Shown here: one piece after another, positions 1 through 64,000 of the stretch
How positions within the stretch are numbered: the stretch's first letter is position 1
How the letters are laid out: every line of letters starts with the position of its first letter
IMG/VR virus record: IMGVR_UViG_3300035676_000001
Length of the DNA: 64,000 nucleotides
Direction: 5' to 3' (one strand)
DNA from: a virus
Lineage: Duplodnaviria > Caudoviricetes
The notes under the pieces: model-generated
Seen by the model: the letters and a program-made list of their open reading frames with translations, nothing else
Database searches by the model: none
Told to the model about the DNA's origin: nothing
Program-made: the position numbers and the translations under genes

Positions 1-126
1 TTCAACTTGCGATGCAGATACCCCAGCAAGGTCCCTACACGCTTCTTCTACCATCAAATGTAGTTTATTTAACTCAAGGCTTTCGACCGACCCATTTCTC
101 TTAATAACTTTTGTTCCGTTGCTCAT
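1..126 (-). CDS. nrdA: Ribonucleotide reductase alpha subunit, 5' fragment (ATP-cone); runs off window
   Basis: Manual translation MSNGTKVIKRNGSVESLELNKLHLMVEEACRDLAGVSASQVE is ATP-cone-like; ATGA overlap with primase stop. Confidence 0.85.
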   Translation of the reverse strand, partial: MSNGTKVIKRNGSVESLELNKLHLMVEEACRDLAGVSASQVE

Positions 127-1103
127 ACTTTCTTCCACTCGTTAAACTTTACTTTTGCCTCTAAGCCTTTGTATGTATGTGATTTTAACACATCCATAAC
201 CTGATGTCCAGTCAGGACCATATCATTAATATCTTTTTCAGTAATTGACCTTGGCCAGATTACTACTTTCTCACCTCTATCGATGAGTTTGGAGATCCTG
301 TTACAGATTTCTTTGTTCCTAGGTTCATTATCAAGAACATACACAATATCGTTGCCCAAATTAAGACTATCGAGTAAAATATCCGATCCGCACATTGCGA
401 TGGCATTTTGGACAAACGTTGAATCAAAGGGACCTTCTGTGACGTAGATTGTTTCATCTTTCTTTACTCCTTCTAATCCATAGACTTTGGGAATACTTTC
501 GTCTAAAATCACCGTAATATATTTAACCTTGCTAGGTCCTAAAGCACGACCTTGAAACCCAAAAATGTTACCATCTAATGCACAAAGGGGAATAACTATT
601 CTGGATTCCTCATATTCTAAACTTTTTTGGTCAAAGGTTTGAACTTGAGTATTTGTCCATTCTTTAAATTTTTCTGCAAAGTAAAATCTATTTGGATCTA
701 GTCTTCGGTCTGTTAGATACTTTTTTGCGGTTTCATTCTCCGCCGCTTTTGGTAGATTCAGTTTCTGCTTAAAGACTGGTTTTGCAAATTCAAACTTGGG
801 TTCTTCAACTACAAAGTTTTTACCCGTATGCCCCTCTTTGAACTTCTCCAAAGTATATTGCTTATGAAGCGTTGGGTCTATCTCTTTCAGAAAGTTATTG
901 AACGATAAACTAGCACCGCAATTGTGGCACTTAAAGTTTGTATTATTCTTTACTGGATAGATATATCCTCTTGTTTTATTCTTGTTCTTCTGAGAGTCTC
1001 CACAGATAGGGCAGCGAAAGTTGTAGAGATCCGCTTTGACCCTTTTAAATTTTTGAAGACGCGAAGATACGAGTCCAATATACTTGGAGTCAATCAAATC
1101 CAT
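123..1103 (-). CDS. gp61: DNA primase
   Basis: Zn finger CPICGDS...CHNC, TOPRIM TEGPFDS and DNEPRN motifs. Confidence 0.95.
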   Translation of the reverse strand: MDLIDSKYIGLVSSRLQKFKRVKADLYNFRCPICGDSQKNKNKTRGYIYPVKNNTNFKCHNCGASLSFNNFLKEIDPTLHKQYTLEKFKEGHTGKNFVVEEPKFEFAKPVFKQKLNLPKAAENETAKKYLTDRRLDPNRFYFAEKFKEWTNTQVQTFDQKSLEYEESRIVIPLCALDGNIFGFQGRALGPSKVKYITVILDESIPKVYGLEGVKKDETIYVTEGPFDSTFVQNAIAMCGSDILLDSLNLGNDIVYVLDNEPRNKEICNRISKLIDRGEKVVIWPRSITEKDINDMVLTGHQVMDVLKSHTYKGLEAKVKFNEWKKV

Positions 1104-1116
1104 TACGAAGGATGCT

Positions 1117-1539
1117 TTATTTTGCTCTCTCTATTGTACTCTGAGATGATGGGTGTGTCAAGAGAGAAGTTGCTGTTGGAATGACTCCAATTAAAAATAC
1201 AACTATCGCAATTGCTCCAACTGCTTTCCATTTAAATTGGGATATTATTTCCACTTTCTCTTCTAGGATATCTATTCTTTCTCCAAGTTCTTTACTAATT
1301 GCATCATGCTGTTCCTTTGAAGATTTTTTAATATCTTCAATCATCGTTACAATCAAATTATCAGTTCGATTACACTGCTCAATCTTTTCATTATGAACGG
1401 CAAGCATTTGACTAATATTTTGACTTGTCTCACCAATCTTTTGAATTGCAGTATCAATTCGTTCCATCATCTGCTCATACACAGACAATCTTTCTTCCAA
1501 GATTGCGATTTTTGTATCTGTGGATGATGGATTAAACAT
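1117..1539 (-). CDS. Hypothetical coiled-coil protein with C-terminal transmembrane helix
   Basis: Heptad-rich body, hydrophobic WKAVGAIAIVVFLIGVI segment. Confidence 0.75.
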   Translation of the reverse strand: MFNPSSTDTKIAILEERLSVYEQMMERIDTAIQKIGETSQNISQMLAVHNEKIEQCNRTDNLIVTMIEDIKKSSKEQHDAISKELGERIDILEEKVEIISQFKWKAVGAIAIVVFLIGVIPTATSLLTHPSSQSTIERAK

Positions 1540-1547
1540 TGTCTTAG

Positions 1548-1778
1548 TTATTGTGGTTTTTTCCAGCGATTACGAGAACCTAAACCTAGGTAAATATTTT
1601 TTTTCTTTTTACGGAATACTGGTGGTTGGTCTGGTGGAAGACCTGCAATATTTCCACTGGAAGCATTGTTTGTTGGTGCAGCAGGAGCAGCAGCACCTTC
1701 TTGCTCCTTAATAAACCTAACTGTAGCAATTAATTTATCTAGTTTATCCATTAGATTGCTTGCAATTGTTCCAGACAT
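1548..1778 (-). CDS. Hypothetical small protein with PTNNASSGNIAG motif and basic tail
   Basis: ORF track; tight packing; start could be a later Met. Confidence 0.65.
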   Translation of the reverse strand: MSGTIASNLMDKLDKLIATVRFIKEQEGAAAPAAPTNNASSGNIAGLPPDQPPVFRKKKKNIYLGLGSRNRWKKPQ

Positions 1779-2122
1779 TCACGGTCTTCTTCAATTTCGT
1801 GAATTTGTGTTCTAGGATATTCTGGCAATCTATTCAGAAAAAGAAGAAAACTTTTAATAGATGGCCAGAGATCACTCTCCAAATTGTAAAATAATAAAGG
1901 AACTGCAGCATCATTAAAGACATTGAACAGAATCGTTAGGTGATTCAGAATCAGATGAATCTTCAATTCGCCGCAGCTTTTATATCTTTTTAATAATCGT
2001 TTTACATAACGAATTCGTTTCAAATCTGACTCAAAATCTTCCATCGTTACCGATTGAGGATTATCGTAAAATTTTATAGCAAATAACAAATAATTATTTT
2101 CATTCAATTCATCAAATCTCAT
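1751..2122 (-). CDS. Conserved T4-like phage hypothetical protein
   Basis: ORF track; MRFDELNENNYLLFAIKFYDNP start typical of T4-like cyanophage proteins. Confidence 0.8.
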   Translation of the reverse strand: MRFDELNENNYLLFAIKFYDNPQSVTMEDFESDLKRIRYVKRLLKRYKSCGELKIHLILNHLTILFNVFNDAAVPLLFYNLESDLWPSIKSFLLFLNRLPEYPRTQIHEIEEDRECLEQLQAI

Positions 2123-2131
2123 ACCATATTA

Positions 2132-2686
2132 TCAGCTATCTGGATATCTCGAATCGTCGTCAGCGTCACCAGTGATGCTACTTCCAGCAACTAATGTTTC
2201 AGCCTTAACTCTGAAGTTACCGTGATTATCAACATAAGTCGTAACACCGACCCAACCAGCGTGTGCTACAGCATAAGCGGCGTTTTTATTACCAACAGTT
2301 CTTCCAGCGGCGACAGTTGCTTCGGTCGTACCAACACCAAAGACAGCAGAGAATCTGTTTGATTTTACATCAGGAGCAAAGAATTGCCCATCTTCAAGAG
2401 TATACTTTGGTTTCTGATTTACTGTGTAAGCAACACCTGCAATTGCACCATTAAGAGGAATCAGGAATTGCGTTGATGCGATTGAAATTTGAGTAGCAGA
2501 GGTTACACCTGAAATTACTGCCTGACCATAAGTAGCGCCGACGCCAACTACTAAAATATCACCAGTTGAAATTCCAGCAGTTACAAAAGTTGTACCACTT
2601 CCGGTTACTACTTCAGTAGCAAGATTGATTGTTATAGTTCCTGTAAGACCCGTGCTAAAAGAATCTTTATTGCCCCAAAGAGACAT
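2132..2686 (-). CDS. Hypothetical virion protein
   Basis: G/T/V-rich beta-type sequence; HAGWV...RVKAETLVA motif; late promoter upstream. Confidence 0.75.
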   Translation of the reverse strand: MSLWGNKDSFSTGLTGTITINLATEVVTGSGTTFVTAGISTGDILVVGVGATYGQAVISGVTSATQISIASTQFLIPLNGAIAGVAYTVNQKPKYTLEDGQFFAPDVKSNRFSAVFGVGTTEATVAAGRTVGNKNAAYAVAHAGWVGVTTYVDNHGNFRVKAETLVAGSSITGDADDDSRYPDS

Positions 2687-2719
2687 ATGCTTTACCTAAT
2701 AAATTTCTTTTTCTAGTAA

Positions 2720-2727
2720 TATTTATA
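2720..2727 (-). promoter_or_regulatory. T4-type late promoter TATAAATA
   Basis: Exact consensus 34 nt upstream of ATG at 2686. Confidence 0.8.
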
Positions 2728-2757
2728 AAAAAAGGAGACCTTTACTTTTGGTCTCCT
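2727..2757 (-). terminator. Rho-independent terminator
   Basis: AGGAGACC/GGTCTCCT stem followed by U-run on minus strand. Confidence 0.8.
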
Positions 2758-2766
2758 CTATATTTC

Positions 2767-2946
2767 TCAGGGAGTTAAATCTTGAGCACCCTTCTTCTTT
2801 AATACTCCTTGAGCTTGAAGAAGAATAAGTGAAAGGATGCCGTTTGATTTTACCTTTGGGTTTGCTCCAAGTGCTTCCGAAACTGCAAAAAGAACAGTTG
2901 CGATAAGAGCCTGATTTGCTAAACACCAAGCGACTAGTGCGGACAT
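2767..2946 (-). CDS. 59-aa hydrophobic small protein (not in ORF track)
   Basis: MSALVAWCLANQALIATVLFAVSEALGANPKVKSNGILSLILLQAQGVLKKKGAQDLTP; RBS-like GAGG upstream; terminator downstream. Confidence 0.75.
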   Translation of the reverse strand: MSALVAWCLANQALIATVLFAVSEALGANPKVKSNGILSLILLQAQGVLKKKGAQDLTP

Positions 2947-2985
2947 AATGACCTCGTGTGAAGAGTATCCTGTCCTATTTAGTAA

Positions 2986-4419
2986 TCAGTCAAATCTAGA
3001 ATGCATTGCGTCTTGTGCTCTTTGAGCAGAAGCACGACGAGCAGCTACTTTTTGAGCAGGAGAGTGAGGACCACCATACTCACCAGCAGCAGGTGGCTTC
3101 TTACCTGGTTCCTTTTTCTGCTGACCCTTTGGAGTTCCTTGCATTTTACGCATAGAACCCTTTACAATCTCAAGTGCTTTATCTCTAGGAGGTCTTGGAG
3201 TTCCTGCTACCTTCTCTTCCTTTCTTCTCTCATCAAGAACTTCACCTTCTGGTTCATAGTCCATCTTGAGACCCATTGCTCTCAACTTATTCTTAACAAG
3301 ATTAACTTTCGTTGGAATTGCTCTGGGGTCTTCTTCACCACCTTCGCTCTTCTTGAGTTTTGGTTTTTCATCCATACCACAATCTGCTTCTTCCTTATGA
3401 ACTGGAAGTCCTTCATGCTTAGTCTTTGCAAATTTCTTTGCTTCTTTCTTACTCATTCCTTCTGCTGCTTTTGCAACTTCAGGAGATGCTGGTTTTGCTC
3501 CTTTTTTAGCAGCATAAACCATTCCCATAAACTTTTGTTGAGCCTGACTTACTGCCTTCTCAGTAATCATTTCACCTTCTAGTTCGTGATGGGCAACCAG
3601 ACCCTTTCCTTGAGCAGGTGAAATTACAACCTTATTCTTACCCTTCATCACATCAATCTTCTTTCCATTCGCATCAGGATTGTCCGATTCACCTTCGTGA
3701 ATAAACTCTTCCTTACGAGTCGCAATTGCCGAACCACGAACATCTCTGCGATGCTGCAGATACTTATCAGTCTTGTTTACTTTACCATCATTATTAACAT
3801 CAGCATCTTCCTTACCAACTGGGTCTAATTTCTCACCACGCTTTGCTCTCGCAGTCTGCTCACCTTTGGTTCTCTCACCTTCATAAGGTTCGCCATATCC
3901 AGTCATCTCAACTTCTTTAATATTTGGATTTGCACGAAGTTCAGAAATCTTTTGACGGTCAGCCATTCTTACATAAGAACGACCATCTTTACCAGTCACT
4001 CTTACCTTATATTTTCTGTGCTCAGCAGTCTCCATCTTCTCCATATAGGTCAGACGAATTGGTTCTTCTTCTTTCTGAACCCCTTCTACAAATACTTTAT
4101 AAAGTGCATTTGCAACACTAGTAGATGCAAACTCTTGAATGTTAAAGTCTTCTGCTTGCATACCACCTTTACCAAAAAGTTTTGCTTTTACCATAGCCTT
4201 TTCTTGCTGAGGCATATTACTGTTGTTCATATACTGAGAATATGCTTGCTGAAGAGATAGTTCCTCTCTTCTAGCACGATAGCGAATATCATAAATCGCT
4301 TGCTTTACTCTCTTCTCTGGAGACTTTCCACCAGCTTCCTTCTTATCTCCGCCAGCAGGAGCTGCGGCAGCAGGAGCGTGTTTTCTTGCTGGAAGCTCTT
4401 CAGCAATATGTTTTTTCAT
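2986..4419 (-). CDS. Modular basic late protein, putative head-internal polyprotein
   Basis: Modules separated by (I/L/V)xE sites; ATAAATA upstream at 4453-4459. Confidence 0.75.
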   Translation of the reverse strand: MKKHIAEELPARKHAPAAAAPAGGDKKEAGGKSPEKRVKQAIYDIRYRARREELSLQQAYSQYMNNSNMPQQEKAMVKAKLFGKGGMQAEDFNIQEFASTSVANALYKVFVEGVQKEEEPIRLTYMEKMETAEHRKYKVRVTGKDGRSYVRMADRQKISELRANPNIKEVEMTGYGEPYEGERTKGEQTARAKRGEKLDPVGKEDADVNNDGKVNKTDKYLQHRRDVRGSAIATRKEEFIHEGESDNPDANGKKIDVMKGKNKVVISPAQGKGLVAHHELEGEMITEKAVSQAQQKFMGMVYAAKKGAKPASPEVAKAAEGMSKKEAKKFAKTKHEGLPVHKEEADCGMDEKPKLKKSEGGEEDPRAIPTKVNLVKNKLRAMGLKMDYEPEGEVLDERRKEEKVAGTPRPPRDKALEIVKGSMRKMQGTPKGQQKKEPGKKPPAAGEYGGPHSPAQKVAARRASAQRAQDAMHSRFD

Positions 4420-4429
4420 GAGAAAACTT

Positions 4430-5731
4430 TTACTTCTTATCTTTTCTATACTTATTTATGAAATTAAGACCGTATGCTATTCCACCTGGTTGCAGATTCT
4501 CTTTACCAGTCCCGATTGCTCCTGGAGTTTGCTTTGCAGCATACTTAAAAGCACCCAAAGTTCCAGTAAGAGTATTTGGTTTTCCTGGAGACCTATACAT
4601 TCTATCCATCTTGACTTCAGTATATTCAGACAAATCTTTAATCCAAGACTTAAACATCATACCCGATTCAGTTACACAAATCAAATAGTTGGTTCCACGA
4701 CGAATGATACGACCAACCATTCCAGTGTTTAGATTTTCTACCAACTGACCAATTCTAAAAATTGATTCTGTGAGATAATTTTCACGAAGAGTTTGGAAAT
4801 CAAACTTAGGTGCAATCTCCCAAATACTCCAACCTTCTTTAATGTTCATTGAAGCACGAAGATTATCATACAATTCCATTGCTTCCTTGCGCTTCATCTC
4901 TGGAGGAAGACCCTCTCTAAACTTCCTAAAGTCTCCTTCAGCAGCGGCAAGTCTCATTCTTGATGCAGACATTCCTTCTACACCTTTTGCATCAGGGTCT
5001 CTTTCTCCAGCAGAGACTACTTCAATATTATCAAATTGATAAAGTTGCCCGTTATAATTGCCTGATAATTTTTCAAACTCTTTAACTCTATCAGACCCAC
5101 CAACAATTCTTACATTCGTATATCCATCATTATGCGCTTTCTTGAGAACATCAAAAATAGTTTTTGTATTTGCATCATTTACAATTCTTTCACTATGAGC
5201 AGGGAACATCCTTCTCATATAAGAAACTTTTGTATCTGGGTCTAATGGATTCTTTTTCTTATCCTGACTTCTTGAAGGATAGATTAAATAGTCACCCTTA
5301 TCTGCTGCAGCCGATTGTGCAGCAACATCCATCAATTGCTGATGCCCAATCGTAGGAGGATTGAAACGACCAAATGCAATTGTAAGAGTTCCCTTTGTTT
5401 TGGGAACTGGTGGTGGAGTTGCAACAGGTTGCTCTTGTGCTGCTGCCTGCTGTTCAGGAGCAGGTGCTTGCTGCTGTGCTGCTTGCTGTTGAGCAAGTGC
5501 TGGGTCTTGATATCCAGGAGAAGCAATTGTTTTTTCCTTTTCAGTTTGCGCTGGGTCCTTTTCACCAACTTTTTGACGCTTATTATAAAACTTGAGTTGA
5601 CCCCTTTCAGTTTTTGCTACAAACTCTCCTTGCCTATCATACCATCCACCGTGCCCGTCGCCAACAAGACCAAGACGCTGAGCTTGTTGAGATGCAGATG
5701 CTTCAGAGATAAACTGGAAAAAACTTTTCAT
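4430..5731 (-). CDS. Cytidylyltransferase/HxGH-family nucleotidyltransferase with capsid-targeting-like N-terminus
   Basis: FGRFNPPTIGH, VGGSDR and MSASRMR motifs; N-terminus MKSFFQFISE. Confidence 0.85.
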   Translation of the reverse strand: MKSFFQFISEASASQQAQRLGLVGDGHGGWYDRQGEFVAKTERGQLKFYNKRQKVGEKDPAQTEKEKTIASPGYQDPALAQQQAAQQQAPAPEQQAAAQEQPVATPPPVPKTKGTLTIAFGRFNPPTIGHQQLMDVAAQSAAADKGDYLIYPSRSQDKKKNPLDPDTKVSYMRRMFPAHSERIVNDANTKTIFDVLKKAHNDGYTNVRIVGGSDRVKEFEKLSGNYNGQLYQFDNIEVVSAGERDPDAKGVEGMSASRMRLAAAEGDFRKFREGLPPEMKRKEAMELYDNLRASMNIKEGWSIWEIAPKFDFQTLRENYLTESIFRIGQLVENLNTGMVGRIIRRGTNYLICVTESGMMFKSWIKDLSEYTEVKMDRMYRSPGKPNTLTGTLGAFKYAAKQTPGAIGTGKENLQPGGIAYGLNFINKYRKDKK

Positions 5732-5733
5732 TC

Positions 5734-5979
5734 TTATTTTTTAATTCTATTACAAATGTCCGACATTATTGACTTTTCGTTTGCAATAATGTAGTTAAGA
5801 CCATTCTTTCTAATCTTAATATATTTATTCTTTAACAAATCTGATTTATTGGATTGAATTTCCTTATCAAGTGCAAAGTAAAAATACTTGATAAAATCAT
5901 TGAAAACATCTTTTGGTCTTGACTTTTTGGTTGTAAAAATATCAAGAACATTATTAAGGAATGCTTGAAGGTCTTTCAT
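5734..5979 (-). CDS. Hypothetical protein
   Basis: ORF track; ATGA coupling to upstream gene. Confidence 0.7.
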   Translation of the reverse strand: MKDLQAFLNNVLDIFTTKKSRPKDVFNDFIKYFYFALDKEIQSNKSDLLKNKYIKIRKNGLNYIIANEKSIMSDICNRIKK

Positions 5980-7109
5980 ATCAAAAACATTCCAGGTTGT
6001 GCTTCCAAATAATTTCTTGGATAAAATCTGTACATTTTTCCTGCTGCAGTAGTTGAACTTGCAACTTCCATTTTATATCGTATCTGAATAATCAAATTAC
6101 TATTTCCAGATAATTTTGTTCCATCAGAATTTGAACGATAGATTTCAATTTTTGGGTCTCCCGATGCATTTATTCTAGCATTATATCTAGCGTTTGCAAG
6201 AATATCCCTAAACTGACGGTCGGCAACTCTTGTTTTGACTCTACCATCTCCAGTAAATTTAACAAGTTCGGTATTAACATTTCTAGAAAGACCGTAGATA
6301 ATGTAGTCAGCAAACTTTACTTTGGTATCAGTTCTATCTGGGGTATCTAATCCTTCGTTTAACTTTTTAGCGGCATAAGCATAAACAAGTCTTGCTGCCT
6401 TTTTAAGATATTCACCACCTCCAGTTTCTTTTGCGTTATCTCTAGAGGCATATTTTTTTGTGAATACTTCTTTATCAAAAAATTCATCAATAAAGTTCTG
6501 ATAATTATTAGCAACTGGGGAAACATCTAATCCCATTTCACTAAAGATATTCAAAAATTTATCAAATCCCTGACCAGATACTTGGTGAAATTGCTCACCA
6601 CCATCAACTTTTAATGAGTAATCAATATTCCTAAATCTTTTATCAGGATTTGTTGGAGAATTAACTTCTATCTTAACATCCGCTTTTGTTCCTTTTTGGT
6701 CTTCTGTTCCAGCAGCAGTTACTCGAATAAAATCTTCACGAGCATTGATAGAAAGACCTCTTGCTTGTGCATTAAGTCTACTATGCGAATTTACAAAGGA
6801 TACTGCGCCATTTTTTAAATCAGAAACTTTTGCCCAATTTGTTCTATCAGACAAAAAATCTTGTGCCTTTTTAGGAACGGATACAGATACGGACACTGTA
6901 TCAATTACAGCACTACCAACATCATTAACTTGCTTAACATATCCCTTCTTCATCATTTCCGTCAATACGGTATCAACATCCGAACCAGTAACTGTCGGTA
7001 GAGTCTTAGAAGATTTTGTTTTTGCTCTTTTTACAAATCTAGCGGCAACAGCAGCAGCAAAAAAAACTTCAAACAAATCACCTCTATTAGCTGATATTTT
7101 TTCCGCCAT
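5976..7109 (-). CDS. Hypothetical protein, putative PD-(D/E)XK nuclease
   Basis: NRGDLFE ... KADV ... YSLK pattern; CTAAATA late promoter at 7124-7130. Confidence 0.55.
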   Translation of the reverse strand: MAEKISANRGDLFEVFFAAAVAARFVKRAKTKSSKTLPTVTGSDVDTVLTEMMKKGYVKQVNDVGSAVIDTVSVSVSVPKKAQDFLSDRTNWAKVSDLKNGAVSFVNSHSRLNAQARGLSINAREDFIRVTAAGTEDQKGTKADVKIEVNSPTNPDKRFRNIDYSLKVDGGEQFHQVSGQGFDKFLNIFSEMGLDVSPVANNYQNFIDEFFDKEVFTKKYASRDNAKETGGGEYLKKAARLVYAYAAKKLNEGLDTPDRTDTKVKFADYIIYGLSRNVNTELVKFTGDGRVKTRVADRQFRDILANARYNARINASGDPKIEIYRSNSDGTKLSGNSNLIIQIRYKMEVASSTTAAGKMYRFYPRNYLEAQPGMFLI

Positions 7110-7130
7110 AAGACTTTTTGAAGTATTTAG

Positions 7131-7155
7131 TGCCCAAAAGAGGACTTGAACCTAT
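7131..7155 (-). pseudogene. 3' stub of a disrupted tRNA (T-arm, acceptor 3' strand, discriminator A)
   Basis: AGG-TTCAAGT-CCT-CT-TTTGGGC-A; TTTGGGC pairs with the 5' stub GCCCAAA at 7741-7747. Confidence 0.8.
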
Positions 7156-7163
7156 ATCGACAA

Positions 7164-7246
7164 TGCTCCAGAGAAGATTTGAACTTCCACGCTTTTTAAG
7201 GCGGCGGATTCTAAGTCCGCTGTGTCTACCGTTCCACCACTGGAGC
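7164..7246 (-). tRNA. trnL: tRNA-Leu(TAG)
   Basis: Acceptor GCTCCAG/CTGGAGC-A, anticodon arm GCGGA-CTTAGAA-TCCGC, long variable arm, T-loop TTCAAAT; CCA not encoded. Confidence 0.93.
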
Positions 7247-7690
7247 TAAACAATTTCTATTTGAGAATGTATTAGTTTGTGTATGACAATTAGGACATAA
7301 TAATCTTAAGTTGTCGGGTCTGTTATCATATGGTTGACCGTTAATATGGTCAACTTGTAATCTTAATGGTTTTCCATTCCAAGTAGAAGGAATGCCACAT
7401 TCAAAACAAGTATTACCTATTTCTTCTATTAATAATCTATATAGAATTTCACGCTTACAAGATTTACCTTTTAAAGAAGTATATTCTAAAAGTGTTTTCC
7501 ATTTATTATATCCACCATATTGCCTAATTTTATTAGTATAATCTGGTTTGTAATCGGGAATCCATTTTTTATATCTTGCTCGTAAAGTATCTGGTTTACA
7601 ATTTAATTCTAAACATAATTGAGTTGGTGATACTCCAGACAATAAAGATTCTATTATGTATTCTTTTTTGTCGTCAAGGTCTTTTCTCAT
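7226..7690 (-). CDS. HNH homing endonuclease (154 aa)
   Basis: CFEC...LQVDHING...DN...NLRLLCPNCH; start re-called at 7690 just downstream of a late promoter; stop lies inside tRNA-Leu. Confidence 0.88.
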   Translation of the reverse strand: MRKDLDDKKEYIIESLLSGVSPTQLCLELNCKPDTLRARYKKWIPDYKPDYTNKIRQYGGYNKWKTLLEYTSLKGKSCKREILYRLLIEEIGNTCFECGIPSTWNGKPLRLQVDHINGQPYDNRPDNLRLLCPNCHTQTNTFSNRNCLAPVVER

Positions 7691-7734
7691 AATTGGTAGA
7701 CACGCTGTATTATTTATACAAAATACTACTAATT
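7691..7734 (-). promoter_or_regulatory. Late promoter TATAAATA (7711-7718) in loop of hairpin abutting HNH start codon
   Basis: AATTAGTAG ... CTACCAATT arms (8/9 paired) directly before ATG. Confidence 0.7.
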
Positions 7735-7747
7735 TTACCATTTGGGC
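7726..7747 (-). pseudogene. 5' stub of disrupted Leu-type tRNA (acceptor 5' strand, decayed D-arm)
   Basis: GCCCAAA-TG-GTAAAATTAGTAG begins 4 nt after tRNA-Ala and resembles a Leu-type tRNA 5' end. Confidence 0.72.
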
Positions 7748-7751
7748 AAAG

Positions 7752-7824
7752 TGGAGAATAGCGGACTCGAACCGCTGACATCCTGCTTGCAAAGCAGGCG
7801 CTCTACCAACTGAGCTAATTCCCC
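7752..7824 (-). tRNA. trnA: tRNA-Ala(TGC)
   Basis: GGGGAATTAGCTCAGTTGGTAGAGCGCCTGCTTTGCAAGCAGGATGTCAGCGGTTCGAGTCCGCTATTCTCCA canonical cloverleaf. Confidence 0.97.
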
Positions 7825-7847
7825 GAAAACCCCGGAGGGTTATTTGT

Positions 7848-8024
7848 TCATTCTACTGCAGAACCAATCTTTTCGTCAAGGTCTGCAATTACATTGCGAA
7901 TATCAGCAACACGAGGAGGAACACTCAATTCATCATAAGTGTATCCTTTTTGTGCATCAAATAGAACTTGACGAACTGCTGCTGCAGCACGAATATCGAT
8001 TTTTACAGATACAGATTTAGCCAT
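7848..8024 (-). CDS. 58-aa hypothetical protein (not in ORF track)
   Basis: MAKSVSVKIDIRAAAAVRQVLFDAQKGYTYDELSVPPRVADIRNVIADLDEKIGSAVE; TGATG coupling to mazG. Confidence 0.75.
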   Translation of the reverse strand: MAKSVSVKIDIRAAAAVRQVLFDAQKGYTYDELSVPPRVADIRNVIADLDEKIGSAVE

Positions 8025-8434
8025 CAGATGTCTCCTTCTTCACGATTTTCACTATAATAAACATCAAAGAAACCGTCAGGATAACGCTTCATCAGTTTAT
8101 CAATATTAGTCTGAACAACCTCATCAAAGGAAACTTCCAGAGCAATACAAGCTTGTGCAATATACCACAGAGTATCACCAAGTTCTTTAATCAGGTGAGT
8201 GCGGGTTTCTTCATTCCAGGACTTACCCTGAAAAACCATCTTCTTCACAATCTCCATAAACTCACCACCTTCGGCATTGATACCAACGGCAGCAGTCAGA
8301 AGACGCTCAATATTAGCACCCTTCTCATCCAACTGAACCATACGGTCAGAGAGAGCGAGAAAATCTTTGGATGCGTCAGAAGTGACGGCATCTACAAAGT
8401 TTTGGTATTTATCAAAATCAACTCGTTGCGTCAT
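8024..8434 (-). CDS. mazG: MazG-like nucleoside triphosphate pyrophosphohydrolase
   Basis: EGGEFMEIVKK...ELGD.LWY motif. Confidence 0.9.
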   Translation of the reverse strand: MTQRVDFDKYQNFVDAVTSDASKDFLALSDRMVQLDEKGANIERLLTAAVGINAEGGEFMEIVKKMVFQGKSWNEETRTHLIKELGDTLWYIAQACIALEVSFDEVVQTNIDKLMKRYPDGFFDVYYSENREEGDI

Positions 8435-9810
8435 GAAAATTTAAATCCTTCAAATGATTTTTTTGGTTTCTTTTCTTCGTAATTATACTCCTCTTCTTGT
8501 CCAGAGTCAAGTATGTCTTGTTGTGCTGACTGCTCACAGTCATACAATCTCATCTTAGCACGGTCAATACCAATAACAAAACGCTTGAAGATTGTTGGGT
8601 CATTGTATCGATTCTTCAATTGTTTGACTAGAATTTGTCCCAACCCCTCCAACTCTTCTGTACTAATAAGGGCAAACATAAGGTCAGCAGTAGCAGGGAG
8701 ACCAAAGGACTCACTAGTATCAGTAAGTTCAACATCAGAGTTCCCATAACCACTGCGGGTAGTCTGGGTAGCAGAGACAATGGGAACATTGAATTCCACC
8801 GCCAAACCGCGAAGTTCTTCTGCAATTGACTTGATATACGAATAAGAATTGATAGAGCTGTTTGCCTTATGCCTAGAGGAAGCACAAATATTAAGGTAGT
8901 CAATGAAAATAATATCAGGTCTGAATGATTTCTTAAGAGCAAGTTCATTGAGAAGTGCCTTGAAATGTCCTGAGTGTGCAGAAGCAGTCGGGTATTCTTT
9001 GATGACCAAAGAACCTTGTGTCTTCTTCGCAATACTATTTACTTTCGTTTCAAACATTTGGCGCGGTAAATCAACCAATTGCTGAATCGGGACATTGAGA
9101 AGGTTTGCGTCAATTCTTTCTGCAATTCGCTCTTCCGCCATCTCAAGAGTGATATAGAGTACATTCCGACCCTGTAACAAGGCGGCGCTAGCCACATGAC
9201 ACATAAACAATGATTTCCCAACACCCGTTCCAGCGAGAGCAATATTGAGAGTCTTGTTAGGTAAACCACCTTTAGTGATTTTGTTGAAATATTCCAGGTC
9301 AAACTCGATTTTATCTTCTTTACGGTGGTAAAATTCATAACGCTCCTCATAGTTCTGAAGATAATCGTGTCCGATATTGTTATCAAACGATACTGCTAGA
9401 GCATCAGAAAGAATGCTTGGAATCGCGTCACGATTTTTCTTCCCATCATTACCATCAGCAATATGAATTGACTCCATCAAAGCAAGATAAATTGCTCTAT
9501 CTCGACACCACTTTTCAGTCGTATCAAGCAACCATTGCTGTTCTACAACACCATTATGAAATCCAGAATTGAGTTCCCGAATCTCTTTGATTTCAGACTC
9601 ATTAAGGTCTGTGCGATTTTCTATCTCAATCGCAAGTGCTTCTGTTGTAATTGCTGATCCATATTTAACAATGAACTTAACAATTTCCTCAAATACGACC
9701 TTTTCGGATCTTTGCTCAAAATAATCTGGTTGTATAAAAGGTATGACTTTTCTGGAGTAATCTTCATTGAATATCAGGTTTCTTAAAATTGTAAGTTCAA
9801 GTCGTTCCAT
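8431..9810 (-). CDS. gp41: Replicative DNA helicase
   Basis: Walker A AGTGVGKS, IFIDYLNIC, ESFGLPATAD motifs. Confidence 0.96.
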   Translation of the reverse strand: MERLELTILRNLIFNEDYSRKVIPFIQPDYFEQRSEKVVFEEIVKFIVKYGSAITTEALAIEIENRTDLNESEIKEIRELNSGFHNGVVEQQWLLDTTEKWCRDRAIYLALMESIHIADGNDGKKNRDAIPSILSDALAVSFDNNIGHDYLQNYEERYEFYHRKEDKIEFDLEYFNKITKGGLPNKTLNIALAGTGVGKSLFMCHVASAALLQGRNVLYITLEMAEERIAERIDANLLNVPIQQLVDLPRQMFETKVNSIAKKTQGSLVIKEYPTASAHSGHFKALLNELALKKSFRPDIIFIDYLNICASSRHKANSSINSYSYIKSIAEELRGLAVEFNVPIVSATQTTRSGYGNSDVELTDTSESFGLPATADLMFALISTEELEGLGQILVKQLKNRYNDPTIFKRFVIGIDRAKMRLYDCEQSAQQDILDSGQEEEYNYEEKKPKKSFEGFKFS

Positions 9811-10388
9811 TACTTATAATGCAAATAGGCACTCATAATATACTTTGGACCACTGATAGGAGGTTCCCCCTTATGAGGAAACATCCAGAGTGGGGGAAAC
9901 ATAATTAAGGTTCCCTGTTTTGGTTGAATTTGAATGTCCTTAAAAATAGTTTGACCACCACTCTCAACATCATTCAAATACCACATAAAAGACAAATATC
10001 TACGGGCGGTCCCATAGTCTACCACATCTACATGGGTATCAAACTGATCTACACCATTTGGTTCGTATTTTTTAATACGAAATTGTTCTAGAGCGTGTTC
10101 TTCTGGAAATACACGCTTATCTACAAACTCATAATACTTATCACGATATTCAAAAATATTTTTAATAATATGATTATGAACTTGATTAACTTCTGGTGTC
10201 AACTCACGATTTTCTGTGAAATTAAACTGAGTAAAGTTAGGTTTTCCGTCATTATCGTGACGCTCTTGTTTATCAGGAACCTGGTCAAATAGACTAATTA
10301 GAAAGTTGCATATATCAGGTTCAAGAGCATTCTCGTAGATATGAATGAAATCTTGAAGTTCATCCATAAGAGAATTCGCCTTTAGCAA
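9810..10388 (-). CDS. 2OG-Fe(II) oxygenase (P4H-like)
   Basis: HVD...[11 protein letters not shown]...HKG...KY facial triad pattern. Confidence 0.9.
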
Positions 10389-11367
10389 TCACATCCAGTT
10401 TCTGCATTACTTCTTCAGTAAAGTATTCTTCTGGATTTGCTAAAATCTGTTTGGCGTAGATTTTTTTACCGTCCATCTCATAGCGACCTGCTACATTCTT
10501 CCAGAGTCCACCAATCTCACCAAGTTCCAGAAGACCGTAGTAACGATCAAGACCGCGCTCATCATAATACAGACGGACTTCAACATCCTTATTCTCCTTA
10601 CTCAAACGCGATTTAGCAGTCTTAGCTTTGATAATATTGCCGACCACTTCTGTTCCATCCTTTTCTTTCTTTTTGCTGAGATATATGATTGAAGACGCTG
10701 CGTATTTGAGTCCGCTGCCTCCACCCATTTCCTTAGTTGGTACATAAGCTCCGATAACATCATAGGTATGATTAGTAACTATCATTGGAATATTTGCTTG
10801 ACCAAGTTTCAAGGTAAGCATACGGAATGCACCTTTAATCAGTTGTGATTTGGTCATGTCACGAACTTCTTTATCATTCAGAGCATCATTAATCTCTTTA
10901 CTTGTGGAAAGCATCCCCAAAGAGTCTAACACGAACATACAAGGATTGCGTTCTCCCTCTGGTTTCTTCATATACAAATCTACTGCCTTGAGTGCCTTTC
11001 CACGAAACTCTTCAACAGTAACAACATTGACAACCACAAGACGAGAAGTATCAATTCCACGAGATTCTAATAGAGATTTAGTGATAGCAGCCTCAGTGTC
11101 AAAGTAGAGACAGTAACCATTGGGATTAGTATCAAGAAAGTTCTTAACCACGGCGAGAGAGAAAAAAGTCTTTCCAGTAGAAGACTCTCCAGCAATAGCA
11201 GTAATCTTATTCCCAGATACGCCACCAAATACACTACCTGAAACCAGTGCATTAAAAATGTATGAACCCGTATCAACATAACTTTCAGTCTCATCAATTT
11301 CTGAAGCAAGTTGGGTATAATCCCCACCAATTTCTTTTACGATATCTTTAAGAAAATCCATCAGCAA
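10360..11367 (-). CDS. uvsX: RecA-like recombinase
   Basis: Walker [23 protein letters not shown] motifs. Confidence 0.95.
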
Positions 11368-11525
11368 ACCATCCCGTATTCTTCACGAAGTATTTTTTTA
11401 TAAGGCAAACCTTGTTCTCTAAGTTCTTTCACCAATTTAAGTTTATGATAAAGAGCAGCATCTCCTCCAAATCCAAGAGAACTGACAATTTTTTTTAGTT
11501 CTTCGTCGTTAATAGGCAAATCCAT
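11361..11525 (-). CDS. 54-aa hypothetical protein (not in ORF track)
   Basis: [54 protein letters not shown]; fills the gp43-uvsX gap with overlaps. Confidence 0.75.
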
Positions 11526-14026
11526 TAGGCAAAAAATAGTTCAAGGTTTACAGTTTTTTCCACATTCCATCCAATTGCATCAAGAATGGACTTAAGTGGT
11601 TCAAGAAAACTCTTTTCAAATTGTAGTTCATAGTCGATGTATTTGTCAAGTCCAAGTTCCAAAGGAAAATCTTGAATGAAAGAAATGATATTTTCTTGAA
11701 TGATATTTGGTTTTTTGAGGTAGATAAATTTAACCTTTTCCCCATTACCAATAAGTGAATATTTATTGGTCAGTTTTTTCTCTTTCACATAGTGATTGAA
11801 CAATAATGCTCCACGAATATGAATGGGAGTTTTTGGTTGATAAATGTTCGATGATGAATAATACTTGCGGACATCAGAAGCAGTTCTTGGGAATGCAATC
11901 TGTTCTGGAGGAAGTTTTTTGAAATCAGAACGACACTTATCAATAAACTCAATCACCTCTTCTTCAGTTCCACTCATCATCAGTTTCAGACCATCCTTAA
12001 TCATCTGACGACAGGGAGCTGGAGTAGAAGACTTGACTGCCTCAATGCCCATCATCTTCAGTTTAGGTTCTTCATAACGAACACCTTCACTATCCCAGAC
12101 ATTGAGAATATAACGCTTCTTCGCAGTCCAGATTCCACGGTCAGCAATATTCTCCCGCTTCATCTGCATCTTCTGGTCATAAGCATTCACATAGTCCGCC
12201 AGTTCTTGGTAGCAACCTTCAATATGCTTTTCAAGTTCCACTTTAGCGACCTTATCAAGGAACGAAACAACGCTTTCAGTAGTTTTCTCTCTTCCCTTGT
12301 ATACAGTCTCAACCAAAGGACCCATATTAAGATAAATGGAATCGGTATCAGAAGCAATGACATAATCAACATCCTGTGTCTTGAGAACTTTATTCAGATA
12401 CTTATTAATCTTATCTTCAATCCAACGAATCGAAACCTGTCCTGAAAGAGTAATTGCTTCAGCATTTGCTAGTTTGAAATAACGGAAATACTGATTGCCG
12501 ATAGCACCATAAGCAGAGTTAAGTTGAATCTTCCTCGCCATTTGGATGTTATTGCACCTTGCAATCTCCTTTTCCAGTTCTTTGGTTTTCTTTTTCTCAT
12601 ACTCTTGTTTAGCAGCAAGCATCTTCTTTTTGTAGATAGTGCGGTCCTCATAAATCTTTTCCATCAGTTCTGGAAGAAATCCACGCACATCTTTGCGATA
12701 CATTGCACCATTAGCACAAACTGCATAATCCTTATACATTTCAAAATTAATTTGCTGATTAAGGATTTTATCTACAGTTACAGACGGATGCCTCTCATCC
12801 AAAAGAGTTTCTGGTGAGATATTGTATTGCATAATCAGGTGAGGATACAGCGAGTTCAAGTCAAAGTTCACCACCCAATCATAAACACCAGGAATCGGTT
12901 CCTTTACATAAGCACCAGCATACTTGGAATCCTTATCCGACCTTACATTCGGAGGAATTACAATATTCTTCTTTTTCAGATAGTTGTAGATAATCGTATC
13001 CCACATCCGAACCTGAGAGAACACATCAGCATAATTTGCTTTAGCGTCATACGCCATCGTCAACGCAAGTTCAATCAGTTTCATCTTGTCTTCCAAACGG
13101 TCAACAAGTTCTACGTCAATGATGTTGTATTCTACAAACTTTTGCCATCCCTTGGTATAGAAATCTTTGAAAGTATCGAATTCACTGTGGTCCAACTTTT
13201 GCTGCCCAAGTTCCACATTCGCAATATGGTCAAGGCGATAAGATTCTTGTGCCTTATAAGTAAACTTCTTATAAAGATTGAGATAGTCAAGTTGACTCAC
13301 ACCACCAATATCATAAGAGATATTTTTACGACCAGAAATGTAAATCTCATCCTCAGTCACTAGCCCCCAAGGAGACATACGCTTCATTAATTTTTCACCA
13401 AGAACACGGTCTATACGACGAACCAAATATGGAATATCATACAGTTCACTATTCCAACCAGTGATGACTTCTGGAGTATTCTCCTCAATCATCCACCAAT
13501 TGATAAAGTCATTTAACAAATCATATTCGTTAGTAAAAGAACGATACTTTACATTGCTTTGCTGATTATTGAATTTACCAAGACCCCAAGTACGAATCTG
13601 TTTCGTATTATAATCTTGAAGCGTAATCAGCAGCACTTCCTCAGCAGCACTTTCTACATCAGGGAATCCATTCTCTGATGCAACCTCAATATCGATAGTA
13701 GTTACTTTGATTTTACTAATATCAAACTTAACTTCATCTTCTGGATAATTTTCGGCAATGTATTGATAGATGTATCGGTCATTTCCAGAAATCTTAAATC
13801 CTTCTACACCATCATACTTCTTAATAAACTCTCTACATTCTCTTACAGTTCCTGGTTGAACTGCTTCAACATATTCACCGTTCAGGGTTTTATATTTCGT
13901 ATTCTTTTTTGAGGGGACAAAAAGAGTCGGGTAAAACTTCTCACGGGTCATGAAATGTTTTCCATTTTCATAACCACGAACCAAGAAGTGGTCCCCGACC
14001 ATCTGAACGTTAGTATAAAATCTCAT
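11525..14026 (-). CDS. gp43: Family B DNA polymerase
   Basis: Exo DIEV, DLNSLYP, KIQLNSAYG and SDTDS motifs; no intein or intron apparent. Confidence 0.97.
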   Translation of the reverse strand: MRFYTNVQMVGDHFLVRGYENGKHFMTREKFYPTLFVPSKKNTKYKTLNGEYVEAVQPGTVRECREFIKKYDGVEGFKISGNDRYIYQYIAENYPEDEVKFDISKIKVTTIDIEVASENGFPDVESAAEEVLLITLQDYNTKQIRTWGLGKFNNQQSNVKYRSFTNEYDLLNDFINWWMIEENTPEVITGWNSELYDIPYLVRRIDRVLGEKLMKRMSPWGLVTEDEIYISGRKNISYDIGGVSQLDYLNLYKKFTYKAQESYRLDHIANVELGQQKLDHSEFDTFKDFYTKGWQKFVEYNIIDVELVDRLEDKMKLIELALTMAYDAKANYADVFSQVRMWDTIIYNYLKKKNIVIPPNVRSDKDSKYAGAYVKEPIPGVYDWVVNFDLNSLYPHLIMQYNISPETLLDERHPSVTVDKILNQQINFEMYKDYAVCANGAMYRKDVRGFLPELMEKIYEDRTIYKKKMLAAKQEYEKKKTKELEKEIARCNNIQMARKIQLNSAYGAIGNQYFRYFKLANAEAITLSGQVSIRWIEDKINKYLNKVLKTQDVDYVIASDTDSIYLNMGPLVETVYKGREKTTESVVSFLDKVAKVELEKHIEGCYQELADYVNAYDQKMQMKRENIADRGIWTAKKRYILNVWDSEGVRYEEPKLKMMGIEAVKSSTPAPCRQMIKDGLKLMMSGTEEEVIEFIDKCRSDFKKLPPEQIAFPRTASDVRKYYSSSNIYQPKTPIHIRGALLFNHYVKEKKLTNKYSLIGNGEKVKFIYLKKPNIIQENIISFIQDFPLELGLDKYIDYELQFEKSFLEPLKSILDAIGWNVEKTVNLELFFA

Positions 14027-14280
14027 CAGGCAGTTAGTTCAAGATACTTCGTAACGATTTCTTCTTTTGGGTCAACGATAGTCAAAATACTATCAGAGTG
14101 AATCATCATCTCTCTTTGGTCAGTAACTTCTGGCCAAGGAGTAAGTTCACCTTCAGCATTAATCTGATAAGGATTAACAATGCGACAATCAGGTTCACCA
14201 AGTTCAGAAGGAACTTCTTCAATTTCGGTGACGATTACATTATCAACCTTCAGTAAAAGACACTTCACTGTTTTGGACAT
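14026..14280 (-). CDS. Conserved hypothetical protein
   Basis: ORF track; coupled to gp43; similar pattern to neighbour (PW...SDSILTIVDP). Confidence 0.75.
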   Translation of the reverse strand: MSKTVKCLLLKVDNVIVTEIEEVPSELGEPDCRIVNPYQINAEGELTPWPEVTDQREMMIHSDSILTIVDPKEEIVTKYLELTA

Positions 14281-14575
14281 TTACTTTCTCCTCATACATT
14301 TGTTTAATAGTATCAATTGGTTCCACAATGGTCACAATCCAATCTGGAGGGACTGGAATCTGAGTATCCTTTGCAAGAACAATCCAGGGTGATAGTGAAA
14401 CCTCTAGGTCTCCACTTGGATTTGCATTTTCTTCAACCAATAGAACAGTTCTACGAGTCTCAACTTTATGTGGGTTTGTGAGGAGATATCCACAAACTTT
14501 ATCGTCAGAAATCAGTTCTTTAGCATCAGAAATCACAGTTTCACCCGACTTCAAGAGTGCTAGTTTAATCGACAT
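14243..14575 (-). CDS. Conserved hypothetical protein
   Basis: MSIKLALLKSGETVI...PWI...DWIVTIVEP. Confidence 0.78.
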   Translation of the reverse strand: MSIKLALLKSGETVISDAKELISDDKVCGYLLTNPHKVETRRTVLLVEENANPSGDLEVSLSPWIVLAKDTQIPVPPDWIVTIVEPIDTIKQMYEEKVNVQNSEVSFTEG

Positions 14576-14596
14576 TTTACTCTATGTGCTCCTACC

Positions 14597-14625
14597 AGTA
14601 TAGCAAAAAAATGGGGGAGCGTCAA
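14597..14625 (-). promoter_or_regulatory. Sigma70-like promoter TTGACG-N17-TATACT
   Basis: Near-consensus -35/-10 with 17-bp spacer upstream of the gp43 operon. Confidence 0.8.
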
Positions 14626-14648
14626 CTGGATTTTGCCAGTTGCTCCCC
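14604..14648 (-). terminator. Rho-independent terminator overlapping the -35 box
   Basis: GGGGAGC-AACTGG/CCAGTT-GAC-GCTCCCC stem plus U7. Confidence 0.8.
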
Positions 14649-14672
14649 TGCGGCGACGATATTCAATTATAT

Positions 14673-14816
14673 TTATCTTTTACGCTTAAATGCACAAACT
14701 TTCTTTTCAGGAGCCATAGCATATTTCACAGTTTTACCATAACAATTTTCTTTTGTTGGTAAAGGAGGATTTCCAAAATCTCCTACCTTTTCCATAAACT
14801 GCTGAAAAGTTTTCAT
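14673..14816 (-). CDS. 47-aa late microprotein with capsid-targeting-like N-terminus (not in ORF track)
   Basis: MKTFQQFMEKVGDFGNPPLPTKENCYGKTVKYAMAPEKKVCAFKRKR; CTAAATA at 14837-14843. Confidence 0.7.
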   Translation of the reverse strand: MKTFQQFMEKVGDFGNPPLPTKENCYGKTVKYAMAPEKKVCAFKRKR

Positions 14817-14839
14817 CGCCCAGTTAAGTTTTCTTTTAT

Positions 14840-15274
14840 TTAGAGATAGTCCTTACGAGTATGATGCTCTGGTACTATTTTCCCAAGTACGATCCGTAAA
14901 AGTCCGTCTTCAAATGTGACTTCGCGGACTTCTGTGTCGTCGGATAAAGTCCACGCTCGTTTAAAACTTCTGCTAGCCACTCCCTTGTGGATAAACGTCC
15001 TATCCGATTCGGCATCTGCTTTTTGTCCTTCGACAAAAAGCTTTCCATATTCCGTGAAAACATTTACCTCTCCTTTCTTGAATCCTGCTAATGCGAGTTC
15101 CAAATGGGATTCGACATTATTTATTTGAATCAGGTTATAAGGAGGATAGTTCGTTGTAGTTTCGTGAAGATTAAAAAGACGATCAAAGTATTCATCCATT
15201 CCAATGCTATTGCGGGTGATTCGTTCCATCAAAGCAGGAAGATCCGCAGCAGTATACCTTGTAAGGTTAGTCAT
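14840..15274 (-). CDS. hsp20: Small heat shock protein (Hsp20/IbpA-like)
   Basis: YPPYNL, LALAGF, HKGVASRSFKRAWTL, FEDGLL motifs. Confidence 0.95.
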   Translation of the reverse strand: MTNLTRYTAADLPALMERITRNSIGMDEYFDRLFNLHETTTNYPPYNLIQINNVESHLELALAGFKKGEVNVFTEYGKLFVEGQKADAESDRTFIHKGVASRSFKRAWTLSDDTEVREVTFEDGLLRIVLGKIVPEHHTRKDYL

Positions 15275-15342
15275 TATGGTAGCTCCTTTAAAAGCGAGGT
15301 TTGATTGTGTGATCCCTATAAGGCGATCATTAATAATTTATA
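15275..15342 (-). promoter_or_regulatory. hsp20 leader: late-like promoter TATAAATT, 5' hairpin, ROSE-like SD-occluding hairpin
   Basis: CUC-G-CU-UUUAA-AG-GAG; UCGCU with bulged G pairs the Shine-Dalgarno sequence. Confidence 0.6.
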
Positions 15343-15352
15343 TTAGTTTGTA

Positions 15353-15766
15353 TTATTTTTCAAGTGTGGTTTTTACTACACTATTCTTAACAGGTCTTCC
15401 AAATGTTCCGGGAGAAAACTTCATACCTTTATTCCAAGCAGGTTTGCCCCTCATAGACATACTAGTTTTTTCTCTCGATGCTTTACTTCTTTTTGATCCA
15501 GAAGTACCTTCTCCACCATCTGTCTTATTAATCAATACACCACCACTATCTTTTTTCCCCCAAAATCTTATGAGTTCCACTTCCAAAGATAATGCTTCTT
15601 GTTCCGTTAAATTTTCTTTTATTCTTACTATTCTATCTTTATCAGGAGGTCGTTGAGCCAAACCCAACTTTCTTTTGTTTGTATCTCTAAATCCAGAACC
15701 TTTCCCAATATAATAAGGAGAATATCTATCTTCACGCAAATAAGCGTAAACGTAATACTTTTCCAT
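15353..15766 (-). CDS. GIY-YIG (Seg-like) homing endonuclease with NUMOD3 motif
   Basis: YVYAY...YYIGKG..R...E.ELI...LIN; RSKASREKTSMSMRGKPAWNKG. Confidence 0.85.
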   Translation of the reverse strand: MEKYYVYAYLREDRYSPYYIGKGSGFRDTNKRKLGLAQRPPDKDRIVRIKENLTEQEALSLEVELIRFWGKKDSGGVLINKTDGGEGTSGSKRSKASREKTSMSMRGKPAWNKGMKFSPGTFGRPVKNSVVKTTLEK

Positions 15767-15767
15767 C

Positions 15768-15853
15768 TGCTTTGTTTGTGGTTATAGTTATTTATACAAG
15801 AAAAGGGGCATTTCTGCCCCAAATCTCTTTGCTTGAATAACCACAAACAAGCA
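15768..15853 (-). promoter_or_regulatory. Long hairpin over the GIY-YIG translation start region; loop holds a terminator (about 15798-15820) and late promoter TATAAATA (15789-15796)
   Basis: Arms TGCTTGTTTGTGGTTAT / ATAACCACAAACAAAGCA (one bulge), ending 1 nt before ATG. Confidence 0.75.
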
Positions 15854-15863
15854 CTATTATTTA

Positions 15864-16406
15864 TCAACCAATAATACTATTTCTCCACTCCTCACTCATA
15901 TTCACCATAATTGCTTCTGCTGCTTCTGGAGTTTCAGCATATCCTTCATCAAGTAAGTGTGAGAGGATGATGTCGTAAATATCATAACTTTCATCAACAT
16001 CTCTTGAATTTGGAACATTTTTACCTGCTCGTCTTGCTGCCTTGTTTCCTGCTCCTCTATCTCTGGTTGGACCAGCAACAGACGCCCAATATGCCGCATT
16101 TCCAGCACGATGAGGTCCTTTTCCAACTCTTTCATCAGCAGGAGCATTCGTTCCACCACGCTTTCTTACTGGATTTTCCTTTGAACCAGTTTCACTTCTA
16201 CCGTAAAGAAGACCTAATGCTGTCTTACCTTTTTCATTATGATACTTACTGCGTGGATTTTCTCCTTTTGATTTATCACCCTTTCTAACTTCTTTATCGG
16301 CTATGGAGCGAAGTTTTGCTCTTCTTTCAGGATTTGTGATAACTTCATCAAGTTGATAAACTTCCAGATATGCTTCTTGAAGATTGCGAAGTTCTTGTGC
16401 GTCCAT
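15864..16406 (-). CDS. Hypothetical basic late protein (MDAQELRNLQEAY family)
   Basis: ORF track; TATAAATA at 16426-16433; C-terminal YDIILSHLLDEGYA...MSEEW module. Confidence 0.8.
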   Translation of the reverse strand: MDAQELRNLQEAYLEVYQLDEVITNPERRAKLRSIADKEVRKGDKSKGENPRSKYHNEKGKTALGLLYGRSETGSKENPVRKRGGTNAPADERVGKGPHRAGNAAYWASVAGPTRDRGAGNKAARRAGKNVPNSRDVDESYDIYDIILSHLLDEGYAETPEAAEAIMVNMSEEWRNSIIG

Positions 16407-16446
16407 TTTATAAATACTTTTTAAGTATTTATAATAATACTTTTAT

Positions 16447-16480
16447 AAAAAAAGACGGGTAGGAAACCCGTCCTCTTTTT
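16447..16480. terminator. Probably bidirectional terminator after regA
   Basis: GACGGGT/ACCCGTC stem flanked by A7 and CTCTTTTT. Confidence 0.75.
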
Positions 16481-16919
16481 ATTCGGCATCCTCTACCTTT
16501 TTCTTTTTAGAACCAATATTATACTTGGTTTCCAGAATCCATTCTCCTTTGTCCTTATAAGCAAGAACCTTAATTTGGTTCAGGGGAGCAATATCTTGGA
16601 TTTTTTTCAGGTCAACAATCGTGATTAGACCCCAATCTGCAAGAAGTTGGGCAATACGATTACGACGCTGAACATCATTCACGGTCAGGTTTGCGTGTTT
16701 GCCATCCAGAGCAAACAGTTCCTTAAAGTGAACGAGATAATATCTACCTTGCTTGTGTAGAATATGGCAAGACTGATAGATTTTCTTTTCCTTTCTTGAA
16801 GCAACTCCGATACGGGTCAAAGTTTCACGAACTTTCAAAAAGTCATCTGGTTCATTCAGAATGACTTCCACCATTTGATCGGGCGCCCACTTTACTTCAG
16901 GTTCTTGAACGACACTCAT
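16479..16919 (-). CDS. regA: Translational repressor RegA
   Basis: DDFLKVRETLTRIGVAS...QSCHILHKQGRYY.VHFKELF. Confidence 0.96.
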   Translation of the reverse strand: MSVVQEPEVKWAPDQMVEVILNEPDDFLKVRETLTRIGVASRKEKKIYQSCHILHKQGRYYLVHFKELFALDGKHANLTVNDVQRRNRIAQLLADWGLITIVDLKKIQDIAPLNQIKVLAYKDKGEWILETKYNIGSKKKKVEDAE

Positions 16920-17296
16920 TTTGTTCCTCCAGTTTCAAATTTCGATTTTATAAAATTAAGTTGTTCTTTAGTAAGAATCCTCAAAGCTTGTTTTGCCTTC
17001 TCATTACTATAACCATAATAACGTTTGACATAATCAAGGTCTTTGATTTTATCTTGACGGAGCCAGGGAGAAAATCTCTTCTTTTTCCTCAGACTATTTA
17101 TAAAGAAGTCATATTGTATCTTTTTGGGGAGAAAATGATATCGATTCATTTCGTTTGCAAACATAATACAATCAATGTGCCCAGAGAGGCAACGATTAAT
17201 AATATACGGAGCATATTCCTTCTCAAGTGAAGGATCTTCGTCAATCAGATGTTGCTTCGTCTGATTGATCGAGTTTAACCAGTCCTTCAATTCCAT
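16916..17296 (-). CDS. gp62: Clamp loader small subunit
   Basis: MELKDWLNSIN...YAPYIINRCLS...YYGYSNEKA; start re-called. Confidence 0.9.
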   Translation of the reverse strand: MELKDWLNSINQTKQHLIDEDPSLEKEYAPYIINRCLSGHIDCIMFANEMNRYHFLPKKIQYDFFINSLRKKKRFSPWLRQDKIKDLDYVKRYYGYSNEKAKQALRILTKEQLNFIKSKFETGGTK

Positions 17297-18113
17297 AATT
17301 AAAAAGCAAGAGTTCTTTACGTTGTTTTTGCTCACGCATATATTCACCAACAGAACGCATTGTGTAAGTCAAATCAAACTCGGCAGCGTTCCAGTTCTTA
17401 AACCTATCTTTTACAAGTTGGTCCGTATTATAACTTACCAACATATCCATATTGTTGGAATTACAATCAGCAGCAAACTTATCGTGATCAAATCCTTTGT
17501 GCATTGATCCTTTGTTCCCATAGAGATTATCCTTAATATCATAAGGAGGATCGAGATACATAAAAGCACTCTTGTCTCCATCCATTAGATAATCGTAGGA
17601 ATAATTAGTTATGCGCCAATTCTTAATTATCTCAGAATACCCAGGCAACTTTTCAATCCCGCGCAGACTGAAGTTGGAGTTAGATGCTTGTTCTGAAAAT
17701 GAAGAACTTTCTGTGAGACCACTGAAAGAACACTTATTAACAACATAGAAAGCCACAGCACGATCGAAACTTGACACATCTTTATCATTGATCTTCTCCT
17801 TAGAAACTAAGAAAAGTTGTCTTGCTTTATCTGGAGTATTAGCAGTACTTTTAATAGTTGTAAGTGCATTGGAAAGATCAACACCAAACATCTGGAGTTG
17901 CTGCCAGAAGTTTACAAGAGGTTCGTAAAGATCATTCACCCAAATATCTAGGTTGGGATACTTTTTAGTGATATAAATTGCAACACTTCCACCACCAAGA
18001 AATGGTTCTCGGAACTCATCATAGTTGCGAAGGTCTGGAAAGTAAGGTCCCATCTTTTCACAAGCACGGGACTTACCACCTGGGTAGCGTAAAGGAGTTT
18101 TCAGGGATTTCAT
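17241..18113 (-). CDS. dam: DNA adenine methyltransferase (Dam/D12 class)
   Basis: LRYPGGKS, EPFLGGGSV, YLDPPY; start re-called at MKSLK. Confidence 0.92.
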   Translation of the reverse strand: MKSLKTPLRYPGGKSRACEKMGPYFPDLRNYDEFREPFLGGGSVAIYITKKYPNLDIWVNDLYEPLVNFWQQLQMFGVDLSNALTTIKSTANTPDKARQLFLVSKEKINDKDVSSFDRAVAFYVVNKCSFSGLTESSSFSEQASNSNFSLRGIEKLPGYSEIIKNWRITNYSYDYLMDGDKSAFMYLDPPYDIKDNLYGNKGSMHKGFDHDKFAADCNSNNMDMLVSYNTDQLVKDRFKNWNAAEFDLTYTMRSVGEYMREQKQRKELLLFNYGIEGLVKLDQSDEATSD

Positions 18114-18114
18114 A

Positions 18115-18669
18115 TTACCATTCATTAGATTCATCCTCCCATTTGTAAAGTTCATCAACAATTTCATGATATAGTTCTCTTACTTGGTTCTTAGGGGCGG
18201 GCAAAACACCCTTAGCAATATACTGAACATCCCTCTTATCAATCACAATATTGAGTCCAGATTTAGAAACGTTTTTTAAGGGATCAAAATTTTTCAATGC
18301 ATTCTCAAAAGATACTACCCCAAAATGACCCTGCATTTGATCAATTAAAAGCATTTGATCAAACTTTTTTTCAGGAAAAGCATTATTTACATTACCTTGA
18401 AAATTTTTAAGCGTTATTGGTTTTGTGTTAAAAGTAGCATCAGTTTGAAATAATTTATCTTTTCCCTTTGCCTCCCAACGGACATTATTATGAATAAAAT
18501 CGTGCCCTAAAGTGTCATCCAATCCAACGTAAGTTAAAGTGCTAGTTTTTTCAATTGCCTTTTCAACAAATACGGTTCTTGTAAATTTTTGTCCACCAAA
18601 ACGAAGGCAACGAGTGTATTTAATTACACCAATAACCATCGAGAAATCAAAATCAATCATTGTTTTCAT
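18115..18669 (-). CDS. Hypothetical protein, putative PD-(D/E)XK restriction-like endonuclease
   Basis: F.EKAIE...GHDF...RWEAKG pattern; 1 nt upstream of dam. Confidence 0.55.
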   Translation of the reverse strand: MKTMIDFDFSMVIGVIKYTRCLRFGGQKFTRTVFVEKAIEKTSTLTYVGLDDTLGHDFIHNNVRWEAKGKDKLFQTDATFNTKPITLKNFQGNVNNAFPEKKFDQMLLIDQMQGHFGVVSFENALKNFDPLKNVSKSGLNIVIDKRDVQYIAKGVLPAPKNQVRELYHEIVDELYKWEDESNEW

Positions 18670-18865
18670 AATCTTTAGGATGATACTTCAAATACTCTCT
18701 AAAAGTAAGTTTCATTTCTTTCTGCGTCATACCACAATGCTTTGCGGCAGCAGGAACAGTCATTTTGGCGCGAAAGAGACCTTCATTTGCCTCTTTTACA
18801 TTTTCAGGAGTTGTTTTTACAGGAATCTCATAAAGAGATGCCTTATCAATTTTAAGCAAACTCAT
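18653..18865 (-). CDS. Conserved hypothetical protein
   Basis: ORF track; overlaps both neighbours. Confidence 0.75.
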   Translation of the reverse strand: MSLLKIDKASLYEIPVKTTPENVKEANEGLFRAKMTVPAAAKHCGMTQKEMKLTFREYLKYHPKDYENND

Positions 18866-19803
18866 TTAAACTCACACTCCACCATTAGTTCAGTTAATGC
18901 AGCTAGGAGGTTAATTTCCTGATCAGCAACGAACGCAATTTGGTATTGATACTTAGCAATAACAAGAACGGCAGCGGGGATAGAGTTGGGAAGTAGAACG
19001 CTATAAAGGGCGTCATAAACCCTGCGAAGAATGAGAGAAGAATCGTTGTCCAAGTTGGCGACCACCCACTTTCGAACTTCGGAGAAGTTTTTTTCTTTGA
19101 GATGTTTAATGAGATCATTTACTGTAACGTCAGAGAAGGATGCAAGAATACCAGAGTCAATTTCGCCGCCCACCGAATACCTTTGACATTCGTTGAGGAC
19201 TCGGCGCCAATCTGGAAAATGTTTGTTAATCAGTTCGGCAAGGACTTTAGGATCGTATCGTACACCTTCCGCATCCAGGATGTCCTGTAAACGCTTGAAG
19301 AAGGATCCTGCCAGCTGGGTTTTTTCTTTTCCTTTAATCCCAAACTCGACGACTGCACATCGGGAGTGAAGGGGTTCGATGATTTTGTTTTTGTAGTTAC
19401 AGGTGAAGATGAAGCGGCAGTTACCAGCAAACTCCTCAATAAACGCCCGTAGGAGGAGTTGTACATCGTTTCCTGTATTATCTGCTTCGTCAATGATGAC
19501 GACTTTGTGTTTAGCATCTGACGAAAGCGAAACGGTCGAAGCGAAGTTCTTCGCATTGTTTCGGACAGTATCGAGGAATCTACCCTCGTCGGATCCATTG
19601 ATGACATAAACATCTACTCCCAATTCATTGCACAATGCTTTTGCTACGGTGGTCTTACCTACACCAGGAGGACCACAAAGAAGCATATTCGGAATTTCGC
19701 CTTTATTTAGAAAATCACTAAAGGTCTTTTTAATATTCTCAGGAAGAATACAATCTTCAATTGTTTTGGGACGATACTTTTCAACCCAAATAAAATTACT
19801 CAT
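18862..19803 (-). CDS. gp44: Clamp loader large subunit
   Basis: WVEKYRP, GPPGVGKTT, DEAD, SRC motifs. Confidence 0.96.
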   Translation of the reverse strand: MSNFIWVEKYRPKTIEDCILPENIKKTFSDFLNKGEIPNMLLCGPPGVGKTTVAKALCNELGVDVYVINGSDEGRFLDTVRNNAKNFASTVSLSSDAKHKVVIIDEADNTGNDVQLLLRAFIEEFAGNCRFIFTCNYKNKIIEPLHSRCAVVEFGIKGKEKTQLAGSFFKRLQDILDAEGVRYDPKVLAELINKHFPDWRRVLNECQRYSVGGEIDSGILASFSDVTVNDLIKHLKEKNFSEVRKWVVANLDNDSSLILRRVYDALYSVLLPNSIPAAVLVIAKYQYQIAFVADQEINLLAALTELMVECEFK

Positions 19804-19805
19804 AA

Positions 19806-19928
19806 TCAAATCCAATCAGGTTTTTTCAATTCACATGCGGGGACAATTTCCCACCATTCATTCCCATCAAAAATATACAATTTATGTGTATCTCTGTCAA
19901 GGAAGATGTCGCCTTTACTGTATTTCAT
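19806..19928 (-). CDS. 40-aa hypothetical protein (not in ORF track)
   Basis: MKYSKGDIFLDRDTHKLYIFDGNEWWEIVPACELKKPDWI; ATGA overlap with upstream gene. Confidence 0.6.
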   Translation of the reverse strand: MKYSKGDIFLDRDTHKLYIFDGNEWWEIVPACELKKPDWI

Positions 19929-20434
19929 ACCCATTCAGGTTTACGCTCAGGCATACGGAGATAATTATCCGCCACCCAAGGTTTGGAAGCAATATACATT
20001 TTGTATGCAGTGAATGTATCAATGCTTTCATCAAGTTTGTATTCGTCGGGCATAGCACGAACGAATGGAGTCACCTCAGTAATCTTTCCTTTGGGGAAAA
20101 GATAATATGCGGCAACAAGAGTATTATAACACGAATGCTGCTTACCATATCGCAGAGTATATTCGTCACACAGATTCATTCCGTGCTTAATCAACCAGTA
20201 TGCATTATGAATGGACTTTGCTGCCCATTGAGTACAAGGATGATTGCGAAAGGCACCCTTCTCAGTTGCATAGGTTGTTCCGTCTGCTTTGGGAAGAGTG
20301 CCGTAGTTATGATACCACTTAGATGCTACAATGGAAAGCATTTGACAGCATTCCAAAGGCATCTTGACGATATGTTTGTCGGGAAGGCATACTGCCGACT
20401 CAGCAGGAAATTCGTTGGTTACAAAGATGTTCAT
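19925..20434 (-). CDS. Pyrimidine-dimer DNA glycosylase (DenV-like) family protein
   Basis: MNIF...DKHIVKMPLE..QMLS...NHPCT.W pattern. Confidence 0.7.
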   Translation of the reverse strand: MNIFVTNEFPAESAVCLPDKHIVKMPLECCQMLSIVASKWYHNYGTLPKADGTTYATEKGAFRNHPCTQWAAKSIHNAYWLIKHGMNLCDEYTLRYGKQHSCYNTLVAAYYLFPKGKITEVTPFVRAMPDEYKLDESIDTFTAYKMYIASKPWVADNYLRMPERKPEWV

Positions 20435-20856
20435 CAGAGACAATACTTTCGAATTACATACTTTACTTTTTCTGGTTTATCTTCCATCCAATATGCTTCG
20501 TGTTCTATACGATAAGAAGCAGTAGATGACTTTACAGAATTATGAACATCTATAATTTTGTTAGCTGGAAGAAACATATCATTTAAAGATATTCCAAAAG
20601 GTTTGTATCCATTGCACAAATGCCCAACATGAGTAGCTTCATGATACACAGTTTCATTCACATAGTGCTTAACATCAAACCCACTGATTTTGATGTTATT
20701 TGTGCAGATAACAAACTTATTTCCAAAGTCTGCATATCCAAAGATATTTTTGTCTCTACAGTATCCAACATTTTCGTGAACACTGTAGTTTGCTCGATAA
20801 ACATCTTGAATAATTTCACGACCGATGGGGGTCAGATAAAGAAGAAATTCCATCAA
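20434..20856 (-). CDS. Hypothetical protein with HExxH motif
   Basis: VYHEATHVGH ... EHEAY. Confidence 0.7.
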   Translation of the reverse strand: MMEFLLYLTPIGREIIQDVYRANYSVHENVGYCRDKNIFGYADFGNKFVICTNNIKISGFDVKHYVNETVYHEATHVGHLCNGYKPFGISLNDMFLPANKIIDVHNSVKSSTASYRIEHEAYWMEDKPEKVKYVIRKYCL

Positions 20857-21539
20857 CCAAAAGTCGAATCAGGTTCCAGAGCAATATAATACTTCAGATT
20901 GTACTTGGTGTTGCTGAATTGGGACAGAAGTTTTTCCGACACGACCACATCATAGGCACCAGGAATAATCTTGATATTTTCCACCTTGAAGTTGAAGGTG
21001 AATTCCTTATCAGTCTCACCAACCACAATAGAATACTCGTTAGAGGTGTCGTTCTTCTTATCACGAACCACCAGACGAATCACACCCGACTCACCAACTG
21101 CCGACAGGTCAGGAAGTTGATAGACCGCTGCTGCCTTCACCAGTTTCTCAAGAGAAGCACTCTCCAGTTGGAAACATACATCTTTAGAAGGAAGTTGAAT
21201 CTCCTTATCGGGAGGAGAGATAATCACATTCGGGTCAGCATAGAAATACTTCACACGACGCTTACCTTCACGAATAGTGATATAAGAATCTTCAGTAAAG
21301 TCAAGGTCAGGGTCTTGGTGAAGACTCAAACCATTCAGGAACTGATTGAGGTCATAAACTGCGAAGTCACGAGGAAACTCTTCAGTAATATCTGCTTCAG
21401 CAAGAATATTCTTAGCAACAGAAATAGTGCGAAGACGAGTCCCTTGCTTTACCAGAATTGAATTATTGATTCCAGCAAAGTTCTTGAGAATAGTCAGAGA
21501 GTTATCAGAGAGTTTCATAGTTTGAGGTTTGAGTTTCAT
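20853..21539 (-). CDS. gp45: Sliding clamp
   Basis: MKLS...LKNFAGINNSI...YDLNQFL...YYIALE. Confidence 0.94.
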   Translation of the reverse strand: MKLKPQTMKLSDNSLTILKNFAGINNSILVKQGTRLRTISVAKNILAEADITEEFPRDFAVYDLNQFLNGLSLHQDPDLDFTEDSYITIREGKRRVKYFYADPNVIISPPDKEIQLPSKDVCFQLESASLEKLVKAAAVYQLPDLSAVGESGVIRLVVRDKKNDTSNEYSIVVGETDKEFTFNFKVENIKIIPGAYDVVVSEKLLSQFSNTKYNLKYYIALEPDSTFG

Positions 21540-21541
21540 AA

Positions 21542-21895
21542 TCAACGGAATTCGGTCAGACCATTATCCTGACGAGAATAATGACCATCAAAGTGGAGCA
21601 GTAGCATAGCATAGTGAATGACTTTCATCAAGTCACGCTTGTTGCGACCATCCTTATCACCATAACGGCTTCCGTACTTAAGGATGTTTGCCTGACAAAA
21701 ACCTGCTGCGAGTTTCTTTGCTGCCATCAGATCAATTGTTTGAATATCAGCATAACCAGATTCATCACCGCAATAATGACCGTGATAAGTGCTGGTCACA
21801 TAATCCTCAACATCTTTGAGGATTTTGTCTTCATTGTATTTCCAAAGATGATTTGTTTTTTCAGTCATAGTAATAGTAAAGGTCGAATCACTCAT
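21542..21895 (-). CDS. DUF3310-like hypothetical protein
   Basis: HY...TID...GF...NILKY..RYG.KDG...DL.K; start uncertain. Confidence 0.7.
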   Translation of the reverse strand: MSDSTFTITMTEKTNHLWKYNEDKILKDVEDYVTSTYHGHYCGDESGYADIQTIDLMAAKKLAAGFCQANILKYGSRYGDKDGRNKRDLMKVIHYAMLLLHFDGHYSRQDNGLTEFR

Positions 21896-21924
21896 AAAGG
21901 AAAGGCATATTTTTACCTTCCCCA

Positions 21925-21953
21925 ATTATATCAGAAAGGAGCAGGTTGGTCAA
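21925..21953 (-). promoter_or_regulatory. Sigma70-like promoter TTGACC-N17-TATAAT
   Basis: Near-consensus boxes overlapping the end of the AAA gene. Confidence 0.8.
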
Positions 21954-23064
21954 CGTATTCTACAGTCAGTTCAGGACCAGTAGAAGGCATCTGGAAGTCA
22001 GCATCAATTTTATCGTAGAGTTCCAGGAAGGCAGTTTTAGTTTCATCATCAAAACGATTGATGCAAACTTGAATTGCTTTTGCTTTATCATTGAAGATGC
22101 TATAAGCACGAATGATATGAACCAGGCGACGGGTAGAGATGATCTCTTCAATACCACCATCATAGAAGGTCTTACGAATCACATCACCCCAATCAACCAG
22201 ACGCTTGCAGAAGTCACGGTCTTCCACACCAAGGTCCAGAGCGATGCCTTCCAGAATCTTCTGTTCGGTAGCAGGAGCAGGATAGGACTGCTCAAAGGTC
22301 ACAGGGAACCGCTCCAGGAACGCCTCATTGAGCACATTGGTGCCGATGAAGCGACCATCATCAGAGCCCTTACCCTTGGTGTTGGCGGTGGCGAACACGT
22401 TGAAACCAGCGACAGGTTTCACGAAGCGACCAATCTTTTTCAGGAAGACACCTTTACCTTCAAGGACAGATTGCAGACACAGAATCTTGTTGGATGCAAG
22501 GTCAATTTCATCCAGCAGCAGAATCGCACCGCGCTCCAGTGCCTCAATCACAGGACCATTGTGCCAGACAGTCTCACCATTCACCAGACGGAAACCACCA
22601 ATCAGGTCATCTTCATCAGTCTCAATGGTGATGTTAACACGAATCAACTCACGCTTCAGTTGAGCACAAGCTTGCTCCACACTGAACGTTTTACCATTAC
22701 CCGAAAGACCCGTAACGAACGTCGGATAAAAAATACGGGACTGAATAATTTTTTTAATATCGTTAAAGTTACCAAACTTGACGAAGGTATCATCTTTATC
22801 GGGAATAAGGTTTTGTTCCACAGCAGGAAGAGCAGCAGGAGATTGATATGCTTGCTCCATTTTACCAACAACAGTAGGGGTGACTTCCAGATTCCAGCGA
22901 CCACGAGAAGTCTTGAACTGCTCCAAACGACGGGTCACAGTCTGATAGTTCAGACTACGAGAAGCACAGAAACCCTTGATGTCGCCAGCAGAGAGTTCAG
23001 AACCAAACAGGGATTGGAGTTCAGAAATCAGTTGGTCGTCAGTCACAGAAGATTTGCGGGGCAT
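21931..23064 (-). CDS. cobS: CobS-like/MoxR-family AAA+ ATPase
   Basis: GLSGNGKT, LLLDEID, ATANTKG, LNEAFLERF. Confidence 0.88.
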   Translation of the reverse strand: MPRKSSVTDDQLISELQSLFGSELSAGDIKGFCASRSLNYQTVTRRLEQFKTSRGRWNLEVTPTVVGKMEQAYQSPAALPAVEQNLIPDKDDTFVKFGNFNDIKKIIQSRIFYPTFVTGLSGNGKTFSVEQACAQLKRELIRVNITIETDEDDLIGGFRLVNGETVWHNGPVIEALERGAILLLDEIDLASNKILCLQSVLEGKGVFLKKIGRFVKPVAGFNVFATANTKGKGSDDGRFIGTNVLNEAFLERFPVTFEQSYPAPATEQKILEGIALDLGVEDRDFCKRLVDWGDVIRKTFYDGGIEEIISTRRLVHIIRAYSIFNDKAKAIQVCINRFDDETKTAFLELYDKIDADFQMPSTGPELTVEYVDQPAPF

Positions 23065-23097
23065 AATGTAGTTAGGTGGTTTTGTTTAACTGAAGTA

Positions 23098-23153
23098 ATT
23101 ATAACAGCAAAAAGGGGGTCTTGGACCCCCCAATGGACAGTTTGAAAATTGGT
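23098..23153 (-). promoter_or_regulatory. Putative early promoter: 7-4-7 palindrome + terminator hairpin + TATAAT
   Basis: ACCAATT-TTCA-AACTGTC 32 bp upstream of TATAAT; GGGGGTC/GACCCCC hairpin plus U-run between. Confidence 0.65.
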
Positions 23154-25298
23154 TCAGGCAACGAGTTCGATAAACTCACCAAGAATACGCTTGTTCATTT
23201 TTTTAGACTTCAGACTCTTCACAAAAGCAGATTTAATTTGTGCTTTAGAAGCATCCTCCGAAACCGCAAACTCAGTGTCTTGGGCTAGAGCAGTAGCAGA
23301 GAGACCGAAGTAAGAATGATACCCAGACTTTTTAATCGTAAATGTCTTTTCCTTTCTCCAAGAACCCATCACCTTATCAAAATCGGGACCATAATATCCA
23401 CAATAACGGCGAATAAAATTACCAGCATCACGAGACTCAAGAACACGAATACCAATGAAGTTAATATCGGCAAACTTGTCCCGCAGATTGCGAAGAAAAA
23501 CATCAGTCATTTGATACCATTCACAATCCAAAGAATAGGTACTTCCAGTCTTACGGTCACGCAAGAATGACCCAAATCCAATCGCAGCAGTTCCCAGAAA
23601 AGGATTATCTTCCCAATGACGCTTCACTTCGCGGTGATACTTAATACCACAAGCTTCACCATCAGTCAGAACAACACACTGGACTTTCTGAAGTTTATTT
23701 TCTTTCTGAAACTTAGGAAGAATCTGATGAAGAGAAATAAGTGCCTCGTTCAAAGGAGTTCCTGAGAGAGAAAGACCCAAAGGAATCTGATAAGAAGTAT
23801 AGCAGTTACGCCCAAAAGAATAAGCAAGACGGAAGATATTCTTCATCTGCTCTTCAAGAGTCTTACCATTCACTTGACTGGTGAGCAGATTCATCATCGA
23901 GAACCATTCTCCAACTTGAATCATACCAGCTTGCTTTTCGTAAGCAAGTTCACGAAGATTTGCCTTACCATTCTCATCATAAGAAACCAGAGGATAATCA
24001 GTCGTGAAAGCATAAACCTCAAACGGAATCGAAACTTTCTTACAGAACCAAACAAGATTGAAGAGTTGCTTGACCGTATCCAGCATCACATCACACATCG
24101 AACCAGACCAGTCCAGAACGAACACCAGACCGTGATTCTTGCCGTTAGCAAGAGTTGTAACCTTCCTGAACAGGTCTTCGTTGTATTTGTAGGTATGAAG
24201 TTTAGAGCAGTCTAGAACACCAGTGCGGGCAGTCGTAGCACGGGCATAGGAGTCTGCTGCCTTACGACACTCAAACTCTTTGACCAAATAATTGACTTCT
24301 TTCTGTGCCGAACGCTTGAACTCTACAAACTGCTTATCAACTTCACCAAAGATGTCTTCATACTTATATTCACGGTCTTCAATGAAAGAATCCCAGGTAT
24401 TTTTACAGTTAGAATGAATATCAGCGTTCGGAACAATTACTTTTTTCAGGTCAAGTTTAGGCAGTTCCAGATAAACATTTTCAGGACCACTATTATTGAC
24501 GAGTTCTTTCAGTGCCTCTTCCAGAGAATCCATTGTCTTCACTTCAGGTTCTTCATTCCTCTCACCACCTTGATTACTTGAAGTCGGTTGCTGCTCCTGC
24601 TCTGCGGACCCACCATAAGAATCAGTTTCGCCAGGTTGCTCCTGGTCATTCTCACCTTCCTGTTGGTCAATAAAATCGGAAGCAGGTTGATTATTAGCAC
24701 CATCCTGCTGCGACTCAAGATTATCCAGAGAAATCTTGGTTTCTTCCTGCTGCTTTTGCTTACAATACTTGTAGAGTGCTTCTGCAGCAATCAGGACATC
24801 TGCAAAAGATTCAGAAGCATCAATCAGATTGATAATTTCCTTCTCTTCTGCAGTAAAGTTCAAATCCAAGAAGTTACCAATCTTGAAATAAAGATTCGCA
24901 CGGTCGGCAAGATTATAAGTTTCCAGTTTATCATCACCAATCTGAAAGAAGTCATCATCGGCAAGTTCCTTGTAACCGTTAAAGAAAGTCTTGGCAAGAC
25001 CAGCATAACGACGCTTCATCAGTTTCTCAATGCGAGCATCCTCAACCACATTCACAAACTGTGGGGGAATCTTATGCTCCTTCAACCAGTCTTCATCAGG
25101 TGTATAGAGAGCGTGACCCACTTCGTGACCCACCAGAAGGTCATAGACAGTGTTGCTTGCCTTATCCCACATAGGCAGAGTCAGAACACGGGTATGAACA
25201 TTAAAGCAGGCAGTCTCCACCTTCTTATGCTCAACCACAAGGTCTTCGGTAGCAAGAAGCTTTGCGAGTTGGGACTTAATTTCGTGGCGGACAGTCAT
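23154..25298 (-). CDS. CobT-like vWA-domain protein with N-terminal HExxH
   Basis: HEVGH; MIDAS LDWSGSM, GTPL, LTDGE. Confidence 0.85.
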   Translation of the reverse strand: MTVRHEIKSQLAKLLATEDLVVEHKKVETACFNVHTRVLTLPMWDKASNTVYDLLVGHEVGHALYTPDEDWLKEHKIPPQFVNVVEDARIEKLMKRRYAGLAKTFFNGYKELADDDFFQIGDDKLETYNLADRANLYFKIGNFLDLNFTAEEKEIINLIDASESFADVLIAAEALYKYCKQKQQEETKISLDNLESQQDGANNQPASDFIDQQEGENDQEQPGETDSYGGSAEQEQQPTSSNQGGERNEEPEVKTMDSLEEALKELVNNSGPENVYLELPKLDLKKVIVPNADIHSNCKNTWDSFIEDREYKYEDIFGEVDKQFVEFKRSAQKEVNYLVKEFECRKAADSYARATTARTGVLDCSKLHTYKYNEDLFRKVTTLANGKNHGLVFVLDWSGSMCDVMLDTVKQLFNLVWFCKKVSIPFEVYAFTTDYPLVSYDENGKANLRELAYEKQAGMIQVGEWFSMMNLLTSQVNGKTLEEQMKNIFRLAYSFGRNCYTSYQIPLGLSLSGTPLNEALISLHQILPKFQKENKLQKVQCVVLTDGEACGIKYHREVKRHWEDNPFLGTAAIGFGSFLRDRKTGSTYSLDCEWYQMTDVFLRNLRDKFADINFIGIRVLESRDAGNFIRRYCGYYGPDFDKVMGSWRKEKTFTIKKSGYHSYFGLSATALAQDTEFAVSEDASKAQIKSAFVKSLKSKKMNKRILGEFIELVA

Positions 25299-25468
25299 TT
25301 GATTTGAATCGTATGTGTATATGATACAAAAGAACCTCCCTTTTTGGGGGAGGTCATGTGCCGCTTTTTGAAGTGGCTCAGTCGTGCTTTTGCTTGTCGG
25401 AGTGCTTGCGGTTTCAGTTTCCGCTTCTGCTCCTTCTTAGAATGGTGGTAGCGGTTGGGGACTTGCAT
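25295..25468 (-). CDS. 57-aa basic hypothetical protein (not in ORF track)
   Basis: MQVPNRYHHSKKEQKRKLKPQALRQAKARLSHF...; coupled to gp46 stop and vWA start. Confidence 0.65.
   Translation of the reverse strand: MQVPNRYHHSKKEQKRKLKPQALRQAKARLSHFKKRHMTSPKKGGSFVSYTHTIQIK
25321..25377 (-). promoter_or_regulatory. Putative early promoter: 7-4-7 palindrome + hairpin + TATCAT
   Basis: GCCACTT-CAAA-AAGCGGC 33 bp upstream of -10; ACCTCCC/GGGAGGT hairpin. Confidence 0.65.
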
Positions 25469-27195
25469 TACTCTTGTGCTTGTGAGGACATCATACGCGA
25501 AAAACCTTTGACTTTCTCGAACCGTAGGACAGTTTCAAATTTGTCATGTAGGTCTGCCTTATGAGAAATCACAAAGATATTAGCATCCTTAATCACATAA
25601 CGAATAATCTTAAGAAACTCATCAGTTCCAAATCCATCAAGTGAAGAATCAAAGACCTCATCCATAATCAGCAGATTAGTATTGACGGAATTTTTGACTC
25701 TCGCAACTTCTCTCCAAGTGAAGAGTAGGGCAAGGTCGATTCTCATTTTTTCACCCTCACTAAAAGAACTATAAGAAAAGTCTTCGTGAATGGGTGATTT
25801 TACAGTTTCGTTGAACTCTTCATCAAGATGGAAGTTAATATAAAAATCCATCATCTGAAGATAACGATTCACCTGCTGATTTATGAACGGAAGATACTTC
25901 TTGATTATCTTCGTTTTTACGCCATCGTCCTTGAGTAAGGAGTAGGCAAAATCGTAATAAACGATTTCTTCTTTTTTCTTTGAAAGGTCTTCGAATGTTT
26001 TTTGGAGATTTTCCCGAAATTCTTCTAACTTTTCATGTTCAGTATTTCGGTTTTCAAGTTGTTCGGTAATAGTTTGAATTTCAGATTCAAGGTCTCGAAT
26101 TTGCCTCTGGTTGAGGGATATCCGAGTATTGTTTTGAGAAATCTCATGGTTGAGTTTCGTAATCTCCTTTGATAGAACTGTGAATTGACGCTCTCTCTCT
26201 TCCTCAAATTTTATAGTCTCCTCAAGTTCTTGAAAACCTTTCTGGAGTTCCTTTGCCTTATTTTGAGCGTCTGCAATTCTATTTAACCGAAACTCATCTT
26301 CAATCGTTTGAGTGCAAGTAGGGCAGACCGTATTCTCTGTGAAAAACTTATGCTCTTTGGTAATCACAGATACTTTCTGCGATATTTTGCCCTTCAGATT
26401 GTTTAGCTTTCTCAACTTATCATCAGCACCAAGCACTTCCTCTTGTTCTTTTGTGCGAGAAAAAACTTCTTCTTCAGTTCTACCACTCTGAGTCATATAA
26501 GCATCGACTTCTTTCATCAATTGGTCGATTTTATTCTTACGATTCTCAATATTTTCCTTACCACGATTTTCAAGTTCATCGATGAAGTTTTGCTGCATCT
26601 TCATCTTATCCTTGAGAGTTTCTTTACGAACATCAAGAGATTTCACTTGGTCTTTTTGGACACGAATCTTTTCTTTGATGAGAGAGTTCATCGCAGAGAA
26701 AATACGAATATCCAGAAGGTCCTCAATCACTTCTCTACGATGTGCCGTAGTCAGTTGCATAAAAGGTACAAATGTGCTAGAACCCAGAATCACAATCTGA
26801 GTAAAAGACTTGTAATTGACCTTGAGAATATTCTCTTCAAGAATGCGTTGATTTGCTCTGTCGTCTGCCTCCTTATGAAGGGGAACGCCATTCACTTCAA
26901 TATCAAAAATATTTGGTTTGATACCACGACGAACCAAATAATCCCGACTATTCACCGAAAACTCAATTTCTACACAACAATCTTTTTCGTTGGTAGTATT
27001 TACAAGTTGAGGTTTGTTAATCTTCCTGAACGGTTTGTTGAAAAGAACAAAAGTAAGTGCATCCAGCATCGTGGATTTTCCAGCACCATTTGTTCCAATT
27101 ACAAGATTGGTATGACTTTTTTGAAAATCAATCTCACTCCACTGGTTCCCAGTTGAAAGAAAGTTTTTCCACTTAATTTTTTTGAAGGTTATCAT
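25468..27195 (-). CDS. gp46: Recombination exonuclease ATPase subunit (SbcC/Rad50-like)
   Basis: GTNGAGKS, CPTC hook, FSEGEK signature, MDEVFD. Confidence 0.96.
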   Translation of the reverse strand: MITFKKIKWKNFLSTGNQWSEIDFQKSHTNLVIGTNGAGKSTMLDALTFVLFNKPFRKINKPQLVNTTNEKDCCVEIEFSVNSRDYLVRRGIKPNIFDIEVNGVPLHKEADDRANQRILEENILKVNYKSFTQIVILGSSTFVPFMQLTTAHRREVIEDLLDIRIFSAMNSLIKEKIRVQKDQVKSLDVRKETLKDKMKMQQNFIDELENRGKENIENRKNKIDQLMKEVDAYMTQSGRTEEEVFSRTKEQEEVLGADDKLRKLNNLKGKISQKVSVITKEHKFFTENTVCPTCTQTIEDEFRLNRIADAQNKAKELQKGFQELEETIKFEEERERQFTVLSKEITKLNHEISQNNTRISLNQRQIRDLESEIQTITEQLENRNTEHEKLEEFRENLQKTFEDLSKKKEEIVYYDFAYSLLKDDGVKTKIIKKYLPFINQQVNRYLQMMDFYINFHLDEEFNETVKSPIHEDFSYSSFSEGEKMRIDLALLFTWREVARVKNSVNTNLLIMDEVFDSSLDGFGTDEFLKIIRYVIKDANIFVISHKADLHDKFETVLRFEKVKGFSRMMSSQAQE

Positions 27196-27454
27196 TCTTT
27201 GGAGGAATTACGATGTCGTCAGGGGTAATCACAGCATACTTGTAATTATACAGCTTACAAGTCTTTATAGCAAGCTCGTCATCAACTTCTACAACTTCCA
27301 TTTCTTTCTGGTAGTCTTCGTCGTCTTCGAGCATCAAAGCATATCTTACAGCATCATCTTCTTCCTCAAAAAGAAAAAGGACTTTTTCTCCGTATTGGTC
27401 TTGAACGGCATAAGCACCGTCATCTTTCCTATCTTTAAGAGTGAGAAGATACAT
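27173..27454 (-). CDS. Conserved hypothetical protein
   Basis: ORF track; lies between gp47 and gp46. Confidence 0.78.
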   Translation of the reverse strand: MYLLTLKDRKDDGAYAVQDQYGEKVLFLFEEEDDAVRYALMLEDDEDYQKEMEVVEVDDELAIKTCKLYNYKYAVITPDDIVIPPKNDNLQKN

Positions 27455-28491
27455 TACTCAACTTCGCAAGCTTGTTTGTATAGGTCTTGAAATATTCCTT
27501 TGATGATATTCTTATCAAATCCAAATTCGGATTCATCAATATAACGATTCAGAATTGAAATAGTATTCTCTTCCTCATCAACTTCAAACTCTTCACTTTC
27601 TTGAATTTCAAAGTTCTCAATAATCTTGAGTTCTTGAACACCTGCAGTATAAAGTTTATCAATGAACTTTTCAAAATCTTTTGGTTTGGTTTTTTTACGA
27701 ACGATTACCTTAACGATTTTGTTTTCATATTCAGTTGCATTAAAGAGTTTGTAATTGGTATCCTCATAATAAAGATTATAGAACAATTTATAAGGATTAT
27801 TAACTGGAGTATGAGTAAGAGTTTCAGTATCAAAGATATGAAATCCACGAGTATCATTCACATCATTCCAATACATCTCATAAGCATTTCCTAAGTAATA
27901 AATCTTACCATTATCGGAACGAGTATGATAGTGTCCAGAAAATACTTTTGTAAATTTATCAAAAATATTTGCATCCATTCCATGCTCTTCCATAATCAGA
28001 TTACGATTCACACGAAAACCTTTAAGTTCTAAGTGTCCCATCGCAATCTTTGCTTTGGACTTCTTGATTTGATTGAGAGTTTCATCATAGTTCTCACTAC
28101 AAATCCAGGGCACCATCATAATATCCAGACCACCAACTTTAATGGTTTGTGGAGAGCTATAAGTCCGAATATTAGGATAGGTCTGAAGAAGCAGACTTGG
28201 AGAATTGACGCTATTGGTATTCTTATAGTAACAATCGTGATTACCAATAATCATATGAACCTCATAGTTTCTCATAGGTTCAAATACAACTCTCTTTGCC
28301 CATTCCAGACTTTGATAATCAATTGACTTACGACTATCAAAAGCATCACCCATATGAATGACTGCTTCTACCCCGTGCTCTTCAAGGGCAGGAAAGAAGA
28401 CATTCTTATAGAAGAGTTCAAAGTGGTCGTGGAGATACTTGGAACCCTTCCTTGCCCCATAGTGAGTGTCTGTGATAATGGCAACTTTCAT
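27454..28491 (-). CDS. gp47: Recombination nuclease subunit (SbcD/Mre11-like)
   Basis: DTHYG, GDAFD, GNHD, GHLE, SGHYH. Confidence 0.96.
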   Translation of the reverse strand: MKVAIITDTHYGARKGSKYLHDHFELFYKNVFFPALEEHGVEAVIHMGDAFDSRKSIDYQSLEWAKRVVFEPMRNYEVHMIIGNHDCYYKNTNSVNSPSLLLQTYPNIRTYSSPQTIKVGGLDIMMVPWICSENYDETLNQIKKSKAKIAMGHLELKGFRVNRNLIMEEHGMDANIFDKFTKVFSGHYHTRSDNGKIYYLGNAYEMYWNDVNDTRGFHIFDTETLTHTPVNNPYKLFYNLYYEDTNYKLFNATEYENKIVKVIVRKKTKPKDFEKFIDKLYTAGVQELKIIENFEIQESEEFEVDEEENTISILNRYIDESEFGFDKNIIKGIFQDLYKQACEVE

Positions 28492-28964
28492 CGGTTACTG
28501 CGATACTGGATATTGTCCTTCATCGTATTATAGTCCGAACTGCTGCCTGAAAGCAAGCTATCGTCAATCATCATTACCTCATCAAACCCAGTGCGTTCGA
28601 TAATCTTTGTCTTAATTTCTAATTGCTTTTTCTCCTTCTGAATACGGCGGAGAAATGCATAGTGAATAATTTGTGTAAAATAAGCAAAAGGATTTTGAGA
28701 CTTCTCTGGATTGAAATTATGAATGTACTGCACACAATTTTCAATACCATCAGAAATCATATCCTCACGGAACATATAATTCACAAAGTTTGGTTTATAT
28801 GATAAATGAGTCGCAATCTTCAGAAAACACTCTCCCAAGTAATTTGTAATACGCGGTTTAGGAAGACCTGCTTCTTTAGCGGCAGCAACCTTAGTACGAT
28901 ATACAATTAGTGCTTCTAATAATTCTTTGTTATTTACATAGTGTTCTGATTTCTTCTTGGGCAT
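28488..28964 (-). CDS. gp55: Late sigma factor
   Basis: HYVNNKE...KIATHLSYKPNF.NY...NPFAYFTQI. Confidence 0.95.
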   Translation of the reverse strand: MPKKKSEHYVNNKELLEALIVYRTKVAAAKEAGLPKPRITNYLGECFLKIATHLSYKPNFVNYMFREDMISDGIENCVQYIHNFNPEKSQNPFAYFTQIIHYAFLRRIQKEKKQLEIKTKIIERTGFDEVMMIDDSLLSGSSSDYNTMKDNIQYRSNR

Positions 28965-28996
28965 AGCATCGGACTCATTAAATATATGATTTACTT

Positions 28997-29025
28997 ATTA
29001 TACCATACATTCGGGGGCTTGACAA
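28997..29025 (-). promoter_or_regulatory. Sigma70-like promoter TTGTCA-N17-TATAAT for gp55
   Basis: Perfect -10, 17-bp spacer. Confidence 0.8.
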
Positions 29026-29047
29026 GATATGAAAATATGTGTAGACT
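29019..29047 (+). promoter_or_regulatory. Divergent sigma70-like promoter TTGACA-N17-TAGACT
   Basis: Perfect -35 overlapping the gp55 -35; points antisense into upstream genes. Confidence 0.55.
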
Positions 29048-29073
29048 AGGTTTGTCTCCGTTGAAGATAAAAA

Positions 29074-29487
29074 CTAGCTTTCTTTAAGACCTTTAAAGAG
29101 CTCTTCAAGTCTCTTACGAGCATCTTTTACTGAAGAGATATATCCCATCTTTTCAGAAGGTTTAACGGCACCACCACCAGGTTTATATACTTCTATTGAA
29201 TCATCATCCTCAGAGAGATATTGATTATAAAGTTCTATAACTCTTTCATCTCTAGATTCAGTCATAGTAATAACTTTATCAAGTTTGATTAAAAAGATAT
29301 CATCACTTGCTATTTCCATCCAAGGTTTAATCTTCACATAAGATGTTGGACCATTGTGAAGCACCTTCATTACAACAGGATTTTGTAGCACTATAATAGG
29401 ATCTCCATCATTCTCATCTATAGATACTAGAGAGAATATTTCTTCACCTGATGTAAGTTTTATAATAGAGTAAAATTCGTCTCCCAT
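29074..29487 (-). CDS. Conserved hypothetical protein
   Basis: MGDEFYSIIKLTSGEEI...KPWM pattern. Confidence 0.8.
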   Translation of the reverse strand: MGDEFYSIIKLTSGEEIFSLVSIDENDGDPIIVLQNPVVMKVLHNGPTSYVKIKPWMEIASDDIFLIKLDKVITMTESRDERVIELYNQYLSEDDDSIEVYKPGGGAVKPSEKMGYISSVKDARKRLEELFKGLKES

Positions 29488-30950
29488 TAGTTTTTAAGAG
29501 GTATGTTTACAATATCGTAGTTAAAGTTTTCTTCATTATAAATTTTAATTCTTTCTATTAAGTGATTGAGTGTATAATTCTTTCTTGATTTATAACTAAT
29601 ATCATCGGCAATATCATATAAAGTTGCTTTTACTTTACTTTCCCCTTTCCTAAGAACTCTTCCGATAGATTGGAGATTTCTAATTCTCGATTTCGATGGT
29701 GACGCAAACACAACATTATGTAAGTTGCGAATATTGATACCGGTAGAAAAAGTTCCATAGGATGCTACGATAATTGCGTTATTTTCTTTCTCTGTTATTT
29801 CACGAACCTTTTCTCGTTCTTCAGTATCCACTCCACCGTGAACAAAGAATACATGACGGTTATCATGCTTGCTACTATTTATGAGTTCGTATAAAGGTTG
29901 TCCGTGACCTTCTACTCTACTGAAAAGAATTAAAGTATTTCCTTTTAAGTCAAGAGCAAGATTACGAATAAATTTGTTTCTTCTTTCGTGTCCGATAATA
30001 TACTGAACCTCATCTTCAAAAGTCTCAAACTTATTCGGTGGGTGTTTCAATAGAAGAATGTTGATATCCAGTTTTGCAAGATGACCTTTTTGCATCAGTT
30101 CATCCGTCTTGATAATCTTGTAAGAAGGACCAAATAATCCTTCTAGAACCCACTTGTGAGTTTGGCTACCATCTAGTGTTCCAGTAAATCCAAAGCGATA
30201 TTTTGCATCACAGAGTTTTGTCATTATAGATATTAATGACTTGGATTTAAACTGGTGTGCCTCATCTCCAACGACTACATTAAATCTTGCAAAATACTGC
30301 TTAGGCAATTTGTAAATACTTTGCCATGTAGTAATAATGACTTGGGAATTGGTTTCCCTCTCCTTTCCCGCATAGATTTTGTGACAGTATGAACCAACAT
30401 CCCACCCGTAATCTGCAAAATCTTTATACATTTGTTCTACAAGGGAAGTCGTTGGGACAACTATCAGAATATTTTGCTGCTTCTCAACATAATATCTCAC
30501 AACAGAATATATCATTAATGACTTTCCAGAAGCAGTTGGAGATATCAATAACTTTCGATTATGTCGCAAAGCGTCGTATACTCCCTCAACTTGGTAATCG
30601 CGTGGGGCGTGCCTACTGATAGCAGTCATATAATCTTTCACACCTTCTCTTGAGATGTTCTCATTTACCTCAAAAGGTAATCCATAGAATTTATTATTTC
30701 TAAATTCGTATGTATAGTTGTGATCTTCACAAAATTTGATAATTCTATCTAAGAGTCCAATGTAAATCTCACCTGTTTGTGTAGAGAACAGGCGAATTTT
30801 TCCGTCCCAGTATTTGTTGCGAAACTGGGGGCTGAATTTTGCATTTGGAACATCAAAAGTAAATTGGTCTTGAAGTTCATAATATACATGAGGTTCTGCT
30901 TGAACGTGGAGATAGACCTCATTCTTTTTTGATATTACCAAATGAGACAT
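29487..30950 (-). CDS. uvsW: DNA helicase UvsW
   Basis: SPTASGKS, GDEAH, GFTGT, QSIGR.LR. Confidence 0.95.
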   Translation of the reverse strand: MSHLVISKKNEVYLHVQAEPHVYYELQDQFTFDVPNAKFSPQFRNKYWDGKIRLFSTQTGEIYIGLLDRIIKFCEDHNYTYEFRNNKFYGLPFEVNENISREGVKDYMTAISRHAPRDYQVEGVYDALRHNRKLLISPTASGKSLMIYSVVRYYVEKQQNILIVVPTTSLVEQMYKDFADYGWDVGSYCHKIYAGKERETNSQVIITTWQSIYKLPKQYFARFNVVVGDEAHQFKSKSLISIMTKLCDAKYRFGFTGTLDGSQTHKWVLEGLFGPSYKIIKTDELMQKGHLAKLDINILLLKHPPNKFETFEDEVQYIIGHERRNKFIRNLALDLKGNTLILFSRVEGHGQPLYELINSSKHDNRHVFFVHGGVDTEEREKVREITEKENNAIIVASYGTFSTGINIRNLHNVVFASPSKSRIRNLQSIGRVLRKGESKVKATLYDIADDISYKSRKNYTLNHLIERIKIYNEENFNYDIVNIPLKN

Positions 30951-30975
30951 TCATAAAATATCAGTTACAAATATT

Positions 30976-31007
30976 TATTGATAATAAAAAAGAGGCATTC
31001 CTGCCTC
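30976..31007 (-). terminator. Terminator hairpin upstream of uvsW
   Basis: GAGGCA/TGCCTC stem with U-run on minus strand. Confidence 0.65.
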
Positions 31008-31728
31008 AATTTGCCAATTTTATCCCAGATATTCCGAATGATGGTCCTTCCCCAGGAGTGAATTTTTTCTTGTTTGATGATGAACCAACATTTGGAAGTG
31101 AGCTGCTACCTCCAGGTACTTTCGCAGTTTGATATCCAGTTCTTTGATTAATTGGACTCATTCCCGCTCTAGAGTAAATAGCACCTCTTTTGGCAGCACC
31201 TTCTGCATCACTTCTTGCTCTTTGTCCAGATGCTGCAATATTTGAGGGTTTATTTACTACAATATCACCTTGTTTTGCTCCAGCATCAATTGCTTTCTGC
31301 TTCACGCCCTTAATTGCTGATAAGAATGCTCTGGCTTTTTGTGATGGGGATAGTTTGGACTTTGCCTTTCCTAAGGTTACATCGTGGACTGCACCCTTTA
31401 TACCTTGTAATTGTTGTTTTAATCCTTTTACAGTTGAACGTACATTTTTTTCACCCTCTTTATACGCATTTTTAGCCACATTAGCGGCAAATGCTGATGG
31501 ACTTGAGTGAGTTCTAATATATGTTGGCACATCAGGTCCATTCTTCATTTTCCAATCGGTTGCAACCTTTGGATTTTGTACTGGTCCTCTTCCTCTAAAT
31601 CCTGCAATTGCCACATCTTTTCTCGCAGCACCTTCAGTTCCCGGAATGGGCATTGTTCCAGATTTGCGCGATGCTGATATTTGACGTAGTTCTCTTGCTT
31701 CTTCTAAGAATTCTTTGAAAGTTTTCAT
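31006..31728 (-). CDS. Basic late protein, putative capsid internal protein
   Basis: MKTFKEFLEE|A N-terminus; K/R/A/G-rich; CTAAATA at 31744-31750. Confidence 0.75.
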   Translation of the reverse strand: MKTFKEFLEEARELRQISASRKSGTMPIPGTEGAARKDVAIAGFRGRGPVQNPKVATDWKMKNGPDVPTYIRTHSSPSAFAANVAKNAYKEGEKNVRSTVKGLKQQLQGIKGAVHDVTLGKAKSKLSPSQKARAFLSAIKGVKQKAIDAGAKQGDIVVNKPSNIAASGQRARSDAEGAAKRGAIYSRAGMSPINQRTGYQTAKVPGGSSSLPNVGSSSNKKKFTPGEGPSFGISGIKLAN

Positions 31729-31746
31729 TCAACTTTTTATTTTTAT

Positions 31747-32178
31747 TTAGTTAAATCCTGATTGGAAACGATGCCATTCAATTGCATTCTTAATTTGATA
31801 TGTTCTGTTGGAAATTGTTTTAATGACTTCTTCAAGAAACTTGAGCATAATATCGTAGTATCTGATTTTAAGTTCTACTTTTGATAGTTTCTCATCGGCA
31901 GACATATATCTTTCAATAGCATCCTTTTCTCTTACCTTATAGGGAAATGGTTCTTCAGCATAAACTTCTAATGGTGCCTTTCCAGTGTAATAATTATAAC
32001 GCTCCAAACGAATCCGATTATGCATCTCTCTTGCTTTTTCACGAAGAAGAGTAATCGTATTATAGATGGTATAATATTTTGAATGAAGTTGTGGAATTTT
32101 TAAAGATTCATCGTGTAAGTTGTCAGGATCAATAACAGAATCTCTCTGCCACATTTCCTGAATTTCATCAAGATTCAT
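31747..32178 (-). CDS. uvsY: Recombination mediator UvsY
   Basis: IPQLHSKY...YYTGKA...NAIEW.RF. Confidence 0.9.
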   Translation of the reverse strand: MNLDEIQEMWQRDSVIDPDNLHDESLKIPQLHSKYYTIYNTITLLREKAREMHNRIRLERYNYYTGKAPLEVYAEEPFPYKVREKDAIERYMSADEKLSKVELKIRYYDIMLKFLEEVIKTISNRTYQIKNAIEWHRFQSGFN

Positions 32179-32741
32179 GTACTTGTAAATGGATAAAGTG
32201 GTTTGCCGTCTGTACCTAGTATATCATAAATGGTGTACTTGAAAGCCACCTCTGCCGTAAAATAATTAATATCCGTAACTGTTGAATCAAAATCCAATGA
32301 GGTTAGGGATACTGGGAAAAGATTTTTAAATTTTACAACTGCTGTTGAACCATAATTACTATTTAAAACATAAAGAGATCCATCACTATATGCTCTATCA
32401 TAATCCACAGTTCCATTCGCATCTCTAATTAAATCTCTATATTCCTCAAGACTTCCTGAACCACCAAAGGCGGTAATCCAGTTGTGAATCGCCATATAGT
32501 TCTCTAAATTTTCATCAACAAGAAATCTTAAGTTCAAATCTCCAAAGGTCATTTTTCCACCAGGTTGTGGAATATCATTTAGATAATCTGGTTGAATTAA
32601 TGTATTAAGAGTTATTTCTGGTATCTTAGCAGAATTGCAAAAGAAAGCAACCTTTGGATACTTTGCTAAAGTGAATTTGAATCCAGTCGGAGATAAAAAA
32701 TTGCGATTGGATATTTGATTAGCAAGGGCATTTGTTGCCAT
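32175..32741 (-). CDS. gp3: Tail tube terminator / tail completion protein
   Basis: NFLSPTGFKF...PGGKMTFGDL.LRFLVDENL.NY; position after gp23. Confidence 0.85.
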   Translation of the reverse strand: MATNALANQISNRNFLSPTGFKFTLAKYPKVAFFCNSAKIPEITLNTLIQPDYLNDIPQPGGKMTFGDLNLRFLVDENLENYMAIHNWITAFGGSGSLEEYRDLIRDANGTVDYDRAYSDGSLYVLNSNYGSTAVVKFKNLFPVSLTSLDFDSTVTDINYFTAEVAFKYTIYDILGTDGKPLYPFTST

Positions 32742-32762
32742 AATGTTTTATTTGTATTTAGA

Positions 32763-32792
32763 TAAAAAAAAGAGGGTCCCGAAGGACCCTCT
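32763..32792 (-). terminator. Major capsid terminator with C(UUCG)G tetraloop
   Basis: AGAGGGTCC-TTCG-GGACCCTCT plus U-run. Confidence 0.92.
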
Positions 32793-32810
32793 AGAGGAAT
32801 GTGAACTAAC

Positions 32811-34211
32811 TCACATAAGATTAGTAACCTTGACTCTTCTGTAGTAAACGTTAGAGTTGGTTGAGATGATACCAGGATCGCTGGTTGTAGCACCCTTAGC
32901 GAATGGGTTGGCGACCAGACCATATCTGGTCTTAAAGCCAATCTTAGGCTGGAAGGTTTGCTCACCAACGGCACGAACCATCTGGAGGGGAACGTATGGG
33001 CAGTAGAAGAGACCTGCATCATAAGGATTAGCACCCTTATATCCAACAACGTAGTACTGGTTAGCAGCAACGTTTGCCGAATATGGGTCGATGTAGACTC
33101 TAAACTTGCCTTGGAGAACACCAGCGAAGGTGTTACCAGTGTCGTCAACGTTCAGGTTAGCGTTGAGTGCAGGGGTGTAATCGAGAACACCAGCCATTGC
33201 AAGTGCTGAAGCAACGTCAGCAGAGCAAACGATGGTGTTGCCCTTTCCTCTACGAGTTTGCTGTGCAATTGCGTTTGCATCGCGCTCGATTTGGAAGATA
33301 AGACCCTTGAACTTCTCAACTGACCAACGACCGTTGGAGTCAACGTCGAGGTCAAAAGTACCAGCGGTAGCAGTGTTTGTCTGAGCACCAGGAACAGCAC
33401 TCTTATAGATGGTACGGATAACTTCGCGGTTGATTTCAGCGAGGATCTCGGTGCTGAGGATGTTAGCAAGCTCAGCTTCAGCGTTCAGACCGTGGATTGC
33501 CTTGAGGTCTTGAGCGAGTTCTAATGAGTACTCAGCTTTCAGAGCTCTTGACTTAGCGGTAACGGTAACCTTTTCAATCGAGAATGCCATCTCGTTGAAG
33601 TAGTTGGTGTTGCCGTCGCCAAGTGCTTCAGCATTACCAGTGGTCATCCCTTCGCCAACGTTGTACTGGTTAGCACCAGTTGCAGCGTTGGTGGTTTGAT
33701 CGGTTGGGCTGAGGATTGAAGGATTGGTTCCACCCTGAGCGGTAGTACCAAGACCAACAGAACCATCGATGAAACCTGCAGTCAGGTTACGGCTGTTGTT
33801 CTGACCAGAGAATGCAGAATCTACTTCGTTGTAGAAGGTTTCTGCACCAGACTGGTTGGTGTAACGTGAACGCATTGCGAAGATGAGTCCAGTAGGACCG
33901 TTCATTGGTTGAACGCCACAAATATCGTAGGCGATCAGGTTAGGCATCGAACGACGGATCAGTGAGATCAGTACGGGGTCGAAACCTGCGGTAGGTGAAG
34001 AAGCACTACCACCAAAACCACCGGTTCCAGCCGAGTTGGTTGGTGAAGCTTCGTAAAGGAATTCACGCTCTTCGCGGATTGAATTCTCTTGGTTCTCTAA
34101 CAGGATTGCGGTTACTGCTCTACGATGAGAATCTTTGATTGGATCAAGACCTTCATAGTCGAGGAGTGGTGCCCACTTCTCCTGCAGATGTTCTGCATTG
34201 AACATTTGCAT
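32811..34211 (-). CDS. gp23: Major capsid protein
   Basis: KWAPLLD, DICGVQPMNGPTGLIFAMR, SRALKAEYSLELAQDL, FQPKIGFKTRY. Confidence 0.98.
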   Translation of the reverse strand: MQMFNAEHLQEKWAPLLDYEGLDPIKDSHRRAVTAILLENQENSIREEREFLYEASPTNSAGTGGFGGSASSPTAGFDPVLISLIRRSMPNLIAYDICGVQPMNGPTGLIFAMRSRYTNQSGAETFYNEVDSAFSGQNNSRNLTAGFIDGSVGLGTTAQGGTNPSILSPTDQTTNAATGANQYNVGEGMTTGNAEALGDGNTNYFNEMAFSIEKVTVTAKSRALKAEYSLELAQDLKAIHGLNAEAELANILSTEILAEINREVIRTIYKSAVPGAQTNTATAGTFDLDVDSNGRWSVEKFKGLIFQIERDANAIAQQTRRGKGNTIVCSADVASALAMAGVLDYTPALNANLNVDDTGNTFAGVLQGKFRVYIDPYSANVAANQYYVVGYKGANPYDAGLFYCPYVPLQMVRAVGEQTFQPKIGFKTRYGLVANPFAKGATTSDPGIISTNSNVYYRRVKVTNLM

Positions 34212-34264
34212 TGGTTTTTACCTCTTTTTTTAAAACGTGTTAGTTTGACTGTATGATTTAAAAA

Positions 34265-35458
34265 TCACTTTTTAGAAACTCTTTGGAGAGTCTGAAGATA
34301 AGCACTCATTGTGCCGTTAACTGATTGACTTTGAGTATAATCAGTTGATTCAGACAGATTTTCACTAGCGTTTCTTTGAGTACCGGTATTTGTTGGGAAA
34401 TATGATTCCTTTAAAGTTACCAGTTTCTCACGATAGCTCTCTTCACTATCAAACTCAACATTTTCTGCAAGAGAAGCGAGTTTGTCCTTCTGAGAAAGTG
34501 CAAGACCCTCAGTGACTTCTGCAAAGACTACATCAGCAACTGACTCTGCTAATCTTCTATTAAGAGCAACATTTCTTTGAATTTGCTCGTTGAGTTTTTC
34601 TTCCATTTCATCAAGTTTATCTACCATGCTCTCGATGACATCATATCTATCTTCAGGGATTGTTACATAATGATCTTCAAAAAGACCCTTCATTCCTTGA
34701 AGGAATGATTCGGTCATTTCGGTCTTAAGACCGTGCTCAACTGCGAGTGCATTTTCAGAAATCCACTCGTCAGCAACATACTCAAGGTAAGCATCAACAC
34801 GGTCGGTAAGACCTTCTTTGATTGCTTCGATTTCTTCTACGAGTGTTGCCTCGTAAGAAGCCTGGAGTTGCTCTTTGATTTCAGCAACCTTAGTTTTGAT
34901 TGCTGCCTCAAAGATGGTGCGAGCCTTCTCTTGGAATTCCTCGGAGAGCTCCTCACCTGCAAGGAGAGCATTGACATCTTCTTCGATGTCAAACTCTTCC
35001 TTCATATCTTCTTCTTCATCTTCACCCTTCTCGTGACCCTTGCCTTCCTTCTTCTCACCCTTTTCTTTTTTGCCTTCCTTATGAGGAGCCTCACCAGGCT
35101 CTTCACCATCTTCCTTCTCTTCTGCTTCAGCAATCAGATCCTCTTCATCCTCCTCGGTCTCCTCTTTCATACCTTGACCAGGTGCCGAAACTGGAGTTGC
35201 TGAAGTGTGAGCAGCTTCTGCTGCTGAGGCTTTAGCATTAACTACGTTCTTGACCTGAGCAAGAGTTTTGCCAGGAGTGTTGAGTTTTGCTGAATCATCG
35301 TCTGTGCGATAATTTTCTGGAGTAGGACCACCTAAATCCTCCCAACCACCAGTTTGTCCAGGAGCAATTCCGGTGGACAACTTGTGCATTGGTTCGGCAG
35401 CTGCAGCCCCTTTGGTTACTACGTTTTCCATTTCTTGTAAATTTCTACCAACGGACAT
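34265..35458 (-). CDS. gp22: Prohead core scaffold protein
   Basis: Acidic; LSEEFQEKARTIFEAA, YLEYVADEW. Confidence 0.93.
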   Translation of the reverse strand: MSVGRNLQEMENVVTKGAAAAEPMHKLSTGIAPGQTGGWEDLGGPTPENYRTDDDSAKLNTPGKTLAQVKNVVNAKASAAEAAHTSATPVSAPGQGMKEETEEDEEDLIAEAEEKEDGEEPGEAPHKEGKKEKGEKKEGKGHEKGEDEEEDMKEEFDIEEDVNALLAGEELSEEFQEKARTIFEAAIKTKVAEIKEQLQASYEATLVEEIEAIKEGLTDRVDAYLEYVADEWISENALAVEHGLKTEMTESFLQGMKGLFEDHYVTIPEDRYDVIESMVDKLDEMEEKLNEQIQRNVALNRRLAESVADVVFAEVTEGLALSQKDKLASLAENVEFDSEESYREKLVTLKESYFPTNTGTQRNASENLSESTDYTQSQSVNGTMSAYLQTLQRVSKK

Positions 35459-35487
35459 TTTAGATTGATTGTGTTATAATCTATATT

Positions 35488-35495
35488 TATTTATA
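35488..35495 (-). promoter_or_regulatory. Late promoter TATAAATA for gp22
   Basis: Exact consensus. Confidence 0.8.
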
Positions 35496-35497
35496 AT

Positions 35498-36148
35498 TTA
35501 TAGATTTGAAAGAAATTCTTGGAACAATTGTACTTTGTTCTCTTGAAGTGTTCTTTCATCAATGAGAGTGTTAATTCTCTTTTGAGTTTGTTCGGCAAGT
35601 TTTTCACGAAGAATACCACCTTCCCAAACCCACTCTTTACCTTCCATAATTCCCTGAACAAAAGCGTCAGGAGCAGAAGGGTCGGCAACGATATCAGCAG
35701 CGGTTGCTAGCATAAAGTCTTCGCCAACAATTTTATGACCTTCGTTGGTCATTTTTAATGAACCAACACCACGAGAAGAAACGCCAAGGCAAACACCTTC
35801 ACCAATGAGAGATTTTGCAATCTTACCCATTGGAGTTTCTAGCAGTTGTGCCTTACCAATAAAATTGGTTCCCTTTTGCTCAAGAGAAACAATCTTATGA
35901 GAAACGCGGTCAAGATTGACGGTAGGACCATCAGGATGACCAAGTTCTCCAAGAGCACGACCCTTAGAAACAAAGGCTTCATTATATCTGCTTACCTCTT
36001 TTGCAAGAGTTTGCATTGGATACATTCTTCCATTACGGTTGCAAATGTCTCCTTGAAGGAAAATACCTTCAATAAACATTTTCTTATCAGCACCTTTACC
36101 TTCGGTAATAAATTCTACCTTTTGAATTTCTTCTGTGATGAGTTTCAT
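35498..36148 (-). CDS. gp21: Prohead protease
   Basis: NRNGRMYP, GELGHP, GVSSRG.GS, ADIVADPSAPDAFV. Confidence 0.96.
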   Translation of the reverse strand: MKLITEEIQKVEFITEGKGADKKMFIEGIFLQGDICNRNGRMYPMQTLAKEVSRYNEAFVSKGRALGELGHPDGPTVNLDRVSHKIVSLEQKGTNFIGKAQLLETPMGKIAKSLIGEGVCLGVSSRGVGSLKMTNEGHKIVGEDFMLATAADIVADPSAPDAFVQGIMEGKEWVWEGGILREKLAEQTQKRINTLIDERTLQENKVQLFQEFLSNL

Positions 36149-36149
36149 T

Positions 36150-36692
36150 TTATTCTGCTACTAGGGTGACAACTTCTGCAATATTGAAGAAAGTATCTGG
36201 TTCAAAGGTAAGGCAAGATACTTTTACACTCTTAGCCAATGTTGCTCCAGTAACTGCAACACCTGTAAGTGCCGAACTATTGAAGTTGATTGTTACTGAA
36301 GAATCAGTCATCGACACAATTGAATTATGTATGGTATTGATTCCTGCTGTAGGAGCATTTTCAATCGTTACATAATCTGTAGGAAGGAATGGATTACCTG
36401 CATTGTTATCAAATGTGAGTGTAGTTGTTGTGCCGGTAGTTACTCCAACAATTCTTTGTCTTCTCAGAGTTTCCTTGAGAATGTCTATACTGTAAGAAGT
36501 GATATGAAAATTATCTTGAGTTGCTACTGGATTTGTTCCAATAGCGATATATCCACCAGAACTGCCGGTGGTCGAACCAATAGTAATTCTCAAATATCCA
36601 GTCTTAAGTGCAATAGGAACACTAGTCGCAGCAACACCAACAGATGGTGCTAGCCTTGGAATTTGTGTATCCTGAATAATTTTTGTTGCCAT
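36150..36692 (-). CDS. Hypothetical virion protein
   Basis: ORF track; beta-rich; in head operon. Confidence 0.75.
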   Translation of the reverse strand: MATKIIQDTQIPRLAPSVGVAATSVPIALKTGYLRITIGSTTGSSGGYIAIGTNPVATQDNFHITSYSIDILKETLRRQRIVGVTTGTTTTLTFDNNAGNPFLPTDYVTIENAPTAGINTIHNSIVSMTDSSVTINFNSSALTGVAVTGATLAKSVKVSCLTFEPDTFFNIAEVVTLVAE

Positions 36693-36883
36693 TATTCTTC
36701 GTCCTCGGTGGATTCTTCATCATCAACTTCATTTTCAATTTCATTATTAAACATTGCTGAAGCGACATAAGGACGAGCATCATCTACTCTTTGTGCCGCT
36801 TTTGTATAGAGAAGTTCTTTAATCCTGCTAGAAACATCTGCAGGGGAACTATCAGTCGCAATCAAATCGATAAGTTCTTCCAT
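36692..36883 (-). CDS. Small acidic protein (position like a prohead core protein)
   Basis: Acidic tail; between portal and protease; TATAAATA at 36908-36915. Confidence 0.7.
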   Translation of the reverse strand: MEELIDLIATDSSPADVSSRIKELLYTKAAQRVDDARPYVASAMFNNEIENEVDDEESTEDEE

Positions 36884-36910
36884 AAAATTGTTTTATTATT
36901 ATAAGATTAT

Positions 36911-38596
36911 TTATATCTTCCCACCTTTGGGCTCTGCAGGAACTTCAGGTGCTGCTGGTTCCATTGGAACTTCTCCCATCGCGGGTTGTTCCGCTCCCAT
37001 AGGTGCCGCTCCTCCTTCTGGAATTGGGTTACCCATTTCGTCTACTGGAGCATTGGGGTCTGGAAGAATACCTTTTTGAATTTCATCTTCAATCTGCTCA
37101 TCAATTTCAATAATTTCAGAATCAGTTTGACGAAGAACTTTTTTGCGAACATATTCGGTAGAGTAATACTTACCAATATAAGGTTCCATTTGAGTCATTA
37201 GAGTCAAACGATTGGTAATCAGTTCTGCCTCTTTGAGTTCTGCAAAATGATTATCGTATAAGAAATCATATTGAATATGATCGCTCATTTTATCCCAATC
37301 TTCTGGAGATACGATATTCTTGAGAAGAAGTTGAGTGCGAAGTAAGTCATTGAACATATTTGCAAAACGCTTTCTTAAGCGTCCTACAAATTTGGAGAAC
37401 TTGAGTTCATCTCTTAAAATTTCTGATGAACGACCAAGATTGAATCCATCTCCTCCACCAGCAATTCTGGTTTCAGGAACTGCAAGTGCTCTATAAAGTT
37501 TTTTCTGGAAATATTCGATGTCGGAAAGTTCGCCAAGATTCTGACCGCCAGGAAGAGTTGTTATTTCTGTACCGCGACCACCTTCACGGCGAGGTAACCA
37601 GAAATCCTCAAGCATACTCATAAACTTGCGGTCATCACGAACCTCACCTGTGTTTGCATCATACACAAGCTTGTTACGATAACGACTCATAACATCCTTA
37701 AGATATTGCTCTGCCTTTACCTTAGGAAGATTACCTACATCAATATAGAAGATTCTTCTTTCTGGGGCTCTCGATAATCTATAAATTACTAGAGAATCCT
37801 CAATCATACGAAGTTGATTGAGTGCCTTGATTGCCTTATGGAGATATGATAGAACTGTTCCTTTATTTCTATCAATCAATCCCGATGTACAATATGTGAT
37901 AGAATCCTTAGCAATCTTTACCCCACCCTTTGCTGAACCAGAAATTGTTCCTGATGGATAATTTGGAGTTGGACTATAAATGAAATACTCTTCAATTTCT
38001 GGGAAATTAGTTTGCTCATTACTAAAGTTCCCACTCATAATGGTTCTATTCGTCAGAAGAGAATTTCGGTCATTTGGATCCGCCTTCTTTTCTTGGCGAA
38101 CATGCTTCATCTTCATTGGATCAATATACCTGAGTTCCTTAATTCCTTCCTCAGGTTTTTTTACATCAATAACTTTTAGATAAAAAACACGACCATCTAC
38201 ATACCAATTCCTAAAGATTTCATGGCACTTCTTATCGAAGTCCATAATTTCTTTGATATATCTGAACTCATCTCTAATAATTTTCTTTAACTTATCACTA
38301 GCATTTAAATTTGATAATTCAATTTCTACTGGAGAATCATAGAGGTCACTTACAATCGCTTCATTAACAATATCTTCAATCGCAGAATCACATTCTGGAT
38401 GCAAAGACATCTCACGATATCTACGAATTAAATCGTACTCAGTTCTGTAGACACCTTCGATATCTACATACTGTCCATAAAAACCCGATTGAATATAATA
38501 ATCAACCCCGTCCTCATTGTTAGGAGGTACGGGGGAAACTATAGATTTGGATTTTTTTTCGTTATCCTCAATCGAAAAACCAAAAAGTTTCGCCAT
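36911..38596 (-). CDS. gp20: Portal protein
   Basis: YRLSRAPERRIFYIDVGNLPK.KAEQY, EDFWLPRREGGRGTEI. Confidence 0.98.
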   Translation of the reverse strand: MAKLFGFSIEDNEKKSKSIVSPVPPNNEDGVDYYIQSGFYGQYVDIEGVYRTEYDLIRRYREMSLHPECDSAIEDIVNEAIVSDLYDSPVEIELSNLNASDKLKKIIRDEFRYIKEIMDFDKKCHEIFRNWYVDGRVFYLKVIDVKKPEEGIKELRYIDPMKMKHVRQEKKADPNDRNSLLTNRTIMSGNFSNEQTNFPEIEEYFIYSPTPNYPSGTISGSAKGGVKIAKDSITYCTSGLIDRNKGTVLSYLHKAIKALNQLRMIEDSLVIYRLSRAPERRIFYIDVGNLPKVKAEQYLKDVMSRYRNKLVYDANTGEVRDDRKFMSMLEDFWLPRREGGRGTEITTLPGGQNLGELSDIEYFQKKLYRALAVPETRIAGGGDGFNLGRSSEILRDELKFSKFVGRLRKRFANMFNDLLRTQLLLKNIVSPEDWDKMSDHIQYDFLYDNHFAELKEAELITNRLTLMTQMEPYIGKYYSTEYVRKKVLRQTDSEIIEIDEQIEDEIQKGILPDPNAPVDEMGNPIPEGGAAPMGAEQPAMGEVPMEPAAPEVPAEPKGGKI

Positions 38597-38625
38597 TTTA
38601 TAAATTTAAACTGTTATTTTACTAT

Positions 38626-39216
38626 TTAGTTAATATCTTCACCACCAGCTTTTTCTGATGTGCCCTTCATGGCTTCCCACCAGAGGACTTGCATTTCTAC
38701 AGTAAACTCTTGAATTGAGTCAGTTCCATAGTCAAGGGCAATGTTGCTGATGCTTGTTGGGAAGATATCATAGAAATGATATGCTCTTAGGGTAGATCCA
38801 TCACGGTCTAACTGGTAGACGAATGCATCTGCTGTATATGCTGCTGGATCAGTTTCACCAGTGTTATCAGAAACTCTGTTGATTTTGTTCATCCAGTTCT
38901 CAAATGCGGAACGGATTGCAAAATCAGTATCGTTCAGAACACCGATTGTCCAGGATTCGAAAGTACGGTCTCCTGCCAACTTCAGAGTTCTTCCTCTAAA
39001 AGAAACTTCGAGAGGAGTTACATTTGATGCTGGGAGTGCAGCAGACTTGACGAGCAATCTTGATTTATCAAGAGTATTGACATCTGTAGGAGCTACATCT
39101 GGAAAAGAAAGAACAACTTCAAATAGGTTGCTTCTGGTGCCACCACCCGACAGTTTGCTCTTGAAGTCGGTAATCTTCCTTAAAGGAGGTGGATTTAGTT
39201 GTTGTCTGGTTGCCAT
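38626..39216 (-). CDS. gp19: Tail tube protein
   Basis: RSNLFEV, FRGR..K.AGDRTF..W, FPT.IS.I.L. Confidence 0.95.
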   Translation of the reverse strand: MATRQQLNPPPLRKITDFKSKLSGGGTRSNLFEVVLSFPDVAPTDVNTLDKSRLLVKSAALPASNVTPLEVSFRGRTLKLAGDRTFESWTIGVLNDTDFAIRSAFENWMNKINRVSDNTGETDPAAYTADAFVYQLDRDGSTLRAYHFYDIFPTSISNIALDYGTDSIQEFTVEMQVLWWEAMKGTSEKAGGEDIN

Positions 39217-39235
39217 AATTGTTTAAACCTCTAAA

Positions 39236-41386
39236 TTAAAAGTTTCCGATTACTTCTTCAAAATCAACACCAGTCTTGGTGGCAACGAAGGTAAGACCAA
39301 TGAAGTTGATTGATCTTGCGGGTTTGATGTAAATGTCAGCAACGAATTCATTATTATCTATCACAGCAGCGGTGTTATTTGTTTCGTCACAAACAACAAC
39401 ATAATCAAAAATACCTCTCTTTGCTTGAACATCACGCAAGAATGGTTCAATTGTATTTACGAAGTTGGTTCTTGTAAGTTCGTCGTTGAATTCGAAGAGT
39501 TGATCTTTTGCTGCCTGAGAAATTGCTCCCTCAAGATAAACAAACAGACGACGAACATTGATTCTATCAAATGCCGATGCCTTAGCATATCCAGTCTTAT
39601 CACCGAACAGAATGATTCCTGCACCAGGCGAGAAGATGACTGGGTTAATTCTGCTCGAATAGAGGCGGTCTCTTTGGGTCTTAGTTGGATTGTAAGCCAG
39701 TTTTACGGCATTCAGAATAGCGCCTCTTGAGGTTCCAGCAGGTGAGTACCAGGGGAAGTTATTGATGTCGTTGCGGGCACAGAGACCAGCAATATCACCG
39801 TTTAGGGGAACATATCTGAATGTATTTGCAAATCTATCGTACATATACTTATAACCACTATCAAAGACTGCATAAGACGAAGATGTGATAGGAGCATAGA
39901 AACTGATTACATTATCAGTAATATCTGCTGCCGAATTGACTGTTACTGCAGTTTGTGATGAAGTATCAGTAAGAGCAGCACCTCTGTATGGTGAGATGAA
40001 TGCAAGTGCATCTTTTCTCAGTTCAGCAACAGAAATTAGTTTATTTGCAAGTGCTTGTGCAGTTTCCTTTGCATATCCAGCAGAACCCATTAATAGGAAA
40101 TCTACCTGGAAGTTCTCTGTGCTTTCGAACAGATCGTAACCTGCTGAAAGTTTTGCGAGAGATGAAGTAAGTGCTCCAGATGTTGTAATATCTGTTCCAC
40201 CATCATAGTTCTTGCCACCACCTAATGCGTTGCTTGAAGAACCTGTAGCGGCAAAATTAACTCCATCTGCTGGTTGATCCCAACCTACATCAGTCGATGG
40301 AGTAAATCCAGAACTAAATCCTGTAGTTACAATACCTGCAGGTGCTCCACCAGCAAAGATATACTGTGAGTTAGTTGCAATATACTTTCTCCAGTATGAA
40401 GGGCTTCCTACTGAGAATTCTGCATCAGTCGCTTTGGAAAGACTTAAATGCTTTTCAAGAATAGTTCCAGCATTTCCGGTTACATTTCCAAGGGAGTCGA
40501 TAACTACAACATGAACCTCGTCAAATCTTGCGTTTCTTGCAGCAGCGAATGCTGAAGTTCCAGGTCTTGGGGCAATATTATTCCAAGAAATTGTTGATGA
40601 TGTTGTTAATCCAACTGTTTGTTGATCGAACCAATCCAAATTGGAAGATACTGCAATGGTTGCAACTCCAACTGAAGCAGAAGTTCTAATAGTCAGATTA
40701 CCTGTGGTTCCGAATGCATAAACTCCACCTTGCTGATAATCAACTGCTGTTTCAGTTCCAGCGGCAGAAACTTGACTTAAAACTTTTACTCCAAGAGTTC
40801 CAGCACCAATTTCGGTAATAATTCCCTTGAGGTAACCATCTAAAACTGAAGTTGAACCTGCACCAGGAAGAACTGAACTAATTGCTTGAGTTACACCATA
40901 ACCAACTACAGCACCTGTAGTTGTAACGCCAAGAATTTGATCTGCTTTACCGTCGATAATTGCTACTCTGATTCCATTTGACCAAGAACCAGGATTCTTA
41001 GCAGCGACTACTACACCAGCAATGGTATTCTCGTCATAACCAAGTTGCTCATAATGCTCCAAGCTTTTAATTTTTACGCTGGAGGCAGTTCCTACAAATC
41101 CGTTTCTTAAATCATCATCGTCTGCTCTTACAACTCTTGCAGAACCACCATAAGCAAGATAAGATGAGGTAACTAACCAATTCTCGTAATGCTTATCGGT
41201 TGCGTATGGTCCACCAAAAGTTGTTAGCAAGTCATTCTCATTCTCTACTAAAGTTGGAGAATCTACAGGTCCTTGTGCAAAAGGTGCAACAATAGCACCA
41301 ACTTTGTTTGACGAAGGAGTAGCTCTTCCAATTGTTAAATCAACTTCCCTTACTACAATTCCAGGAGATGCTAAATTTAGCGGCAT
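39236..41386 (-). CDS. gp18: Tail sheath protein
   Basis: SPGIVVREVDLT, PWYSPAG, FDRINVRRLF, KPARSINFI. Confidence 0.97.
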   Translation of the reverse strand: MPLNLASPGIVVREVDLTIGRATPSSNKVGAIVAPFAQGPVDSPTLVENENDLLTTFGGPYATDKHYENWLVTSSYLAYGGSARVVRADDDDLRNGFVGTASSVKIKSLEHYEQLGYDENTIAGVVVAAKNPGSWSNGIRVAIIDGKADQILGVTTTGAVVGYGVTQAISSVLPGAGSTSVLDGYLKGIITEIGAGTLGVKVLSQVSAAGTETAVDYQQGGVYAFGTTGNLTIRTSASVGVATIAVSSNLDWFDQQTVGLTTSSTISWNNIAPRPGTSAFAAARNARFDEVHVVVIDSLGNVTGNAGTILEKHLSLSKATDAEFSVGSPSYWRKYIATNSQYIFAGGAPAGIVTTGFSSGFTPSTDVGWDQPADGVNFAATGSSSNALGGGKNYDGGTDITTSGALTSSLAKLSAGYDLFESTENFQVDFLLMGSAGYAKETAQALANKLISVAELRKDALAFISPYRGAALTDTSSQTAVTVNSAADITDNVISFYAPITSSSYAVFDSGYKYMYDRFANTFRYVPLNGDIAGLCARNDINNFPWYSPAGTSRGAILNAVKLAYNPTKTQRDRLYSSRINPVIFSPGAGIILFGDKTGYAKASAFDRINVRRLFVYLEGAISQAAKDQLFEFNDELTRTNFVNTIEPFLRDVQAKRGIFDYVVVCDETNNTAAVIDNNEFVADIYIKPARSINFIGLTFVATKTGVDFEEVIGNF

Positions 41387-41421
41387 CTTTATTCTCCGTG
41401 CTATCCAGAATTATCTAAAAG

Positions 41422-41429
41422 TATTTATA
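41422..41429 (-). promoter_or_regulatory. Late promoter TATAAATA for gp18
   Basis: Exact consensus. Confidence 0.8.
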
Positions 41430-41450
41430 AATTCCCACGACTTCACAGAA

Positions 41451-43148
41451 CTATCCGTATTCCCACATATGAGAGCGGTCCCCATATTCGTCAACATTCC
41501 ATATTTCGGTGCTTTCTAATTGACTCTGAGCATTTGCGAATACCCATCTATCACCTGTTTCTATATCTACAGTTACTTCCATATCATCTAAACCATCAAC
41601 AATGAAACCAAATGGAGACATATCTTGCTCAATTTGATTCTTCTGTTCCTCATAAATTCTCTTACGAACATCGTTGTCCGTCATTTCTTTGAAATAATCC
41701 TGAGCAACTAACCAAGAGAAAATTACAAGGCACATTGCTAAGTCATCATTACAACCTTCTTCTGCTTCAAATGAATTACCTCTCTGAGCAAATGTTGTAA
41801 GTTCGCTAATAATCTCATAATCACTTGTAAGTAGTTTATCGTCTTCTAATAAAGTTTTGAGGTTGGAACATCCTAATTTTTTAACTGCGGCAGTCATTCT
41901 CACACCAAGTTGAGATTTTTTACCACTAAATCCAGAACCTACAATCTGACCTGCACGACCTCTCATCGCACACATCAAAACATTATCATACTCCAAATCA
42001 AAGTGTAAAATACTTGCTACCTGGTCACCAATATCATTGACTTCAATCAGTAACCAAGCATCGTTATAACCTTTTGCTACTTCGTGAATGATACTTGGGA
42101 ATAGCATCGGTTTAATTTCATTATTTCGATATTTTGCCACAACCTTATAGGGGAAGTTTGTAATATCAAAAACTACAAATGCAGAATAGTCATTACCCAA
42201 ACCACGGGCAACATCGACCGTGATTAGATAATTATTCTCTTCTTTCGGATGCTCATAGACATCCAATCCAGCATTTCTTTTAATTGGATCATCATAAACA
42301 AGATTGCGAAGTTTTGATGCATTAATAAGAGTATTGACTGACCCTAGAAACTCGCATTCAAACTCAACCTTAAACTGCTGTTCGCTGGTGTTTGCAATCG
42401 TCTGCTCCTTCCAGGCTTCGTCTCTACCAGGCACCTCAGACCAATGGACATCTGTGGGTACATATTCGTTCTTGCCCTTCTCAGCGTCATGCCACATACG
42501 GTAGAAGTGGTTCATACCGCGAGGGGTAGAAACAATAATTACCTTTGTGCTTTGACCAGAAGAAATGGTAGGATAAACTGAAGCAAAGAAGTCATCGGCA
42601 ATGTGATTCGGGATGAACGCGAATTCGTCCAAAAAGATGACATTATAAGATCCACCTCGGACAGCAGATGAGGAAGTAGAGTTTGATGAAATCTTCGATC
42701 CATTTTCTAATTCTAGAGAACCTTTGTTCCAAGATATAATACCCTGTTGCATCCACTTGGGCAAATTCTCATAGGCAAGTTGCAATCTTCCGAGAAGGTC
42801 TCTGGCAGTAGATGCTTTGTTCGCTAGAATAGCTATATTCACATTGTCGTTGAATACTGCATAATGTAATAGATATGAAACGCAAGTCGTAGATTTACCT
42901 GTCTGTCGAGGCATCTTACAAATATTAAATCTATTCTTATGGAAATTTGTTACAAGTTTCTCTTGAAATGGATACATCTCAAAAGGAACAAGACCGTGGT
43001 CCAGAGAAACAATTTTAATATAATTCTTTGCGAAATATACGGGGTCTTCCTTACACTTTAAGAACTCGATGATTTGTTCTTCAGTAAATTCAATCGGCGT
43101 ATTCGCTTTTTTGAGCAGAGGATTGCCCAAATAGACATCATTAGACAT
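41451..43148 (-). CDS. gp17: Terminase large subunit
   Basis: PRQTGKST, FLDEFAF, STPRG, DVARG, DDLAM. Confidence 0.97.
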   Translation of the reverse strand: MSNDVYLGNPLLKKANTPIEFTEEQIIEFLKCKEDPVYFAKNYIKIVSLDHGLVPFEMYPFQEKLVTNFHKNRFNICKMPRQTGKSTTCVSYLLHYAVFNDNVNIAILANKASTARDLLGRLQLAYENLPKWMQQGIISWNKGSLELENGSKISSNSTSSSAVRGGSYNVIFLDEFAFIPNHIADDFFASVYPTISSGQSTKVIIVSTPRGMNHFYRMWHDAEKGKNEYVPTDVHWSEVPGRDEAWKEQTIANTSEQQFKVEFECEFLGSVNTLINASKLRNLVYDDPIKRNAGLDVYEHPKEENNYLITVDVARGLGNDYSAFVVFDITNFPYKVVAKYRNNEIKPMLFPSIIHEVAKGYNDAWLLIEVNDIGDQVASILHFDLEYDNVLMCAMRGRAGQIVGSGFSGKKSQLGVRMTAAVKKLGCSNLKTLLEDDKLLTSDYEIISELTTFAQRGNSFEAEEGCNDDLAMCLVIFSWLVAQDYFKEMTDNDVRKRIYEEQKNQIEQDMSPFGFIVDGLDDMEVTVDIETGDRWVFANAQSQLESTEIWNVDEYGDRSHMWEYG

Positions 43149-43153
43149 AAAAA

Positions 43154-44482
43154 TTACCTCTGTTCAATCCAAGTCATTGCACCATAAGCAACTGCATTCG
43201 TCACACCAGTATCCAAAACTGCAACTGCAAGAGTGAGAGTATCACTAATTGTTCCAATGCCGCTTCTACCAATTTGGTAAACAGTATCCTTATCTAAACG
43301 AATACCTGTACCACCACCACCTTGAATAATATATCCACTATCCAAATCAATACCCGCTGTTCCGATTCCAGTAGCAGTCCTGTTATATTGGGTAAATGCA
43401 TTTTCATCAGGCATATCAACCCAAGTTCCACCAGTCAAATCTGCATTTCGGACAAATTTATATGCCAAACTAATGGCAGTTGAATTTGAAGATGGGCTTG
43501 TTTGATACAAACTTGCTGCCTGGAAGAATGTTGGAAGAACAATACCAGTAAGTGTTGTTGGTTTCAAACGAATTGAAAGAAGTGGATAATAAGTTTGTGA
43601 TACTGGTAAAATTCTACCAGTCACTGCGGTTCCGACATTCTGTGCAATACCCAACTTATCAGTAAATCCTTCACAAATCAAAGAATTGGAACCCTGATAC
43701 AAATAATGAGGACCAGTAGAAACACCTGTCGTGTTTGTAAGTTCTAAACGAATTGGGAGAAATGGAGTTTTGCACCAAGGATAAGGAAGTCTGTTTCCTG
43801 CGTTAATTGTATGAATGGTCCTTACTTGCCCATCTATCTCAAAGTGAAATTTAATCTGCCCTGCACCATACCATTCATATTCCATAACAATCATTTGCTG
43901 TGCGGAGGGAGAAGCAGTAATACCGCTTGGTCCATTACCGTCTAACTTATCTCCATTCCATTCTGAACGAGAATATCTTTCAGTAATAATACCACTTGGA
44001 CCATTACTATTAATCAAGACGCAGGCATAGTCACCACCATCATCCTCAAAATAAAAACCATCTCGCCCATCAAATAAACCAAATCTTCTGCGGACACCAG
44101 ATTTTGGTGGTTCTAATCTGATGGCAAAAGAAATTTCTGCTGGTCTTCCCGAAATGTATCTCATCACATTTCTGGTTTGACGAATGACTTCTGAACCTGC
44201 AGAAGAAGTTACAGACATTCCAACACCACTTATAACGGAGTCCCAAACCGCAGTTCCGCCAACACTAACTCTTGTATCCCATACATCAGTCTCAATTCCA
44301 TATTGGAATGTATTGAAAAAAACAATTTCTGGAGTGGATGTCTTAAGTCTTCCTTTACCTGTTACCTCAATATTTTGTAGATAAGTTGGAAGAGGATTAA
44401 TATTGGTGACCGTTACAATACCAGTAGAACCAAATGTTCCAAATCCTATGGATGCGGGTTGGGGAAGGGGATTGTAAGACAT
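43154..44482 (-). CDS. Hypothetical virion protein (beta-sandwich-like)
   Basis: ORF track; G/T-rich; inserted between terminase genes. Confidence 0.75.
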   Translation of the reverse strand: MSYNPLPQPASIGFGTFGSTGIVTVTNINPLPTYLQNIEVTGKGRLKTSTPEIVFFNTFQYGIETDVWDTRVSVGGTAVWDSVISGVGMSVTSSAGSEVIRQTRNVMRYISGRPAEISFAIRLEPPKSGVRRRFGLFDGRDGFYFEDDGGDYACVLINSNGPSGIITERYSRSEWNGDKLDGNGPSGITASPSAQQMIVMEYEWYGAGQIKFHFEIDGQVRTIHTINAGNRLPYPWCKTPFLPIRLELTNTTGVSTGPHYLYQGSNSLICEGFTDKLGIAQNVGTAVTGRILPVSQTYYPLLSIRLKPTTLTGIVLPTFFQAASLYQTSPSSNSTAISLAYKFVRNADLTGGTWVDMPDENAFTQYNRTATGIGTAGIDLDSGYIIQGGGGTGIRLDKDTVYQIGRSGIGTISDTLTLAVAVLDTGVTNAVAYGAMTWIEQR

Positions 44483-44871
44483 TATACTAAGAACCAGTTA
44501 GAACCGTTGTAAAAATAAGTAAAACTTTGATGATTGATTTTCATCACAACTGAAGTATCGTTTTCAACACTCGCACCAATACCAGCACGAACCGTTACAT
44601 TATATGTAGATATCTTATTGCCTTCATCTTTTACAGTAATTTTTTTACCTGTTAATGGAGACGCTGGAAGGTCTATCAAAACAGGAACATTTGCATTTAT
44701 TGCGATATAATCATCAGAAGTTGTTGCTTGATAGTATGTTGTGACTCCAGAAATTGTTACACAACTTGTAAATCCAACACATGCCCATTGGACACCATTC
44801 CATTTATAATAACGACCTGCGGTATTATAAATTTGATTTAGTAGTGGAGAGTTTGGAAAATTAATCGCCAT
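44482..44871 (-). CDS. Hypothetical virion/fibre-associated protein
   Basis: MAINFPNSP...Y.WNG..W N-terminal motif of cyanophage structural proteins. Confidence 0.75.
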   Translation of the reverse strand: MAINFPNSPLLNQIYNTAGRYYKWNGVQWACVGFTSCVTISGVTTYYQATTSDDYIAINANVPVLIDLPASPLTGKKITVKDEGNKISTYNVTVRAGIGASVENDTSVVMKINHQSFTYFYNGSNWFLV

Positions 44872-44875
44872 AGTT

Positions 44876-46762
44876 CTAAACCTGCTGAATGGTTACAATC
44901 ACTGAAGGAATTCCTGGAATATTTACTGGTATATCTCCACCAGGAGAAGAAATTGATGTGATTGGTTCAGTTCTAGTGAGTTGAACTTGAGTATCATCTA
45001 CCATCCACATATACTCTACATAATCTCCAGCATTCATATCAACAATAAAATTCCAAGCAGCAACTGTTTCGGCATTTGTTCCCTGAACAGCAACAACACT
45101 GGTTGTGTCTGGGATATTAATTCCATTTTTTCTCAACCAAATCCATATATGTCCAGTAGCACCTGAAGGTTTATCTAACTGAACTGAAAACTGTGTATTA
45201 TAAACTCCACCATAAGTAGAAGTAATCCTACTTTGATTTGCTACACTAAATCCACTTTCATTAGCAATGCTACGCAAAAGCATCGGAGTTGATACACCAA
45301 TTCCAGAGCAAGATTGTGATATTGTATCATAATAAGAACCATAGTATCTTGTAGCGGTTCCTAAACCAGTTGCATTGATTGTAACTGTTCCAATTCCATT
45401 CGTAGGAGAAATTGTAATTCCTGTTCCTGCAATAATTTGATTAACAATTGTAGGTTTATTCAGAATGGATGAGATACCAGTAGTTGCATTCCAGTCACTA
45501 TTGACTTGTGCTGCAGGAATTACTGGTTTGTTTAGAATAGATGTAACTCCAGTTACTGCATCCCAATTTGCATTTAATTGGGTAAAACTACCAGTACTAC
45601 CAATACCTGTTGCGTTAATAGTAATGCGTCCAGTATTTGCTGATATATCAATACCAGTTCCTGCAATCAGGTAAGTAACAATACCACTTAATGGGGCACC
45701 ATTACCATAATAAGAAATCGCAGTTACAACTCCGACACTCATTCCAAGATTTGAAGTATTTCCATATCCCAGAGTAACATCTAGGTTTTGTGGAAGATTT
45801 GCTCCTCCTCCACCACCACCTTCGCCGCCGCCACACCCGGGTGCAAATTCTACCCATTGTGTGCTATCACCATCTGGATAATAAAGATATGGTTTACCTA
45901 CTGTGCTATCCCACCAAAGTGGATAAATTATTGGGTCTACTGGAGGTGCATCACCAATAGTTAATCCAATTCCAGTAATAGTTACAATACCGACATGAGA
46001 AGAAACAAAAATATTTGGACCAGCATCGATGTAAGTTACAATACCACTTATGGTTGAACCATCATTTGAACCTATCCACTTATTAGTTATTTCATCATAT
46101 TGTAGAAAGTAATTATCAGTCTTCGCACTATCTCTATCAACATCATCCAAAAACTCAAGACGAGTTTCACCACCTCCACCTAATGTGGAAAGTTGTTGTT
46201 GAATACGATTAAGGAAAAGTTTATAATGCTTTTGAAGATCATCAAGAGTTGCAAAGTTTTGATCCAAAGGAGTTAATGGATCATTTTGCATCTTTACATT
46301 TGAAGGTTCCGAAAGAAGTCCTAATGACTTTTCAATCAGGTCTTCTTTAGGTTCATTAAGATCTTCTAATTCTTCTTTATGATCCTCAAGAACCTCAAGA
46401 ACTTCATCCAAAGAATTTTCAATTACATCATCAATAATTTGTTCTTGTTCTTTGGCTGTCTCAGAATATAACCATTTTTCAAATGCCTTAACTGTTTTTT
46501 CTTCTTGTACTTTTTTCTTTTTAGTTTCCTTTTTTAAATTAACAACTTCTTCAAAAACAGAATCAAGAGTGATATCACCAATTAAAGATTCTTCTTTCTT
46601 TTTTTCTTCTACTTTTTTTTCTTTTTCTTTTTTCTTAAGCGTAGCAAATTCTTCAAAAAGAGAATCCAATCCCAAGTCACCGACTACAGAATCAAATTCT
46701 TCTTTTTTCTTTTTCTTATCTTCTGCTAATAATTTAAAAAAATCAGATAATTCAGAGGACAT
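44876..46762 (-). CDS. Coiled-coil plus fibre-like protein
   Basis: K/E-rich N-terminus; QVNSDWNAT...ILNKP repeats; C1q/BclA-like C-terminus. Confidence 0.72.
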   Translation of the reverse strand: MSSELSDFFKLLAEDKKKKKEEFDSVVGDLGLDSLFEEFATLKKKEKEKKVEEKKKEESLIGDITLDSVFEEVVNLKKETKKKKVQEEKTVKAFEKWLYSETAKEQEQIIDDVIENSLDEVLEVLEDHKEELEDLNEPKEDLIEKSLGLLSEPSNVKMQNDPLTPLDQNFATLDDLQKHYKLFLNRIQQQLSTLGGGGETRLEFLDDVDRDSAKTDNYFLQYDEITNKWIGSNDGSTISGIVTYIDAGPNIFVSSHVGIVTITGIGLTIGDAPPVDPIIYPLWWDSTVGKPYLYYPDGDSTQWVEFAPGCGGGEGGGGGGANLPQNLDVTLGYGNTSNLGMSVGVVTAISYYGNGAPLSGIVTYLIAGTGIDISANTGRITINATGIGSTGSFTQLNANWDAVTGVTSILNKPVIPAAQVNSDWNATTGISSILNKPTIVNQIIAGTGITISPTNGIGTVTINATGLGTATRYYGSYYDTISQSCSGIGVSTPMLLRSIANESGFSVANQSRITSTYGGVYNTQFSVQLDKPSGATGHIWIWLRKNGINIPDTTSVVAVQGTNAETVAAWNFIVDMNAGDYVEYMWMVDDTQVQLTRTEPITSISSPGGDIPVNIPGIPSVIVTIQQV

Positions 46763-46763
46763 A

Positions 46764-48359
46764 TTAACAATTCCAAGCTCTCAGAGATTTATTGATTCTT
46801 GAATTTGGATCGTTTGCAGTTTTTGCTGAAGTCAATTTCTTCTTCATACCACTCATACGAGCACAAAATGATTTTCTACGATTTGATGCCTTCGAACCCT
46901 TCTTTAATTTTGATGGGTCAGTTGTTACAGCAGTCTGTAACTTTGAACCAGGATTCTCTCTTCTATAAGATTCAACACCTTTTTTATTGAGACCACCAGA
47001 TTCTCTTTTACCTTCTTTTCTCTGCCAAGCTGCAGATGCTTCACTCATAAATTCCCCAAATGTCTTTAGGTCTGTAGAGTTTGCTAGTGGAAGTTGAATT
47101 CCTGATAATTTTCCTTTTGCCGCATTTCTTTCACCTTGAGTAGAACCTTGAGATGCAAGTTTTCTAATTTTATCTTGTCTCAATGCGTTTCTTGTATCTT
47201 GTGATGTGTGACCTACTTCAAAACTAATCTGTTCTTTTTGCATCTCACCACTATCTACATAGTCTGCTGCGGTATCAATGTAGTCTGCTGCCTTTGTAAT
47301 CTTTGATTGAACCCAAGCTTCAATACTTCCCTCACCTTTTTTTACTTTTTTCTTGAGTCTATTTGCTGCCTTAATAATAGTAGAAATTTCTGAGCGAGCC
47401 ATCGAATACTCGTGATCGTATCCTTCATTAGCAGGGTGAACTTGTGCAATATCAAACTTCATTTGATTCGTAGTTAACATAGGTGGTGTTGAATATAATG
47501 CCCAGAACTTTGGACCATACTTGCATTCAGACTGAGTTTCGTCTTTTTTGCATTTTGGGCAATATCTTACCATTCCAGTTTCTTCTTTAACGGGAACGCA
47601 ATTTGGAACCATTTTTTTACCCTTCTTTTTCATACCCTCTTCCTTATAACCATCCCAACAATCTTCTGATTTTGTGCCCCAATTAGCAGCACCAACTTTA
47701 CGACATTTGACAAGTGCTCCAGATGCATATGCACTAGGCCAAACATCATATCTTGATTTTACTTTATTGTAGCAAGCATCTTTTTTACCACTACCTTTGC
47801 CTGCTTTATCTTTTACTTCTTGGAGATCCATTTCTTCTGTTCTTACATTTGTTGGTTTTGAAGCACCAGTTTTTTCTGGTTGATTTGGGTCTAAACGATT
47901 TTTTCTTCTTCTTGCAGATTCTTCTTCGTCTTTAGAAAGTGTTCTTTTCATTTTAGAACTTCCACACTTTGGTGTAGAAGTTTGTCCAGGTTGACGAGCA
48001 CAAGGTTTACCTGCCCATTTACCTCCAAGTTGAACCCATCCTTTTTTTCCATCAGATGATTTGGATTTATTAAACCAATCGTGAAGACCTTCATCTCCAG
48101 ACTTGGTTTCTTCCTTCACATCTTTAAATTTCTTATGATGCTTTTTAGCATCTGCCTCCATTTTTTTCAAACGAGTATAATAGTCTGGAATTTCGTCTAA
48201 GTGTTGAAGAGCAATTTCTGTCGCCAACTTTTGATTCTTGGTATGTTCGTGCTCAATTGGAGCACCCATATCAAGTTGCTTTTGGATAAACGAAACTTCA
48301 AGACGATGCTTTTTAGCAATCTCTTCCACAGTTTTGTATGGTTTCAATTGCTCATTCAT
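46764..48359 (-). CDS. Modular basic late protein, putative head-internal polyprotein
   Basis: Short modules separated by xxE sites; internal LKTFGEFMSE|A; CTAAATA at 48384-48390. Confidence 0.75.
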   Translation of the reverse strand: MNEQLKPYKTVEEIAKKHRLEVSFIQKQLDMGAPIEHEHTKNQKLATEIALQHLDEIPDYYTRLKKMEADAKKHHKKFKDVKEETKSGDEGLHDWFNKSKSSDGKKGWVQLGGKWAGKPCARQPGQTSTPKCGSSKMKRTLSKDEEESARRRKNRLDPNQPEKTGASKPTNVRTEEMDLQEVKDKAGKGSGKKDACYNKVKSRYDVWPSAYASGALVKCRKVGAANWGTKSEDCWDGYKEEGMKKKGKKMVPNCVPVKEETGMVRYCPKCKKDETQSECKYGPKFWALYSTPPMLTTNQMKFDIAQVHPANEGYDHEYSMARSEISTIIKAANRLKKKVKKGEGSIEAWVQSKITKAADYIDTAADYVDSGEMQKEQISFEVGHTSQDTRNALRQDKIRKLASQGSTQGERNAAKGKLSGIQLPLANSTDLKTFGEFMSEASAAWQRKEGKRESGGLNKKGVESYRRENPGSKLQTAVTTDPSKLKKGSKASNRRKSFCARMSGMKKKLTSAKTANDPNSRINKSLRAWNC

Positions 48360-48372
48360 TGGTTAAAACTTA

Positions 48373-48795
48373 TTACTCTTTATTATTTAGAAAACCTTGT
48401 TTGAGTAATTTTGAGAGTTCTGAAGTTGACCCGACAAATACTGCGTTATTAGTCACATTATTTGTGGTCTTAGTAGTATCATCTTCTACTTCTTTAAGTT
48501 TCTTTTGCAAATCAATTAATTTGTCTGTGGTATCTGCAACATTCTTAATTAACTGACCAGCAACCTCATATGCTCTTGGGGAACCACCTTCTCCGGCAAG
48601 TTCCATAATTCCATTAATTGCTTCCTGACCCTTTTCAATTAATGAATAAAGATTAGCGCGAGTATATTCGTAATCTTTTTTGATATCATCAGATTTTACT
48701 GGAAGAATATCAAGTTTTTCTGCAGATTTTTCCACCTCAACAATACTACTTTCGATGTTGAGAGCATTATCCAAACCTTCATAATTATTTTTCAT
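48373..48795 (-). CDS. gp16: Terminase small subunit
   Basis: DYEYTRANL...PRAYEV...NNAVFVGSTSEL. Confidence 0.92.
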   Translation of the reverse strand: MKNNYEGLDNALNIESSIVEVEKSAEKLDILPVKSDDIKKDYEYTRANLYSLIEKGQEAINGIMELAGEGGSPRAYEVAGQLIKNVADTTDKLIDLQKKLKEVEDDTTKTTNNVTNNAVFVGSTSELSKLLKQGFLNNKE

Positions 48796-48801
48796 AATCT
48801 A

Positions 48802-49599
48802 TTAGATATCCTTTTGTTGTGTAGGGCTCCAAGTCTTGGAGTCATTGAAGAATTCCCAATTTTCGCTGAATCCAAAATCATCGTCTGGACCAGCATCAAT
48901 TGGATCTGGTTCAACGGTATATCTCATTTCTCTCTTCGCAGTTGTTCTATTCGTATCAGCATAAACATCAACCTGAACCTTACGAATCAGACCCTCAGTG
49001 CTCTCTGCAATAGGACCAAACAGATAGGTTTTTGCTGTAAAATTGAAGGTATAAATCATAATTCTTCTTGTTGAAAAATCACCCTCATAATCATCGGTAA
49101 AGGAAACATTATCTAAAGTTATTGGAATATCTCTTTTTTCTCCGATTGAATCTACCAAATCTATAGACAAGGTAAATGCTGGTTGAAAATATGGAAGAAT
49201 TTGCTCAACTACTTGAAGAGCATCATCTTGTAGTTTAGTCATCAAATTTAATTGAAATCCAATGTTGTAAGGAACTGGAAGATAGACCTTTTTTAGATTC
49301 GTTCCATCAGATGCTTTAAAGGTTTGAGTCACATTTGCCTTTCTTGTAGCATCATATTGAATTGATGTCATTTCAAATGATAGTCTTGGAAGAGTCATTG
49401 CGACTGGTTTATTTAACTCTGCCTGCTGTTCAATTCTTGCAAGAAACTTTTGAGTGGGACCATATGCCAAAGGAACTTTCATTTCACTGATGCTATCTCC
49501 AGTGGAGTCTTTATGTCTAATGTAAATATCATTAAACAAAGTTCCGAATGAGATAACGGTTCTTCTAATAATTTCGTGATAAAAATAAGTCCCTAACAT
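48802..49599 (-). CDS. gp15: Tail sheath stabilizer / completion protein
   Basis: YFYHEIIR..V..FGTLFN, VPLAYGP, LPRLSFE, EQILPYFQP. Confidence 0.94.
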   Translation of the reverse strand: MLGTYFYHEIIRRTVISFGTLFNDIYIRHKDSTGDSISEMKVPLAYGPTQKFLARIEQQAELNKPVAMTLPRLSFEMTSIQYDATRKANVTQTFKASDGTNLKKVYLPVPYNIGFQLNLMTKLQDDALQVVEQILPYFQPAFTLSIDLVDSIGEKRDIPITLDNVSFTDDYEGDFSTRRIMIYTFNFTAKTYLFGPIAESTEGLIRKVQVDVYADTNRTTAKREMRYTVEPDPIDAGPDDDFGFSENWEFFNDSKTWSPTQQKDI

Positions 49600-50990
49600 T
49601 AATAAGTACCGAATGGATTTGACTGTGAAAAATCTATAAAAGTATCTGCTTCGTTTTCTATTTCAATATTTTCACTGTATTTATCATAAAGATCCCAACG
49701 GTCATATGACTGGACAGAATAAATTGCATTTGATTCAGATCCAACAATATTTTCTCCAGGATAAAATCCTTTAGTGGCAGCATTATCAACGAAAGAAATT
49801 TTGAGAATCTTGGTATCCGCATCCCAAGATTTAACTCTTGCAGTTGTTCCTGAATTTGATCCAGTAACGACTTCATTATATAAGTATGTACCCACTCCAA
49901 CTAAAGTTGTTGGTGGTGCAATAGTAACTGTTGGGGCAACTGTATATCCTACTCCAGGATTTGCAATTCTGATAGAACTTATACTTTGTCCTAATCCTAC
50001 AATAGGTTTTGCTACAGCAGTTTCTCCAGTTCCAACAGATCCTGTAATGGTGACAATTGGTGAAGATACGTATCCAGTACCATTGGAAGTCACTACAAAA
50101 TTGGAAATTCCATTTCTAATAGTTTCAATTGAACAAGTTGCTGCTGCACCAGAACCACCACCACCAGAAAATGTGATTGATGGTGCTATAGTGTATCCTG
50201 CTCCAGCATTTGTAAGTATGATAGATTCAATTGAATATACACCTGCTCTAGATGTAGTTATCGCTACTGCAGATGCATTATATCCACCATATGGAGCAGA
50301 TGTAATCGCAACCGTTGGAGTTGATGTATAATCATATCCATCATTATTTAAGAATATTTCTCGAATGTATCCAGTAGATATGATCGCATCTGCTGTGGCA
50401 ACCGAACGTGAACTGATTAATTGTAGAGTTGTGATATATCCTTGGTCTTCAATTTGGGTATCAATTTCGTCTATCGTAGTATCAATAACCTCATCCTCAT
50501 ATTCGAAGAGTTCACATTTTAATTCATAAACGTAAAGTTTTCCTAATTGATAAAAATTAACCTCATGCTCAACAAACTTTACTTCAAATAATCTTTGCCC
50601 AAGTGGGAAATAAACTAAGTCACCCTCTCTAGGTCTGGATGATAATACAATTTCATTATCATCACTATCTTCTAAAAATGGAGAAATAAAGTCTTCAAAT
50701 CTTTCTTTTGATATAATTATGCTTAGTTCGTCTTTTAAACTCATACCAAATTTGGTAAGAATATCACCCTGCCCACTGTATCCTTCAAAATTATTAATAT
50801 ATGCTTCAATTGCAAAATTATCATCAAACTTTGATGATTGAATTTCTCTAAGAATAGATTGTTTCCTTACAAATTTTCTTGGGATGTAGATAACATCCAC
50901 ACCATAAATCTTTAACTGTTCATTAATTAGATCCTGAACGAGTCTTTGTTCACCGGGTGAACCTTGTAAGAAAAAGGGATTAAGTGCCAT
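49599..50990 (-). CDS. gp14: Neck protein with Gly/Thr-rich repeat insertion
   Basis: EQ.KIYG.DV.YIPR, PREGDL.YFP, FYQLGK.YVY.L.CELF. Confidence 0.92.
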   Translation of the reverse strand: MALNPFFLQGSPGEQRLVQDLINEQLKIYGVDVIYIPRKFVRKQSILREIQSSKFDDNFAIEAYINNFEGYSGQGDILTKFGMSLKDELSIIISKERFEDFISPFLEDSDDNEIVLSSRPREGDLVYFPLGQRLFEVKFVEHEVNFYQLGKLYVYELKCELFEYEDEVIDTTIDEIDTQIEDQGYITTLQLISSRSVATADAIISTGYIREIFLNNDGYDYTSTPTVAITSAPYGGYNASAVAITTSRAGVYSIESIILTNAGAGYTIAPSITFSGGGGSGAAATCSIETIRNGISNFVVTSNGTGYVSSPIVTITGSVGTGETAVAKPIVGLGQSISSIRIANPGVGYTVAPTVTIAPPTTLVGVGTYLYNEVVTGSNSGTTARVKSWDADTKILKISFVDNAATKGFYPGENIVGSESNAIYSVQSYDRWDLYDKYSENIEIENEADTFIDFSQSNPFGTY

Positions 50991-50992
50991 TA

Positions 50993-51835
50993 TTATCCAA
51001 TAAAATCGTATGGTGGGAGTTCGTATTCTAAAGCCATTCTTTGCTTCAGGTCTTCTAATTCTCTTTCAGCATCTTCATAGAGTTCTCTACCATTTAGTTC
51101 AATTCCTCCAGGAAGTTTTACTCCTCTAAATTTAATCAAGTTCTGCCCCCACTGCCTTTTCATAAGAGCAGTTAAATATTTTTTAAGGAAACTGTCATTA
51201 TAAACTTTAGTAAATTCTGTCGGATTTAAAATTCTATAACAATCTATAATAATAAAGGTATCTTTATTCTGGGCATTCCAATCAATATCAAGATACATTC
51301 TATTCTGTCTCTTGTTAAATCTAATTTGTTTATCTGTGGTTAGAAGAAAATCAATATCTTCCAGATAACTCTTAACCATAGCATATTGTAAAAGTTCAAC
51401 TGAGTTAAAGTAATATAAATCATTCAAAAACAGTTGATATTTAATACTAAACATTCCACCAGAAATGGAACTAGTGTCAAACTTAAATACCTTTTCAATT
51501 CCAATTACGGAATCTGGAACTTGAATAAAATTTGAAGATTCGTAGAAATTAAAACTAGTAGTTCCAATACCACTAATATTTGCTGTACCAGTTGTTGTTA
51601 CAATACCAACACCATTTGTATTTTTTGCTCTTCCTCTGTTAATATCTTCGTCTGTAAGTTTGTACTTTAAGTACATTCTTTCAACACCATCAAAGTGTCT
51701 TTCTTGAAAGTACTGTAAAGCATCGTCAACCAAATCATCAATTTGGTCATCATCTATATTGATTTCCAATACAGGAGCACCAAGTCTTCTAAGACAATAA
51801 TCAATTAATTCTTGTCTACTTGCTGGCTTTGCCAT
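50993..51835 (-). CDS. gp13: Neck protein
   Basis: LRRLGAPV.EIN, KRQWGQNLIKF.G..LPGG..LNG; start re-called. Confidence 0.93.
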   Translation of the reverse strand: MAKPASRQELIDYCLRRLGAPVLEINIDDDQIDDLVDDALQYFQERHFDGVERMYLKYKLTDEDINRGRAKNTNGVGIVTTTGTANISGIGTTSFNFYESSNFIQVPDSVIGIEKVFKFDTSSISGGMFSIKYQLFLNDLYYFNSVELLQYAMVKSYLEDIDFLLTTDKQIRFNKRQNRMYLDIDWNAQNKDTFIIIDCYRILNPTEFTKVYNDSFLKKYLTALMKRQWGQNLIKFRGVKLPGGIELNGRELYEDAERELEDLKQRMALEYELPPYDFIG

Positions 51836-52473
51836 TAGTACGAGCCTCCATCTATAGCATTTGACCAAGCTGGAACACCAGCATTATCTGTTGTCATTAT
51901 ATAGTTTGTATAATCAATCCCATTTTGTGGACTTGATGTTGATATCAAAAGTCCGGAAGAATTGAAATATGCCATCCCATTTGTATAATATGGTCCATAA
52001 TATAACCCACCAGAAATGGTTGCAATTCCAGATATTATTGCATTTCTAGCGGTAAATTCATCAAATTTTAAATCATCACTAACATATAAATCACCATCAA
52101 CATAAACATCATTTTTAAAAGTACTAATACCTACGAATGTAGATACCCCAGTTACATTTAAATTGAATAATGTTGCAATTCCAGATATTATTGCATTTCT
52201 AGCGGTAAATTCATCAAATTTTAAATCATCACCGACGTACAGGTCGCCATCAATGTAAACATTACTTTTAAATGTGCTTACACCAACGAACGTTGATATT
52301 CCACTTACGTGTAAAGATGTAACTGATGCAATTCCACCAATAACATTTTCTGCCGTTGTTGATCTTCCACCTGCAGATCCAGAAATGCTAGCAACAATTT
52401 TTACAGCATTTTGCTGTCCAACCCTAGTTTTTATTGCATTTTGTTGATCAACTTTGACTTTAATATCTGCCAT
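51835..52473 (-). CDS. Hypothetical virion protein with duplicated 51-aa module
   Basis: ...DGDLYV.DDLKFDEFTARNAIISGIAT twice. Confidence 0.78.
   Translation of the reverse strand: MADIKVKVDQQNAIKTRVGQQNAVKIVASISGSAGGRSTTAENVIGGIASVTSLHVSGISTFVGVSTFKSNVYIDGDLYVGDDLKFDEFTARNAIISGIATLFNLNVTGVSTFVGISTFKNDVYVDGDLYVSDDLKFDEFTARNAIISGIATISGGLYYGPYYTNGMAYFNSSGLLISTSSPQNGIDYTNYIMTTDNAGVPAWSNAIDGGSY
52019..52232. repeat. 61-bp exact direct repeat (52019-52079 and 52172-52232)
   Basis: Read directly; 153-bp offset, in frame. Confidence 0.9.
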
Positions 52474-52817
52474 TATCTGGTAACTCCTTCGGTTACTAGA
52501 ACCATTCCTTCAATAACTCGGTTTTTAATTCCAAAATCATCGGTAATCACAACATCATAAACATATCTACCGGGTTTAATAGTTGTTGTTTGGGCAGCAG
52601 TCAATCTAATCGTAATCTTTCCAGAAGATCCTGGACTTTCAATGGATGCAGTAAAAGATGTTGCTGTAGAACTTCCTGCCCATTTTCTCATTTGAGCAGA
52701 AACAGTATAAAGTGTTAAATCGAATAATGAATTTGTATCTGTTCCTTCTAGAGTAAATGTTTGGCTAAAGTCACTGCCAGCATTCACTACTATATTATTA
52801 ACATATACTGCAGCCAT
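52473..52817 (-). CDS. Hypothetical virion protein (single beta-sandwich)
   Basis: GSDF...G.I...LT..QT..IKPGRYVYDV; TATAAATA at 52840-52847. Confidence 0.78.
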   Translation of the reverse strand: MAAVYVNNIVVNAGSDFSQTFTLEGTDTNSLFDLTLYTVSAQMRKWAGSSTATSFTASIESPGSSGKITIRLTAAQTTTIKPGRYVYDVVITDDFGIKNRVIEGMVLVTEGVTR

Positions 52818-52842
52818 TTATTTTTTAAGCTCTACTTTTTAT

Positions 52843-53019
52843 TTATATCCCCAAATCACCGAGAGAACTCATCACCTCTTGTTGCTTGAGATATAGTTTA
52901 CAATATAATTTTGAAAATTTTTTAAGTTCTTCGTGATCTAATTCATCGATTAATCGTGAATGTTTTTCAAATTCAAATAACTTATTAATTGTTTCCAATT
53001 CAATTTCATTTGGTTCCAT
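52843..53019 (-). CDS. 58-aa NblA-like protein (not in ORF track)
   Basis: MEPNEIELETINKLFEFEKHSRLIDELDHEELKKFSKLYCKLYLKQQEVMSSLGDLGI; two-helix pattern aligns by eye with NblA; GGAG RBS. Confidence 0.55.
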   Translation of the reverse strand: MEPNEIELETINKLFEFEKHSRLIDELDHEELKKFSKLYCKLYLKQQEVMSSLGDLGI

Positions 53020-53209
53020 TAACTAACTCCTTAAGTAATAATTTTATTTCATCAATATCTTTTTTCATCTGATCTAATTCTCTTTTTTGAGTATCACGAT
53101 TGTTTAAACTATTTACATATTGATTATAGGAGTAATTATCACAATTGATAATTGCTCCTGTTTTTTCGTCACGATATAAGTTAGGATGCCCTTTAACTGG
53201 AATCATCAT
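53006..53209 (-). CDS. Conserved small hypothetical protein
   Basis: VKGHPNLYRD..TGAI.N motif plus coiled coil. Confidence 0.75.
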   Translation of the reverse strand: MMIPVKGHPNLYRDEKTGAIINCDNYSYNQYVNSLNNRDTQKRELDQMKKDIDEIKLLLKELVNGTK

Positions 53210-56200
53210 CTAATAGCAATACTCCTCAAATCTTTAAATCTTGGTGCTTGTGATTGATCTGTACCAGCCATTACAATCTTAATTGTATATCCAGTAAAGT
53301 CTCCTAGATTATTAGCATTAAATTCATATTCGAGGAATTGGTTATCCAAACTTGCTGGAACAAATGTATCAGGCAATCCATTATTTTTTGAAGGATCAAT
53401 TACATCTGGATACCCATCCTGATTATTATCAACTGTCAAATTAGTATAACCTGGGAATAATTCAAATGACTGTTCAATTTCACTGGAATCTGGTCTAATC
53501 AAGCTGTATAGAACTCTAAAGTCCGCAGATGCTGGTCTGTAAGCGCCGATAATGACCTTAAGTGCTGTTGCTGGTTGAGATAACCTTACGGTGTTTGAAA
53601 CATATACAGCAGCGTGTGGATCATTAACTAAAGAATTAACTCTACCATCATTAACAAAATCTGTAATTGGATTATTTAATCTGTTACTTGATAAGTTGAT
53701 TGAAGAATTTTTCCAGAAAATCATTGGAGACAGATTTGTATCTGATGTTGATAAATTAATCTTTGCAGTGAAAGATTTATTTCTTAGCATTCCATCCAAG
53801 TAAGTTTCTTCATTAATATTGGAACAAATAATTCTGGTCGAAGATAACTTATTAGAAGCTGCGATTTCAACAGTTTCATACCCCTGATCAATAAATGAAC
53901 TTTCTACACCATCAACACTGGTTCCACTTACGGTTCTAATTTCTGCAGATATTTCAGTTGCAGATCCAGGAACAATACATGCAATCTCTGGAGTAATCGT
54001 ATCATACTGAATATTTTCAGTTGCATAAACATTATTTCCACCACCAGTATATTCTGAATTAAATGAAATTTGTGGAGCAGATGCTAGACTTCCATCCGTT
54101 CCCCTGTTTACTGCATTACTATCAAAGTTTGAACGGTCAAATTCGATATAATAAGTATCAATATCATTACCAGTATCACTGATATCGTGAGTTGCATTAA
54201 TTCTTCTTAGAGAAACTCCACTAAGTTCGTACTTATAAACCATACTATTAACTGCATGATCTAAAACCAGAGTGGAATCAATTCCTCTCGTGATAGTAAG
54301 TAATTGCCCAGTTCCTACAGATTCATATTTAATAATTTCATTTTCAATTTTAATGAATCCTGGATTGGATGCGCTAACAGCAATTCCCTCAAAAGTTGTG
54401 AAGTTTGAAGTTGAAGCAACACTGATTGAAGTGTCGCTAGATAAAAGAGTTGCTGATAGAGTTGTTGGTGCAATATTAGATTCAATATTGCTCAGAGTCA
54501 ATTTATTATTTGAGGCATACATTCCGTGATCGAAATGATTGACCTTCATAAAGTTTCCAGAATAAACACCACCTACTGGAGTTGATGTTCTAATCGTCGT
54601 TCCTGCCAGAGATACTGCTGTTCCAGAATTATCATAATAGACAAGTGTAGAAACTCCAACAGTAGTAAATGATTGTGCCTGAACATTGGAAAGATATAAT
54701 GTATCAAGACCAGTGATTGCAGTAATCGTAATTCTAGCATCACGCCCAGCTGCTGGAGATACATCTGCTGTTTTAATTCCTACTACATCACCAACTGCAT
54801 ACCCATTTCCTGGAGTCGCTACAGTTACTGCAGAAACAACTCCATTTGTGGCAGTCATATTGAGTTTTAATCCACTTCCACTACCACTAATAGCATAAGT
54901 TCCAACATTAGATGTTGAAGTATAGTTAGATCCTCCTGTAGTGATTCCTACAGTAGAAACTGAACTACCTGTACCAACAATATATCCATAATTATATGGT
55001 TTTGCAGCATCTGCAACTTTTCTTCCAGTTGTCAAAATTCCAATCATCGCAGAGTTGGTAATTGTACTTACCCCTACAGCAAATTTCTTAGGTAAAGTTG
55101 TAATTGGATTTTCGAATAGTTTTGGTATATATCCATTACTCTCATTGAGAGTTGGATTCTGGAAATATACACTTCCAGTCTTTGAAGTAAACTCCGCTTT
55201 ATAGAGTTTAAATTTCAAATCTTGATACTGATTCTCTGTCCAGATTGATCCATTCTGAGATTTGAATAGTGCTCCGAGAGCAAACTGCTTAGTATAACGG
55301 ACACTCTCTGCATCTGGTAAAGTTGCAGTATTTTTAGTCTTTTCACCCATTTCAGCAATCCAGACCTCATATTGGTCTGTTTGTGGGGCAAGAAGAACTA
55401 CTGCGTACTCTAAACCTGGAGCAAGATATATTGGATAATCGAAAGTAACAGTTGTTGCTACAGTTCCATCAGTTGAAGTATTGATTTGATTTGGTTTTAA
55501 AATGACTGGATTTCCAACAACTGTTCTTGTTGGTGTTCCCAATTCGACCGTTCTAATCTCGACGGTAAGAGGTGCATTATCTGGGTCTTTACTTGCAAAG
55601 AATAAATCTACTGCAGTCAAATATGCTCCATTACTATCATCATTAGGAGAATTTCCATTCAAATCTTCAATGTTTCCACCAACAGAGAATGATTGTGCAA
55701 GAGGATCGACAAAATAAATCGTTGTTGATGTAGTCGTTACTTTTTGTCTTTCCTCCCAAGTTCCCTCTGCCTTATAAATTGTTTCCGCTGAAGAGATTAA
55801 CTTGCTTCCTGGAAGTGGAGTTTCATTTGTGGAGCTTGAAGATAATTTGTAAACCTTAGATCCTGTTGCAATTCTAACGGGAGGAGCAGGATTTGTATTT
55901 GGATCTCTTAGGAAAAATGCTCCTTGAAGATCTCCATAATTATCAGAAATCAATCTGAGTTGTTTTACATATGCTACTGCTCCGCTAGTTTGACCAACTA
56001 ACTTCATTCCAGTAACCAAATATCCAGAATATAGACCTTGTGCTTCAGCGCATAAAGAATTGATATCTACATTAAGAATTTTTGATGTTGCACTATATGC
56101 TGATGGAATACTTTCATTTTTATCGTATGGGTTGATATTATAAGTTACTGTTGGAGAATTGAAGGGACCTTCTTTATGATTTGATGTTGCAACTCTAAAA

Positions 56201-59200
56201 CTAATTAAATTCTTACCATCATAAGACCCGACAACAGTCTCTCCAACACTAAACGCTGCTGAAGCACCATAATTTTCCAATGTCGAATCAGTTGCAATTT
56301 CAATTAATTTTGGAACGAAATCAACTTCACTATTGCTATCAAGGAATTGATATATTCTCGTTAATGGTTTCAGATTTACTGCATTAAATCCAGTGTTACG
56401 AGATCTCATATAGAGTTCTGTTCCACTAGAAATTAATCTATCTTGAACATTTGTAGAAGAACTTGATCCAACAACAGCAAATGTTCCGGTTGCTCTTAAC
56501 CACACCCAATTTGCCTGATTGATAATATTTACATCTTGAAGTCTAATCGTTCTTACCCAACTATCACTTTCTGGGTTTAATTTTATAGTTCCACTATATG
56601 ATACTACATGGAATGGGTTTACATTTTCAACTTTAGTTGCTAATGGCTGCTCTATCCATCCAATAGATTCATATCTGAGGGTAATTACATCATTTGTCTT
56701 TTGTACATTTGAATCATATAATGAGAAATTATTAGAAAGATCTAAATCTTCATTAATAAAAACCTCGGCAGAAAGTGGTAATAAATTAATACTATTTCTA
56801 CTAATTTGTGGAGTCAGTTCATCATTTACAGTATCTACTTCAACTGTTGAAACTTGTACATTAATAAGATCGCTATTTTTGAAATCATCTACAAAAAATC
56901 CGGTTTTAAATCTATTAAATCCTTGAGCATCTTGAATTTGTAGAGTCTGTGTATTGAGTTCGAGTAAAGAGAGAGAAGTTACTTTTTCTAAATTCTCTAC
57001 TCTATCTTCAATTAATCCAATATCACGCATCGTATATCTTCTATTATCTACTAAAGATATTGAAGCATCTTTTGGATTGTAAAGATATGGGGGCAATGTA
57101 ATTGTTGCCATCTCCATAACTTCATCTGGTTTTGATGGAGCTTTAGGATCTGTCGAAGGAACACCCTGAAGAACGATAAAGTTTCCTAATTTATCCAAAT
57201 AAAGTTTATCAATTCTACCAAGATAGAAATCATAACCAACTAAAGAGCTTTCATTTGGAGAAAGGACTAACTTTGGTTCTGTACCGAAAGTTCTGGAAGC
57301 AAAATCGAATGGAGATGAAGTTGTGCTAGAGAATACAGATACTCGTGGTCTGAAATCTAAAGTATCTGATGCTCTTACATTATTTTTACCAATATTTGGA
57401 ATATCTGATGAGAATCTCGCTGCCTCATAACTATTGACTGTAAATACATCTCCAGTATCACCAGATGGGACTGTATAGTAATCAAATACTACCAATAACT
57501 GATTGGTTGGTGATTCTTCTCCAGAATTTCTTACAAGTCTGGAATAATCATAGTATTGCTCTTTTTGTCCTTTATCAAGAGTAAACTTATTAGTTATATT
57601 TTTATAACTACCTGGGGTGGTGGAAATGAGAGCAGTATTAATATTAGACTCTTCAAAATTAATATTTTCACCTACAACAAATCTATTGGTGTTTAGATAA
57701 ACAATACCTAAATTATTTGAAGATGGTTTAGAAACAATTCTTGCAATTGCCTTACTTGTTCCACCAACAATATTCTCACCGATAATTGCATTTACATCTA
57801 CATTGGCAATAGAACTGAATGAAACTACATCCAAAGATGGTGCAGATGTATTTAAGGATTCATATACTGCAATAACTTTCGCTACATCTGGATAGTTTAA
57901 ACAAATTTCCTCATCTTGGACTCTCAAACCATAATATGGATTATAAGCCAGTCCGTCATTAATAGAAGTACTAATTCCAGTACCAGATTCTGTATACTTG
58001 GATAAAGTTACATTAATTGTTTTACTACGATTAAATTGCTTTACTTTACTTTGAATTCCGTTTTTAATAAATGTTGCATTGATTGCTGCAATATTTTTAT
58101 TATCAATATTACTAAATGTAACTTGATTAGATGACAGAGTAAACTTATCTGAAGTCAAATCTTCAATTGTTCCATCCGCATAATGAATAGAATATCTTTC
58201 TTCGTCAAATGCTTGGAATTGTGAAGTAGCAGAACTTATTCCTAAATCAAAATTACTTGTAGAAACCGTAAGTGTATTACTTGATGGGGTCAATGTAGCA
58301 TTAGACTGTGCTGTAAATGTTAAAATAGAATCACTTAGATTTGTGGTTGAAATATTTGAATCTGGTAGTTGTGCATAAAGATATCCAGATTGCTCATTTC
58401 TAATTTTTGGAGTACCAATTGAAAAAGTTGTACTTGTCTGAGATGCTGGTAAAGAACCATCACAAACACCAGATACATTAGTAACTGATGCCAAAGTCAT
58501 AGATGACCCATCAGCAGAAACTGATTGAACTCTATTATATGTTTCAGTAAGAAATCCTACTCTTTGATATCTAATAATTGTATCCGATGCTATTCCACTG
58601 AAGATTTTTCCAGATGCGGAAACTGCACCACTTGATTGAATAGTAATTACATCAGTTGGAGAAAAACCAAAAGCAGTAGATTTGTCTAATTGGGCATCTG
58701 CTGCAAATGCCGTAGAAAATCCAGATACTGATGTTGACTGGAATAATGATTTAATGTCTTGAGTTGAATATGACCTTATTGATCTTATGGATCTGGAATA
58801 TAATTCCAATCCATTGATTAGAATTTGCTCACCAACGATAAATGTTCCAGATGTTTGTCTCAATGAGATAATGTTAGATCCAGTACCAACAGATGTTGCA
58901 TATCCACTAGCACCACTACTCTTACCTTTTACAAATGATGTTGCAGGAAGTTCGGTTCCAGAGACACCCTGGTTTAAGGTAAGTTGTGTGTAAGTCTGAA
59001 TATCATAGAGATATAAATCCCAATTTGTAGCGGCACTTGAGTATGCTGCATCAGTTACATTGAAGGTATATACTCTAGCATCACCGATTTTAGTTCCTGA
59101 TGCTGCAGTGGTTGATGACTTTCTTTGATTATAAAGTTCTATAGTCGCTTTTTGCTTTGGACCTCCAGAAGCATTATTTACTCGAACCAAATTACCCATT

Positions 59201-60393
59201 TCAAATGGGATATTAATATCAGACTTAGTGGCAGTTGTTCTTGGTTTAGGAACATCTACTATTTCTATACCGGTTTTTTCGATATCATATCCCCTCACAT
59301 ACGCTTTGCCTGGAGCAAACTTGATACACATCAAGTTATCTGATGGGGTATTTCCTTTTTCTGTTTTTTCATTACTAAAGAATAGACCATCATTACCCAG
59401 TCTATTATTCAGAGAATTATTTAATGAAAATTCAAATGGATCTACAACATAATCTCCAGATTCATCATATGTTCTTTGCGCTAGATAATCTCTAATGATC
59501 GAGTATTGAGATTTGGTTTCAATTTTTTTAATTGCACCGTTTTGAACTCTCAATAATTCTACAAAATCAGTATCATTATCAATATCTGTCAGTAGTTTTT
59601 TGGTTAATGTTAGAGAAATTTTAAATCTATCTGCGCCAGGTGCAGCATAGTTAGTAAATCCTTTGGCATTATCATAGAGAGATGAATCATCTTTTGCTGT
59701 GATGATTTGCTCATTAATTCTGAGACCTACACGATATGATGGTGTATTAGTGTAATAGTCGAGAATAATTGTTTGTTTTGGTACTCTTACAAATGTACCT
59801 CTAATGAAGTAGACGCCTTCCCCTATTGAGGCTGCTGATCCGGTAGAAGTTGCATCTGCAGAAATGGTAGTTGCAAAAGATGTACCAGCATTAATTGTTG
59901 TTCCATTGTAAATTACATTTTCACTTGCTGATAAAGATTCTCCATTTTGAAATTCATTAAATGTAAAGTTATTATCGGAATCTTGATATTTTACATATAT
60001 CGTTACATATTCAACATCAGAATTTGGAAGTTGAACTAATTGAATAGTTGCAGTTGTTCCAGAAACCTGTCCTGTTATTTTTTTACCTACAAACTTTTCA
60101 ATGTATGATGCAATATTAACCCCAAATGCTGTTGGGTTTAACTTTACAGCATAAAACTGATTATCAAAAACAATGTTTCCAGGGATCACCATCGATCCCT
60201 CTTTGAAAATATGACTACCGAACGATTCTACTTGATCCTGTAATATTGATTGAAGAGTATTTAATTCTCTTGCCTGTACAGGTCTTCCTGGATTGAATAG
60301 AACCTTATAATAGTTTTTATCCTTAGCGCCGATATCACGCTCATTAAAATCGTCATAATATGGGCTTACATTTAGATTTGTTTTCTGAGCCAT
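53206..60393 (-). CDS. Giant virion structural protein (DUF4815/VrlC-like)
   Basis: PYYDDF...VLFNPGRPVQARELN N-terminus, RTYDESGDY, DPLAQSF; follows gp8. Confidence 0.85.
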   Translation of the reverse strand: MAQKTNLNVSPYYDDFNERDIGAKDKNYYKVLFNPGRPVQARELNTLQSILQDQVESFGSHIFKEGSMVIPGNIVFDNQFYAVKLNPTAFGVNIASYIEKFVGKKITGQVSGTTATIQLVQLPNSDVEYVTIYVKYQDSDNNFTFNEFQNGESLSASENVIYNGTTINAGTSFATTISADATSTGSAASIGEGVYFIRGTFVRVPKQTIILDYYTNTPSYRVGLRINEQIITAKDDSSLYDNAKGFTNYAAPGADRFKISLTLTKKLLTDIDNDTDFVELLRVQNGAIKKIETKSQYSIIRDYLAQRTYDESGDYVVDPFEFSLNNSLNNRLGNDGLFFSNEKTEKGNTPSDNLMCIKFAPGKAYVRGYDIEKTGIEIVDVPKPRTTATKSDINIPFEMGNLVRVNNASGGPKQKATIELYNQRKSSTTAASGTKIGDARVYTFNVTDAAYSSAATNWDLYLYDIQTYTQLTLNQGVSGTELPATSFVKGKSSGASGYATSVGTGSNIISLRQTSGTFIVGEQILINGLELYSRSIRSIRSYSTQDIKSLFQSTSVSGFSTAFAADAQLDKSTAFGFSPTDVITIQSSGAVSASGKIFSGIASDTIIRYQRVGFLTETYNRVQSVSADGSSMTLASVTNVSGVCDGSLPASQTSTTFSIGTPKIRNEQSGYLYAQLPDSNISTTNLSDSILTFTAQSNATLTPSSNTLTVSTSNFDLGISSATSQFQAFDEERYSIHYADGTIEDLTSDKFTLSSNQVTFSNIDNKNIAAINATFIKNGIQSKVKQFNRSKTINVTLSKYTESGTGISTSINDGLAYNPYYGLRVQDEEICLNYPDVAKVIAVYESLNTSAPSLDVVSFSSIANVDVNAIIGENIVGGTSKAIARIVSKPSSNNLGIVYLNTNRFVVGENINFEESNINTALISTTPGSYKNITNKFTLDKGQKEQYYDYSRLVRNSGEESPTNQLLVVFDYYTVPSGDTGDVFTVNSYEAARFSSDIPNIGKNNVRASDTLDFRPRVSVFSSTTSSPFDFASRTFGTEPKLVLSPNESSLVGYDFYLGRIDKLYLDKLGNFIVLQGVPSTDPKAPSKPDEVMEMATITLPPYLYNPKDASISLVDNRRYTMRDIGLIEDRVENLEKVTSLSLLELNTQTLQIQDAQGFNRFKTGFFVDDFKNSDLINVQVSTVEVDTVNDELTPQISRNSINLLPLSAEVFINEDLDLSNNFSLYDSNVQKTNDVITLRYESIGWIEQPLATKVENVNPFHVVSYSGTIKLNPESDSWVRTIRLQDVNIINQANWVWLRATGTFAVVGSSSSTNVQDRLISSGTELYMRSRNTGFNAVNLKPLTRIYQFLDSNSEVDFVPKLIEIATDSTLENYGASAAFSVGETVVGSYDGKNLISFRVATSNHKEGPFNSPTVTYNINPYDKNESIPSAYSATSKILNVDINSLCAEAQGLYSGYLVTGMKLVGQTSGAVAYVKQLRLISDNYGDLQGAFFLRDPNTNPAPPVRIATGSKVYKLSSSSTNETPLPGSKLISSAETIYKAEGTWEERQKVTTTSTTIYFVDPLAQSFSVGGNIEDLNGNSPNDDSNGAYLTAVDLFFASKDPDNAPLTVEIRTVELGTPTRTVVGNPVILKPNQINTSTDGTVATTVTFDYPIYLAPGLEYAVVLLAPQTDQYEVWIAEMGEKTKNTATLPDAESVRYTKQFALGALFKSQNGSIWTENQYQDLKFKLYKAEFTSKTGSVYFQNPTLNESNGYIPKLFENPITTLPKKFAVGVSTITNSAMIGILTTGRKVADAAKPYNYGYIVGTGSSVSTVGITTGGSNYTSTSNVGTYAISGSGSGLKLNMTATNGVVSAVTVATPGNGYAVGDVVGIKTADVSPAAGRDARITITAITGLDTLYLSNVQAQSFTTVGVSTLVYYDNSGTAVSLAGTTIRTSTPVGGVYSGNFMKVNHFDHGMYASNNKLTLSNIESNIAPTTLSATLLSSDTSISVASTSNFTTFEGIAVSASNPGFIKIENEIIKYESVGTGQLLTITRGIDSTLVLDHAVNSMVYKYELSGVSLRRINATHDISDTGNDIDTYYIEFDRSNFDSNAVNRGTDGSLASAPQISFNSEYTGGGNNVYATENIQYDTITPEIACIVPGSATEISAEIRTVSGTSVDGVESSFIDQGYETVEIAASNKLSSTRIICSNINEETYLDGMLRNKSFTAKINLSTSDTNLSPMIFWKNSSINLSSNRLNNPITDFVNDGRVNSLVNDPHAAVYVSNTVRLSQPATALKVIIGAYRPASADFRVLYSLIRPDSSEIEQSFELFPGYTNLTVDNNQDGYPDVIDPSKNNGLPDTFVPASLDNQFLEYEFNANNLGDFTGYTIKIVMAGTDQSQAPRFKDLRSIAIR

Positions 60394-60396
60394 TTC

Positions 60397-61956
60397 TTAG
60401 AATTCCAGGATAATTTTAACGTCTTCTTTTTGTCTAGAACTTCTTGTTACTGTGGGTCTATTATCAATGTAGATTATATCACCTGACTTATTATTTATCT
60501 CTGGATTTGCAAGACCGTTTGTAAATTGAACTCCGAGATTTATAATTTTATTTGAAATTGATGTAGTGATTCCAGAGAAAGAACTATCAATAGAAGCATT
60601 AAACCCACCAGCAACTTTGGAAACTTGATTAGTTGAATTAAATTGAAGAACTTTTCCAGATGTTGATAATCCAACATAATCTGTTTGGTCATAAGTTGTT
60701 GGATTAAAATATAAAGATCTATCTTGATAATATTTCAGAACTTTGGTTTCCGAATCATATGATGCAACATATCCAACAGCAGTTCCACCAGTAACAGATT
60801 GTTGAATCTTATCTCCAACAGAAATACTTCCAGTTGGTGTACCGCTGAATTTCATTGCATAAACTGCAGAAAATTCACTAGAAGTAAATTTGGAAGTATT
60901 AATTCCTGTAGAGTCATATACAGTTGGGTTTTTTAAAATTCCAACTTGCGAGAATTTAGTATCTATTGGAAAATCTTTCGTTGAATCGTCAAATCTCGCA
61001 TAAATTAAAACTTTATCCGCTCCAAGTTCTTTATAGATATCAAATCCGTGACCCTTGGATGGTGGAATAATAGGAATTAATTCGGCATATGTTCCTGGAT
61101 TCCCAGTTGTTCCCAAATCTACAAGAGCATATGTGTAATTCTTTCCACCAGAAGTTACTGTAGCATCAGTAATTCTCCCAGAGGTATCTACATCCAAGGA
61201 TACTGTCGCCCCACTACCATCACCAATGATATTACAAGTTTGACCCGATGTTAGAGTGTATCCCAGACCTCTATTCTGAATATATACTTTTTTTAATTGA
61301 TTATCATTTAAAGTTGAATCGCCGTTTTCTCTAACGGCAGTTATCTGAGAATCTGTAGTAGTTTGCCAATCATTTGGAACGGTAATATATTCGATAGAGT
61401 CAAATTTAATAATATCACTTGGAGAGACGGTATATAAGTATTTCCAAATATATCCATCACCACTTTCACCAGCTCGTGAAGGTTCTAAATCGGTAAAAGT
61501 TGGTTCATCTTGAGAGGAATTTCCTGTAGTATTAATTCCAGATGAACCATTATCAATACAAATATAGACTCTATAATCAGAATTCATTACATAATAATTA
61601 GCATCGTACAATCTCATTGCACCTGTAATTGGTGATGGATTTACAACACTATAATCGGGTCTATACATTTCATATTTTGTACCTTCAACCCAATCTATTC
61701 TTCTAATTACTCTTCTAATATTTGCACTTGTAATTTTTTTACCAAAAAGAGCAGTAGTTTCATAATGATTCAAATAATCAATATTATCTGTTGGATTTGG
61801 AGGTGTAGTATCCCAATTAGAATCTCTACCAAATCCAGAAGTTGTTGGATTGGATAAACCAACAAATACATAATATGAATTTGTAGAATCCTGAACAGAA
61901 TCTATAAAATTAGATGCATTCAGGATTCTAAATTGATCTGTTACAAGTGCAGACAT
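60397..61956 (-). CDS. gp8: Baseplate wedge subunit
   Basis: VTDQFRILNA..F, YRVY.C..NG, DGYIWKYLY, GDIIYIDNR...R...QKED.KIILEF. Confidence 0.9.
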   Translation of the reverse strand: MSALVTDQFRILNASNFIDSVQDSTNSYYVFVGLSNPTTSGFGRDSNWDTTPPNPTDNIDYLNHYETTALFGKKITSANIRRVIRRIDWVEGTKYEMYRPDYSVVNPSPITGAMRLYDANYYVMNSDYRVYICIDNGSSGINTTGNSSQDEPTFTDLEPSRAGESGDGYIWKYLYTVSPSDIIKFDSIEYITVPNDWQTTTDSQITAVRENGDSTLNDNQLKKVYIQNRGLGYTLTSGQTCNIIGDGSGATVSLDVDTSGRITDATVTSGGKNYTYALVDLGTTGNPGTYAELIPIIPPSKGHGFDIYKELGADKVLIYARFDDSTKDFPIDTKFSQVGILKNPTVYDSTGINTSKFTSSEFSAVYAMKFSGTPTGSISVGDKIQQSVTGGTAVGYVASYDSETKVLKYYQDRSLYFNPTTYDQTDYVGLSTSGKVLQFNSTNQVSKVAGGFNASIDSSFSGITTSISNKIINLGVQFTNGLANPEINNKSGDIIYIDNRPTVTRSSRQKEDVKIILEF

Positions 61957-61989
61957 TTGAATATAGTTTTTTTCTATATTTATACTATG

Positions 61990-64000
61990 TTACAGAGTCT
62001 TTTTAATTGGACCAATATTTCTTAAACCATATCCTCTTCTTTGGATAGTTGGGAAAGTTGATAATCCAGCATCAACATTATAAGCAGAAACTGCTATGGA
62101 AATTGGTGATGTTGATCTTGTAAATCCTGACAATTTACCCCAAGAGAATTTACCCACGGAAGACCCTGTTGTTGCAATTCCAACAATAGGTGAAGTTGAT
62201 TGGATGTTACAAGTAATAATTCCAACTGAACTATTAAATGCACTAATATTATAGATATTATCCAAGAAAGTAGTTCCAACTCCAACTATTGCTGAATCGG
62301 TCGTATAAATCGAAGTTACACCTTTTCCGACGGAGGTATTAAAGATATAAATTGGTTGACCAACTACTAACCCCGTAAATGGTGCGAGAGATGAATCTAA
62401 TGTAAATTTAATCGCAAGAGCAGTGCCAATTCCAGTAGATGTTGTAATACCAGTAATATCTCCAGAGAATCCTTGTAAAGTGGTCACATTAGAAATATTT
62501 TCATAAGTAGGATCTGGTAAAGGAACAAGAACCTGTGGAACACTTGATGTCGTATATCCATATCCAGGATTCGTAATTGTGACCGTCGATAGAGATCCAT
62601 TTACAATAGAGATGGTTGCAGTAGCAGTGGTTCCAATACCAACACCAATTGATGGTGGTGCAGAAATACTTACCGTTACTGCTGCTCCAATGTACCCACT
62701 TCCAGCGTTATTAATTGTCAATGCCTGAATAGTACCCCCAACAGAAACAGTTGCTGTAACGGCAGCCGAAACGGGGTCAGCAGCACCAGAAATAATCAGG
62801 GCATCAAATTCTATATTACCAGGAGAAACATTTTCATAATTGAAGAATTGTGCGTTATCAACATAAATTTCCGTGTCTGATGCTGAAATATTTTTAATAA
62901 CCTTTGCAGTTGGATAAATTTGTGATTCAATGGAATCTCTAGATTTAGAAACCACATTACCATCAATAATTTTATCTACTTTTTGCTTAGTCCAATTTAC
63001 TGGTTTGAGATTTTGAGTATCAATTCCCTGCAAAGTATAAAGATTTGTTTGAACTTTATCTGATGATGAGATATCAGTAATAGTTCTCAAATCTTGAGTT
63101 GTGGTAATTCCCAATAATTGATTATTACTATAAACTTGTAAATTATCACCTATCTTAAGAGTTTCATTAATATTTACGGTAACACTATCAGAAGAACTTC
63201 CTCTATAGAAGAAAATAGCGACATTATCTTCTGGTTTAGGTGCTTGAGTAAAGGTAAATGATGTTCCACCATTAAACTGATAGGATAATTTTGGTTGTTG
63301 TAAAATTCCATTGATAAAAATTAGTAATAAGGAATCAAAATCTATCAACTGTGAATCTGGATCGGAAGGATTCCTTTCAAAACTTAATAGTTCCGAATTA
63401 TAGTAAAGTGGGAAACGAGTTCTTGATCCATCTTGATAATCTTTAATGGAATCAATATAATCAAGTTCCCCAAATTGCCAAGCTCCAAATGAATCTGTAA
63501 ATGTATCTAAAACTGTGAGTTGGAATTCCGAAACAGGAGAAGGTATACCATATGCAGTTACCAATCCTACAGTTTTAAATACATCACCTTTCTTAAATCC
63601 ATATCCAGATCTTGTAATTTTAAATCCAGTGACTTCAAATAGGGTAGAACCTACACCTACAGTAGAACTTGCACCAACCTCAACATTTAACAGCAATCCA
63701 ATACCAGTATCCGTAGTATTACCAATACCAAGTCTTGAGACTCCAGTTACAGGTAGATTCTCATAGTTTGGAGAAGAGACATTGATTTGTGGATTGGTAT
63801 ATCCACTACCACCACCAACTACTGTAAATGATAAAGTTCCACCGGCACCTACAGTTGCAGTAATTGTGGCTGCGGAACCTGTATGACCACTTTCAGTTAC
63901 TGCAATAGAAACTGGATTTCTATATCCAGAACCATAATTTCCAGTAGTGCCAATTCCAATCGATACAATAGACCCACCAGAAATAATAGCAGTTACGGAA
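61990..64000 (-). CDS. C-terminal part of large baseplate wedge protein (gp7-like); 5' end outside window
   Basis: Frame open from window edge (63999) to 61990; G..Y/A.A.A repeats; sits upstream of gp8. Confidence 0.75.
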   Translation of the reverse strand, partial: SVTAIISGGSIVSIGIGTTGNYGSGYRNPVSIAVTESGHTGSAATITATVGAGGTLSFTVVGGGSGYTNPQINVSSPNYENLPVTGVSRLGIGNTTDTGIGLLLNVEVGASSTVGVGSTLFEVTGFKITRSGYGFKKGDVFKTVGLVTAYGIPSPVSEFQLTVLDTFTDSFGAWQFGELDYIDSIKDYQDGSRTRFPLYYNSELLSFERNPSDPDSQLIDFDSLLLIFINGILQQPKLSYQFNGGTSFTFTQAPKPEDNVAIFFYRGSSSDSVTVNINETLKIGDNLQVYSNNQLLGITTTQDLRTITDISSSDKVQTNLYTLQGIDTQNLKPVNWTKQKVDKIIDGNVVSKSRDSIESQIYPTAKVIKNISASDTEIYVDNAQFFNYENVSPGNIEFDALIISGAADPVSAAVTATVSVGGTIQALTINNAGSGYIGAAVTVSISAPPSIGVGIGTTATATISIVNGSLSTVTITNPGYGYTTSSVPQVLVPLPDPTYENISNVTTLQGFSGDITGITTSTGIGTALAIKFTLDSSLAPFTGLVVGQPIYIFNTSVGKGVTSIYTTDSAIVGVGTTFLDNIYNISAFNSSVGIITCNIQSTSPIVGIATTGSSVGKFSWGKLSGFTRSTSPISIAVSAYNVDAGLSTFPTIQRRGYGLRNIGPIKKTL

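Follow-up and report, generated by a model that had tools for sequence, protein, structure and literature searches.

A probable T4-type capsid-targeting tag on unrelated genes of a T4-like cyanophage

Tagged genes and head genes in the window

The window, that is, the whole 64-kb stretch of viral DNA analysed here, carries four minus-strand genes (A, B, C, and D) with copies of a short peptide tag. It also encodes a prohead protease of the T4 type (S77) and a gp22-type scaffold. The features are as follows; an arrow in a peptide marks a cut site.

4430..5731, minus strand: gene A, 433 aa, NMNAT-like cytidylyltransferase, orthologue of the cyanophage core gene T4-GC190 (PF01467, phrog_395)
5702..5731, minus strand: tag of A, MKSFFQFISE, cut predicted from the sequence before Ala11
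5570..5701, minus strand: second N-terminal module of A, residues 11-54, ..LGLVGDGHGGWYD..G.FVAKT..G.LKF (phrog_3561 match)
14673..14816, minus strand: gene B, 47 aa, an open reading frame with the tag MKTFQQFME followed by Lys
14837..14843, minus strand: CTAAATA box, 27 nt 5′ of the ATG of B
31006..31728, minus strand: gene C, 240 aa, no known family, with the tag MKTFKEFLEE↓A at nt 31699-31728
31744..31750, minus strand: CTAAATA box, 22 nt 5′ of the ATG of C
32811..34211, minus strand: gp23 major capsid protein (PF07068), predicted maturation site EREFLYE↓ASPT, residues 50-55, nt 34047-34064
34265..35458, minus strand: gp22 scaffold (T4_CASP; PF25623, E=3.7e-81), presumed docking partner of the tag
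35498..36148, minus strand: gp21 prohead protease (S77; PF03420, E=1.6e-36; phrog_207), own EFITE↓G site at residues 12-17, nt 36098-36115
46764..48359, minus strand: gene D, 531-aa mosaic of small modules (DUF5661 ... DUF6321, from profile matches), relative of T4-GC119
46767-47039, minus strand: DUF6321 module of D, residues 441-531 (profile match)
47040..47069, minus strand: internal tag of D, LKTFGEFMSE↓A, residues 431-440, directly before the DUF6321 module
48384..48390, minus strand: CTAAATA box, 31 nt 5′ of the ATG of D

Gene D has gp16 on one side and a fibre-like gene on the other. Next to A lies a gene for a 477-aa protein that has a single short block in common with S-SM1 GC1454 (E = 0.003); orthology is not claimed. 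The first-pass annotation had placed each tagged gene under or downstream of a late promoter. A late-promoter-like CTAAATA precedes B, C, and D, but A has no box of its own, and the nearest one lies two genes upstream at 7130. The same box also precedes the portal gene gp20 and a gp3-like gene. A literature search on CTAAATA in cyanophages gave nothing usable about late promoters.

Occurrence of the tag and its likeness to the T4 sequence

The four K(T/S)F-x-(E/Q)F-x-x-E sites exist as first annotated, three at the gene starts of A, B, and C and one internal to D. The consensus of the three gene starts is M-K-(T/S)-F-x-(E/Q)-F-(I/L/M)-x-E, with Phe4 and Phe7 right behind Met1-Lys2; the copy in D is internal and thus lacks this placement. 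A cut motif of the L/I-x-E type followed by a small residue is found in A (ISE↓A), C (LEE↓A), and D (MSE↓A). In B, the Glu is at position 9 rather than 10, off the consensus register, and residues 7-9 read FME↓K, which is non-canonical. Profile searches support the claim that the payloads are unrelated: A belongs to PF01467, B and C match no family, and D contains DUF5661 and DUF6321. A six-frame regex scan of the 64-kb window, which is part of a contig of about 208 kb, found no further coding copy, and its single extra match to K[TS]F.[EQ]F lies in a non-coding plus-strand frame.

Could four such sites arise by chance or from composition? The motif is short, which favours this idea. However, MK[TS]F.[EQ]F occurs three times in the window against a mean of 0.003 in 300 dinucleotide-preserving shuffles, and the full motif four times against none. 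In S-SRM01 there were 8 forward matches and no reverse or control matches, and the tag is kept in hundreds of homologues. A chance origin was rejected on the shuffle counts and the S-SRM01 reverse and control matches, and its probability is practically nil. Since the codons of the tags vary synonymously while the residues are kept, selection appears to act at the protein level.

The annotated match to the T4 capsid-targeting sequence is borne out at all functionally mapped positions, in a window that also encodes gp21 and gp22. T4 DNA reads MKTYQEFIAE↓A for IPIII and IPII and MKTFKEF.. for IPI. Mutagenesis in T4 showed that residues 4 and 7 serve targeting and residues 8 and 10 serve processing, and the first ten residues alone were enough to package foreign proteins (PMC9026906). 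The tag matches at each of these positions, with aromatic residues at 4 and 7, an aliphatic residue at 8, and Glu at 10. In 119 close relatives of A, positions 1, 4, 7, and 10 of the tag are near-invariant, including the T4-mapped 4, 7, and 10, while position 8 is I or L and position 9 is free.

The second half of the tag, EF(L/I/M)xE↓A, is found again where gp23 and gp21 are predicted to be cut during maturation. By alignment, the gp23 site is position-equivalent to GSFLTE↓AEIGG of T4 gp23. Among the 67 window proteins, [EQ]F[LIM].E[AGST] occurs six times against 0.25 expected; the six sites are three tags, EFLYE↓A of gp23, EFITE↓G of gp21, and one in the gene next to A. The gp22 scaffold holds seven [LIM]xE↓[AGST] sites.

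Genes A, B, and C and their relatives

Gene A is predicted to encode head cargo. An NAD-related activity has been suggested for A-type enzymes in the cyanophage literature. Its orthologues start with MKKFSAFLNE↓A in S-SM1, MKSFSQFLTE in P-SSM2, and MKNFSSFLTE↓A in S-CREM2. A narrow DNA pattern, with Thr/Ser at position 3 and Glu/Gln at position 6, misses marine orthologues reading MKKFSAF.., and a broader pattern was used. Residues 2-54 of A match the N-terminus of phrog_3561, and 296 library proteins match the second module, which in nearly all of them lies N-terminally as well. When the first 58 residues of A served as a library query, short fragments and cytidylyltransferases made up most of the hits, and the list of payloads did not grow.

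Gene B probably yields a packaged 38-residue basic peptide, and its predicted mature part has a pI of 9.9. An S-SRM01 ORF, likewise located just after hsp20, is 93% identical to B and has the same start. Gene C would encode a very basic head cargo, whose predicted mature part is 24 kDa with a pI of 10.7. Among 20 relatives of C, the near ones retain MKTF[KQ]EF[LI].E↓A and the far ones start with MQFQEEFLDE or MNFQELLDE; the DSL-LC02 homologue has a different N-terminus. A complex prediction of gp22 with residues 1-40 of C scored 0.00 without controls, which speaks neither for nor against binding.

Tagged proteins in cyanophage virions

Are proteins with this tag found in virus particles? In the published S-SM1 virion proteome, the orthologue of A (T4-GC190) has 25 counts, and T4-GC119 (SSM1_115), a DUF6321 protein related to D, has 13 peptide counts. 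The orthologue of A was also found in the published proteome of S-CREM2 virions. I scanned the S-CREM2 genome with the regex ^M[KR].[FYL]..[FY][ILMV].E at every start codon in six frames; this pattern was set ahead of the scan, at a point when the window and some orthologues had already been seen. Exactly four ORFs are tagged genome-wide, namely the SAM hydrolase, gp13, the kinase, and the cytidylyltransferase. All four are in the virion proteome, which comprises 52 of the 219 CDS (hypergeometric P = 0.0029). Many S-CREM2 virion proteins have no tag. Since D has no N-terminal tag and its S-SM1 relative is nevertheless in virions, tags are not the sole route into the particle. The authors of the S-CREM2 study cautioned that abundant enzymes might co-purify with particles, and mass spectrometry of whole virions does not distinguish head from tail.

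The S-PM2 orthologue of A has no tag and was not detected in virions. The tagged Syn9 orthologue was not detected in Syn9 virions either; I assume that the older study was less sensitive. The dispersed tag family of the window, with its four sites, is a lineage-specific trait: Syn9 has a single tagged gene, as does S-SM1, and no gene of S-PM2 is tagged. The motif proved usable for mining, as had been proposed. Among the IMG/VR pattern matches listed, 123 of 124 open an ORF of at least 30 aa, at least 36 payload clusters are represented, and 90 of 120 loci have T4-like cyanophage genes.

Proposed mechanism and alternatives

It is likely that the window derives from a T4-like cyanomyovirus (Kyanoviridae) and that this phage employs capsid targeting as T4 does. 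Late in infection, proteins starting with M-K-x-F-x-x-F-(L/I/M)-x-E would dock on the gp22/gp21 core by their short amphipathic tag and would be enclosed as the gp23 shell forms. The gp21 protease may then cut behind the Glu of EF(L/I/M)xE↓A, the site type of gp23 and of gp21 itself, and the cut would free the mature protein inside the head. The predicted cargo comprises the NMNAT-like cytidylyltransferase (A), the 24-kDa basic protein (C), and probably the 38-residue peptide of B; the tags probably mark B, C, and D as packaged cargo. I infer docking on the scaffold, cleavage, location in the head, and delivery into the host, and the head location and ejection with the DNA would follow by analogy with T4 only. 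The mechanism itself would be the known capsid-targeting system of T4. I found no report of the tag in cyanophages, where its occurrence is apparently unreported; this absence is weak because most subscription journals lay outside the coverage of the literature search.

Does the tag direct proteins into the head, or does it serve another purpose? It may be a propeptide removed by gp21, which keeps the enzyme inactive or marks processing, or a general signal of virion association. In that case, other parts of the protein, such as the second module of A, would govern incorporation, or it would take place in the tail or baseplate instead of the head. The best-supported half of the motif is indeed the cleavage half, EF[LIM]xE↓A, common to gp23 and gp21, and a stretch similar to the second module of A sits right behind the tag in the S-CREM2 virion proteins gp12 and gp14. 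The D-type proteins in virions without an N-terminal tag and the lack of localisation in whole-virion proteomics would also fit. However, in T4 the ten residues suffice for foreign cargo and residues 4 and 7 carry targeting; here, positions 4 and 7 are near-invariant though unneeded for the L/I-x-E cut, and C, B, and the S-CREM2 SAM hydrolase keep the tag without the second module. I thus consider a propeptide or general virion signal distinctly unlikely. Still less probable is a role outside the virion, in which the N-terminus serves translation initiation or mRNA structure, or acts as a degron or an oligomerisation helix, and the T4 likeness is convergent. The AT-rich codons at the very start of late transcripts would suit such a role, and packaging of B and C is predicted from their sequence. 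Against it, residues are kept across synonymous codon differences, the internal copy of D is conserved with Leu for Met, the tagged S-CREM2 ORFs are virion proteins without exception, and the motif ends in the protease site of gp23 and gp21.

The internal copy of D was originally taken as an address tag like the others. This part of the first-pass annotation probably needs revision: the copy lies at the junction before the DUF6321 module. Stand-alone DUF6321 proteins of about 100 aa start with M[KL][TSR]F.[EQ][FY][ILV].E followed by AAWQRKEGK. The internal copy adjoins a module that elsewhere forms a tagged gene in its own right, and a processing site or a fusion relic is a better reading of this copy than an address tag. 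Most likely, judging from the sequence, it is a gp21 processing site that would free a 91-residue basic fragment. Alternatively, LKTFGEFMSE may be a relic, without function and no longer cut, left when a tagged DUF6321 gene became fused to upstream modules. Stand-alone tagged DUF6321 genes are very common, the decayed versions LSFQDFQEK and LTFQQFQEK occur at other junctions in marine relatives, and D shares blocks of 42-67% identity with S-SM1 SSM1_115 in a shuffled order, all of which favour a relic. Nevertheless, D keeps the full cleavage consensus EFMSE↓A, and longer, untagged DUF6321 relatives still have [IL]-D-E directly before the module, which suggests selection for a cut at this junction. 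A relic is therefore the less likely reading, at perhaps one chance among several.

Implications

T4-like cyanophages are among the most abundant viruses of oceans and lakes. Several proteomic papers report enzymes in their particles (cytidylyltransferase/NMNAT, kinases, and SAM hydrolase) without a mechanism, as possible contaminants. A tag ending in a head-protease site offers a concrete mechanism that can be tested, in particular for the NMNAT-like enzyme that recurs in purified cyanophage particles, and argues that virion enzymes are genuine cargo. It also allows packaged effectors to be predicted, by a simple sequence rule, from genomic and metagenomic data. That coliphage T4 and the cyanophages have kept the same tag sequence suggests that the docking surface of the scaffold core is conserved and that T4 packaging technology could be transferred to cyanophages.

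A wider idea, to which I give somewhat less than an even chance, is that loading in Kyanoviridae is general and programmable, such that any gene gaining the tag, sometimes with the GDGHG-W module, is packed into the head and delivered ready-made. If so, these phages would carry an exchangeable arsenal for the first minute of infection, including the NMNAT-like enzyme, SAM hydrolase, kinase, Cas9-like nuclease, GNAT, and lytic transglycosylase. D-type mosaics would be polyproteins chopped by the head protease into basic, DNA-associated peptides. Counter-defence in these abundant aquatic viruses would then evolve in large part through the gain and loss of tags and through fusions of tagged cassettes.

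Comparison with known systems

The P1 Dar system, with its DarA/Hdf-dependent loading, is alike in that head-packaged proteins are loaded during assembly. Dar loading depends on dedicated partner proteins and on N-terminal regions that are not known to be related in sequence; the likeness here is drawn from descriptions. The Dar proteins are anti-restriction proteins packaged in the head during assembly, which shield the incoming DNA (PMC9024508, PMC12810830).

The closest likeness is to the T4 head-internal proteins with a capsid-targeting sequence. These share the ten-residue tag (MKTYQEFIAE or MKTFKEF.. in T4, MKTFKEFLEE here), its L/I-x-E↓A end, unrelated and often basic payloads, co-encoded gp21 and gp22, and late-type promoters at some genes. 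The present genes belong to Kyanoviridae, whereas those of T4 belong to Straboviridae. Unlike in T4, the cyanophage payloads include an NMNAT-like nucleotidyltransferase and, in relatives, a SAM hydrolase, a kinase, a Cas9-like nuclease, a GNAT, and a DPBB lytic transglycosylase. One copy is internal to a mosaic, and packaging, cleavage, and injection in the cyanophage are predictions. The T4 Alt ADP-ribosyltransferase is likewise a non-structural enzyme; trimmed by gp21 and carried in the head, it enters the host with the DNA and acts there at once, whereas A is a PF01467-superfamily nucleotidyltransferase. Many head-internal proteins of phiKZ, 201phi2-1, and SPN3US, among them inner-body and ejection proteins, are also processed behind a Glu, where a gp21-related protease recognises a very short motif. 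In these giant phages, however, the motif is S/A-x-E, and a shared ten-residue N-terminal tag has not been described. The chain of small modules in D is closer in spirit to these multiply cut giant-phage proteins than to the T4 internal proteins.

Tagged genes in the window

The window comes from a T4-like cyanomyovirus; among cultured phages, the freshwater Synechococcus phage S-SRM01 is closest to it (about 81% nucleotide identity in conserved replication genes). The minus strand carries nearly all window genes. A T4 head module is present, comprising the portal, a gp68-like protein, the prohead protease gp21 (PF03420), the scaffold gp22 (PF25623), and the major capsid protein gp23 (PF07068), and further genes encode UvsY, UvsW, hsp20, and a gp16-like small terminase. 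The first-pass annotation had described a dispersed tag, K(T/S)F-x-(E/Q)F-x-x-E, likened to the T4 capsid-targeting sequence (CTS). All four claimed sites were found, all on the minus strand, as follows (a slash marks the predicted cleavage point).

A, 4430-5731, minus strand: 433 aa, opens MKSFFQFISE/A
B, 14673-14816, minus strand: 47 aa, opens MKTFQQFME/K
C, 31006-31728, minus strand: 240 aa, opens MKTFKEFLEE/A
D, 46764-48359, minus strand: 531 aa, LKTFGEFMSE/A inside (residues 431-441)

A six-frame scan revealed no further coding copies of the tag in the window. In comparison with dinucleotide-preserving shuffles of the window, three N-terminal matches were observed against 0.003, and four full motifs against none, which excludes a chance origin of the sites. 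The payloads are indeed unrelated: A is a cytidylyltransferase (PF01467), D combines DUF5661 and DUF6321, and B and C have no family match.

Some neighboring features were also noted. An 81-aa ORF immediately upstream of A (5734-5979, minus strand) opens with MKDLQAFLNN, resembling the S-CREM2 virion protein gp13 (MKDLHSFLTE) with Asn rather than Glu at position 10; this may represent a tag that lacks the cleavage site or one that has decayed. Residues 11-54 of A (5570-5701, minus strand) form a second conserved module after the tag, ..LGLVGDGHGGWYD..G.FVAKT..G.LKF, which matches the N-terminus of phrog_3561 and is similar to the post-tag stretch of the S-CREM2 virion proteins gp12 (Cas9-like) and gp14 (kinase). 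This module could belong to the loading signal as its second part, or it could be a shared linker domain. The minus strand also has tRNA genes for Leu(TAG) at 7164-7246 and Ala(TGC) at 7751-7824, and the long TTG ORF overlapping both (7226-7792) is probably not a gene.

The tag and the head-protease site

T4 IPIII and IPII open with MKTYQEFIAE/A, and IPI opens with MKTFKEFTS...ITE/A, as read from the T4 DNA. The likeness to the CTS was borne out, the first seven residues of C being those of IPI. It is known that residues 1-10 of IPIII are enough for packaging, that residues 4 and 7 are the main targeting determinants, and that residues 8 and 10 are needed for processing, gp21 cutting after Glu in L/I-x-E (PMC9026906). 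Across 119 proteins closely related to A, the tag hardly varies at positions 1, 2, 4, 7, and 10, has I or L at position 8, and is unconstrained at position 9, as expected from the T4 mutagenesis. It was also observed that T4 gp61.1 (NC_000866 18966-19130, minus strand), a 54-aa hypothetical protein adjoining the primase gene, has a CTS-like opening, MKTFKEFIKE.

The 67 window proteins contain six copies of the six-residue half-motif [EQ]F[LIM].E[AGST], against 0.25 expected from within-protein shuffles.

Sites 1-3: the three full tags
Site 4: gp23, residue 54, EREFLYE/ASPT
Site 5: gp21, residue 16, KVEFITE/GKG
Site 6: the 477-aa gene adjoining A, residue 238, internal EEFIHE/G

The gp23 site positionally matches the known T4 gp23 maturation site GSFLTE/AEIGG, with the conserved RRxxPNLIA block following at a comparable distance. 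T4 gp21 likewise has a cleavage-type motif near its own N-terminus (PMC9026906). Since gp23 and gp21 of this phage carry the same half-motif, the end of the tag looks, at the sequence level, like the phage's own head-protease site. The 477-aa protein (2986-4419, minus strand) is basic, has a DUF3008 domain, and occupies the same place as the virion protein GC1454 in S-SM1, with which its homology is one short block only (E = 0.003).

Tag variation, tag loss, and module shuffling

A belongs to the cyanophage core gene cluster T4-GC190. Its orthologues open with MKKFSAFLNE/A in S-SM1, MKKFSAFLTE/A in S-RIM8, MKKFSAFLKE/A in P-SSM3, MKSFSQFLTE in P-SSM2, MKRFLQFLSE/A in DSL-LC02, MRFRQFIIE/A in S-SZBM1, and, when read from an ATG that precedes the annotated start, MKSLFQFLNE/A in Bellamy. 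The S-SRM01 counterpart of B is 93% identical with an unchanged start. Among 20 relatives of C, near ones open with MKTF[KQ]EF[LI].E/A, distant ones with MQFQEEFLDE or MNFQELLDE, and the N-terminus differs in the DSL-LC02 homologue. Thus, the tag varies and is lost on one payload. Two members of this family have tag-like C-terminal ends, ..ITFNEFMSMIYE before the stop in DSL-LC02 (L001:3570-3612) and ..KTFAQFMSEC.. in P0408. The appearance is of a fusion with the beginning of a tagged gene lying downstream, a hint that tagged cassettes stand in tandem and merge.

Relatives of D's C-terminal DUF6321 module number more than 8000, at 75-90% identity. Stand-alone DUF6321 proteins (about 100 aa) open with M[KL][TSR]F.[EQ][FY][ILV].E followed by AAWQRKEGK, while longer forms have inserted Cys-rich or DVYPSAYA modules, with [IL]-D-E preceding the DUF6321 module. 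D and SSM1_115 of S-SM1 have common blocks (42-67% identical) in shuffled order, and decayed tags (LSFQDFQEK, LTFQQFQEK) were found at other junctions in marine relatives of D. Since the same cassettes are separate tagged genes elsewhere, D reads as a mosaic of them.

Tagged proteins in virions of related phages

T4-GC190 (25 counts) and T4-GC119 (13 counts), the cluster related to D, were detected in S-SM1 particles (Sullivan et al. 2010, PMC3037559, Table S8). SSM1_190 of this phage bears the tag, and SSM1_115, the GC119 member with DUF6321, lies after gp16 just as D does. The GC190 protein of S-PM2 is untagged and absent from the detected virion proteins; the Syn9 orthologue is tagged, yet also absent. 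The older S-PM2 and Syn9 proteome studies are assumed to be less sensitive.

S-CREM2 has 52 virion proteins and 219 CDS (PMC10665884, Table 3). I scanned its whole genome in six frames (ATG/GTG/TTG starts, ORFs of at least 35 aa) with the fixed pattern ^M[KR].[FYL]..[FY][ILMV].E. Exactly four ORFs matched, namely the SAM hydrolase gp6, gp13, the APH-like kinase gp14, and the cytidylyltransferase gp154, and every one of them belongs to the virion proteome (hypergeometric P = 0.0029). Near-variant tags were found in three more virion proteins (ORF136, MQTFSMFFSE; ORF15, MNFSEFNES; ORF12, ...LRFASFMAE/AAV) and in none of the six undetected genes of the gp6-gp17 stretch. The S-CREM2 authors proposed encapsidation and left contamination possible (PMC10665884). 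Tags are not the sole route into particles.

Promoters and distribution

CTAAATA reads as a variant of the late box of T4, TATAAATA. Each tagged gene had been placed under or downstream of a late promoter; CTAAATA precedes the start codons of B, C, and D by 22-31 nt, and A has no copy of its own and is probably transcribed from upstream. Copies lie on the minus strand at 48390, 38629, 32761, 31750, 14843, 7130, 2982, and also 19710. Seven of the eight coding-strand copies are followed by a start codon 20-36 nt further on, and the portal gp20 and a gp3-like gene are also preceded by one. These positions are consistent with a late-promoter box.

In S-SRM01, which has at least eight tagged genes, a narrow DNA pattern gave eight forward, no reverse, and no control matches. 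They include, at 81.7-84.2 kb, a tandem trio of tagged genes for basic proteins (53, 276, and 338 aa), the latter two being paralogous, very basic, and of low complexity, and opening with MKTFQ[EQ]FQES/A. Syn9 and S-SM1 each have one fully tagged gene and S-PM2 has none; thus, the dispersed tag family is lineage-specific. A scan of IMG/VR yielded at least 124 matches at no fewer than 120 loci. Of the 124 listed, 123 begin an ORF of 30 aa or more, almost all with an in-frame stop just upstream. Among the matches listed, there are at least 36 payload clusters, including cytidylyltransferases (46), DPBB lytic transglycosylase, GNAT, and DUF6267, as well as 10 D-like DUF5661 proteins with an N-terminal tag. 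T4-like cyanophage genes occur at 90 of the 120 loci listed.

A probable cargo-loading route and its T4 parallel

I infer docking, cleavage, head location, and injection of the tagged proteins. Most probably, the scaffold core would dock the cargo via the tag, the shell would then enclose it, and gp21 would remove the tag. D would probably be cut at its internal site, perhaps elsewhere too, giving basic fragments. Less probably, the tag is a pure propeptide or has a role outside the virion; the T4-like conservation pattern of the A tag speaks against the former, and the S-CREM2 virion proteome against the latter. It is likewise less probable that the internal copy in D is a dead fusion relic.

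In T-even phages, the CTS has been established since the 1990s as the sole feature common to diverse internal proteins (PMC3012670). The concept is thus a known one, here in a cyanophage setting for which no earlier report of a capsid-targeting tag was found in the literature searched. The tandem cluster of tagged basic-protein genes in S-SRM01 recalls T4 ipIII-ipII. T4 IPII and IPIII are basic proteins, and the predicted mature parts of C (pI 10.7), B (pI 9.9), and the D fragment (pI 10.9) are basic like them.

Follow-up and report, generated by a model that had tools for sequence, protein, structure and literature searches.

A tRNA-Leu(UAG) gene of a freshwater T4-like cyanophage (cyanomyovirus) was found in two pieces, and the 572 nt that separate its 5' and 3' stubs carry a late promoter, an intact HNH endonuclease gene and a second, intact tRNA-Leu(UAG). 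We consider it likely that a free-standing homing endonuclease, bringing its own tRNA, entered this heterologous tRNA-Leu gene following a putative cleavage, through one-sided and illegitimate repair of the break. Homing endonucleases usually spare their host by residing inside self-splicing introns or inteins, or between genes; overwriting a structured RNA gene while supplying a spare copy would be a third solution. The locus lies in a 64,000-nt stretch of DNA (IMG/VR record IMGVR_UViG_3300035676_000001, hereafter the window). Among isolates, the closest is the freshwater Synechococcus phage S-SRM01 (approximately 80% DNA identity), and 14 metagenome runs of freshwater, lake or wetland origin, belonging to 13 studies, contain near-identical DNA. 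The gene order on the minus strand is gp41 helicase, MazG, a 58-aa gene, tRNA-Ala, the split tRNA with its insert, a 377-aa gene and a cytidylyltransferase-like gene, the product of which (433 aa, 4430-5731) has the N-terminus MKSFFQFISEA. The split locus consists of the following features:

7751/7752..7824, minus strand: resident tRNA-Ala(UGC), just upstream of the split tRNA (ARAGORN; Infernal, 73.6 bits)
between tRNA-Ala and the 5' stub, minus strand: 4-nt spacer, CTTT
7726..7747, minus strand: 5' stub (22 nt) of the resident tRNA-Leu(UAG), 'Leu1', with GCCCAAA and a Leu-type D-arm ending in GGTAG; aligns with nt 1-22 of intact Leu1
7711..7718, minus strand: T4-type late promoter of the HNH gene, TATAAATA, present in all cassette copies but L100
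7691..7734, minus strand: predicted hairpin in which AATTAGTAG (7734-7726) pairs with CTACCAATT (7699-7691), abutting the ATG
7226..7690, minus strand: HNH endonuclease gene, 154 aa (Pfam HNH and HNH_3; PHROG 10822)
7164..7246, minus strand: intact tRNA-Leu(UAG), 'Leu2', with acceptor GCTCCAG, discriminator A and a long variable arm (ARAGORN; Infernal, 56.8 bits)
7154..7163, minus strand: 10-nt spacer after Leu2, matching the sequence after Leu2 in locus L090 at 7 of 10 positions
7131..7153, minus strand: 3' stub (23 nt) of Leu1, with the 3' part of the T-arm, TTTGGGC and discriminator A; identical to intact Leu1 at 23 of 23 positions
5976..7130, minus strand: CTAAATA late-promoter-like box (7130-7124) and the 377-aa gene, function not assigned (PHROG 33928)

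The HNH gene is the only protein gene with a family match between the stubs, and the tRNA follows it so closely that the last seven codons and the stop of the ORF coincide with nt 1-21 of Leu2, the TAG stop being the TAG of GGTAG in the Leu2 D-loop. Neither ARAGORN nor Rfam called a tRNA or an intron from the stubs. Since the same arrangement is present in four IMG/VR contigs from four metagenomes, and is bridged by Logan contigs from four lake or wetland studies, an assembly artefact can be excluded. None of the Logan contigs of four runs that were examined for a co-occurring empty allele joined across the cassette. An initial annotation, made from the letters of the window, had described the 4-nt gap, the two stubs with 7/7 pairing of their acceptor strands, the late promoter, the HNH gene and a tRNA-Leu(TAG) with another acceptor stem, and every one of these details is right. 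It had also reported that the anticodon and variable arms of the split tRNA are gone, as borne out by the comparison with relatives below. Integrase-mediated insertion into a tRNA gene was considered and rejected: there is no integrase between the stubs, and the duplicated segment is the 5' part of the tRNA, not the 3' part.

The same annotation had taken the stubs to be the ends of one tRNA gene and had named beforehand, as a test that might refute it, a search for an intact tRNA at this site in relatives. Such genes exist. Of 51 IMG/VR contigs with an exact match to a 22-nt sequence of the 3' stub, 46 have it as the 3' terminus of an intact tRNA-Leu(UAG) whose acceptor is GCCCAAA, mostly 3-4 nt after tRNA-Ala, so the match is not due to chance; the remaining five comprise four copies of the window arrangement and a locus that is truncated at its start. 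A close relative, L011, offers the best 'before' allele, with an uninterrupted tRNA-Leu(UAG) at the same place. Its upstream region aligns to window positions 9414-7726 with 91% identity, and 49 nt at 7153-7105, including the downstream promoter, are 100% identical. Between these, a 37-nt core in L011, comprising the anticodon and variable arms, is replaced by the 572 nt of the window, with breakpoints at 7726/7725 and 7154/7153 and identical immediate flanks. The 10-nt spacer after Leu2 is not in the empty allele. Nucleotides 1-10 of the 5' stub are identical to L011, while nt 11-22 differ at four positions and resemble the cassette's stub in L098; these four are all the differences in the 75 nt that can be compared (CTTT, the stub and 7153-7105). 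Judged by the 63 flanking nt that are unchanged relative to L011, the window-type insertion appears to be young. The locus is thus polymorphic for presence and absence with sharp borders, empty in L011 and occupied in the window, L009, L016, L030 and L047. One part of the initial proposal, a possible swap of the isoacceptor, has to be given up, because the gene that was destroyed and the gene that is supplied are both tRNA-Leu(UAG) and read the same codons.

Among loci found through the 377-aa neighbour, the site holds tRNA-Ala with an intact Leu gene, tRNA-Ala alone, an odd single tRNA(UAG), or no tRNA. The odd tRNA is that of L063 (1865-1938), where MazG is 97% identical in amino acids and tRNA-Ala is absent; it is 74 nt long, with anticodon UAG, discriminator A and a Leu2-like D-loop and T-arm, but without the long variable arm, and represents either a tRNA-Leu of class-I shape or a gene in decay. 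Three loci with tRNA-Ala only (L058, L075 and L062) have TTTTAGACA or TTTTATCCA directly after tRNA-Ala, ahead of the CTAAATA box. They may be what is left of the 3' acceptor of tRNA-Leu (TTTTGGGCA), which would suggest that the tRNA-Leu gene was lost independently in these loci. In the phages Bellamy and SynMITS9220M01 the next gene comes directly after tRNA-Ala.

The HNH gene and Leu2 travel together. At all 15 loci with full-length HNH homologues (72-100% amino acid identity), a tRNA-Leu(UAG) starts 0-20 nt before the end of the ORF. The stop codon varies by copy, being a TAA that abuts nt 1 of the tRNA, the TAG of the D-loop or, in one case, a codon deeper in the tRNA, and the C-terminal tail of the protein is therefore just read-through. 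The module occurs in at least seven genomic contexts with unrelated flanks; among them are the position after tRNA-Ala seen in the window, several positions in large tRNA arrays (after Arg-UCU or after Asn/His-like tRNAs), a site with a protein gene upstream and tRNA-Ala downstream, and L100, where it is paired with a different tRNA-Leu(UAG). Similarity between the window and the other module copies extends from the D-arm fragment to the 3' end of the tRNA, and the left breakpoint is at the identical D-loop position in all copies. The mobile unit consequently comprises a short tRNA-Leu D-arm fragment, the late promoter, the HNH gene, and Leu2 abutted or overlapped by the ORF. The same or nearly the same Leu2 was found in 74 IMG/VR contigs, 13 with the HNH gene, 54 without it and seven too short to judge, so that about one in five Leu2-type tRNA genes is occupied. 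In the empty array alleles L209 and L184/L186 the start of the insert coincides exactly with the start of the tRNA. As a rule the HNH gene borders its own tRNA-Leu on the 5' side, and the nested form looks like a by-product of entry into a diverged tRNA-Leu gene, its left junction clean and its right one illegitimate. The view that this is a homing element that destroys a tRNA gene and supplies a substitute accordingly keeps its core, a mobile HNH unit with a working tRNA-Leu found in many contexts and in diverged backgrounds, and loses only the isoacceptor swap.

Within arrays Leu2 has a mean identity of 96%, compared with 73-82% for neighbouring tRNAs, a figure biased by the picking of these loci through a Leu2 word; the contrast also holds among loci picked via the HNH gene. 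We further observed mosaic tRNA-Leu(UAG) genes (L201, L176/L211/L227 and L178) that combine the exact anticodon, variable and T-arm body of Leu2 with the Leu1-like acceptors GCCCAAA, GCCTAAG or GCCCAAG, the 3' strands always matching. These could stem from short conversion tracts inside the tRNA, or from compensatory evolution.

The protein matches Pfam HNH (E=1.5e-6), with HNH_3 also above the cut-off, and PHROG 10822 (E=1e-26); only HNH families match, and no GIY-YIG domain was detected. The catalytic columns D-H...N...N and CxxC...CxxCH are invariant in nine homologues, as in a nuclease of the homing-endonuclease family with an intact motif. Among the HNH genes dN/dS is 0.08-0.21, with dS running from 0.3 to >1 (saturation), and by these rates the gene is under purifying selection, the protein maintained and its linkage to tRNA-Leu old. 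At high identity the HNH protein was not found in the isolated cyanophages of the phage collection, where its closest named relative is hegA (F-TflIV) of T5/BF23, with 36% identity over 95% of the cyanophage protein; in a tblastn search, residues 1-146 matched the N-terminal 140 aa of hegA at 36% identity (E=6e-14). An AF2 model (mean pLDDT 73) consists of an N-terminal helical domain and the HNH domain. A fold search with this model returned only weak, generic HNH matches (Cap5, McrA, GVE2 HNH), the helical domain being uninformative. In coliphages a tRNA-Leu(UAA) that heads a tRNA cluster is preceded, at a distance of 6 nt, by a 205-aa HNH gene (Escherichia phage KarlGJung, L172 1306-2016, and about 18 other T4-like coliphages). 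These genes were considered as members of the same family and rejected, as only the 50-aa HNH motif is common and the domain order is opposite.

The D-arm fragment upstream of the HNH gene had been described as decayed, but neutral decay does not fit its distribution. The sequence (A)TTGGTAG is kept upstream of the promoter in every cassette copy, even in L097, where the other stub sequence is gone, and in all eight loci that were folded the minimum-energy structure pairs the fragment with CTACCAA just before the ATG, placing TATAAATA in the loop. The consensus stem is 7 bp long, its changes are G-U only, and one pair is broken in the window; a covariation test of the hairpin did not find compensatory pairs. 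Late promoters within a hairpin that reaches the start codon are described for T4 I-TevI, I-TevII, I-TevIII and segB and for Aeh1 mobE, where early read-through transcripts conceal the start site and late transcripts do not (PMC2988022). By analogy with these T4 endonuclease genes (PMC2988022) we infer a regulatory role for the predicted hairpin, of which the D-arm fragment is a conserved and probably donor-derived arm. That the fragment might also act as an operator, after the example of I-TevI, is speculation.

The preferred scenario starts with a mixed infection, in which the nuclease would break the resident, diverged Leu1. On the left, repair would use some 10-20 nt of homology between the 5' part of Leu1 and the D-arm fragment of the cassette, with the crossover placed inside the first ~10 nt of the tRNA, because nt 11-22 of the stub resemble the cassette fragment found elsewhere (GGTAAA...GTAG in L098). 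On the right, the homology of Leu1 and Leu2 would be too poor, and synthesis would run through all of Leu2 and ~10 nt beyond before the end was joined illegitimately to the resected T-arm of Leu1; a crossover in the T-arm would have given a tRNA with a mismatched acceptor stem. The net outcome would be the loss of 37 nt of Leu1 and the gain of 572 nt, with Leu2, which has the same anticodon, taking over decoding. In read-through transcripts from the tRNA promoter the start site would then be hidden by pairing with the D-arm fragment, while late transcripts, beginning in the loop, would be translated. In T4, elements are known to invade ectopic sites through one-sided, illegitimate repair of a break that involves long resection (PMC2988022). 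The 10-nt spacer is probably donor-derived, on the strength of its partial match in L090; a donor with the exact spacer was not found among the 74 Leu2 contigs, and the right junction can therefore not be reconstructed. The occupied allele retains a complete Leu2 that is identical to Leu2 genes without the HNH gene. If the target were wholly inside Leu2, self-immunity would thus be unexplained. The occupied allele would escape cutting either because the enzyme favours other variants of tRNA-Leu, or because it tolerates or nicks the allele that encodes it.

There is evidence for recent movement at the site. In L009 and L030 the tRNA-Ala is of the L011 form, sharing eight differences from that of the window, and their upstream genes are 91-96% identical to the window; their cassettes, however, have 0-1 differences in 617 nt (99.8-100%). 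Outside the cassette the tRNA-Ala segment has nine mismatches per 100 nt, MazG about 30 in 410, and the immediate upstream sequence differs by 8-9%. The switch in ancestry falls in the 27 nt between the T-arm of tRNA-Ala and stub position 11. A near-identical cassette in diverged backgrounds would be a signature of homing, and the pattern fits gene conversion starting at the cassette. The two tRNA-Ala alleles, A in the window and B in L011, L009 and L030, differ at eight positions, six of which are paired and compensatory, one pair each in the D, anticodon and T stems.

To the right of the cassette, high identity runs on through the 377-aa gene (99.3%, where upstream sequence has 91-93%) and in L030 continues for more than 1 kb past the cassette. 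This long tract could mean that the exchange in L009 and L030 was ordinary recombination rather than driven by the HNH protein. In its broader form, this reading makes the HNH gene a passenger, with general phage recombination at the conserved D-arm and T-arm producing the nested form and shuffling tRNA genes. It would account for the mosaic tRNA-Leu genes with a Leu2 body and Leu1-type acceptors, and for a locus that is a hot spot, found with Ala only, with Ala and Leu1, with the odd tRNA(UAG) alone or without a tRNA; the neighbouring 377-aa gene is likewise exchanged for an unrelated gene in L011. We nevertheless regard it as improbable. A passenger would not be expected to be strictly linked to the 5' edge of tRNA-Leu(UAG) throughout its clade and in unrelated contexts, to share one D-loop breakpoint on the left in all copies, to be under purifying selection, or to have an upstream control region, with a late promoter inside a hairpin, like that of T4 homing endonuclease genes. 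The exchange of the neighbouring gene (window 5976-7109 versus L011 2416-3510) replaces the 377-aa late gene with an unrelated 364-aa ORF, with a junction 5 nt into the ORF and flanks that are 96-100% identical. The 364-aa ORF has no Pfam family. The 377-aa protein has no Pfam match and no PDB sequence match, and its model gave no clear fold match (Foldseek TM ≤0.15; VIA Z ≤5), which leaves the idea that this neighbour is the real nuclease unsupported.

A domesticated nuclease, tied to tRNA-Leu and no longer homing, would leave the split tRNA as a relic of an old event. It might serve, for instance, in competing with co-infecting phages, or in processing or protecting the tRNA locus. SegB has recently been reported to benefit its phage through amplification of the tRNA locus (PMC13096335). 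The saturated synonymous divergence among HNH copies indicates a long-lived association with tRNA-Leu that is, together with the low dN/dS, compatible with a domesticated function too, and Leu2 is nearly invariant compared with its array neighbours, subject to the ascertainment bias given above. On the other hand, the HNH gene is present at only about one in five Leu2 genes, the window-type insertion appears young by its unchanged flanks, and the cassette is near-identical across diverged backgrounds, and we therefore judge domestication to be very unlikely.

That the 572 nt are an intron or another spliced insert of a working tRNA, or the stubs a split tRNA, can in practice be set aside in spite of the 7/7 acceptor pairing and the occurrence of group I introns in cyanobacterial tRNA-Leu genes, as the 37 nt that form the anticodon and variable arms in L011 are missing, the breakpoints lie in the D-arm and T-arm rather than the anticodon loop, and an Rfam scan at E≤10 matched the two tRNAs and no intron model, including Intron_gpI, so that the HNH gene lies outside any intron or intein.

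Invasion by an endonuclease with its own tRNA has several partial parallels. T4 SegB, a free-standing GIY-YIG enzyme of the tRNA cluster, finds its target through a conserved motif in a tRNA arm, cuts within tRNA genes and drives its own gene and neighbouring tRNA genes into the recipient, replacing the tRNA markers there (PMC2330249); its gene is also described as having a late promoter and a hairpin that hides the RBS (PMC2988022). The cassette is functionally similar, in that both are intron-less endonuclease genes in the tRNA region of a T4-like phage. However, the nuclease here is an HNH enzyme, the cleavage shown for SegB is inferred for it, and segB lies between tRNA genes instead of being fused to one, as the cassette HNH is to Leu2; nor has SegB been described as leaving its target tRNA in two stubs that enclose the endonuclease and a replacement with the same anticodon. 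The closest named sequence relative, hegA, adjoins tRNA genes in the T5 tRNA gene cluster, and its annotation is that of an H-N-H endonuclease. In the literature hegA/F-TflIV is given as a site-specific endonuclease and, with F-TflI and F-TflII, as one of the T5 tRNA-cluster HNH enzymes (PMC2330249, citing Akulenko et al., 2004). It differs in having 227 aa, with an extra C-terminal HTH region, as opposed to 154 aa, and in being located after tRNA-Ile2, whereas the cyanophage gene precedes tRNA-Leu; the T5 annotation, which was the basis of this comparison, contains no unit of stub, nuclease and tRNA.

Aeh1 mobE, which leaves nrdA as 'genes in pieces', and T4 mobE/I-TevIII resemble the cassette as intron-less, free-standing HNH genes in or against an essential gene, with late-promoter and hairpin control and with the function of the host gene kept by another route (PMC2790892, PMC2988022). 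In Aeh1 the halves of the split protein reassemble, while in the window the disrupted RNA gene is given up and the element brings a full second copy. Elements that integrate into tRNA genes (attP/attB logic) similarly compensate for the insertion with a sequence that they carry, but they use site-specific recombination where we propose break repair; the cassette has no integrase, is 0.6 kb long, and replaces the 5' side or the whole gene. In the literature that we searched, we found neither a fused unit of an endonuclease and one tRNA gene nor a target tRNA surviving as two stubs that flank an endonuclease and a spare with the same anticodon.

A tentative generalisation, which may well turn out not to hold, is that intron-less endonuclease genes colonise tRNA genes by 'bringing their own tRNA'. 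The replacement tRNA, or its 5' part, would rescue the host and at the same time provide a homology arm, and the displaced 5' fragment of the target would be recruited to time the expression of the nuclease, as a hairpin arm and perhaps also as an operator. If so, the element could hop between non-allelic, diverged tRNA-Leu genes, and the Leu2 sequence may be homogenised across divergent cyanophage tRNA arrays. Selfish nuclease genes would then be able to occupy and reshuffle tRNA genes without an intron, and this would offer a mechanism for the rapid turnover and mosaicism of phage tRNA arrays as well as for the spread of one tRNA-Leu sequence among freshwater cyanophages. The cassette would also illustrate, in nature, how a piece of the target apparently came to serve in regulating the gene that invaded it. 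As the allele before insertion (L011) and the one after it (window) both survive, along with the natural recombinants L009 and L030, the cassette is directly testable in the laboratory.

Lastly, we observed a second tRNA-linked module, in which an unusual tRNA-Ala(UGC) is followed by TATAAATA and then by an unrelated 190-aa HNH gene. The unit is conserved in 22 IMG/VR contigs and several contexts (L071 2121-2801, equal to L237; relatives L238-L258). In L071 it takes the place of the resident tRNA-Ala, which it appears to have overwritten in the same way as the cassette did Leu1, and its HNH ORF extends into what remains of the old gene, the final 10 nt (CTATTCTCCA).

Follow-up and report, generated by a model that had tools for sequence, protein, structure and literature searches.

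Homing endonucleases at phage tRNA genes

Homing endonucleases residing in the tRNA clusters of phages are already known, among them SegB of T4 and the Heg enzymes of T5. The closest characterised system to the locus analysed here is T4 SegB. According to the part of the SegB report consulted, this protein is a free-standing GIY-YIG homing endonuclease encoded in the T4 tRNA cluster and absent from close relatives, which cuts inside tRNA genes at the TpsiC motif and drives the preferential inheritance of the neighbouring tRNA region (PMC2330249). Our locus lies in the window, by which we mean the whole 64-kb stretch of viral DNA that was analysed. Compared with the same part of that report, the cyanophage nuclease gene is similarly located among phage tRNA genes and appears to have moved with a tRNA, and the resident tRNA gene is broken just 5' of the T-arm. 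Unlike the GIY-YIG enzyme SegB, the cyanophage protein is a putative nuclease of the HNH type. Moreover, the consulted part of the SegB paper mentions no ORF that extends into a tRNA, and no resident tRNA gene that was split and replaced by a cassette-borne one (PMC2330249).

HegA (F-TflIV) of T5/BF23 also resides in a phage tRNA region and shares 35–37% identity with the cyanophage HNH protein over residues 1–146, but it is longer (227 aa), with an extra C-terminal HTH part. HegA was rejected as a precedent for the overlap described below: its gene lies after the tRNAs, ORFs then follow and no tRNA is found downstream. The "tRNA-Met" at the HegA match in AY587007 was rejected as well, being an upstream tRNA annotation that overlaps the start of the ORF in one record only.

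In the E. coli secG-leuU transcript, a single RNase P cut is made at tRNA +1, and the secG mRNA, which keeps its stop codon plus 14 nt, decays in less than 30 s (PMC2241853). Since this decay takes place without any overlap, an overlap is not needed for coupling. The cyanophage locus shares with secG-leuU the order of an mRNA followed by a tRNA-Leu (co-transcription being putative here); secG-leuU differs in its 14-nt spacer, in the stop codon retained by the released mRNA and in being a cellular housekeeping operon and not a mobile one. In the "tRNA punctuation" of mitochondria, coding regions abut or overlap tRNA genes, tRNA excision sets the 3' end of the mRNA, and an incomplete stop codon is completed by polyadenylation. 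To our knowledge no such stop repair exists in bacteria, where a stop-less end leads to rescue and decay. Integrative elements can restore the tRNA end that they interrupt. As with such elements, the invader described here brings a replacement for a destroyed part of a host gene; unlike them, it brings a whole tRNA gene and leaves both old ends as stubs, and it is the replacement copy, and not that of the host, into which the nuclease ORF extends.

The literature was searched for a nuclease gene with its stop codon in a tRNA, or for a non-stop mRNA made by RNase P, and nothing specific was found, although such an absence is not proof. Nor did the search retrieve a paper on a clade that docks in frame at the 5' end of a tRNA gene, borrows a stop codon from its D-arm and, in travelling with that tRNA gene, replaces the one that it breaks.

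The HNH gene ends within tRNA-Leu

The window contains an intact tRNA-Leu(UAG) gene without encoded CCA (7164..7246, minus; ARAGORN and Rfam), referred to below as the GCTCCAG type and carried by the cassette. Its first 21 bases (7246..7226, minus) read as the last six codons (APVVER) and the TAG of an upstream ORF of 154 codons encoding an HNH homing-type endonuclease (P0001; 7226..7690, minus; Pfam and homologue alignment). The end of this ORF reads ...TTA|GCT CCA GTG GTG GAA CGG TAG, where the bar marks tRNA +1. The Ala codon GCT thus coincides with tRNA bases 1–3 (7246..7244) and the stop codon (7228..7226) with D-loop bases 19–21, while the codon preceding +1 is TTA (7249..7247), at which a sister clade has TAA. 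The original prediction had placed the HNH stop codon within tRNA-Leu, with 7226–7246 shared (minus strand) and APVVER as the tail; ARAGORN, Rfam and the reading of the ORF agree with these coordinates of the HNH 3' end/tRNA-Leu 5' end overlap to the base.

The tRNA scores 56.8 bits with Rfam model RF00005 (gathering score 29), and its acceptor stem is fully paired (7/7, GCTCCAG/CTGGAGC). Across the HNH-linked tRNAs, compensatory changes are seen at 16 of 20 stem pairs, acceptor pairs 3–7 included. Together, the cloverleaf, the long variable arm and this covariation point to a functional tRNA-Leu(UAG). The only other tRNA found in the 64 kb is tRNA-Ala(UGC) (7751..7824, minus; ARAGORN; 73.6 bits with the Rfam tRNA model), which indicates that the tRNA array of this phage is much reduced.

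Homologue alignment places the start of the HNH protein at the ATG at 7690 (MRKDLDD) and rules out an upstream TTG located inside tRNA-Ala, with which the ORF had been listed as 7226..7792. Two Pfam families are matched, HNH (28.7 bits, cut-off 21.4) and HNH_3 (27.8 bits, cut-off 24.8). The protein consists of an N-terminal helical, HTH-like part and a C-terminal HNH domain, and residues C95, C98, D114, H115, N123, N127, C132, C135 and H136 are invariant in 37 close homologues. This pattern identifies the product as a putative HNH (beta-beta-alpha-Me) endonuclease with catalytic His and Asn and a Cys4 zinc site. The AF2 model has a mean pLDDT of 85, falling below 50 for residues 146–154, and Foldseek against the PDB gave only weak matches for the HNH domain (Cap5, McrA; E ~0.05). 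The nearest named relatives are the tRNA-region HNH homing endonucleases HegA and F-TflIV of T5/BF23 (35–37% identity), followed by homing endonucleases of jumbo and Streptomyces phages. Sequence searches retrieved no cultured phage with a close copy of either the tRNA-Leu or the HNH gene. MazG, a DnaB/gp41-like helicase and weak DNA matches to Synechococcus myoviruses in the neighbourhood suggest that the window belongs to a T4-like cyanophage.

The in-frame junction recurs in related loci

IMG/VR was scanned with the HNH protein alignment, yielding 80 loci of 33–100% identity associated with many tRNA types. At all nine close loci (65–100% identity), a tRNA-Leu(TAG) begins in frame at the end of the ORF, while the upstream neighbour varies (tRNA-Ala, tRNA-Arg TCT or tRNA-Arg ACG). 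The stop codon is a TAG at tRNA bases 19–21 in L001–L005 and a TAA at bases 13–15 in L007–L009; in L006, and also in L138 and L154 from the tRNA scan described below, a TAA lies flush before tRNA +1, as checked at the DNA level. The recurrence of the in-frame junction in every close relative that was found, and in four IMG/VR contigs whose HNH is identical, places it above chance.

Throughout the 80-locus set, the stop codon falls within a same-strand tRNA at 35 loci and 0–10 nt ahead of one at 13; it is 11–100 nt ahead at 4 loci and more than 100 nt ahead at 5. A further 22 loci have no downstream tRNA in the fetched piece, and at the remaining one the ORF extends past the end of the locus. 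Hence 48 of the 57 HNH loci having a downstream same-strand tRNA stop in it or at most 10 nt from it. Such a junction was observed for 49 of 378 other long ORFs of the same arrays, including a second HNH, a DUF559-type nuclease and an epimerase. The favoured in-tRNA stops are UAG at bases 8–10 and those at bases 13–15 and 19–21. Annotation pipelines that forbid overlaps between CDS and tRNA will truncate or drop genes of this kind.

Overlap lengths of 0, 6, 15, 18, 21, 36 and more than 50 nt were found among relatives, a variation that arises because the length is set by where the tRNA happens to offer an in-frame stop codon. Accordingly varied tails were recovered by a search of 5.8 billion proteins: APVVER, ASVVER, ALVVER, ARVV, AQMV, longer read-ins and a 147-aa group ending in ...KKR. 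Some homologues read in for 12–17 codons, as a D-loop longer by one base puts the TAG out of frame. We built a tree of 37 proteins on the core, tail columns removed. The 147-aa forms with their own stop codon make up one nested clade (10/37), the other 27 read into the tRNA, and two state changes account for this distribution. P0010 and P0014 have an identical core, yet in P0010 the stop codon has been lost again and the protein reads into the tRNA. Termination of homologues upstream of the tRNA had been named as an observation that would count against the overlap: it holds for the 10 proteins ending in a TAA just before +1 and fails for the 27 that read in.

The amino acids of the tail track compensatory changes in the tRNA acceptor stem, positions 3–7 of which lie inside the ORF tail. 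Many homologues carry a tail with similar residues, which is what would be expected if LAPVVER were a functional part of the nuclease and the protein constrained the tRNA-like sequence. We consider this extremely improbable, because the changes follow the pairing of the stem, the tail is disordered in the model, and it is missing in 10 of the 37 homologues and of arbitrary length in others.

Two loci hold a different, longer ORF in the slot before tRNA-Leu(TAG), L131:4220-4819 and L171:931-1518, stopping 64 and 14 nt short of it, respectively. An N-terminal HTH and an HNH-like HH...N...CANCH were recognised by eye in these ORFs; Pfam reports the HTH in L131 only and nothing in L171.

A cassette with its own tRNA-Leu has probably replaced the middle of a resident tRNA-Leu

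A scan of IMG/VR with the core of the tRNA-Leu returned 76 loci. An HNH gene lies flush upstream in 13 of them, 11 with the stop codon at tRNA bases 19–21 and 2 with a TAA abutting +1; about 60 are devoid of HNH and have either another tRNA 0–2 nt before the tRNA-Leu or spacers of 44–184 nt. Comparison of an empty site (L098) with a filled one (L003) puts the end of the insert exactly at tRNA +1. When the 3' end of another tRNA-Leu, the GCCCAAA type, was used as query, 33 loci showed tRNA-Ala, 0–3 nt and an intact tRNA-Leu with no HNH (e.g. L163, L159), 3 had a 64%-identical HNH in between (TAA at tRNA bases 13–15), and 4 contigs were identical to the window. Empty sites thus take the form tRNA-Ala, 0–3 nt, tRNA-Leu or tRNA-Arg, 2 nt, tRNA-Leu, and filled sites with identical flanks exist. 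This presence/absence polymorphism at one site is the behaviour of free-standing homing endonuclease genes, to which the cyanophage gene would belong.

The window itself retains both ends of a resident GCCCAAA-type tRNA-Leu(UAG), recognised by comparison with L007 and L163. A decayed 5' stub (bases 1–22; 7726..7747, minus) begins 3 nt past tRNA-Ala, is identical at 19 of 22 positions to the intact L007 tRNA and has the flank of the empty site L163. A 3' stub (7130..7153, minus), comprising the T-arm, the 3' strand of the acceptor and the discriminator, lies 10 nt past the cassette tRNA; it is identical at all 24 positions to the intact tRNAs of L007 and L163, and the flank downstream of it is identical to L163. 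The anticodon and variable arms of the resident gene are gone. In L163, by comparison, the upstream flank is 97% identical and the downstream bases are the same, and the resident tRNA-Leu is intact with no HNH.

Given the two stubs of the window set against the intact L163 and the HNH-free relatives, the sequences indicate that a complete foreign tRNA-Leu arrived along with the promoter and HNH, the unit replacing the middle of the resident gene. The GCTCCAG-type tRNA-Leu is native to another phage lineage and would have been co-transferred with HNH as a flanking marker. The right junction of the cassette, where 10 nt separate the cassette tRNA from the resident T-arm, lacks the form of a clean homologous junction. 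A mobile element ending at GGTAG and bringing only a substitute 5' part of the tRNA was considered and rejected for the window: the tRNA is donor-type throughout, and the resident gene has kept its two stubs. The nuclease and the tRNA had been predicted to be genetically linked by the overlap. A genetic link is supported by the presence of HNH and the complete GCTCCAG-type tRNA-Leu inside the GCCCAAA-type gene; adjacency alone would also link them. Such a cassette offers an explanation for the movement of tRNA genes between phages.

At the same site, L180 has an unrelated insert of 797 nt between tRNA-Ala and tRNA-Leu, where a minus-strand reading frame of 354 codons lies opposite the tRNA-Leu locus and overlaps it.

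Predicted expression of HNH and tRNA-Leu

A predicted T4-type late promoter motif, TATAAATA (7711..7718, minus; T4 consensus), is located 20 nt upstream of the ATG. It sits between TTAGTAG (7732..7726) and the near-complement CTACCAA (7699..7693), and both the motif and the inverted repeat TTGGTAG/CTACCAA are conserved in L003–L008 and the window. The expression of homing endonucleases in T4 is controlled at several levels. In the T4 arrangement, the start codon is masked on the longer early transcripts, and translation is confined to the late ones. If the HNH start is likewise enclosed in a predicted hairpin, with the late promoter in the loop, early read-through transcripts would probably yield tRNA without translation of HNH.

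The junction was scanned for a terminator between the HNH ORF and tRNA-Leu; none was found, nor any spacer. Folding predictions indicate that the tRNA-Leu cloverleaf still forms when set within the HNH 3' RNA. With no terminator and a cloverleaf that folds in this context, an RNase P cut at +1 would take six codons and the stop codon with the tRNA, and we infer that it would leave a stop-less HNH message. The original prediction went further, proposing that tRNA production and nuclease production from one transcript are mutually exclusive. This is too strong, as one precursor can be translated first and processed after.

The overlap might also be without effect on expression, if most tRNA-Leu came from an internal promoter of the HNH ORF, or from early transcripts that read through an untranslated HNH. 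A sigma-70-like site (TTGACC, 17 nt, TATGAT; 10/12 matches; 7353..7325, minus) does lie inside the ORF, about 70 nt upstream of tRNA +1, and early transcripts would go untranslated if the hairpin around the late promoter occludes the start. However, the two hexamers are the conserved codons VDH and YDN, and synonymous changes have abolished them in L005 and L006. Moreover, 11 such sites were found against 4.3 expected in this AT-rich region. Furthermore, late transcripts from TATAAATA must still enter the tRNA, as nothing stops them. An absence of coupling therefore seems to us very unlikely.

Assembled Logan contigs from freshwater RNA libraries (X1, X3, X5 and X6) include some that contain an identical tRNA-Leu with HNH-free upstream sequence; the shares in the matching sequencing runs are small, 0.12 or less. 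One 170-nt RNA-library contig of a relative (11 differences) spans 7187–7308.

Significance of the overlap

We favour, as probable, the reading that the overlap is a tolerated by-product of flush docking and compaction and not a tuned device, a homing cassette having docked on its own tRNA. Three observations argue for it: the tail follows the pairing of the tRNA, it is predicted to be disordered, and it is absent in the nested 147-aa clade. In addition, the first 21 bases of tRNA-Leu are the same in HNH-free phages, which argues that the tRNA is not adapted to supply a stop codon. A single change of TTA to TAA would put an end to reading into the tRNA, yet this state is kept in homologues down to about 58% protein identity; this persistence fits neutrality and is also compatible with weak selection for the overlap.

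We propose that the ORF belongs to a clade of free-standing HNH homing endonuclease genes living in phage tRNA clusters. In one lineage of this clade, the gene would have become docked, in frame and without a gap, at the 5' end of tRNA-Leu(UAG). A D-arm remnant, the late promoter, HNH and the complete tRNA-Leu would move as one cassette, which would have replaced the middle of the resident tRNA-Leu while bringing a working substitute tRNA, so that the invasion may cost the phage nothing. With TTA at -3..-1 in place of a stop codon, the ORF would end at the first in-frame stop of the tRNA, the D-loop UAG, making the seven-residue tail (LAPVVER) a passive read-out of the tRNA sequence. Full-length HNH would be made only from unprocessed late transcripts starting at TATAAATA, early read-through transcripts giving tRNA with HNH untranslated. 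The cut of host RNase P at tRNA +1 would end the useful life of the message through 3' decay, and ribosomes already on the cut message would undergo non-stop rescue. By analogy with secG-leuU, the HNH message would probably be ended by tRNA processing wherever its stop codon lay, inside the tRNA or before it.

The same facts have to be weighed against a selected dose limiter, in which the RNase P cut would produce a non-stop HNH mRNA and tmRNA-tagged products that are degraded, capping a toxic nuclease in inverse relation to tRNA maturation. Read-in is indeed the majority and apparently older state (27/37 proteins) and recurs on many tRNA types (35/80 loci), no terminator or spacer separates ORF and tRNA, and the late-promoter hairpin would fit the multi-level control of homing endonucleases in T4. 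That RNase P in E. coli does cut an mRNA free of the tRNA that follows it also speaks for this possibility, but there the cut alone already destabilises the mRNA without an overlap (PMC2241853). A limiter is moreover difficult to reconcile with an overlap length left unconstrained from 0 to more than 50 nt, with a 147-aa clade that thrives on its own flush TAA and of which one member has reverted, or with the identity of the first 21 tRNA bases in HNH-free phages, where the tRNA shows no adaptation to give a stop. The longer ORFs of L131 and L171, which occupy the same slot and stop 64 and 14 nt before the tRNA, point in the same direction. We consequently regard such a limiter at this locus as unlikely, and its extension to a selected self-limiting device common to many tRNA-docked nuclease genes, with RNase P maturation as timer, as quite unlikely.

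If a self-limiting device did exist, nuclease output would be wired inversely to the processing of the element's own tRNA. If, as in the by-product reading that we prefer, the overlap is neutral, it is still a tidy example of compaction in which a structured RNA supplies a stop codon. Natural alleles with overlaps of 0, 15 and 21 nt make it possible to ask whether the expression of a potentially toxic gene is limited by processing of the tRNA downstream of it.

Other conserved elements near tRNA-Leu

Many relatives without HNH have a conserved element of some 60 nt, gatagagggtaag...ccttatgaggtat...cttactccatct, in the spacer that precedes tRNA-Leu. The gatagagggtaag element was found about 80 nt before tRNA-Leu in L094, L098, L105, L107, L091, L136 and L115, and upstream of HNH in L003. 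Its sequence resembles an inverted repeat, and it may represent a small RNA or the relic of a tRNA. Another conserved spacer, ttgacaatcaaac...gattgtc, also an inverted repeat, occurs about 39 nt past tRNA-Leu in L003–L005, L008 and L009 and is followed by tRNA-Gly(TCC). In the window, a late-promoter-like CTAAATA (7124–7130, minus) adjoins the 3' stub ahead of ORF 7109..5976. This ORF encodes 377 aa without Pfam match and is conserved in T4-like cyanophages (DNA matches to Syn19 and S-RIM8).

Follow-up and report, generated by a model that had tools for sequence, protein, structure and literature searches.

An HNH endonuclease gene in a split tRNA-Leu gene of a T4-like cyanophage: a leader antisense to the tRNA D-arm and a hairpin around a late promoter box

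A split tRNA-Leu gene

The 64-kb stretch of DNA analyzed here (64,000 nucleotides; hereafter, the window) belongs to a T4-like cyanomyovirus whose closest isolate, Synechococcus phage S-SRM01, is ~81% identical to it over half of the window's first 20 kb. On the minus strand, to which all features described below belong, the genes for gp41 helicase and MazG are followed by a small ORF, tRNA-Ala, the 5' stub of a tRNA-Leu gene with a hairpin, an HNH endonuclease ORF, tRNA-Leu(TAG), a 377-aa ORF and a cytidyltransferase gene. A candidate sigma-70-like promoter (TTGACG-18-TAGAAT, 7850..7879; 10/12 in a consensus scan) lies upstream of tRNA-Ala(TGC) (7751..7824; ARAGORN; Rfam tRNA, 73.6 bits). The 22-nt 5' stub (7726..7747) consists of the acceptor strand GCCCAAA and a decayed D-arm, and its last 9 nt, AATTAGTAG (7734-7726), which belong to the D-loop part, make up the hairpin's outer 5' arm. 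A T4-type late promoter box, TATAAATA (7711..7718), is found in the apical part, 20 nt 5' of the ATG. The start codon itself (7690-7688) is directly abutted by a 17-mer (7691..7707) that is antisense to positions 14-30 of tRNA-Leu and includes the outer 3' arm of the hairpin, CTACCAATT (7699-7691). The HNH ORF (154 aa, 7226..7690) leads into the intact resident tRNA-Leu(TAG), which we denote type b (7164..7246; ARAGORN; Rfam, 56.8 bits), followed by an 11-nt spacer (7153..7163) and the 3' stub of the split tRNA-Leu, comprising the T-arm and the acceptor 3' strand (7131..7152). The acceptor strands of the 5' and 3' stubs are complementary at 7/7 positions, and an Rfam search over 7050-7900 detected the two tRNAs and nothing else.

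A pattern search for the junction of tRNA-Ala and the stub retrieved 27 viral contigs, and in about 17 of them tRNA-Ala is directly followed by an intact tRNA-Leu(TAG). L087, which belongs to these, combines the intact tRNA-Leu with the same downstream flank as in the window and with an upstream flank that is 93.8% identical over 1.25 kb, a level equal to that of the HNH-bearing contigs; it represents an uninterrupted allele from the phage's own population. The window is identical to this allele through ...GCCCAAATGG and then diverges, with exact identity returning at the T-arm (7152-7131), where 17-mers match the uninterrupted allele exactly; within the stub, identity extends up to ...AAATGG and is followed by 4 transitions in 12 nt. 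The sequence between the two points of identity comprises the hairpin, the HNH gene, a divergent but complete tRNA-Leu(TAG) and 11 nt. By comparison with this naive allele, the locus is confirmed as a split tRNA-Leu gene. In another contig, L108, the same tRNA-Ala/tRNA-Leu start, TGCCCAAGTGG (~1096-1130), is followed by unrelated sequence without a tRNA, which may mean that the tRNA gene was interrupted here a second time or that the contig is chimeric. The slot just 3' of the tRNA-Leu locus (window 5976-7109, minus strand) is variable among the window, L087 and L003: where the window has its 377-aa ORF, which matches a PHROG without an assigned function, L087 and L003 have other genes, and homology is back near 5980.

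The HNH protein

The product of the 154-aa ORF matches HNH domains in Pfam (HNH, 1.5e-6; also HNH_3) and PHROG (HNH endonuclease, 1e-26), and the invariant D-H...N...C-P-N-C-H core is retained across nine relatives. The closest named relative is HegA (F-TflIV) of T5 and BF23, to which the window protein is ~35-36% identical across 95% of its length. In a structure model, a helical N-terminal part precedes the HNH core; the N-terminal domain has no match in Pfam and no sequence match in PDB, and a Foldseek search with the model gave weak matches to HNH cores only. An in-frame ATG further upstream, at 7741, was rejected as the start because the relatives share ATGAGAAA... and diverge upstream of it.

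The last six codons and the TAG stop of the ORF are located inside the resident tRNA-Leu (7226-7246), so an mRNA without a stop codon would result from cleavage by RNase P; in the close relatives L014-L016, the stop falls exactly at the tRNA 5' end. The HNH gene is polymorphic in its presence at homologous loci, being absent from L087 and present in the window, and likewise absent from the tRNA arrays of L235, L150 and L181 and present in that of L008. With a nuclease domain and this pattern of presence and absence, the gene appears to be a free-standing homing endonuclease gene.

A module that carries its own tRNA-Leu

Full-length relatives of the HNH protein (72-100% identity) are encoded at 15 viral and 17 metagenomic loci. 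In each of the relatives checked, a hairpin leader of this kind lies before the gene and a tRNA-Leu(TAG), in most cases nearly identical to that of the window, immediately after it, although the contexts of this module differ and are mostly large tRNA arrays. The HNH-free allele in these arrays is a tRNA-Leu(TAG) of another type, which we call type c, and the three HNH-free arrays named above share both the left and the right flank with L008. In the HNH-bearing array allele, type c is kept only in its 5' part, up to the D-arm; the promoter loop, the antisense arm, the HNH gene and the type b tRNA-Leu stand in place of the rest. The divergent tRNA-Leu(TAG) carried by the element is, by all appearances, a replacement for the destroyed tRNA. 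That it always accompanies the gene suggests that the nuclease would cut the HNH-free allele and spare its own genome.

Judging from these comparisons, the module, consisting of the stub, the hairpin, the HNH gene and its own tRNA-Leu, predates the insertion in the window and was transplanted here from tRNA arrays; the 5' arm in the window either came with the module or arose by recombination within the shared D-arm. The 11-nt spacer matches the array flank CTTGACAATCA at about 7/10 positions with one gap and may, as a weak indication, be a remnant of the flank 3' of the module in the arrays. The sequence-only reading had the repressing arm recruited from the invaded tRNA. This does not hold for the present insertion, because the module recurs in other contexts and its arms come from the type c tRNA-Leu that it replaced there, but at the level of the family the arm is indeed a remnant of an invaded tRNA. 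Together, the nuclease and the replacement tRNA make up an unusual mobile unit, which in tRNA arrays takes the place of a presumably sensitive tRNA-Leu allele and which has also moved into a paralogous tRNA-Leu at another locus.

Two further observations concern the neighborhood of the module. In a comparison of L003 and L005 with the window, identical HNH modules adjoin two different tRNA-Ala alleles, which suggests recombination close to the module. Two module-bearing phage contigs (L015, 1077-1345; L121, 1995-2260) contain a cyanobacterial-type permuted tmRNA (Rfam cyano_tmRNA, 137 bits) right after tRNA-Ala.

The leader is an inverted segment of tRNA-Leu

The reverse complement of the 17-mer (7707-7691) corresponds to the D-loop, the 3' strand of the D-stem and the start of the anticodon stem of tRNA-Leu. 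It agrees with type c tRNA-Leu, as found in intact, HNH-free genes of phage tRNA arrays, at 16/17 positions and with the uninterrupted allele L087 at 15/17. In a scan of both strands of the 64-kb window, this was the sole 17-mer with at most one mismatch to type c positions 14-30, and shuffled windows yielded ~0.4 matches even when two mismatches were allowed. The claim made from the sequence, that the 17 nt before the ATG are antisense to a tRNA D-arm, is thereby borne out, including its test set in advance, namely, that the ancestral tRNA should match the inverted 17-mer; the reported match to the resident tRNA stands as well, as a 9-nt exact match between the complement of the 17-mer and the resident tRNA-Leu, GGTAGACAC (7230-7222).

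Across the family, the layout without gaps is 17 nt of sense tRNA (positions 14-30), TATAAATA plus 3 nt, 17 nt of antisense tRNA and the ATG. The antisense copy matches the tRNA at 12-16 of 17 positions in most variants; the inner half of the sense copy has drifted to A/T, with 11-12 of 17 positions kept in L014, L016 and L120, and other variants have a 1-nt deletion in the sense copy. Together, the layout and the similarities of the copies are the signature of an inverted duplication of a tRNA segment around a promoter box. On this reading, the arms are an inverted duplication of tRNA-Leu positions 14-30 in which the sense copy is the stub of the destroyed tRNA-Leu. The 24-nt stub is intact in L113 and L119 and shortened in other lineages; positions 15-22 (ATTGGTAG) are retained in 80-100% of the variants and the remainder in 20-40%. 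Decay of the stub apparently spares the D-loop part alone, that is, the remnant seems to have been selectively kept where it pairs.

A complementarity of this kind raises the prospect of antisense pairing between the leader and tRNA-Leu, be it the resident pre-tRNA-Leu in cis or phage or host tRNA-Leu or their halves in trans, which would couple translation of the nuclease to tRNA maturation. An 11-bp duplex with one bulge can form with the resident D-arm (-18.9 kcal/mol, with small two-dimensional opening costs), and the complementarity to naive-type D-arms is longer still. However, the complementarity follows automatically from the origin of the arm, the D-loop of a folded tRNA is held in tertiary contacts that fall outside the duplex energy calculation, and such pairing, if it alone mattered, would make the 5' stub arm dispensable, yet this arm is selectively kept. 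We consider this explanation highly improbable. As for the pairing in trans to tRNA-Leu or tRNA halves that had been put forward from the sequence, we found nothing in its favor beyond the complementarity, which, because the arm derives from tRNA-Leu, is no independent support. A composite version, in which the 17-nt leader pairs with the D-arm of co-transcribed pre-tRNA-Leu or of naive or host tRNA-Leu and perhaps also serves as a DNA decoy of the homing site, has to be regarded as very unlikely; if true, synthesis of the nuclease would be tied both to the maturation of tRNA and to how much of the enzyme is present.

A conserved hairpin around the promoter box

In the window, the outer 3' arm pairs with AATTAGTAG, and TATAAATA lies between the arms. 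An 81-nt region containing the hairpin folds at -12.4 kcal/mol (z = -1.22; 24 of 200 shuffles fold as well), and the hairpin alone, which contains one uncompensated A·C mismatch, at -9.1 kcal/mol. The fold of the window copy by itself is no better than that of shuffled sequences, and the reality of the hairpin therefore rests on 19 related leaders. All 19 distinct leader variants, which come from varied contexts and from genes for proteins with 72-100% identity, are predicted to form a stem whose end lies 0-2 nt from the ATG. The predicted consensus structure is a 7-bp core stem that is paired in all but a few cells of the comparison, and the 9-bp stem is paired at 88.9%, as against 17-55% when one side is slid. 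Double changes occur at four pairs, for example, AACTGG/CCAGTT in L120 and GGTAA/TTACC in L117, and each of the 18 one-sided changes that counted as paired gives a G·U wobble. The covariation is modest, with 16 of 500 shuffles attaining the observed score, the more so as kinship of the sequences inflates such counts.

The box TATAAATA is invariant and lies 20-21 nt 5' of the ATG in 17 of the 19 variants, whereas the flanking columns vary. Three S-TIM5-like variants keep the hairpin and have no TATAAATA in its loop; another type of promoter is plausible here, or the stem does something else. Phages of the S-TIM5 type are not known to be T4-like in their transcription. The promoter-in-loop hairpin proposed from the window sequence is, accordingly, real and kept across the family, although the fold of the window copy alone would not have established it.

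The layout recurs in distant tRNA-associated HNH relatives whose arm sequences are unrelated: a tRNA stub is followed by a hairpin that has (N)TAAATA in its loop and a GGAG(G) Shine-Dalgarno sequence in its 3' arm, and the ORF runs into the next tRNA. These genes adjoin tRNA-Val and other tRNAs, and many of the ORFs overlap the next tRNA by 9-20 nt. In five leaders of tRNA-Val-associated HNH genes (L018, L049, L019, L055 and L073), the arms are built on GTAGAC/GTCTAC, a core shared with the arms in the window; the hairpin may predate the Leu-specific family.

Conceivably, the inverted repeat could be a neutral scar, a by-product of the insertion or repair event, with fold-back synthesis where the anticodon stem was broken, and with no present function. 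Its geometry, with 17 nt in sense, an 11-nt center and an inverted copy of 17 nt, and the weakness of the window copy would suit such an origin. Against this, pairing, box and spacing have persisted despite divergence of the protein to 72% identity and decay of the rest of the stub, compensatory changes are seen in L117 and L120, and the distant relatives have the same layout with different arm sequences. A scar without function appears quite unlikely to us.

A late promoter and a possible timing switch

Nine of the ten TATAAATA boxes on the minus strand of the window are located 19-35 nt 5' of ORF starts, including those of baseplate wedge, tail sheath and scaffold genes; in the window, the box thus behaves as a late promoter. 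The sequence NATAAATA has been described as the late promoter of cyanomyoviruses (PMC2984593). By the T4 rule, late transcription would start near 7705, and the predicted leader of the late mRNA would comprise nearly the whole 17-mer. No terminator-like site was found on the minus strand between the sigma-70-like promoter and the HNH gene, which, together with that promoter, makes a read-through RNA carrying the 5' arm plausible. In public RNA runs, which are stored as contigs and do not resolve the ends of transcripts, the share of the sampled words that was present did not exceed 0.12.

Opening the start region in the window is predicted to cost 6.5 kcal/mol in the long RNA and 3.4 kcal/mol in the late RNA, a small difference (3.1 kcal/mol); in every box-bearing variant, the cost is greater in the long than in the late RNA, by 1.4-16.7 kcal/mol. 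There is no Shine-Dalgarno sequence in the window leader and hence none sequestered in the stem, so occlusion close to the start codon is the only possible mode of repression. As a measure of specificity, we also tried the number of base pairs enclosing late-promoter boxes; in this AT-rich window, it did not separate the nuclease genes from other late genes, because weak enclosing pairs also surround other late promoters in the window.

We think it probable that the hairpin is a timing switch of the I-TevI/SegB type for this free-standing HNH homing endonuclease gene. Read-through RNA from the promoter upstream of tRNA-Ala would carry both arms, and the stem, reaching to position -1, would partly close the start region, with little nuclease being made. 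In the late phase of infection, RNA would start at ~7705 from TATAAATA, the gp55-type late promoter between the arms, and this transcript, with a leader of ~15 nt and without the 5' arm, would be open for translation. We favor this explanation because stem, box and spacing are conserved, the 5' arm is selectively kept, the opening costs differ in the expected direction, the box is that of late genes, a second ORF of the window (at 15766) has a much stronger hairpin with the box in its loop, distant relatives share the layout, and there is precedent in known systems. The placement of the late promoter between the arms means that, given the predicted start, late RNA would lack the 5' arm. What speaks against a timing switch is the weak hairpin of the window with its A·C mismatch, the lack of a Shine-Dalgarno sequence, the modest covariation, the S-TIM5-like exceptions and the weak enclosing pairs at other late promoters.

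The main rival, or else an additional function, is a mimic of the homing site that acts as a DNA operator: the nuclease would bind the 17-mer, and perhaps the sense stub, at its own late promoter and repress transcription. The close match of the 17-mer to HNH-free tRNA-Leu (16/17) and its location at ~+1 to +15 of the predicted late transcript would suit an operator, as would the greater similarity to the tRNA of the 3' arm (12-16/17 in most variants) compared with the 5' arm and the position of the element junction, which falls in the part of the tRNA that the 17-mer represents. The operator of I-TevI, a 15/20 mimic of its homing site, overlaps a late promoter (PMC2988022). However, the one-sided changes in the arms are compatible with G·U pairs, a pattern more in line with pairing of RNA than with recognition of DNA sequence, and in the L008 group the 3' arm has drifted to 4-11/17 relative to the tRNA and still pairs with the 5' arm. 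We regard an operator as unlikely, if well within consideration; it could coexist with the RNA hairpin.

A further alternative is that the stem-loop protects or marks the 5' end of the HNH mRNA that is excised by tRNA processing, as a stabilizer or processing signal and not as a translational gate. In several arrays, the hairpin begins 1-3 nt after the 3' end of the upstream tRNA, and for segB and the F-Tfl genes of T5, control through transcript processing has been proposed (PMC2330249). In the window, however, ~16 nt precede the stem, and RNAs started at the conserved loop promoter would not contain it. There is, in our estimate, very little chance that this is the role of the hairpin.

Comparison with known systems

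Control by a hairpin combined with a late promoter is established for I-TevI and has been described for I-TevII, I-TevIII, segB and Aeh1 mobE (PMC2988022, PMC2330249). As in the timing switch that we favor, late RNA for I-TevI, the nuclease of the td intron, lacks the inhibitory 5' arm, and a target-like sequence is found at the promoter, where I-TevI binds the operator mentioned above (PMC2988022). I-TevI is an intron-encoded GIY-YIG enzyme whose hairpin hides a consensus Shine-Dalgarno sequence and for which control has been shown experimentally; the window leader has no Shine-Dalgarno sequence, its arms are copies of the target gene, and its control is suggested by sequence.

The segB gene of T4 is likewise a nuclease gene in a phage tRNA cluster that is absent from otherwise homologous relatives (PMC2330249). 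Its start lies in a hairpin, its product recognizes a tRNA motif, and maturation of tRNA-Arg cuts the stop codon from the ORF (PMC2330249), much as the end of the window ORF would be cut off by maturation of the next tRNA. The two differ in several respects. Unlike the window protein, SegB is a GIY-YIG enzyme, and it has been shown to recognize a conserved motif in the T-arm, whereas in the window it is the insertion site of the module that lies in a tRNA gene, which makes a tRNA target of the nuclease presumptive. The segB hairpin has not been reported to be tRNA-derived, and segB neither splits a tRNA nor carries a replacement copy.

HNH genes of the F-Tfl group also reside in the tRNA cluster of T5 (PMC2330249). 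Among them, hegA, the closest named relative, directly follows tRNA genes and encodes a longer HNH protein (227 aa vs 154 aa in the window); the hegA leader contains no comparable stub or hairpin, and T5 lacks T4-type late promoters, unlike the window phage. Aeh1 mobE, like the window gene, is a free-standing HNH gene with a hairpin and a late promoter (PMC2988022); it is located between nrd genes, with no link to tRNA, and its arms are not target-derived. The window module is new in degree, not in kind, through three features: arms copied from the target tRNA, selective retention of the stub and a replacement tRNA that comes with the nuclease.

If the timing switch is real, the device known from T4 extends to T4-like cyanophages and to an HNH family related to T5 hegA. 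The leader would then also point to one way in which such a device can arise: duplication of the target gene in inverted orientation around a promoter box and retention of the tRNA remnant only where it pairs. The combination of a tRNA stub, a promoter-in-loop hairpin and an ORF running into a tRNA should also be an aid to the annotation of phage tRNA clusters.

Elsewhere in the window, a 137-aa ORF (15766-15356), which has no Pfam match and PHROG matches without known function, and for which a GIY-YIG call was not confirmed, is preceded by a strong hairpin (15755-15860, minus strand; -36.7 kcal/mol, z = -5.8) that ends 5 nt before the ATG and contains TATAAATA and a GC-rich inner stem in its loop.
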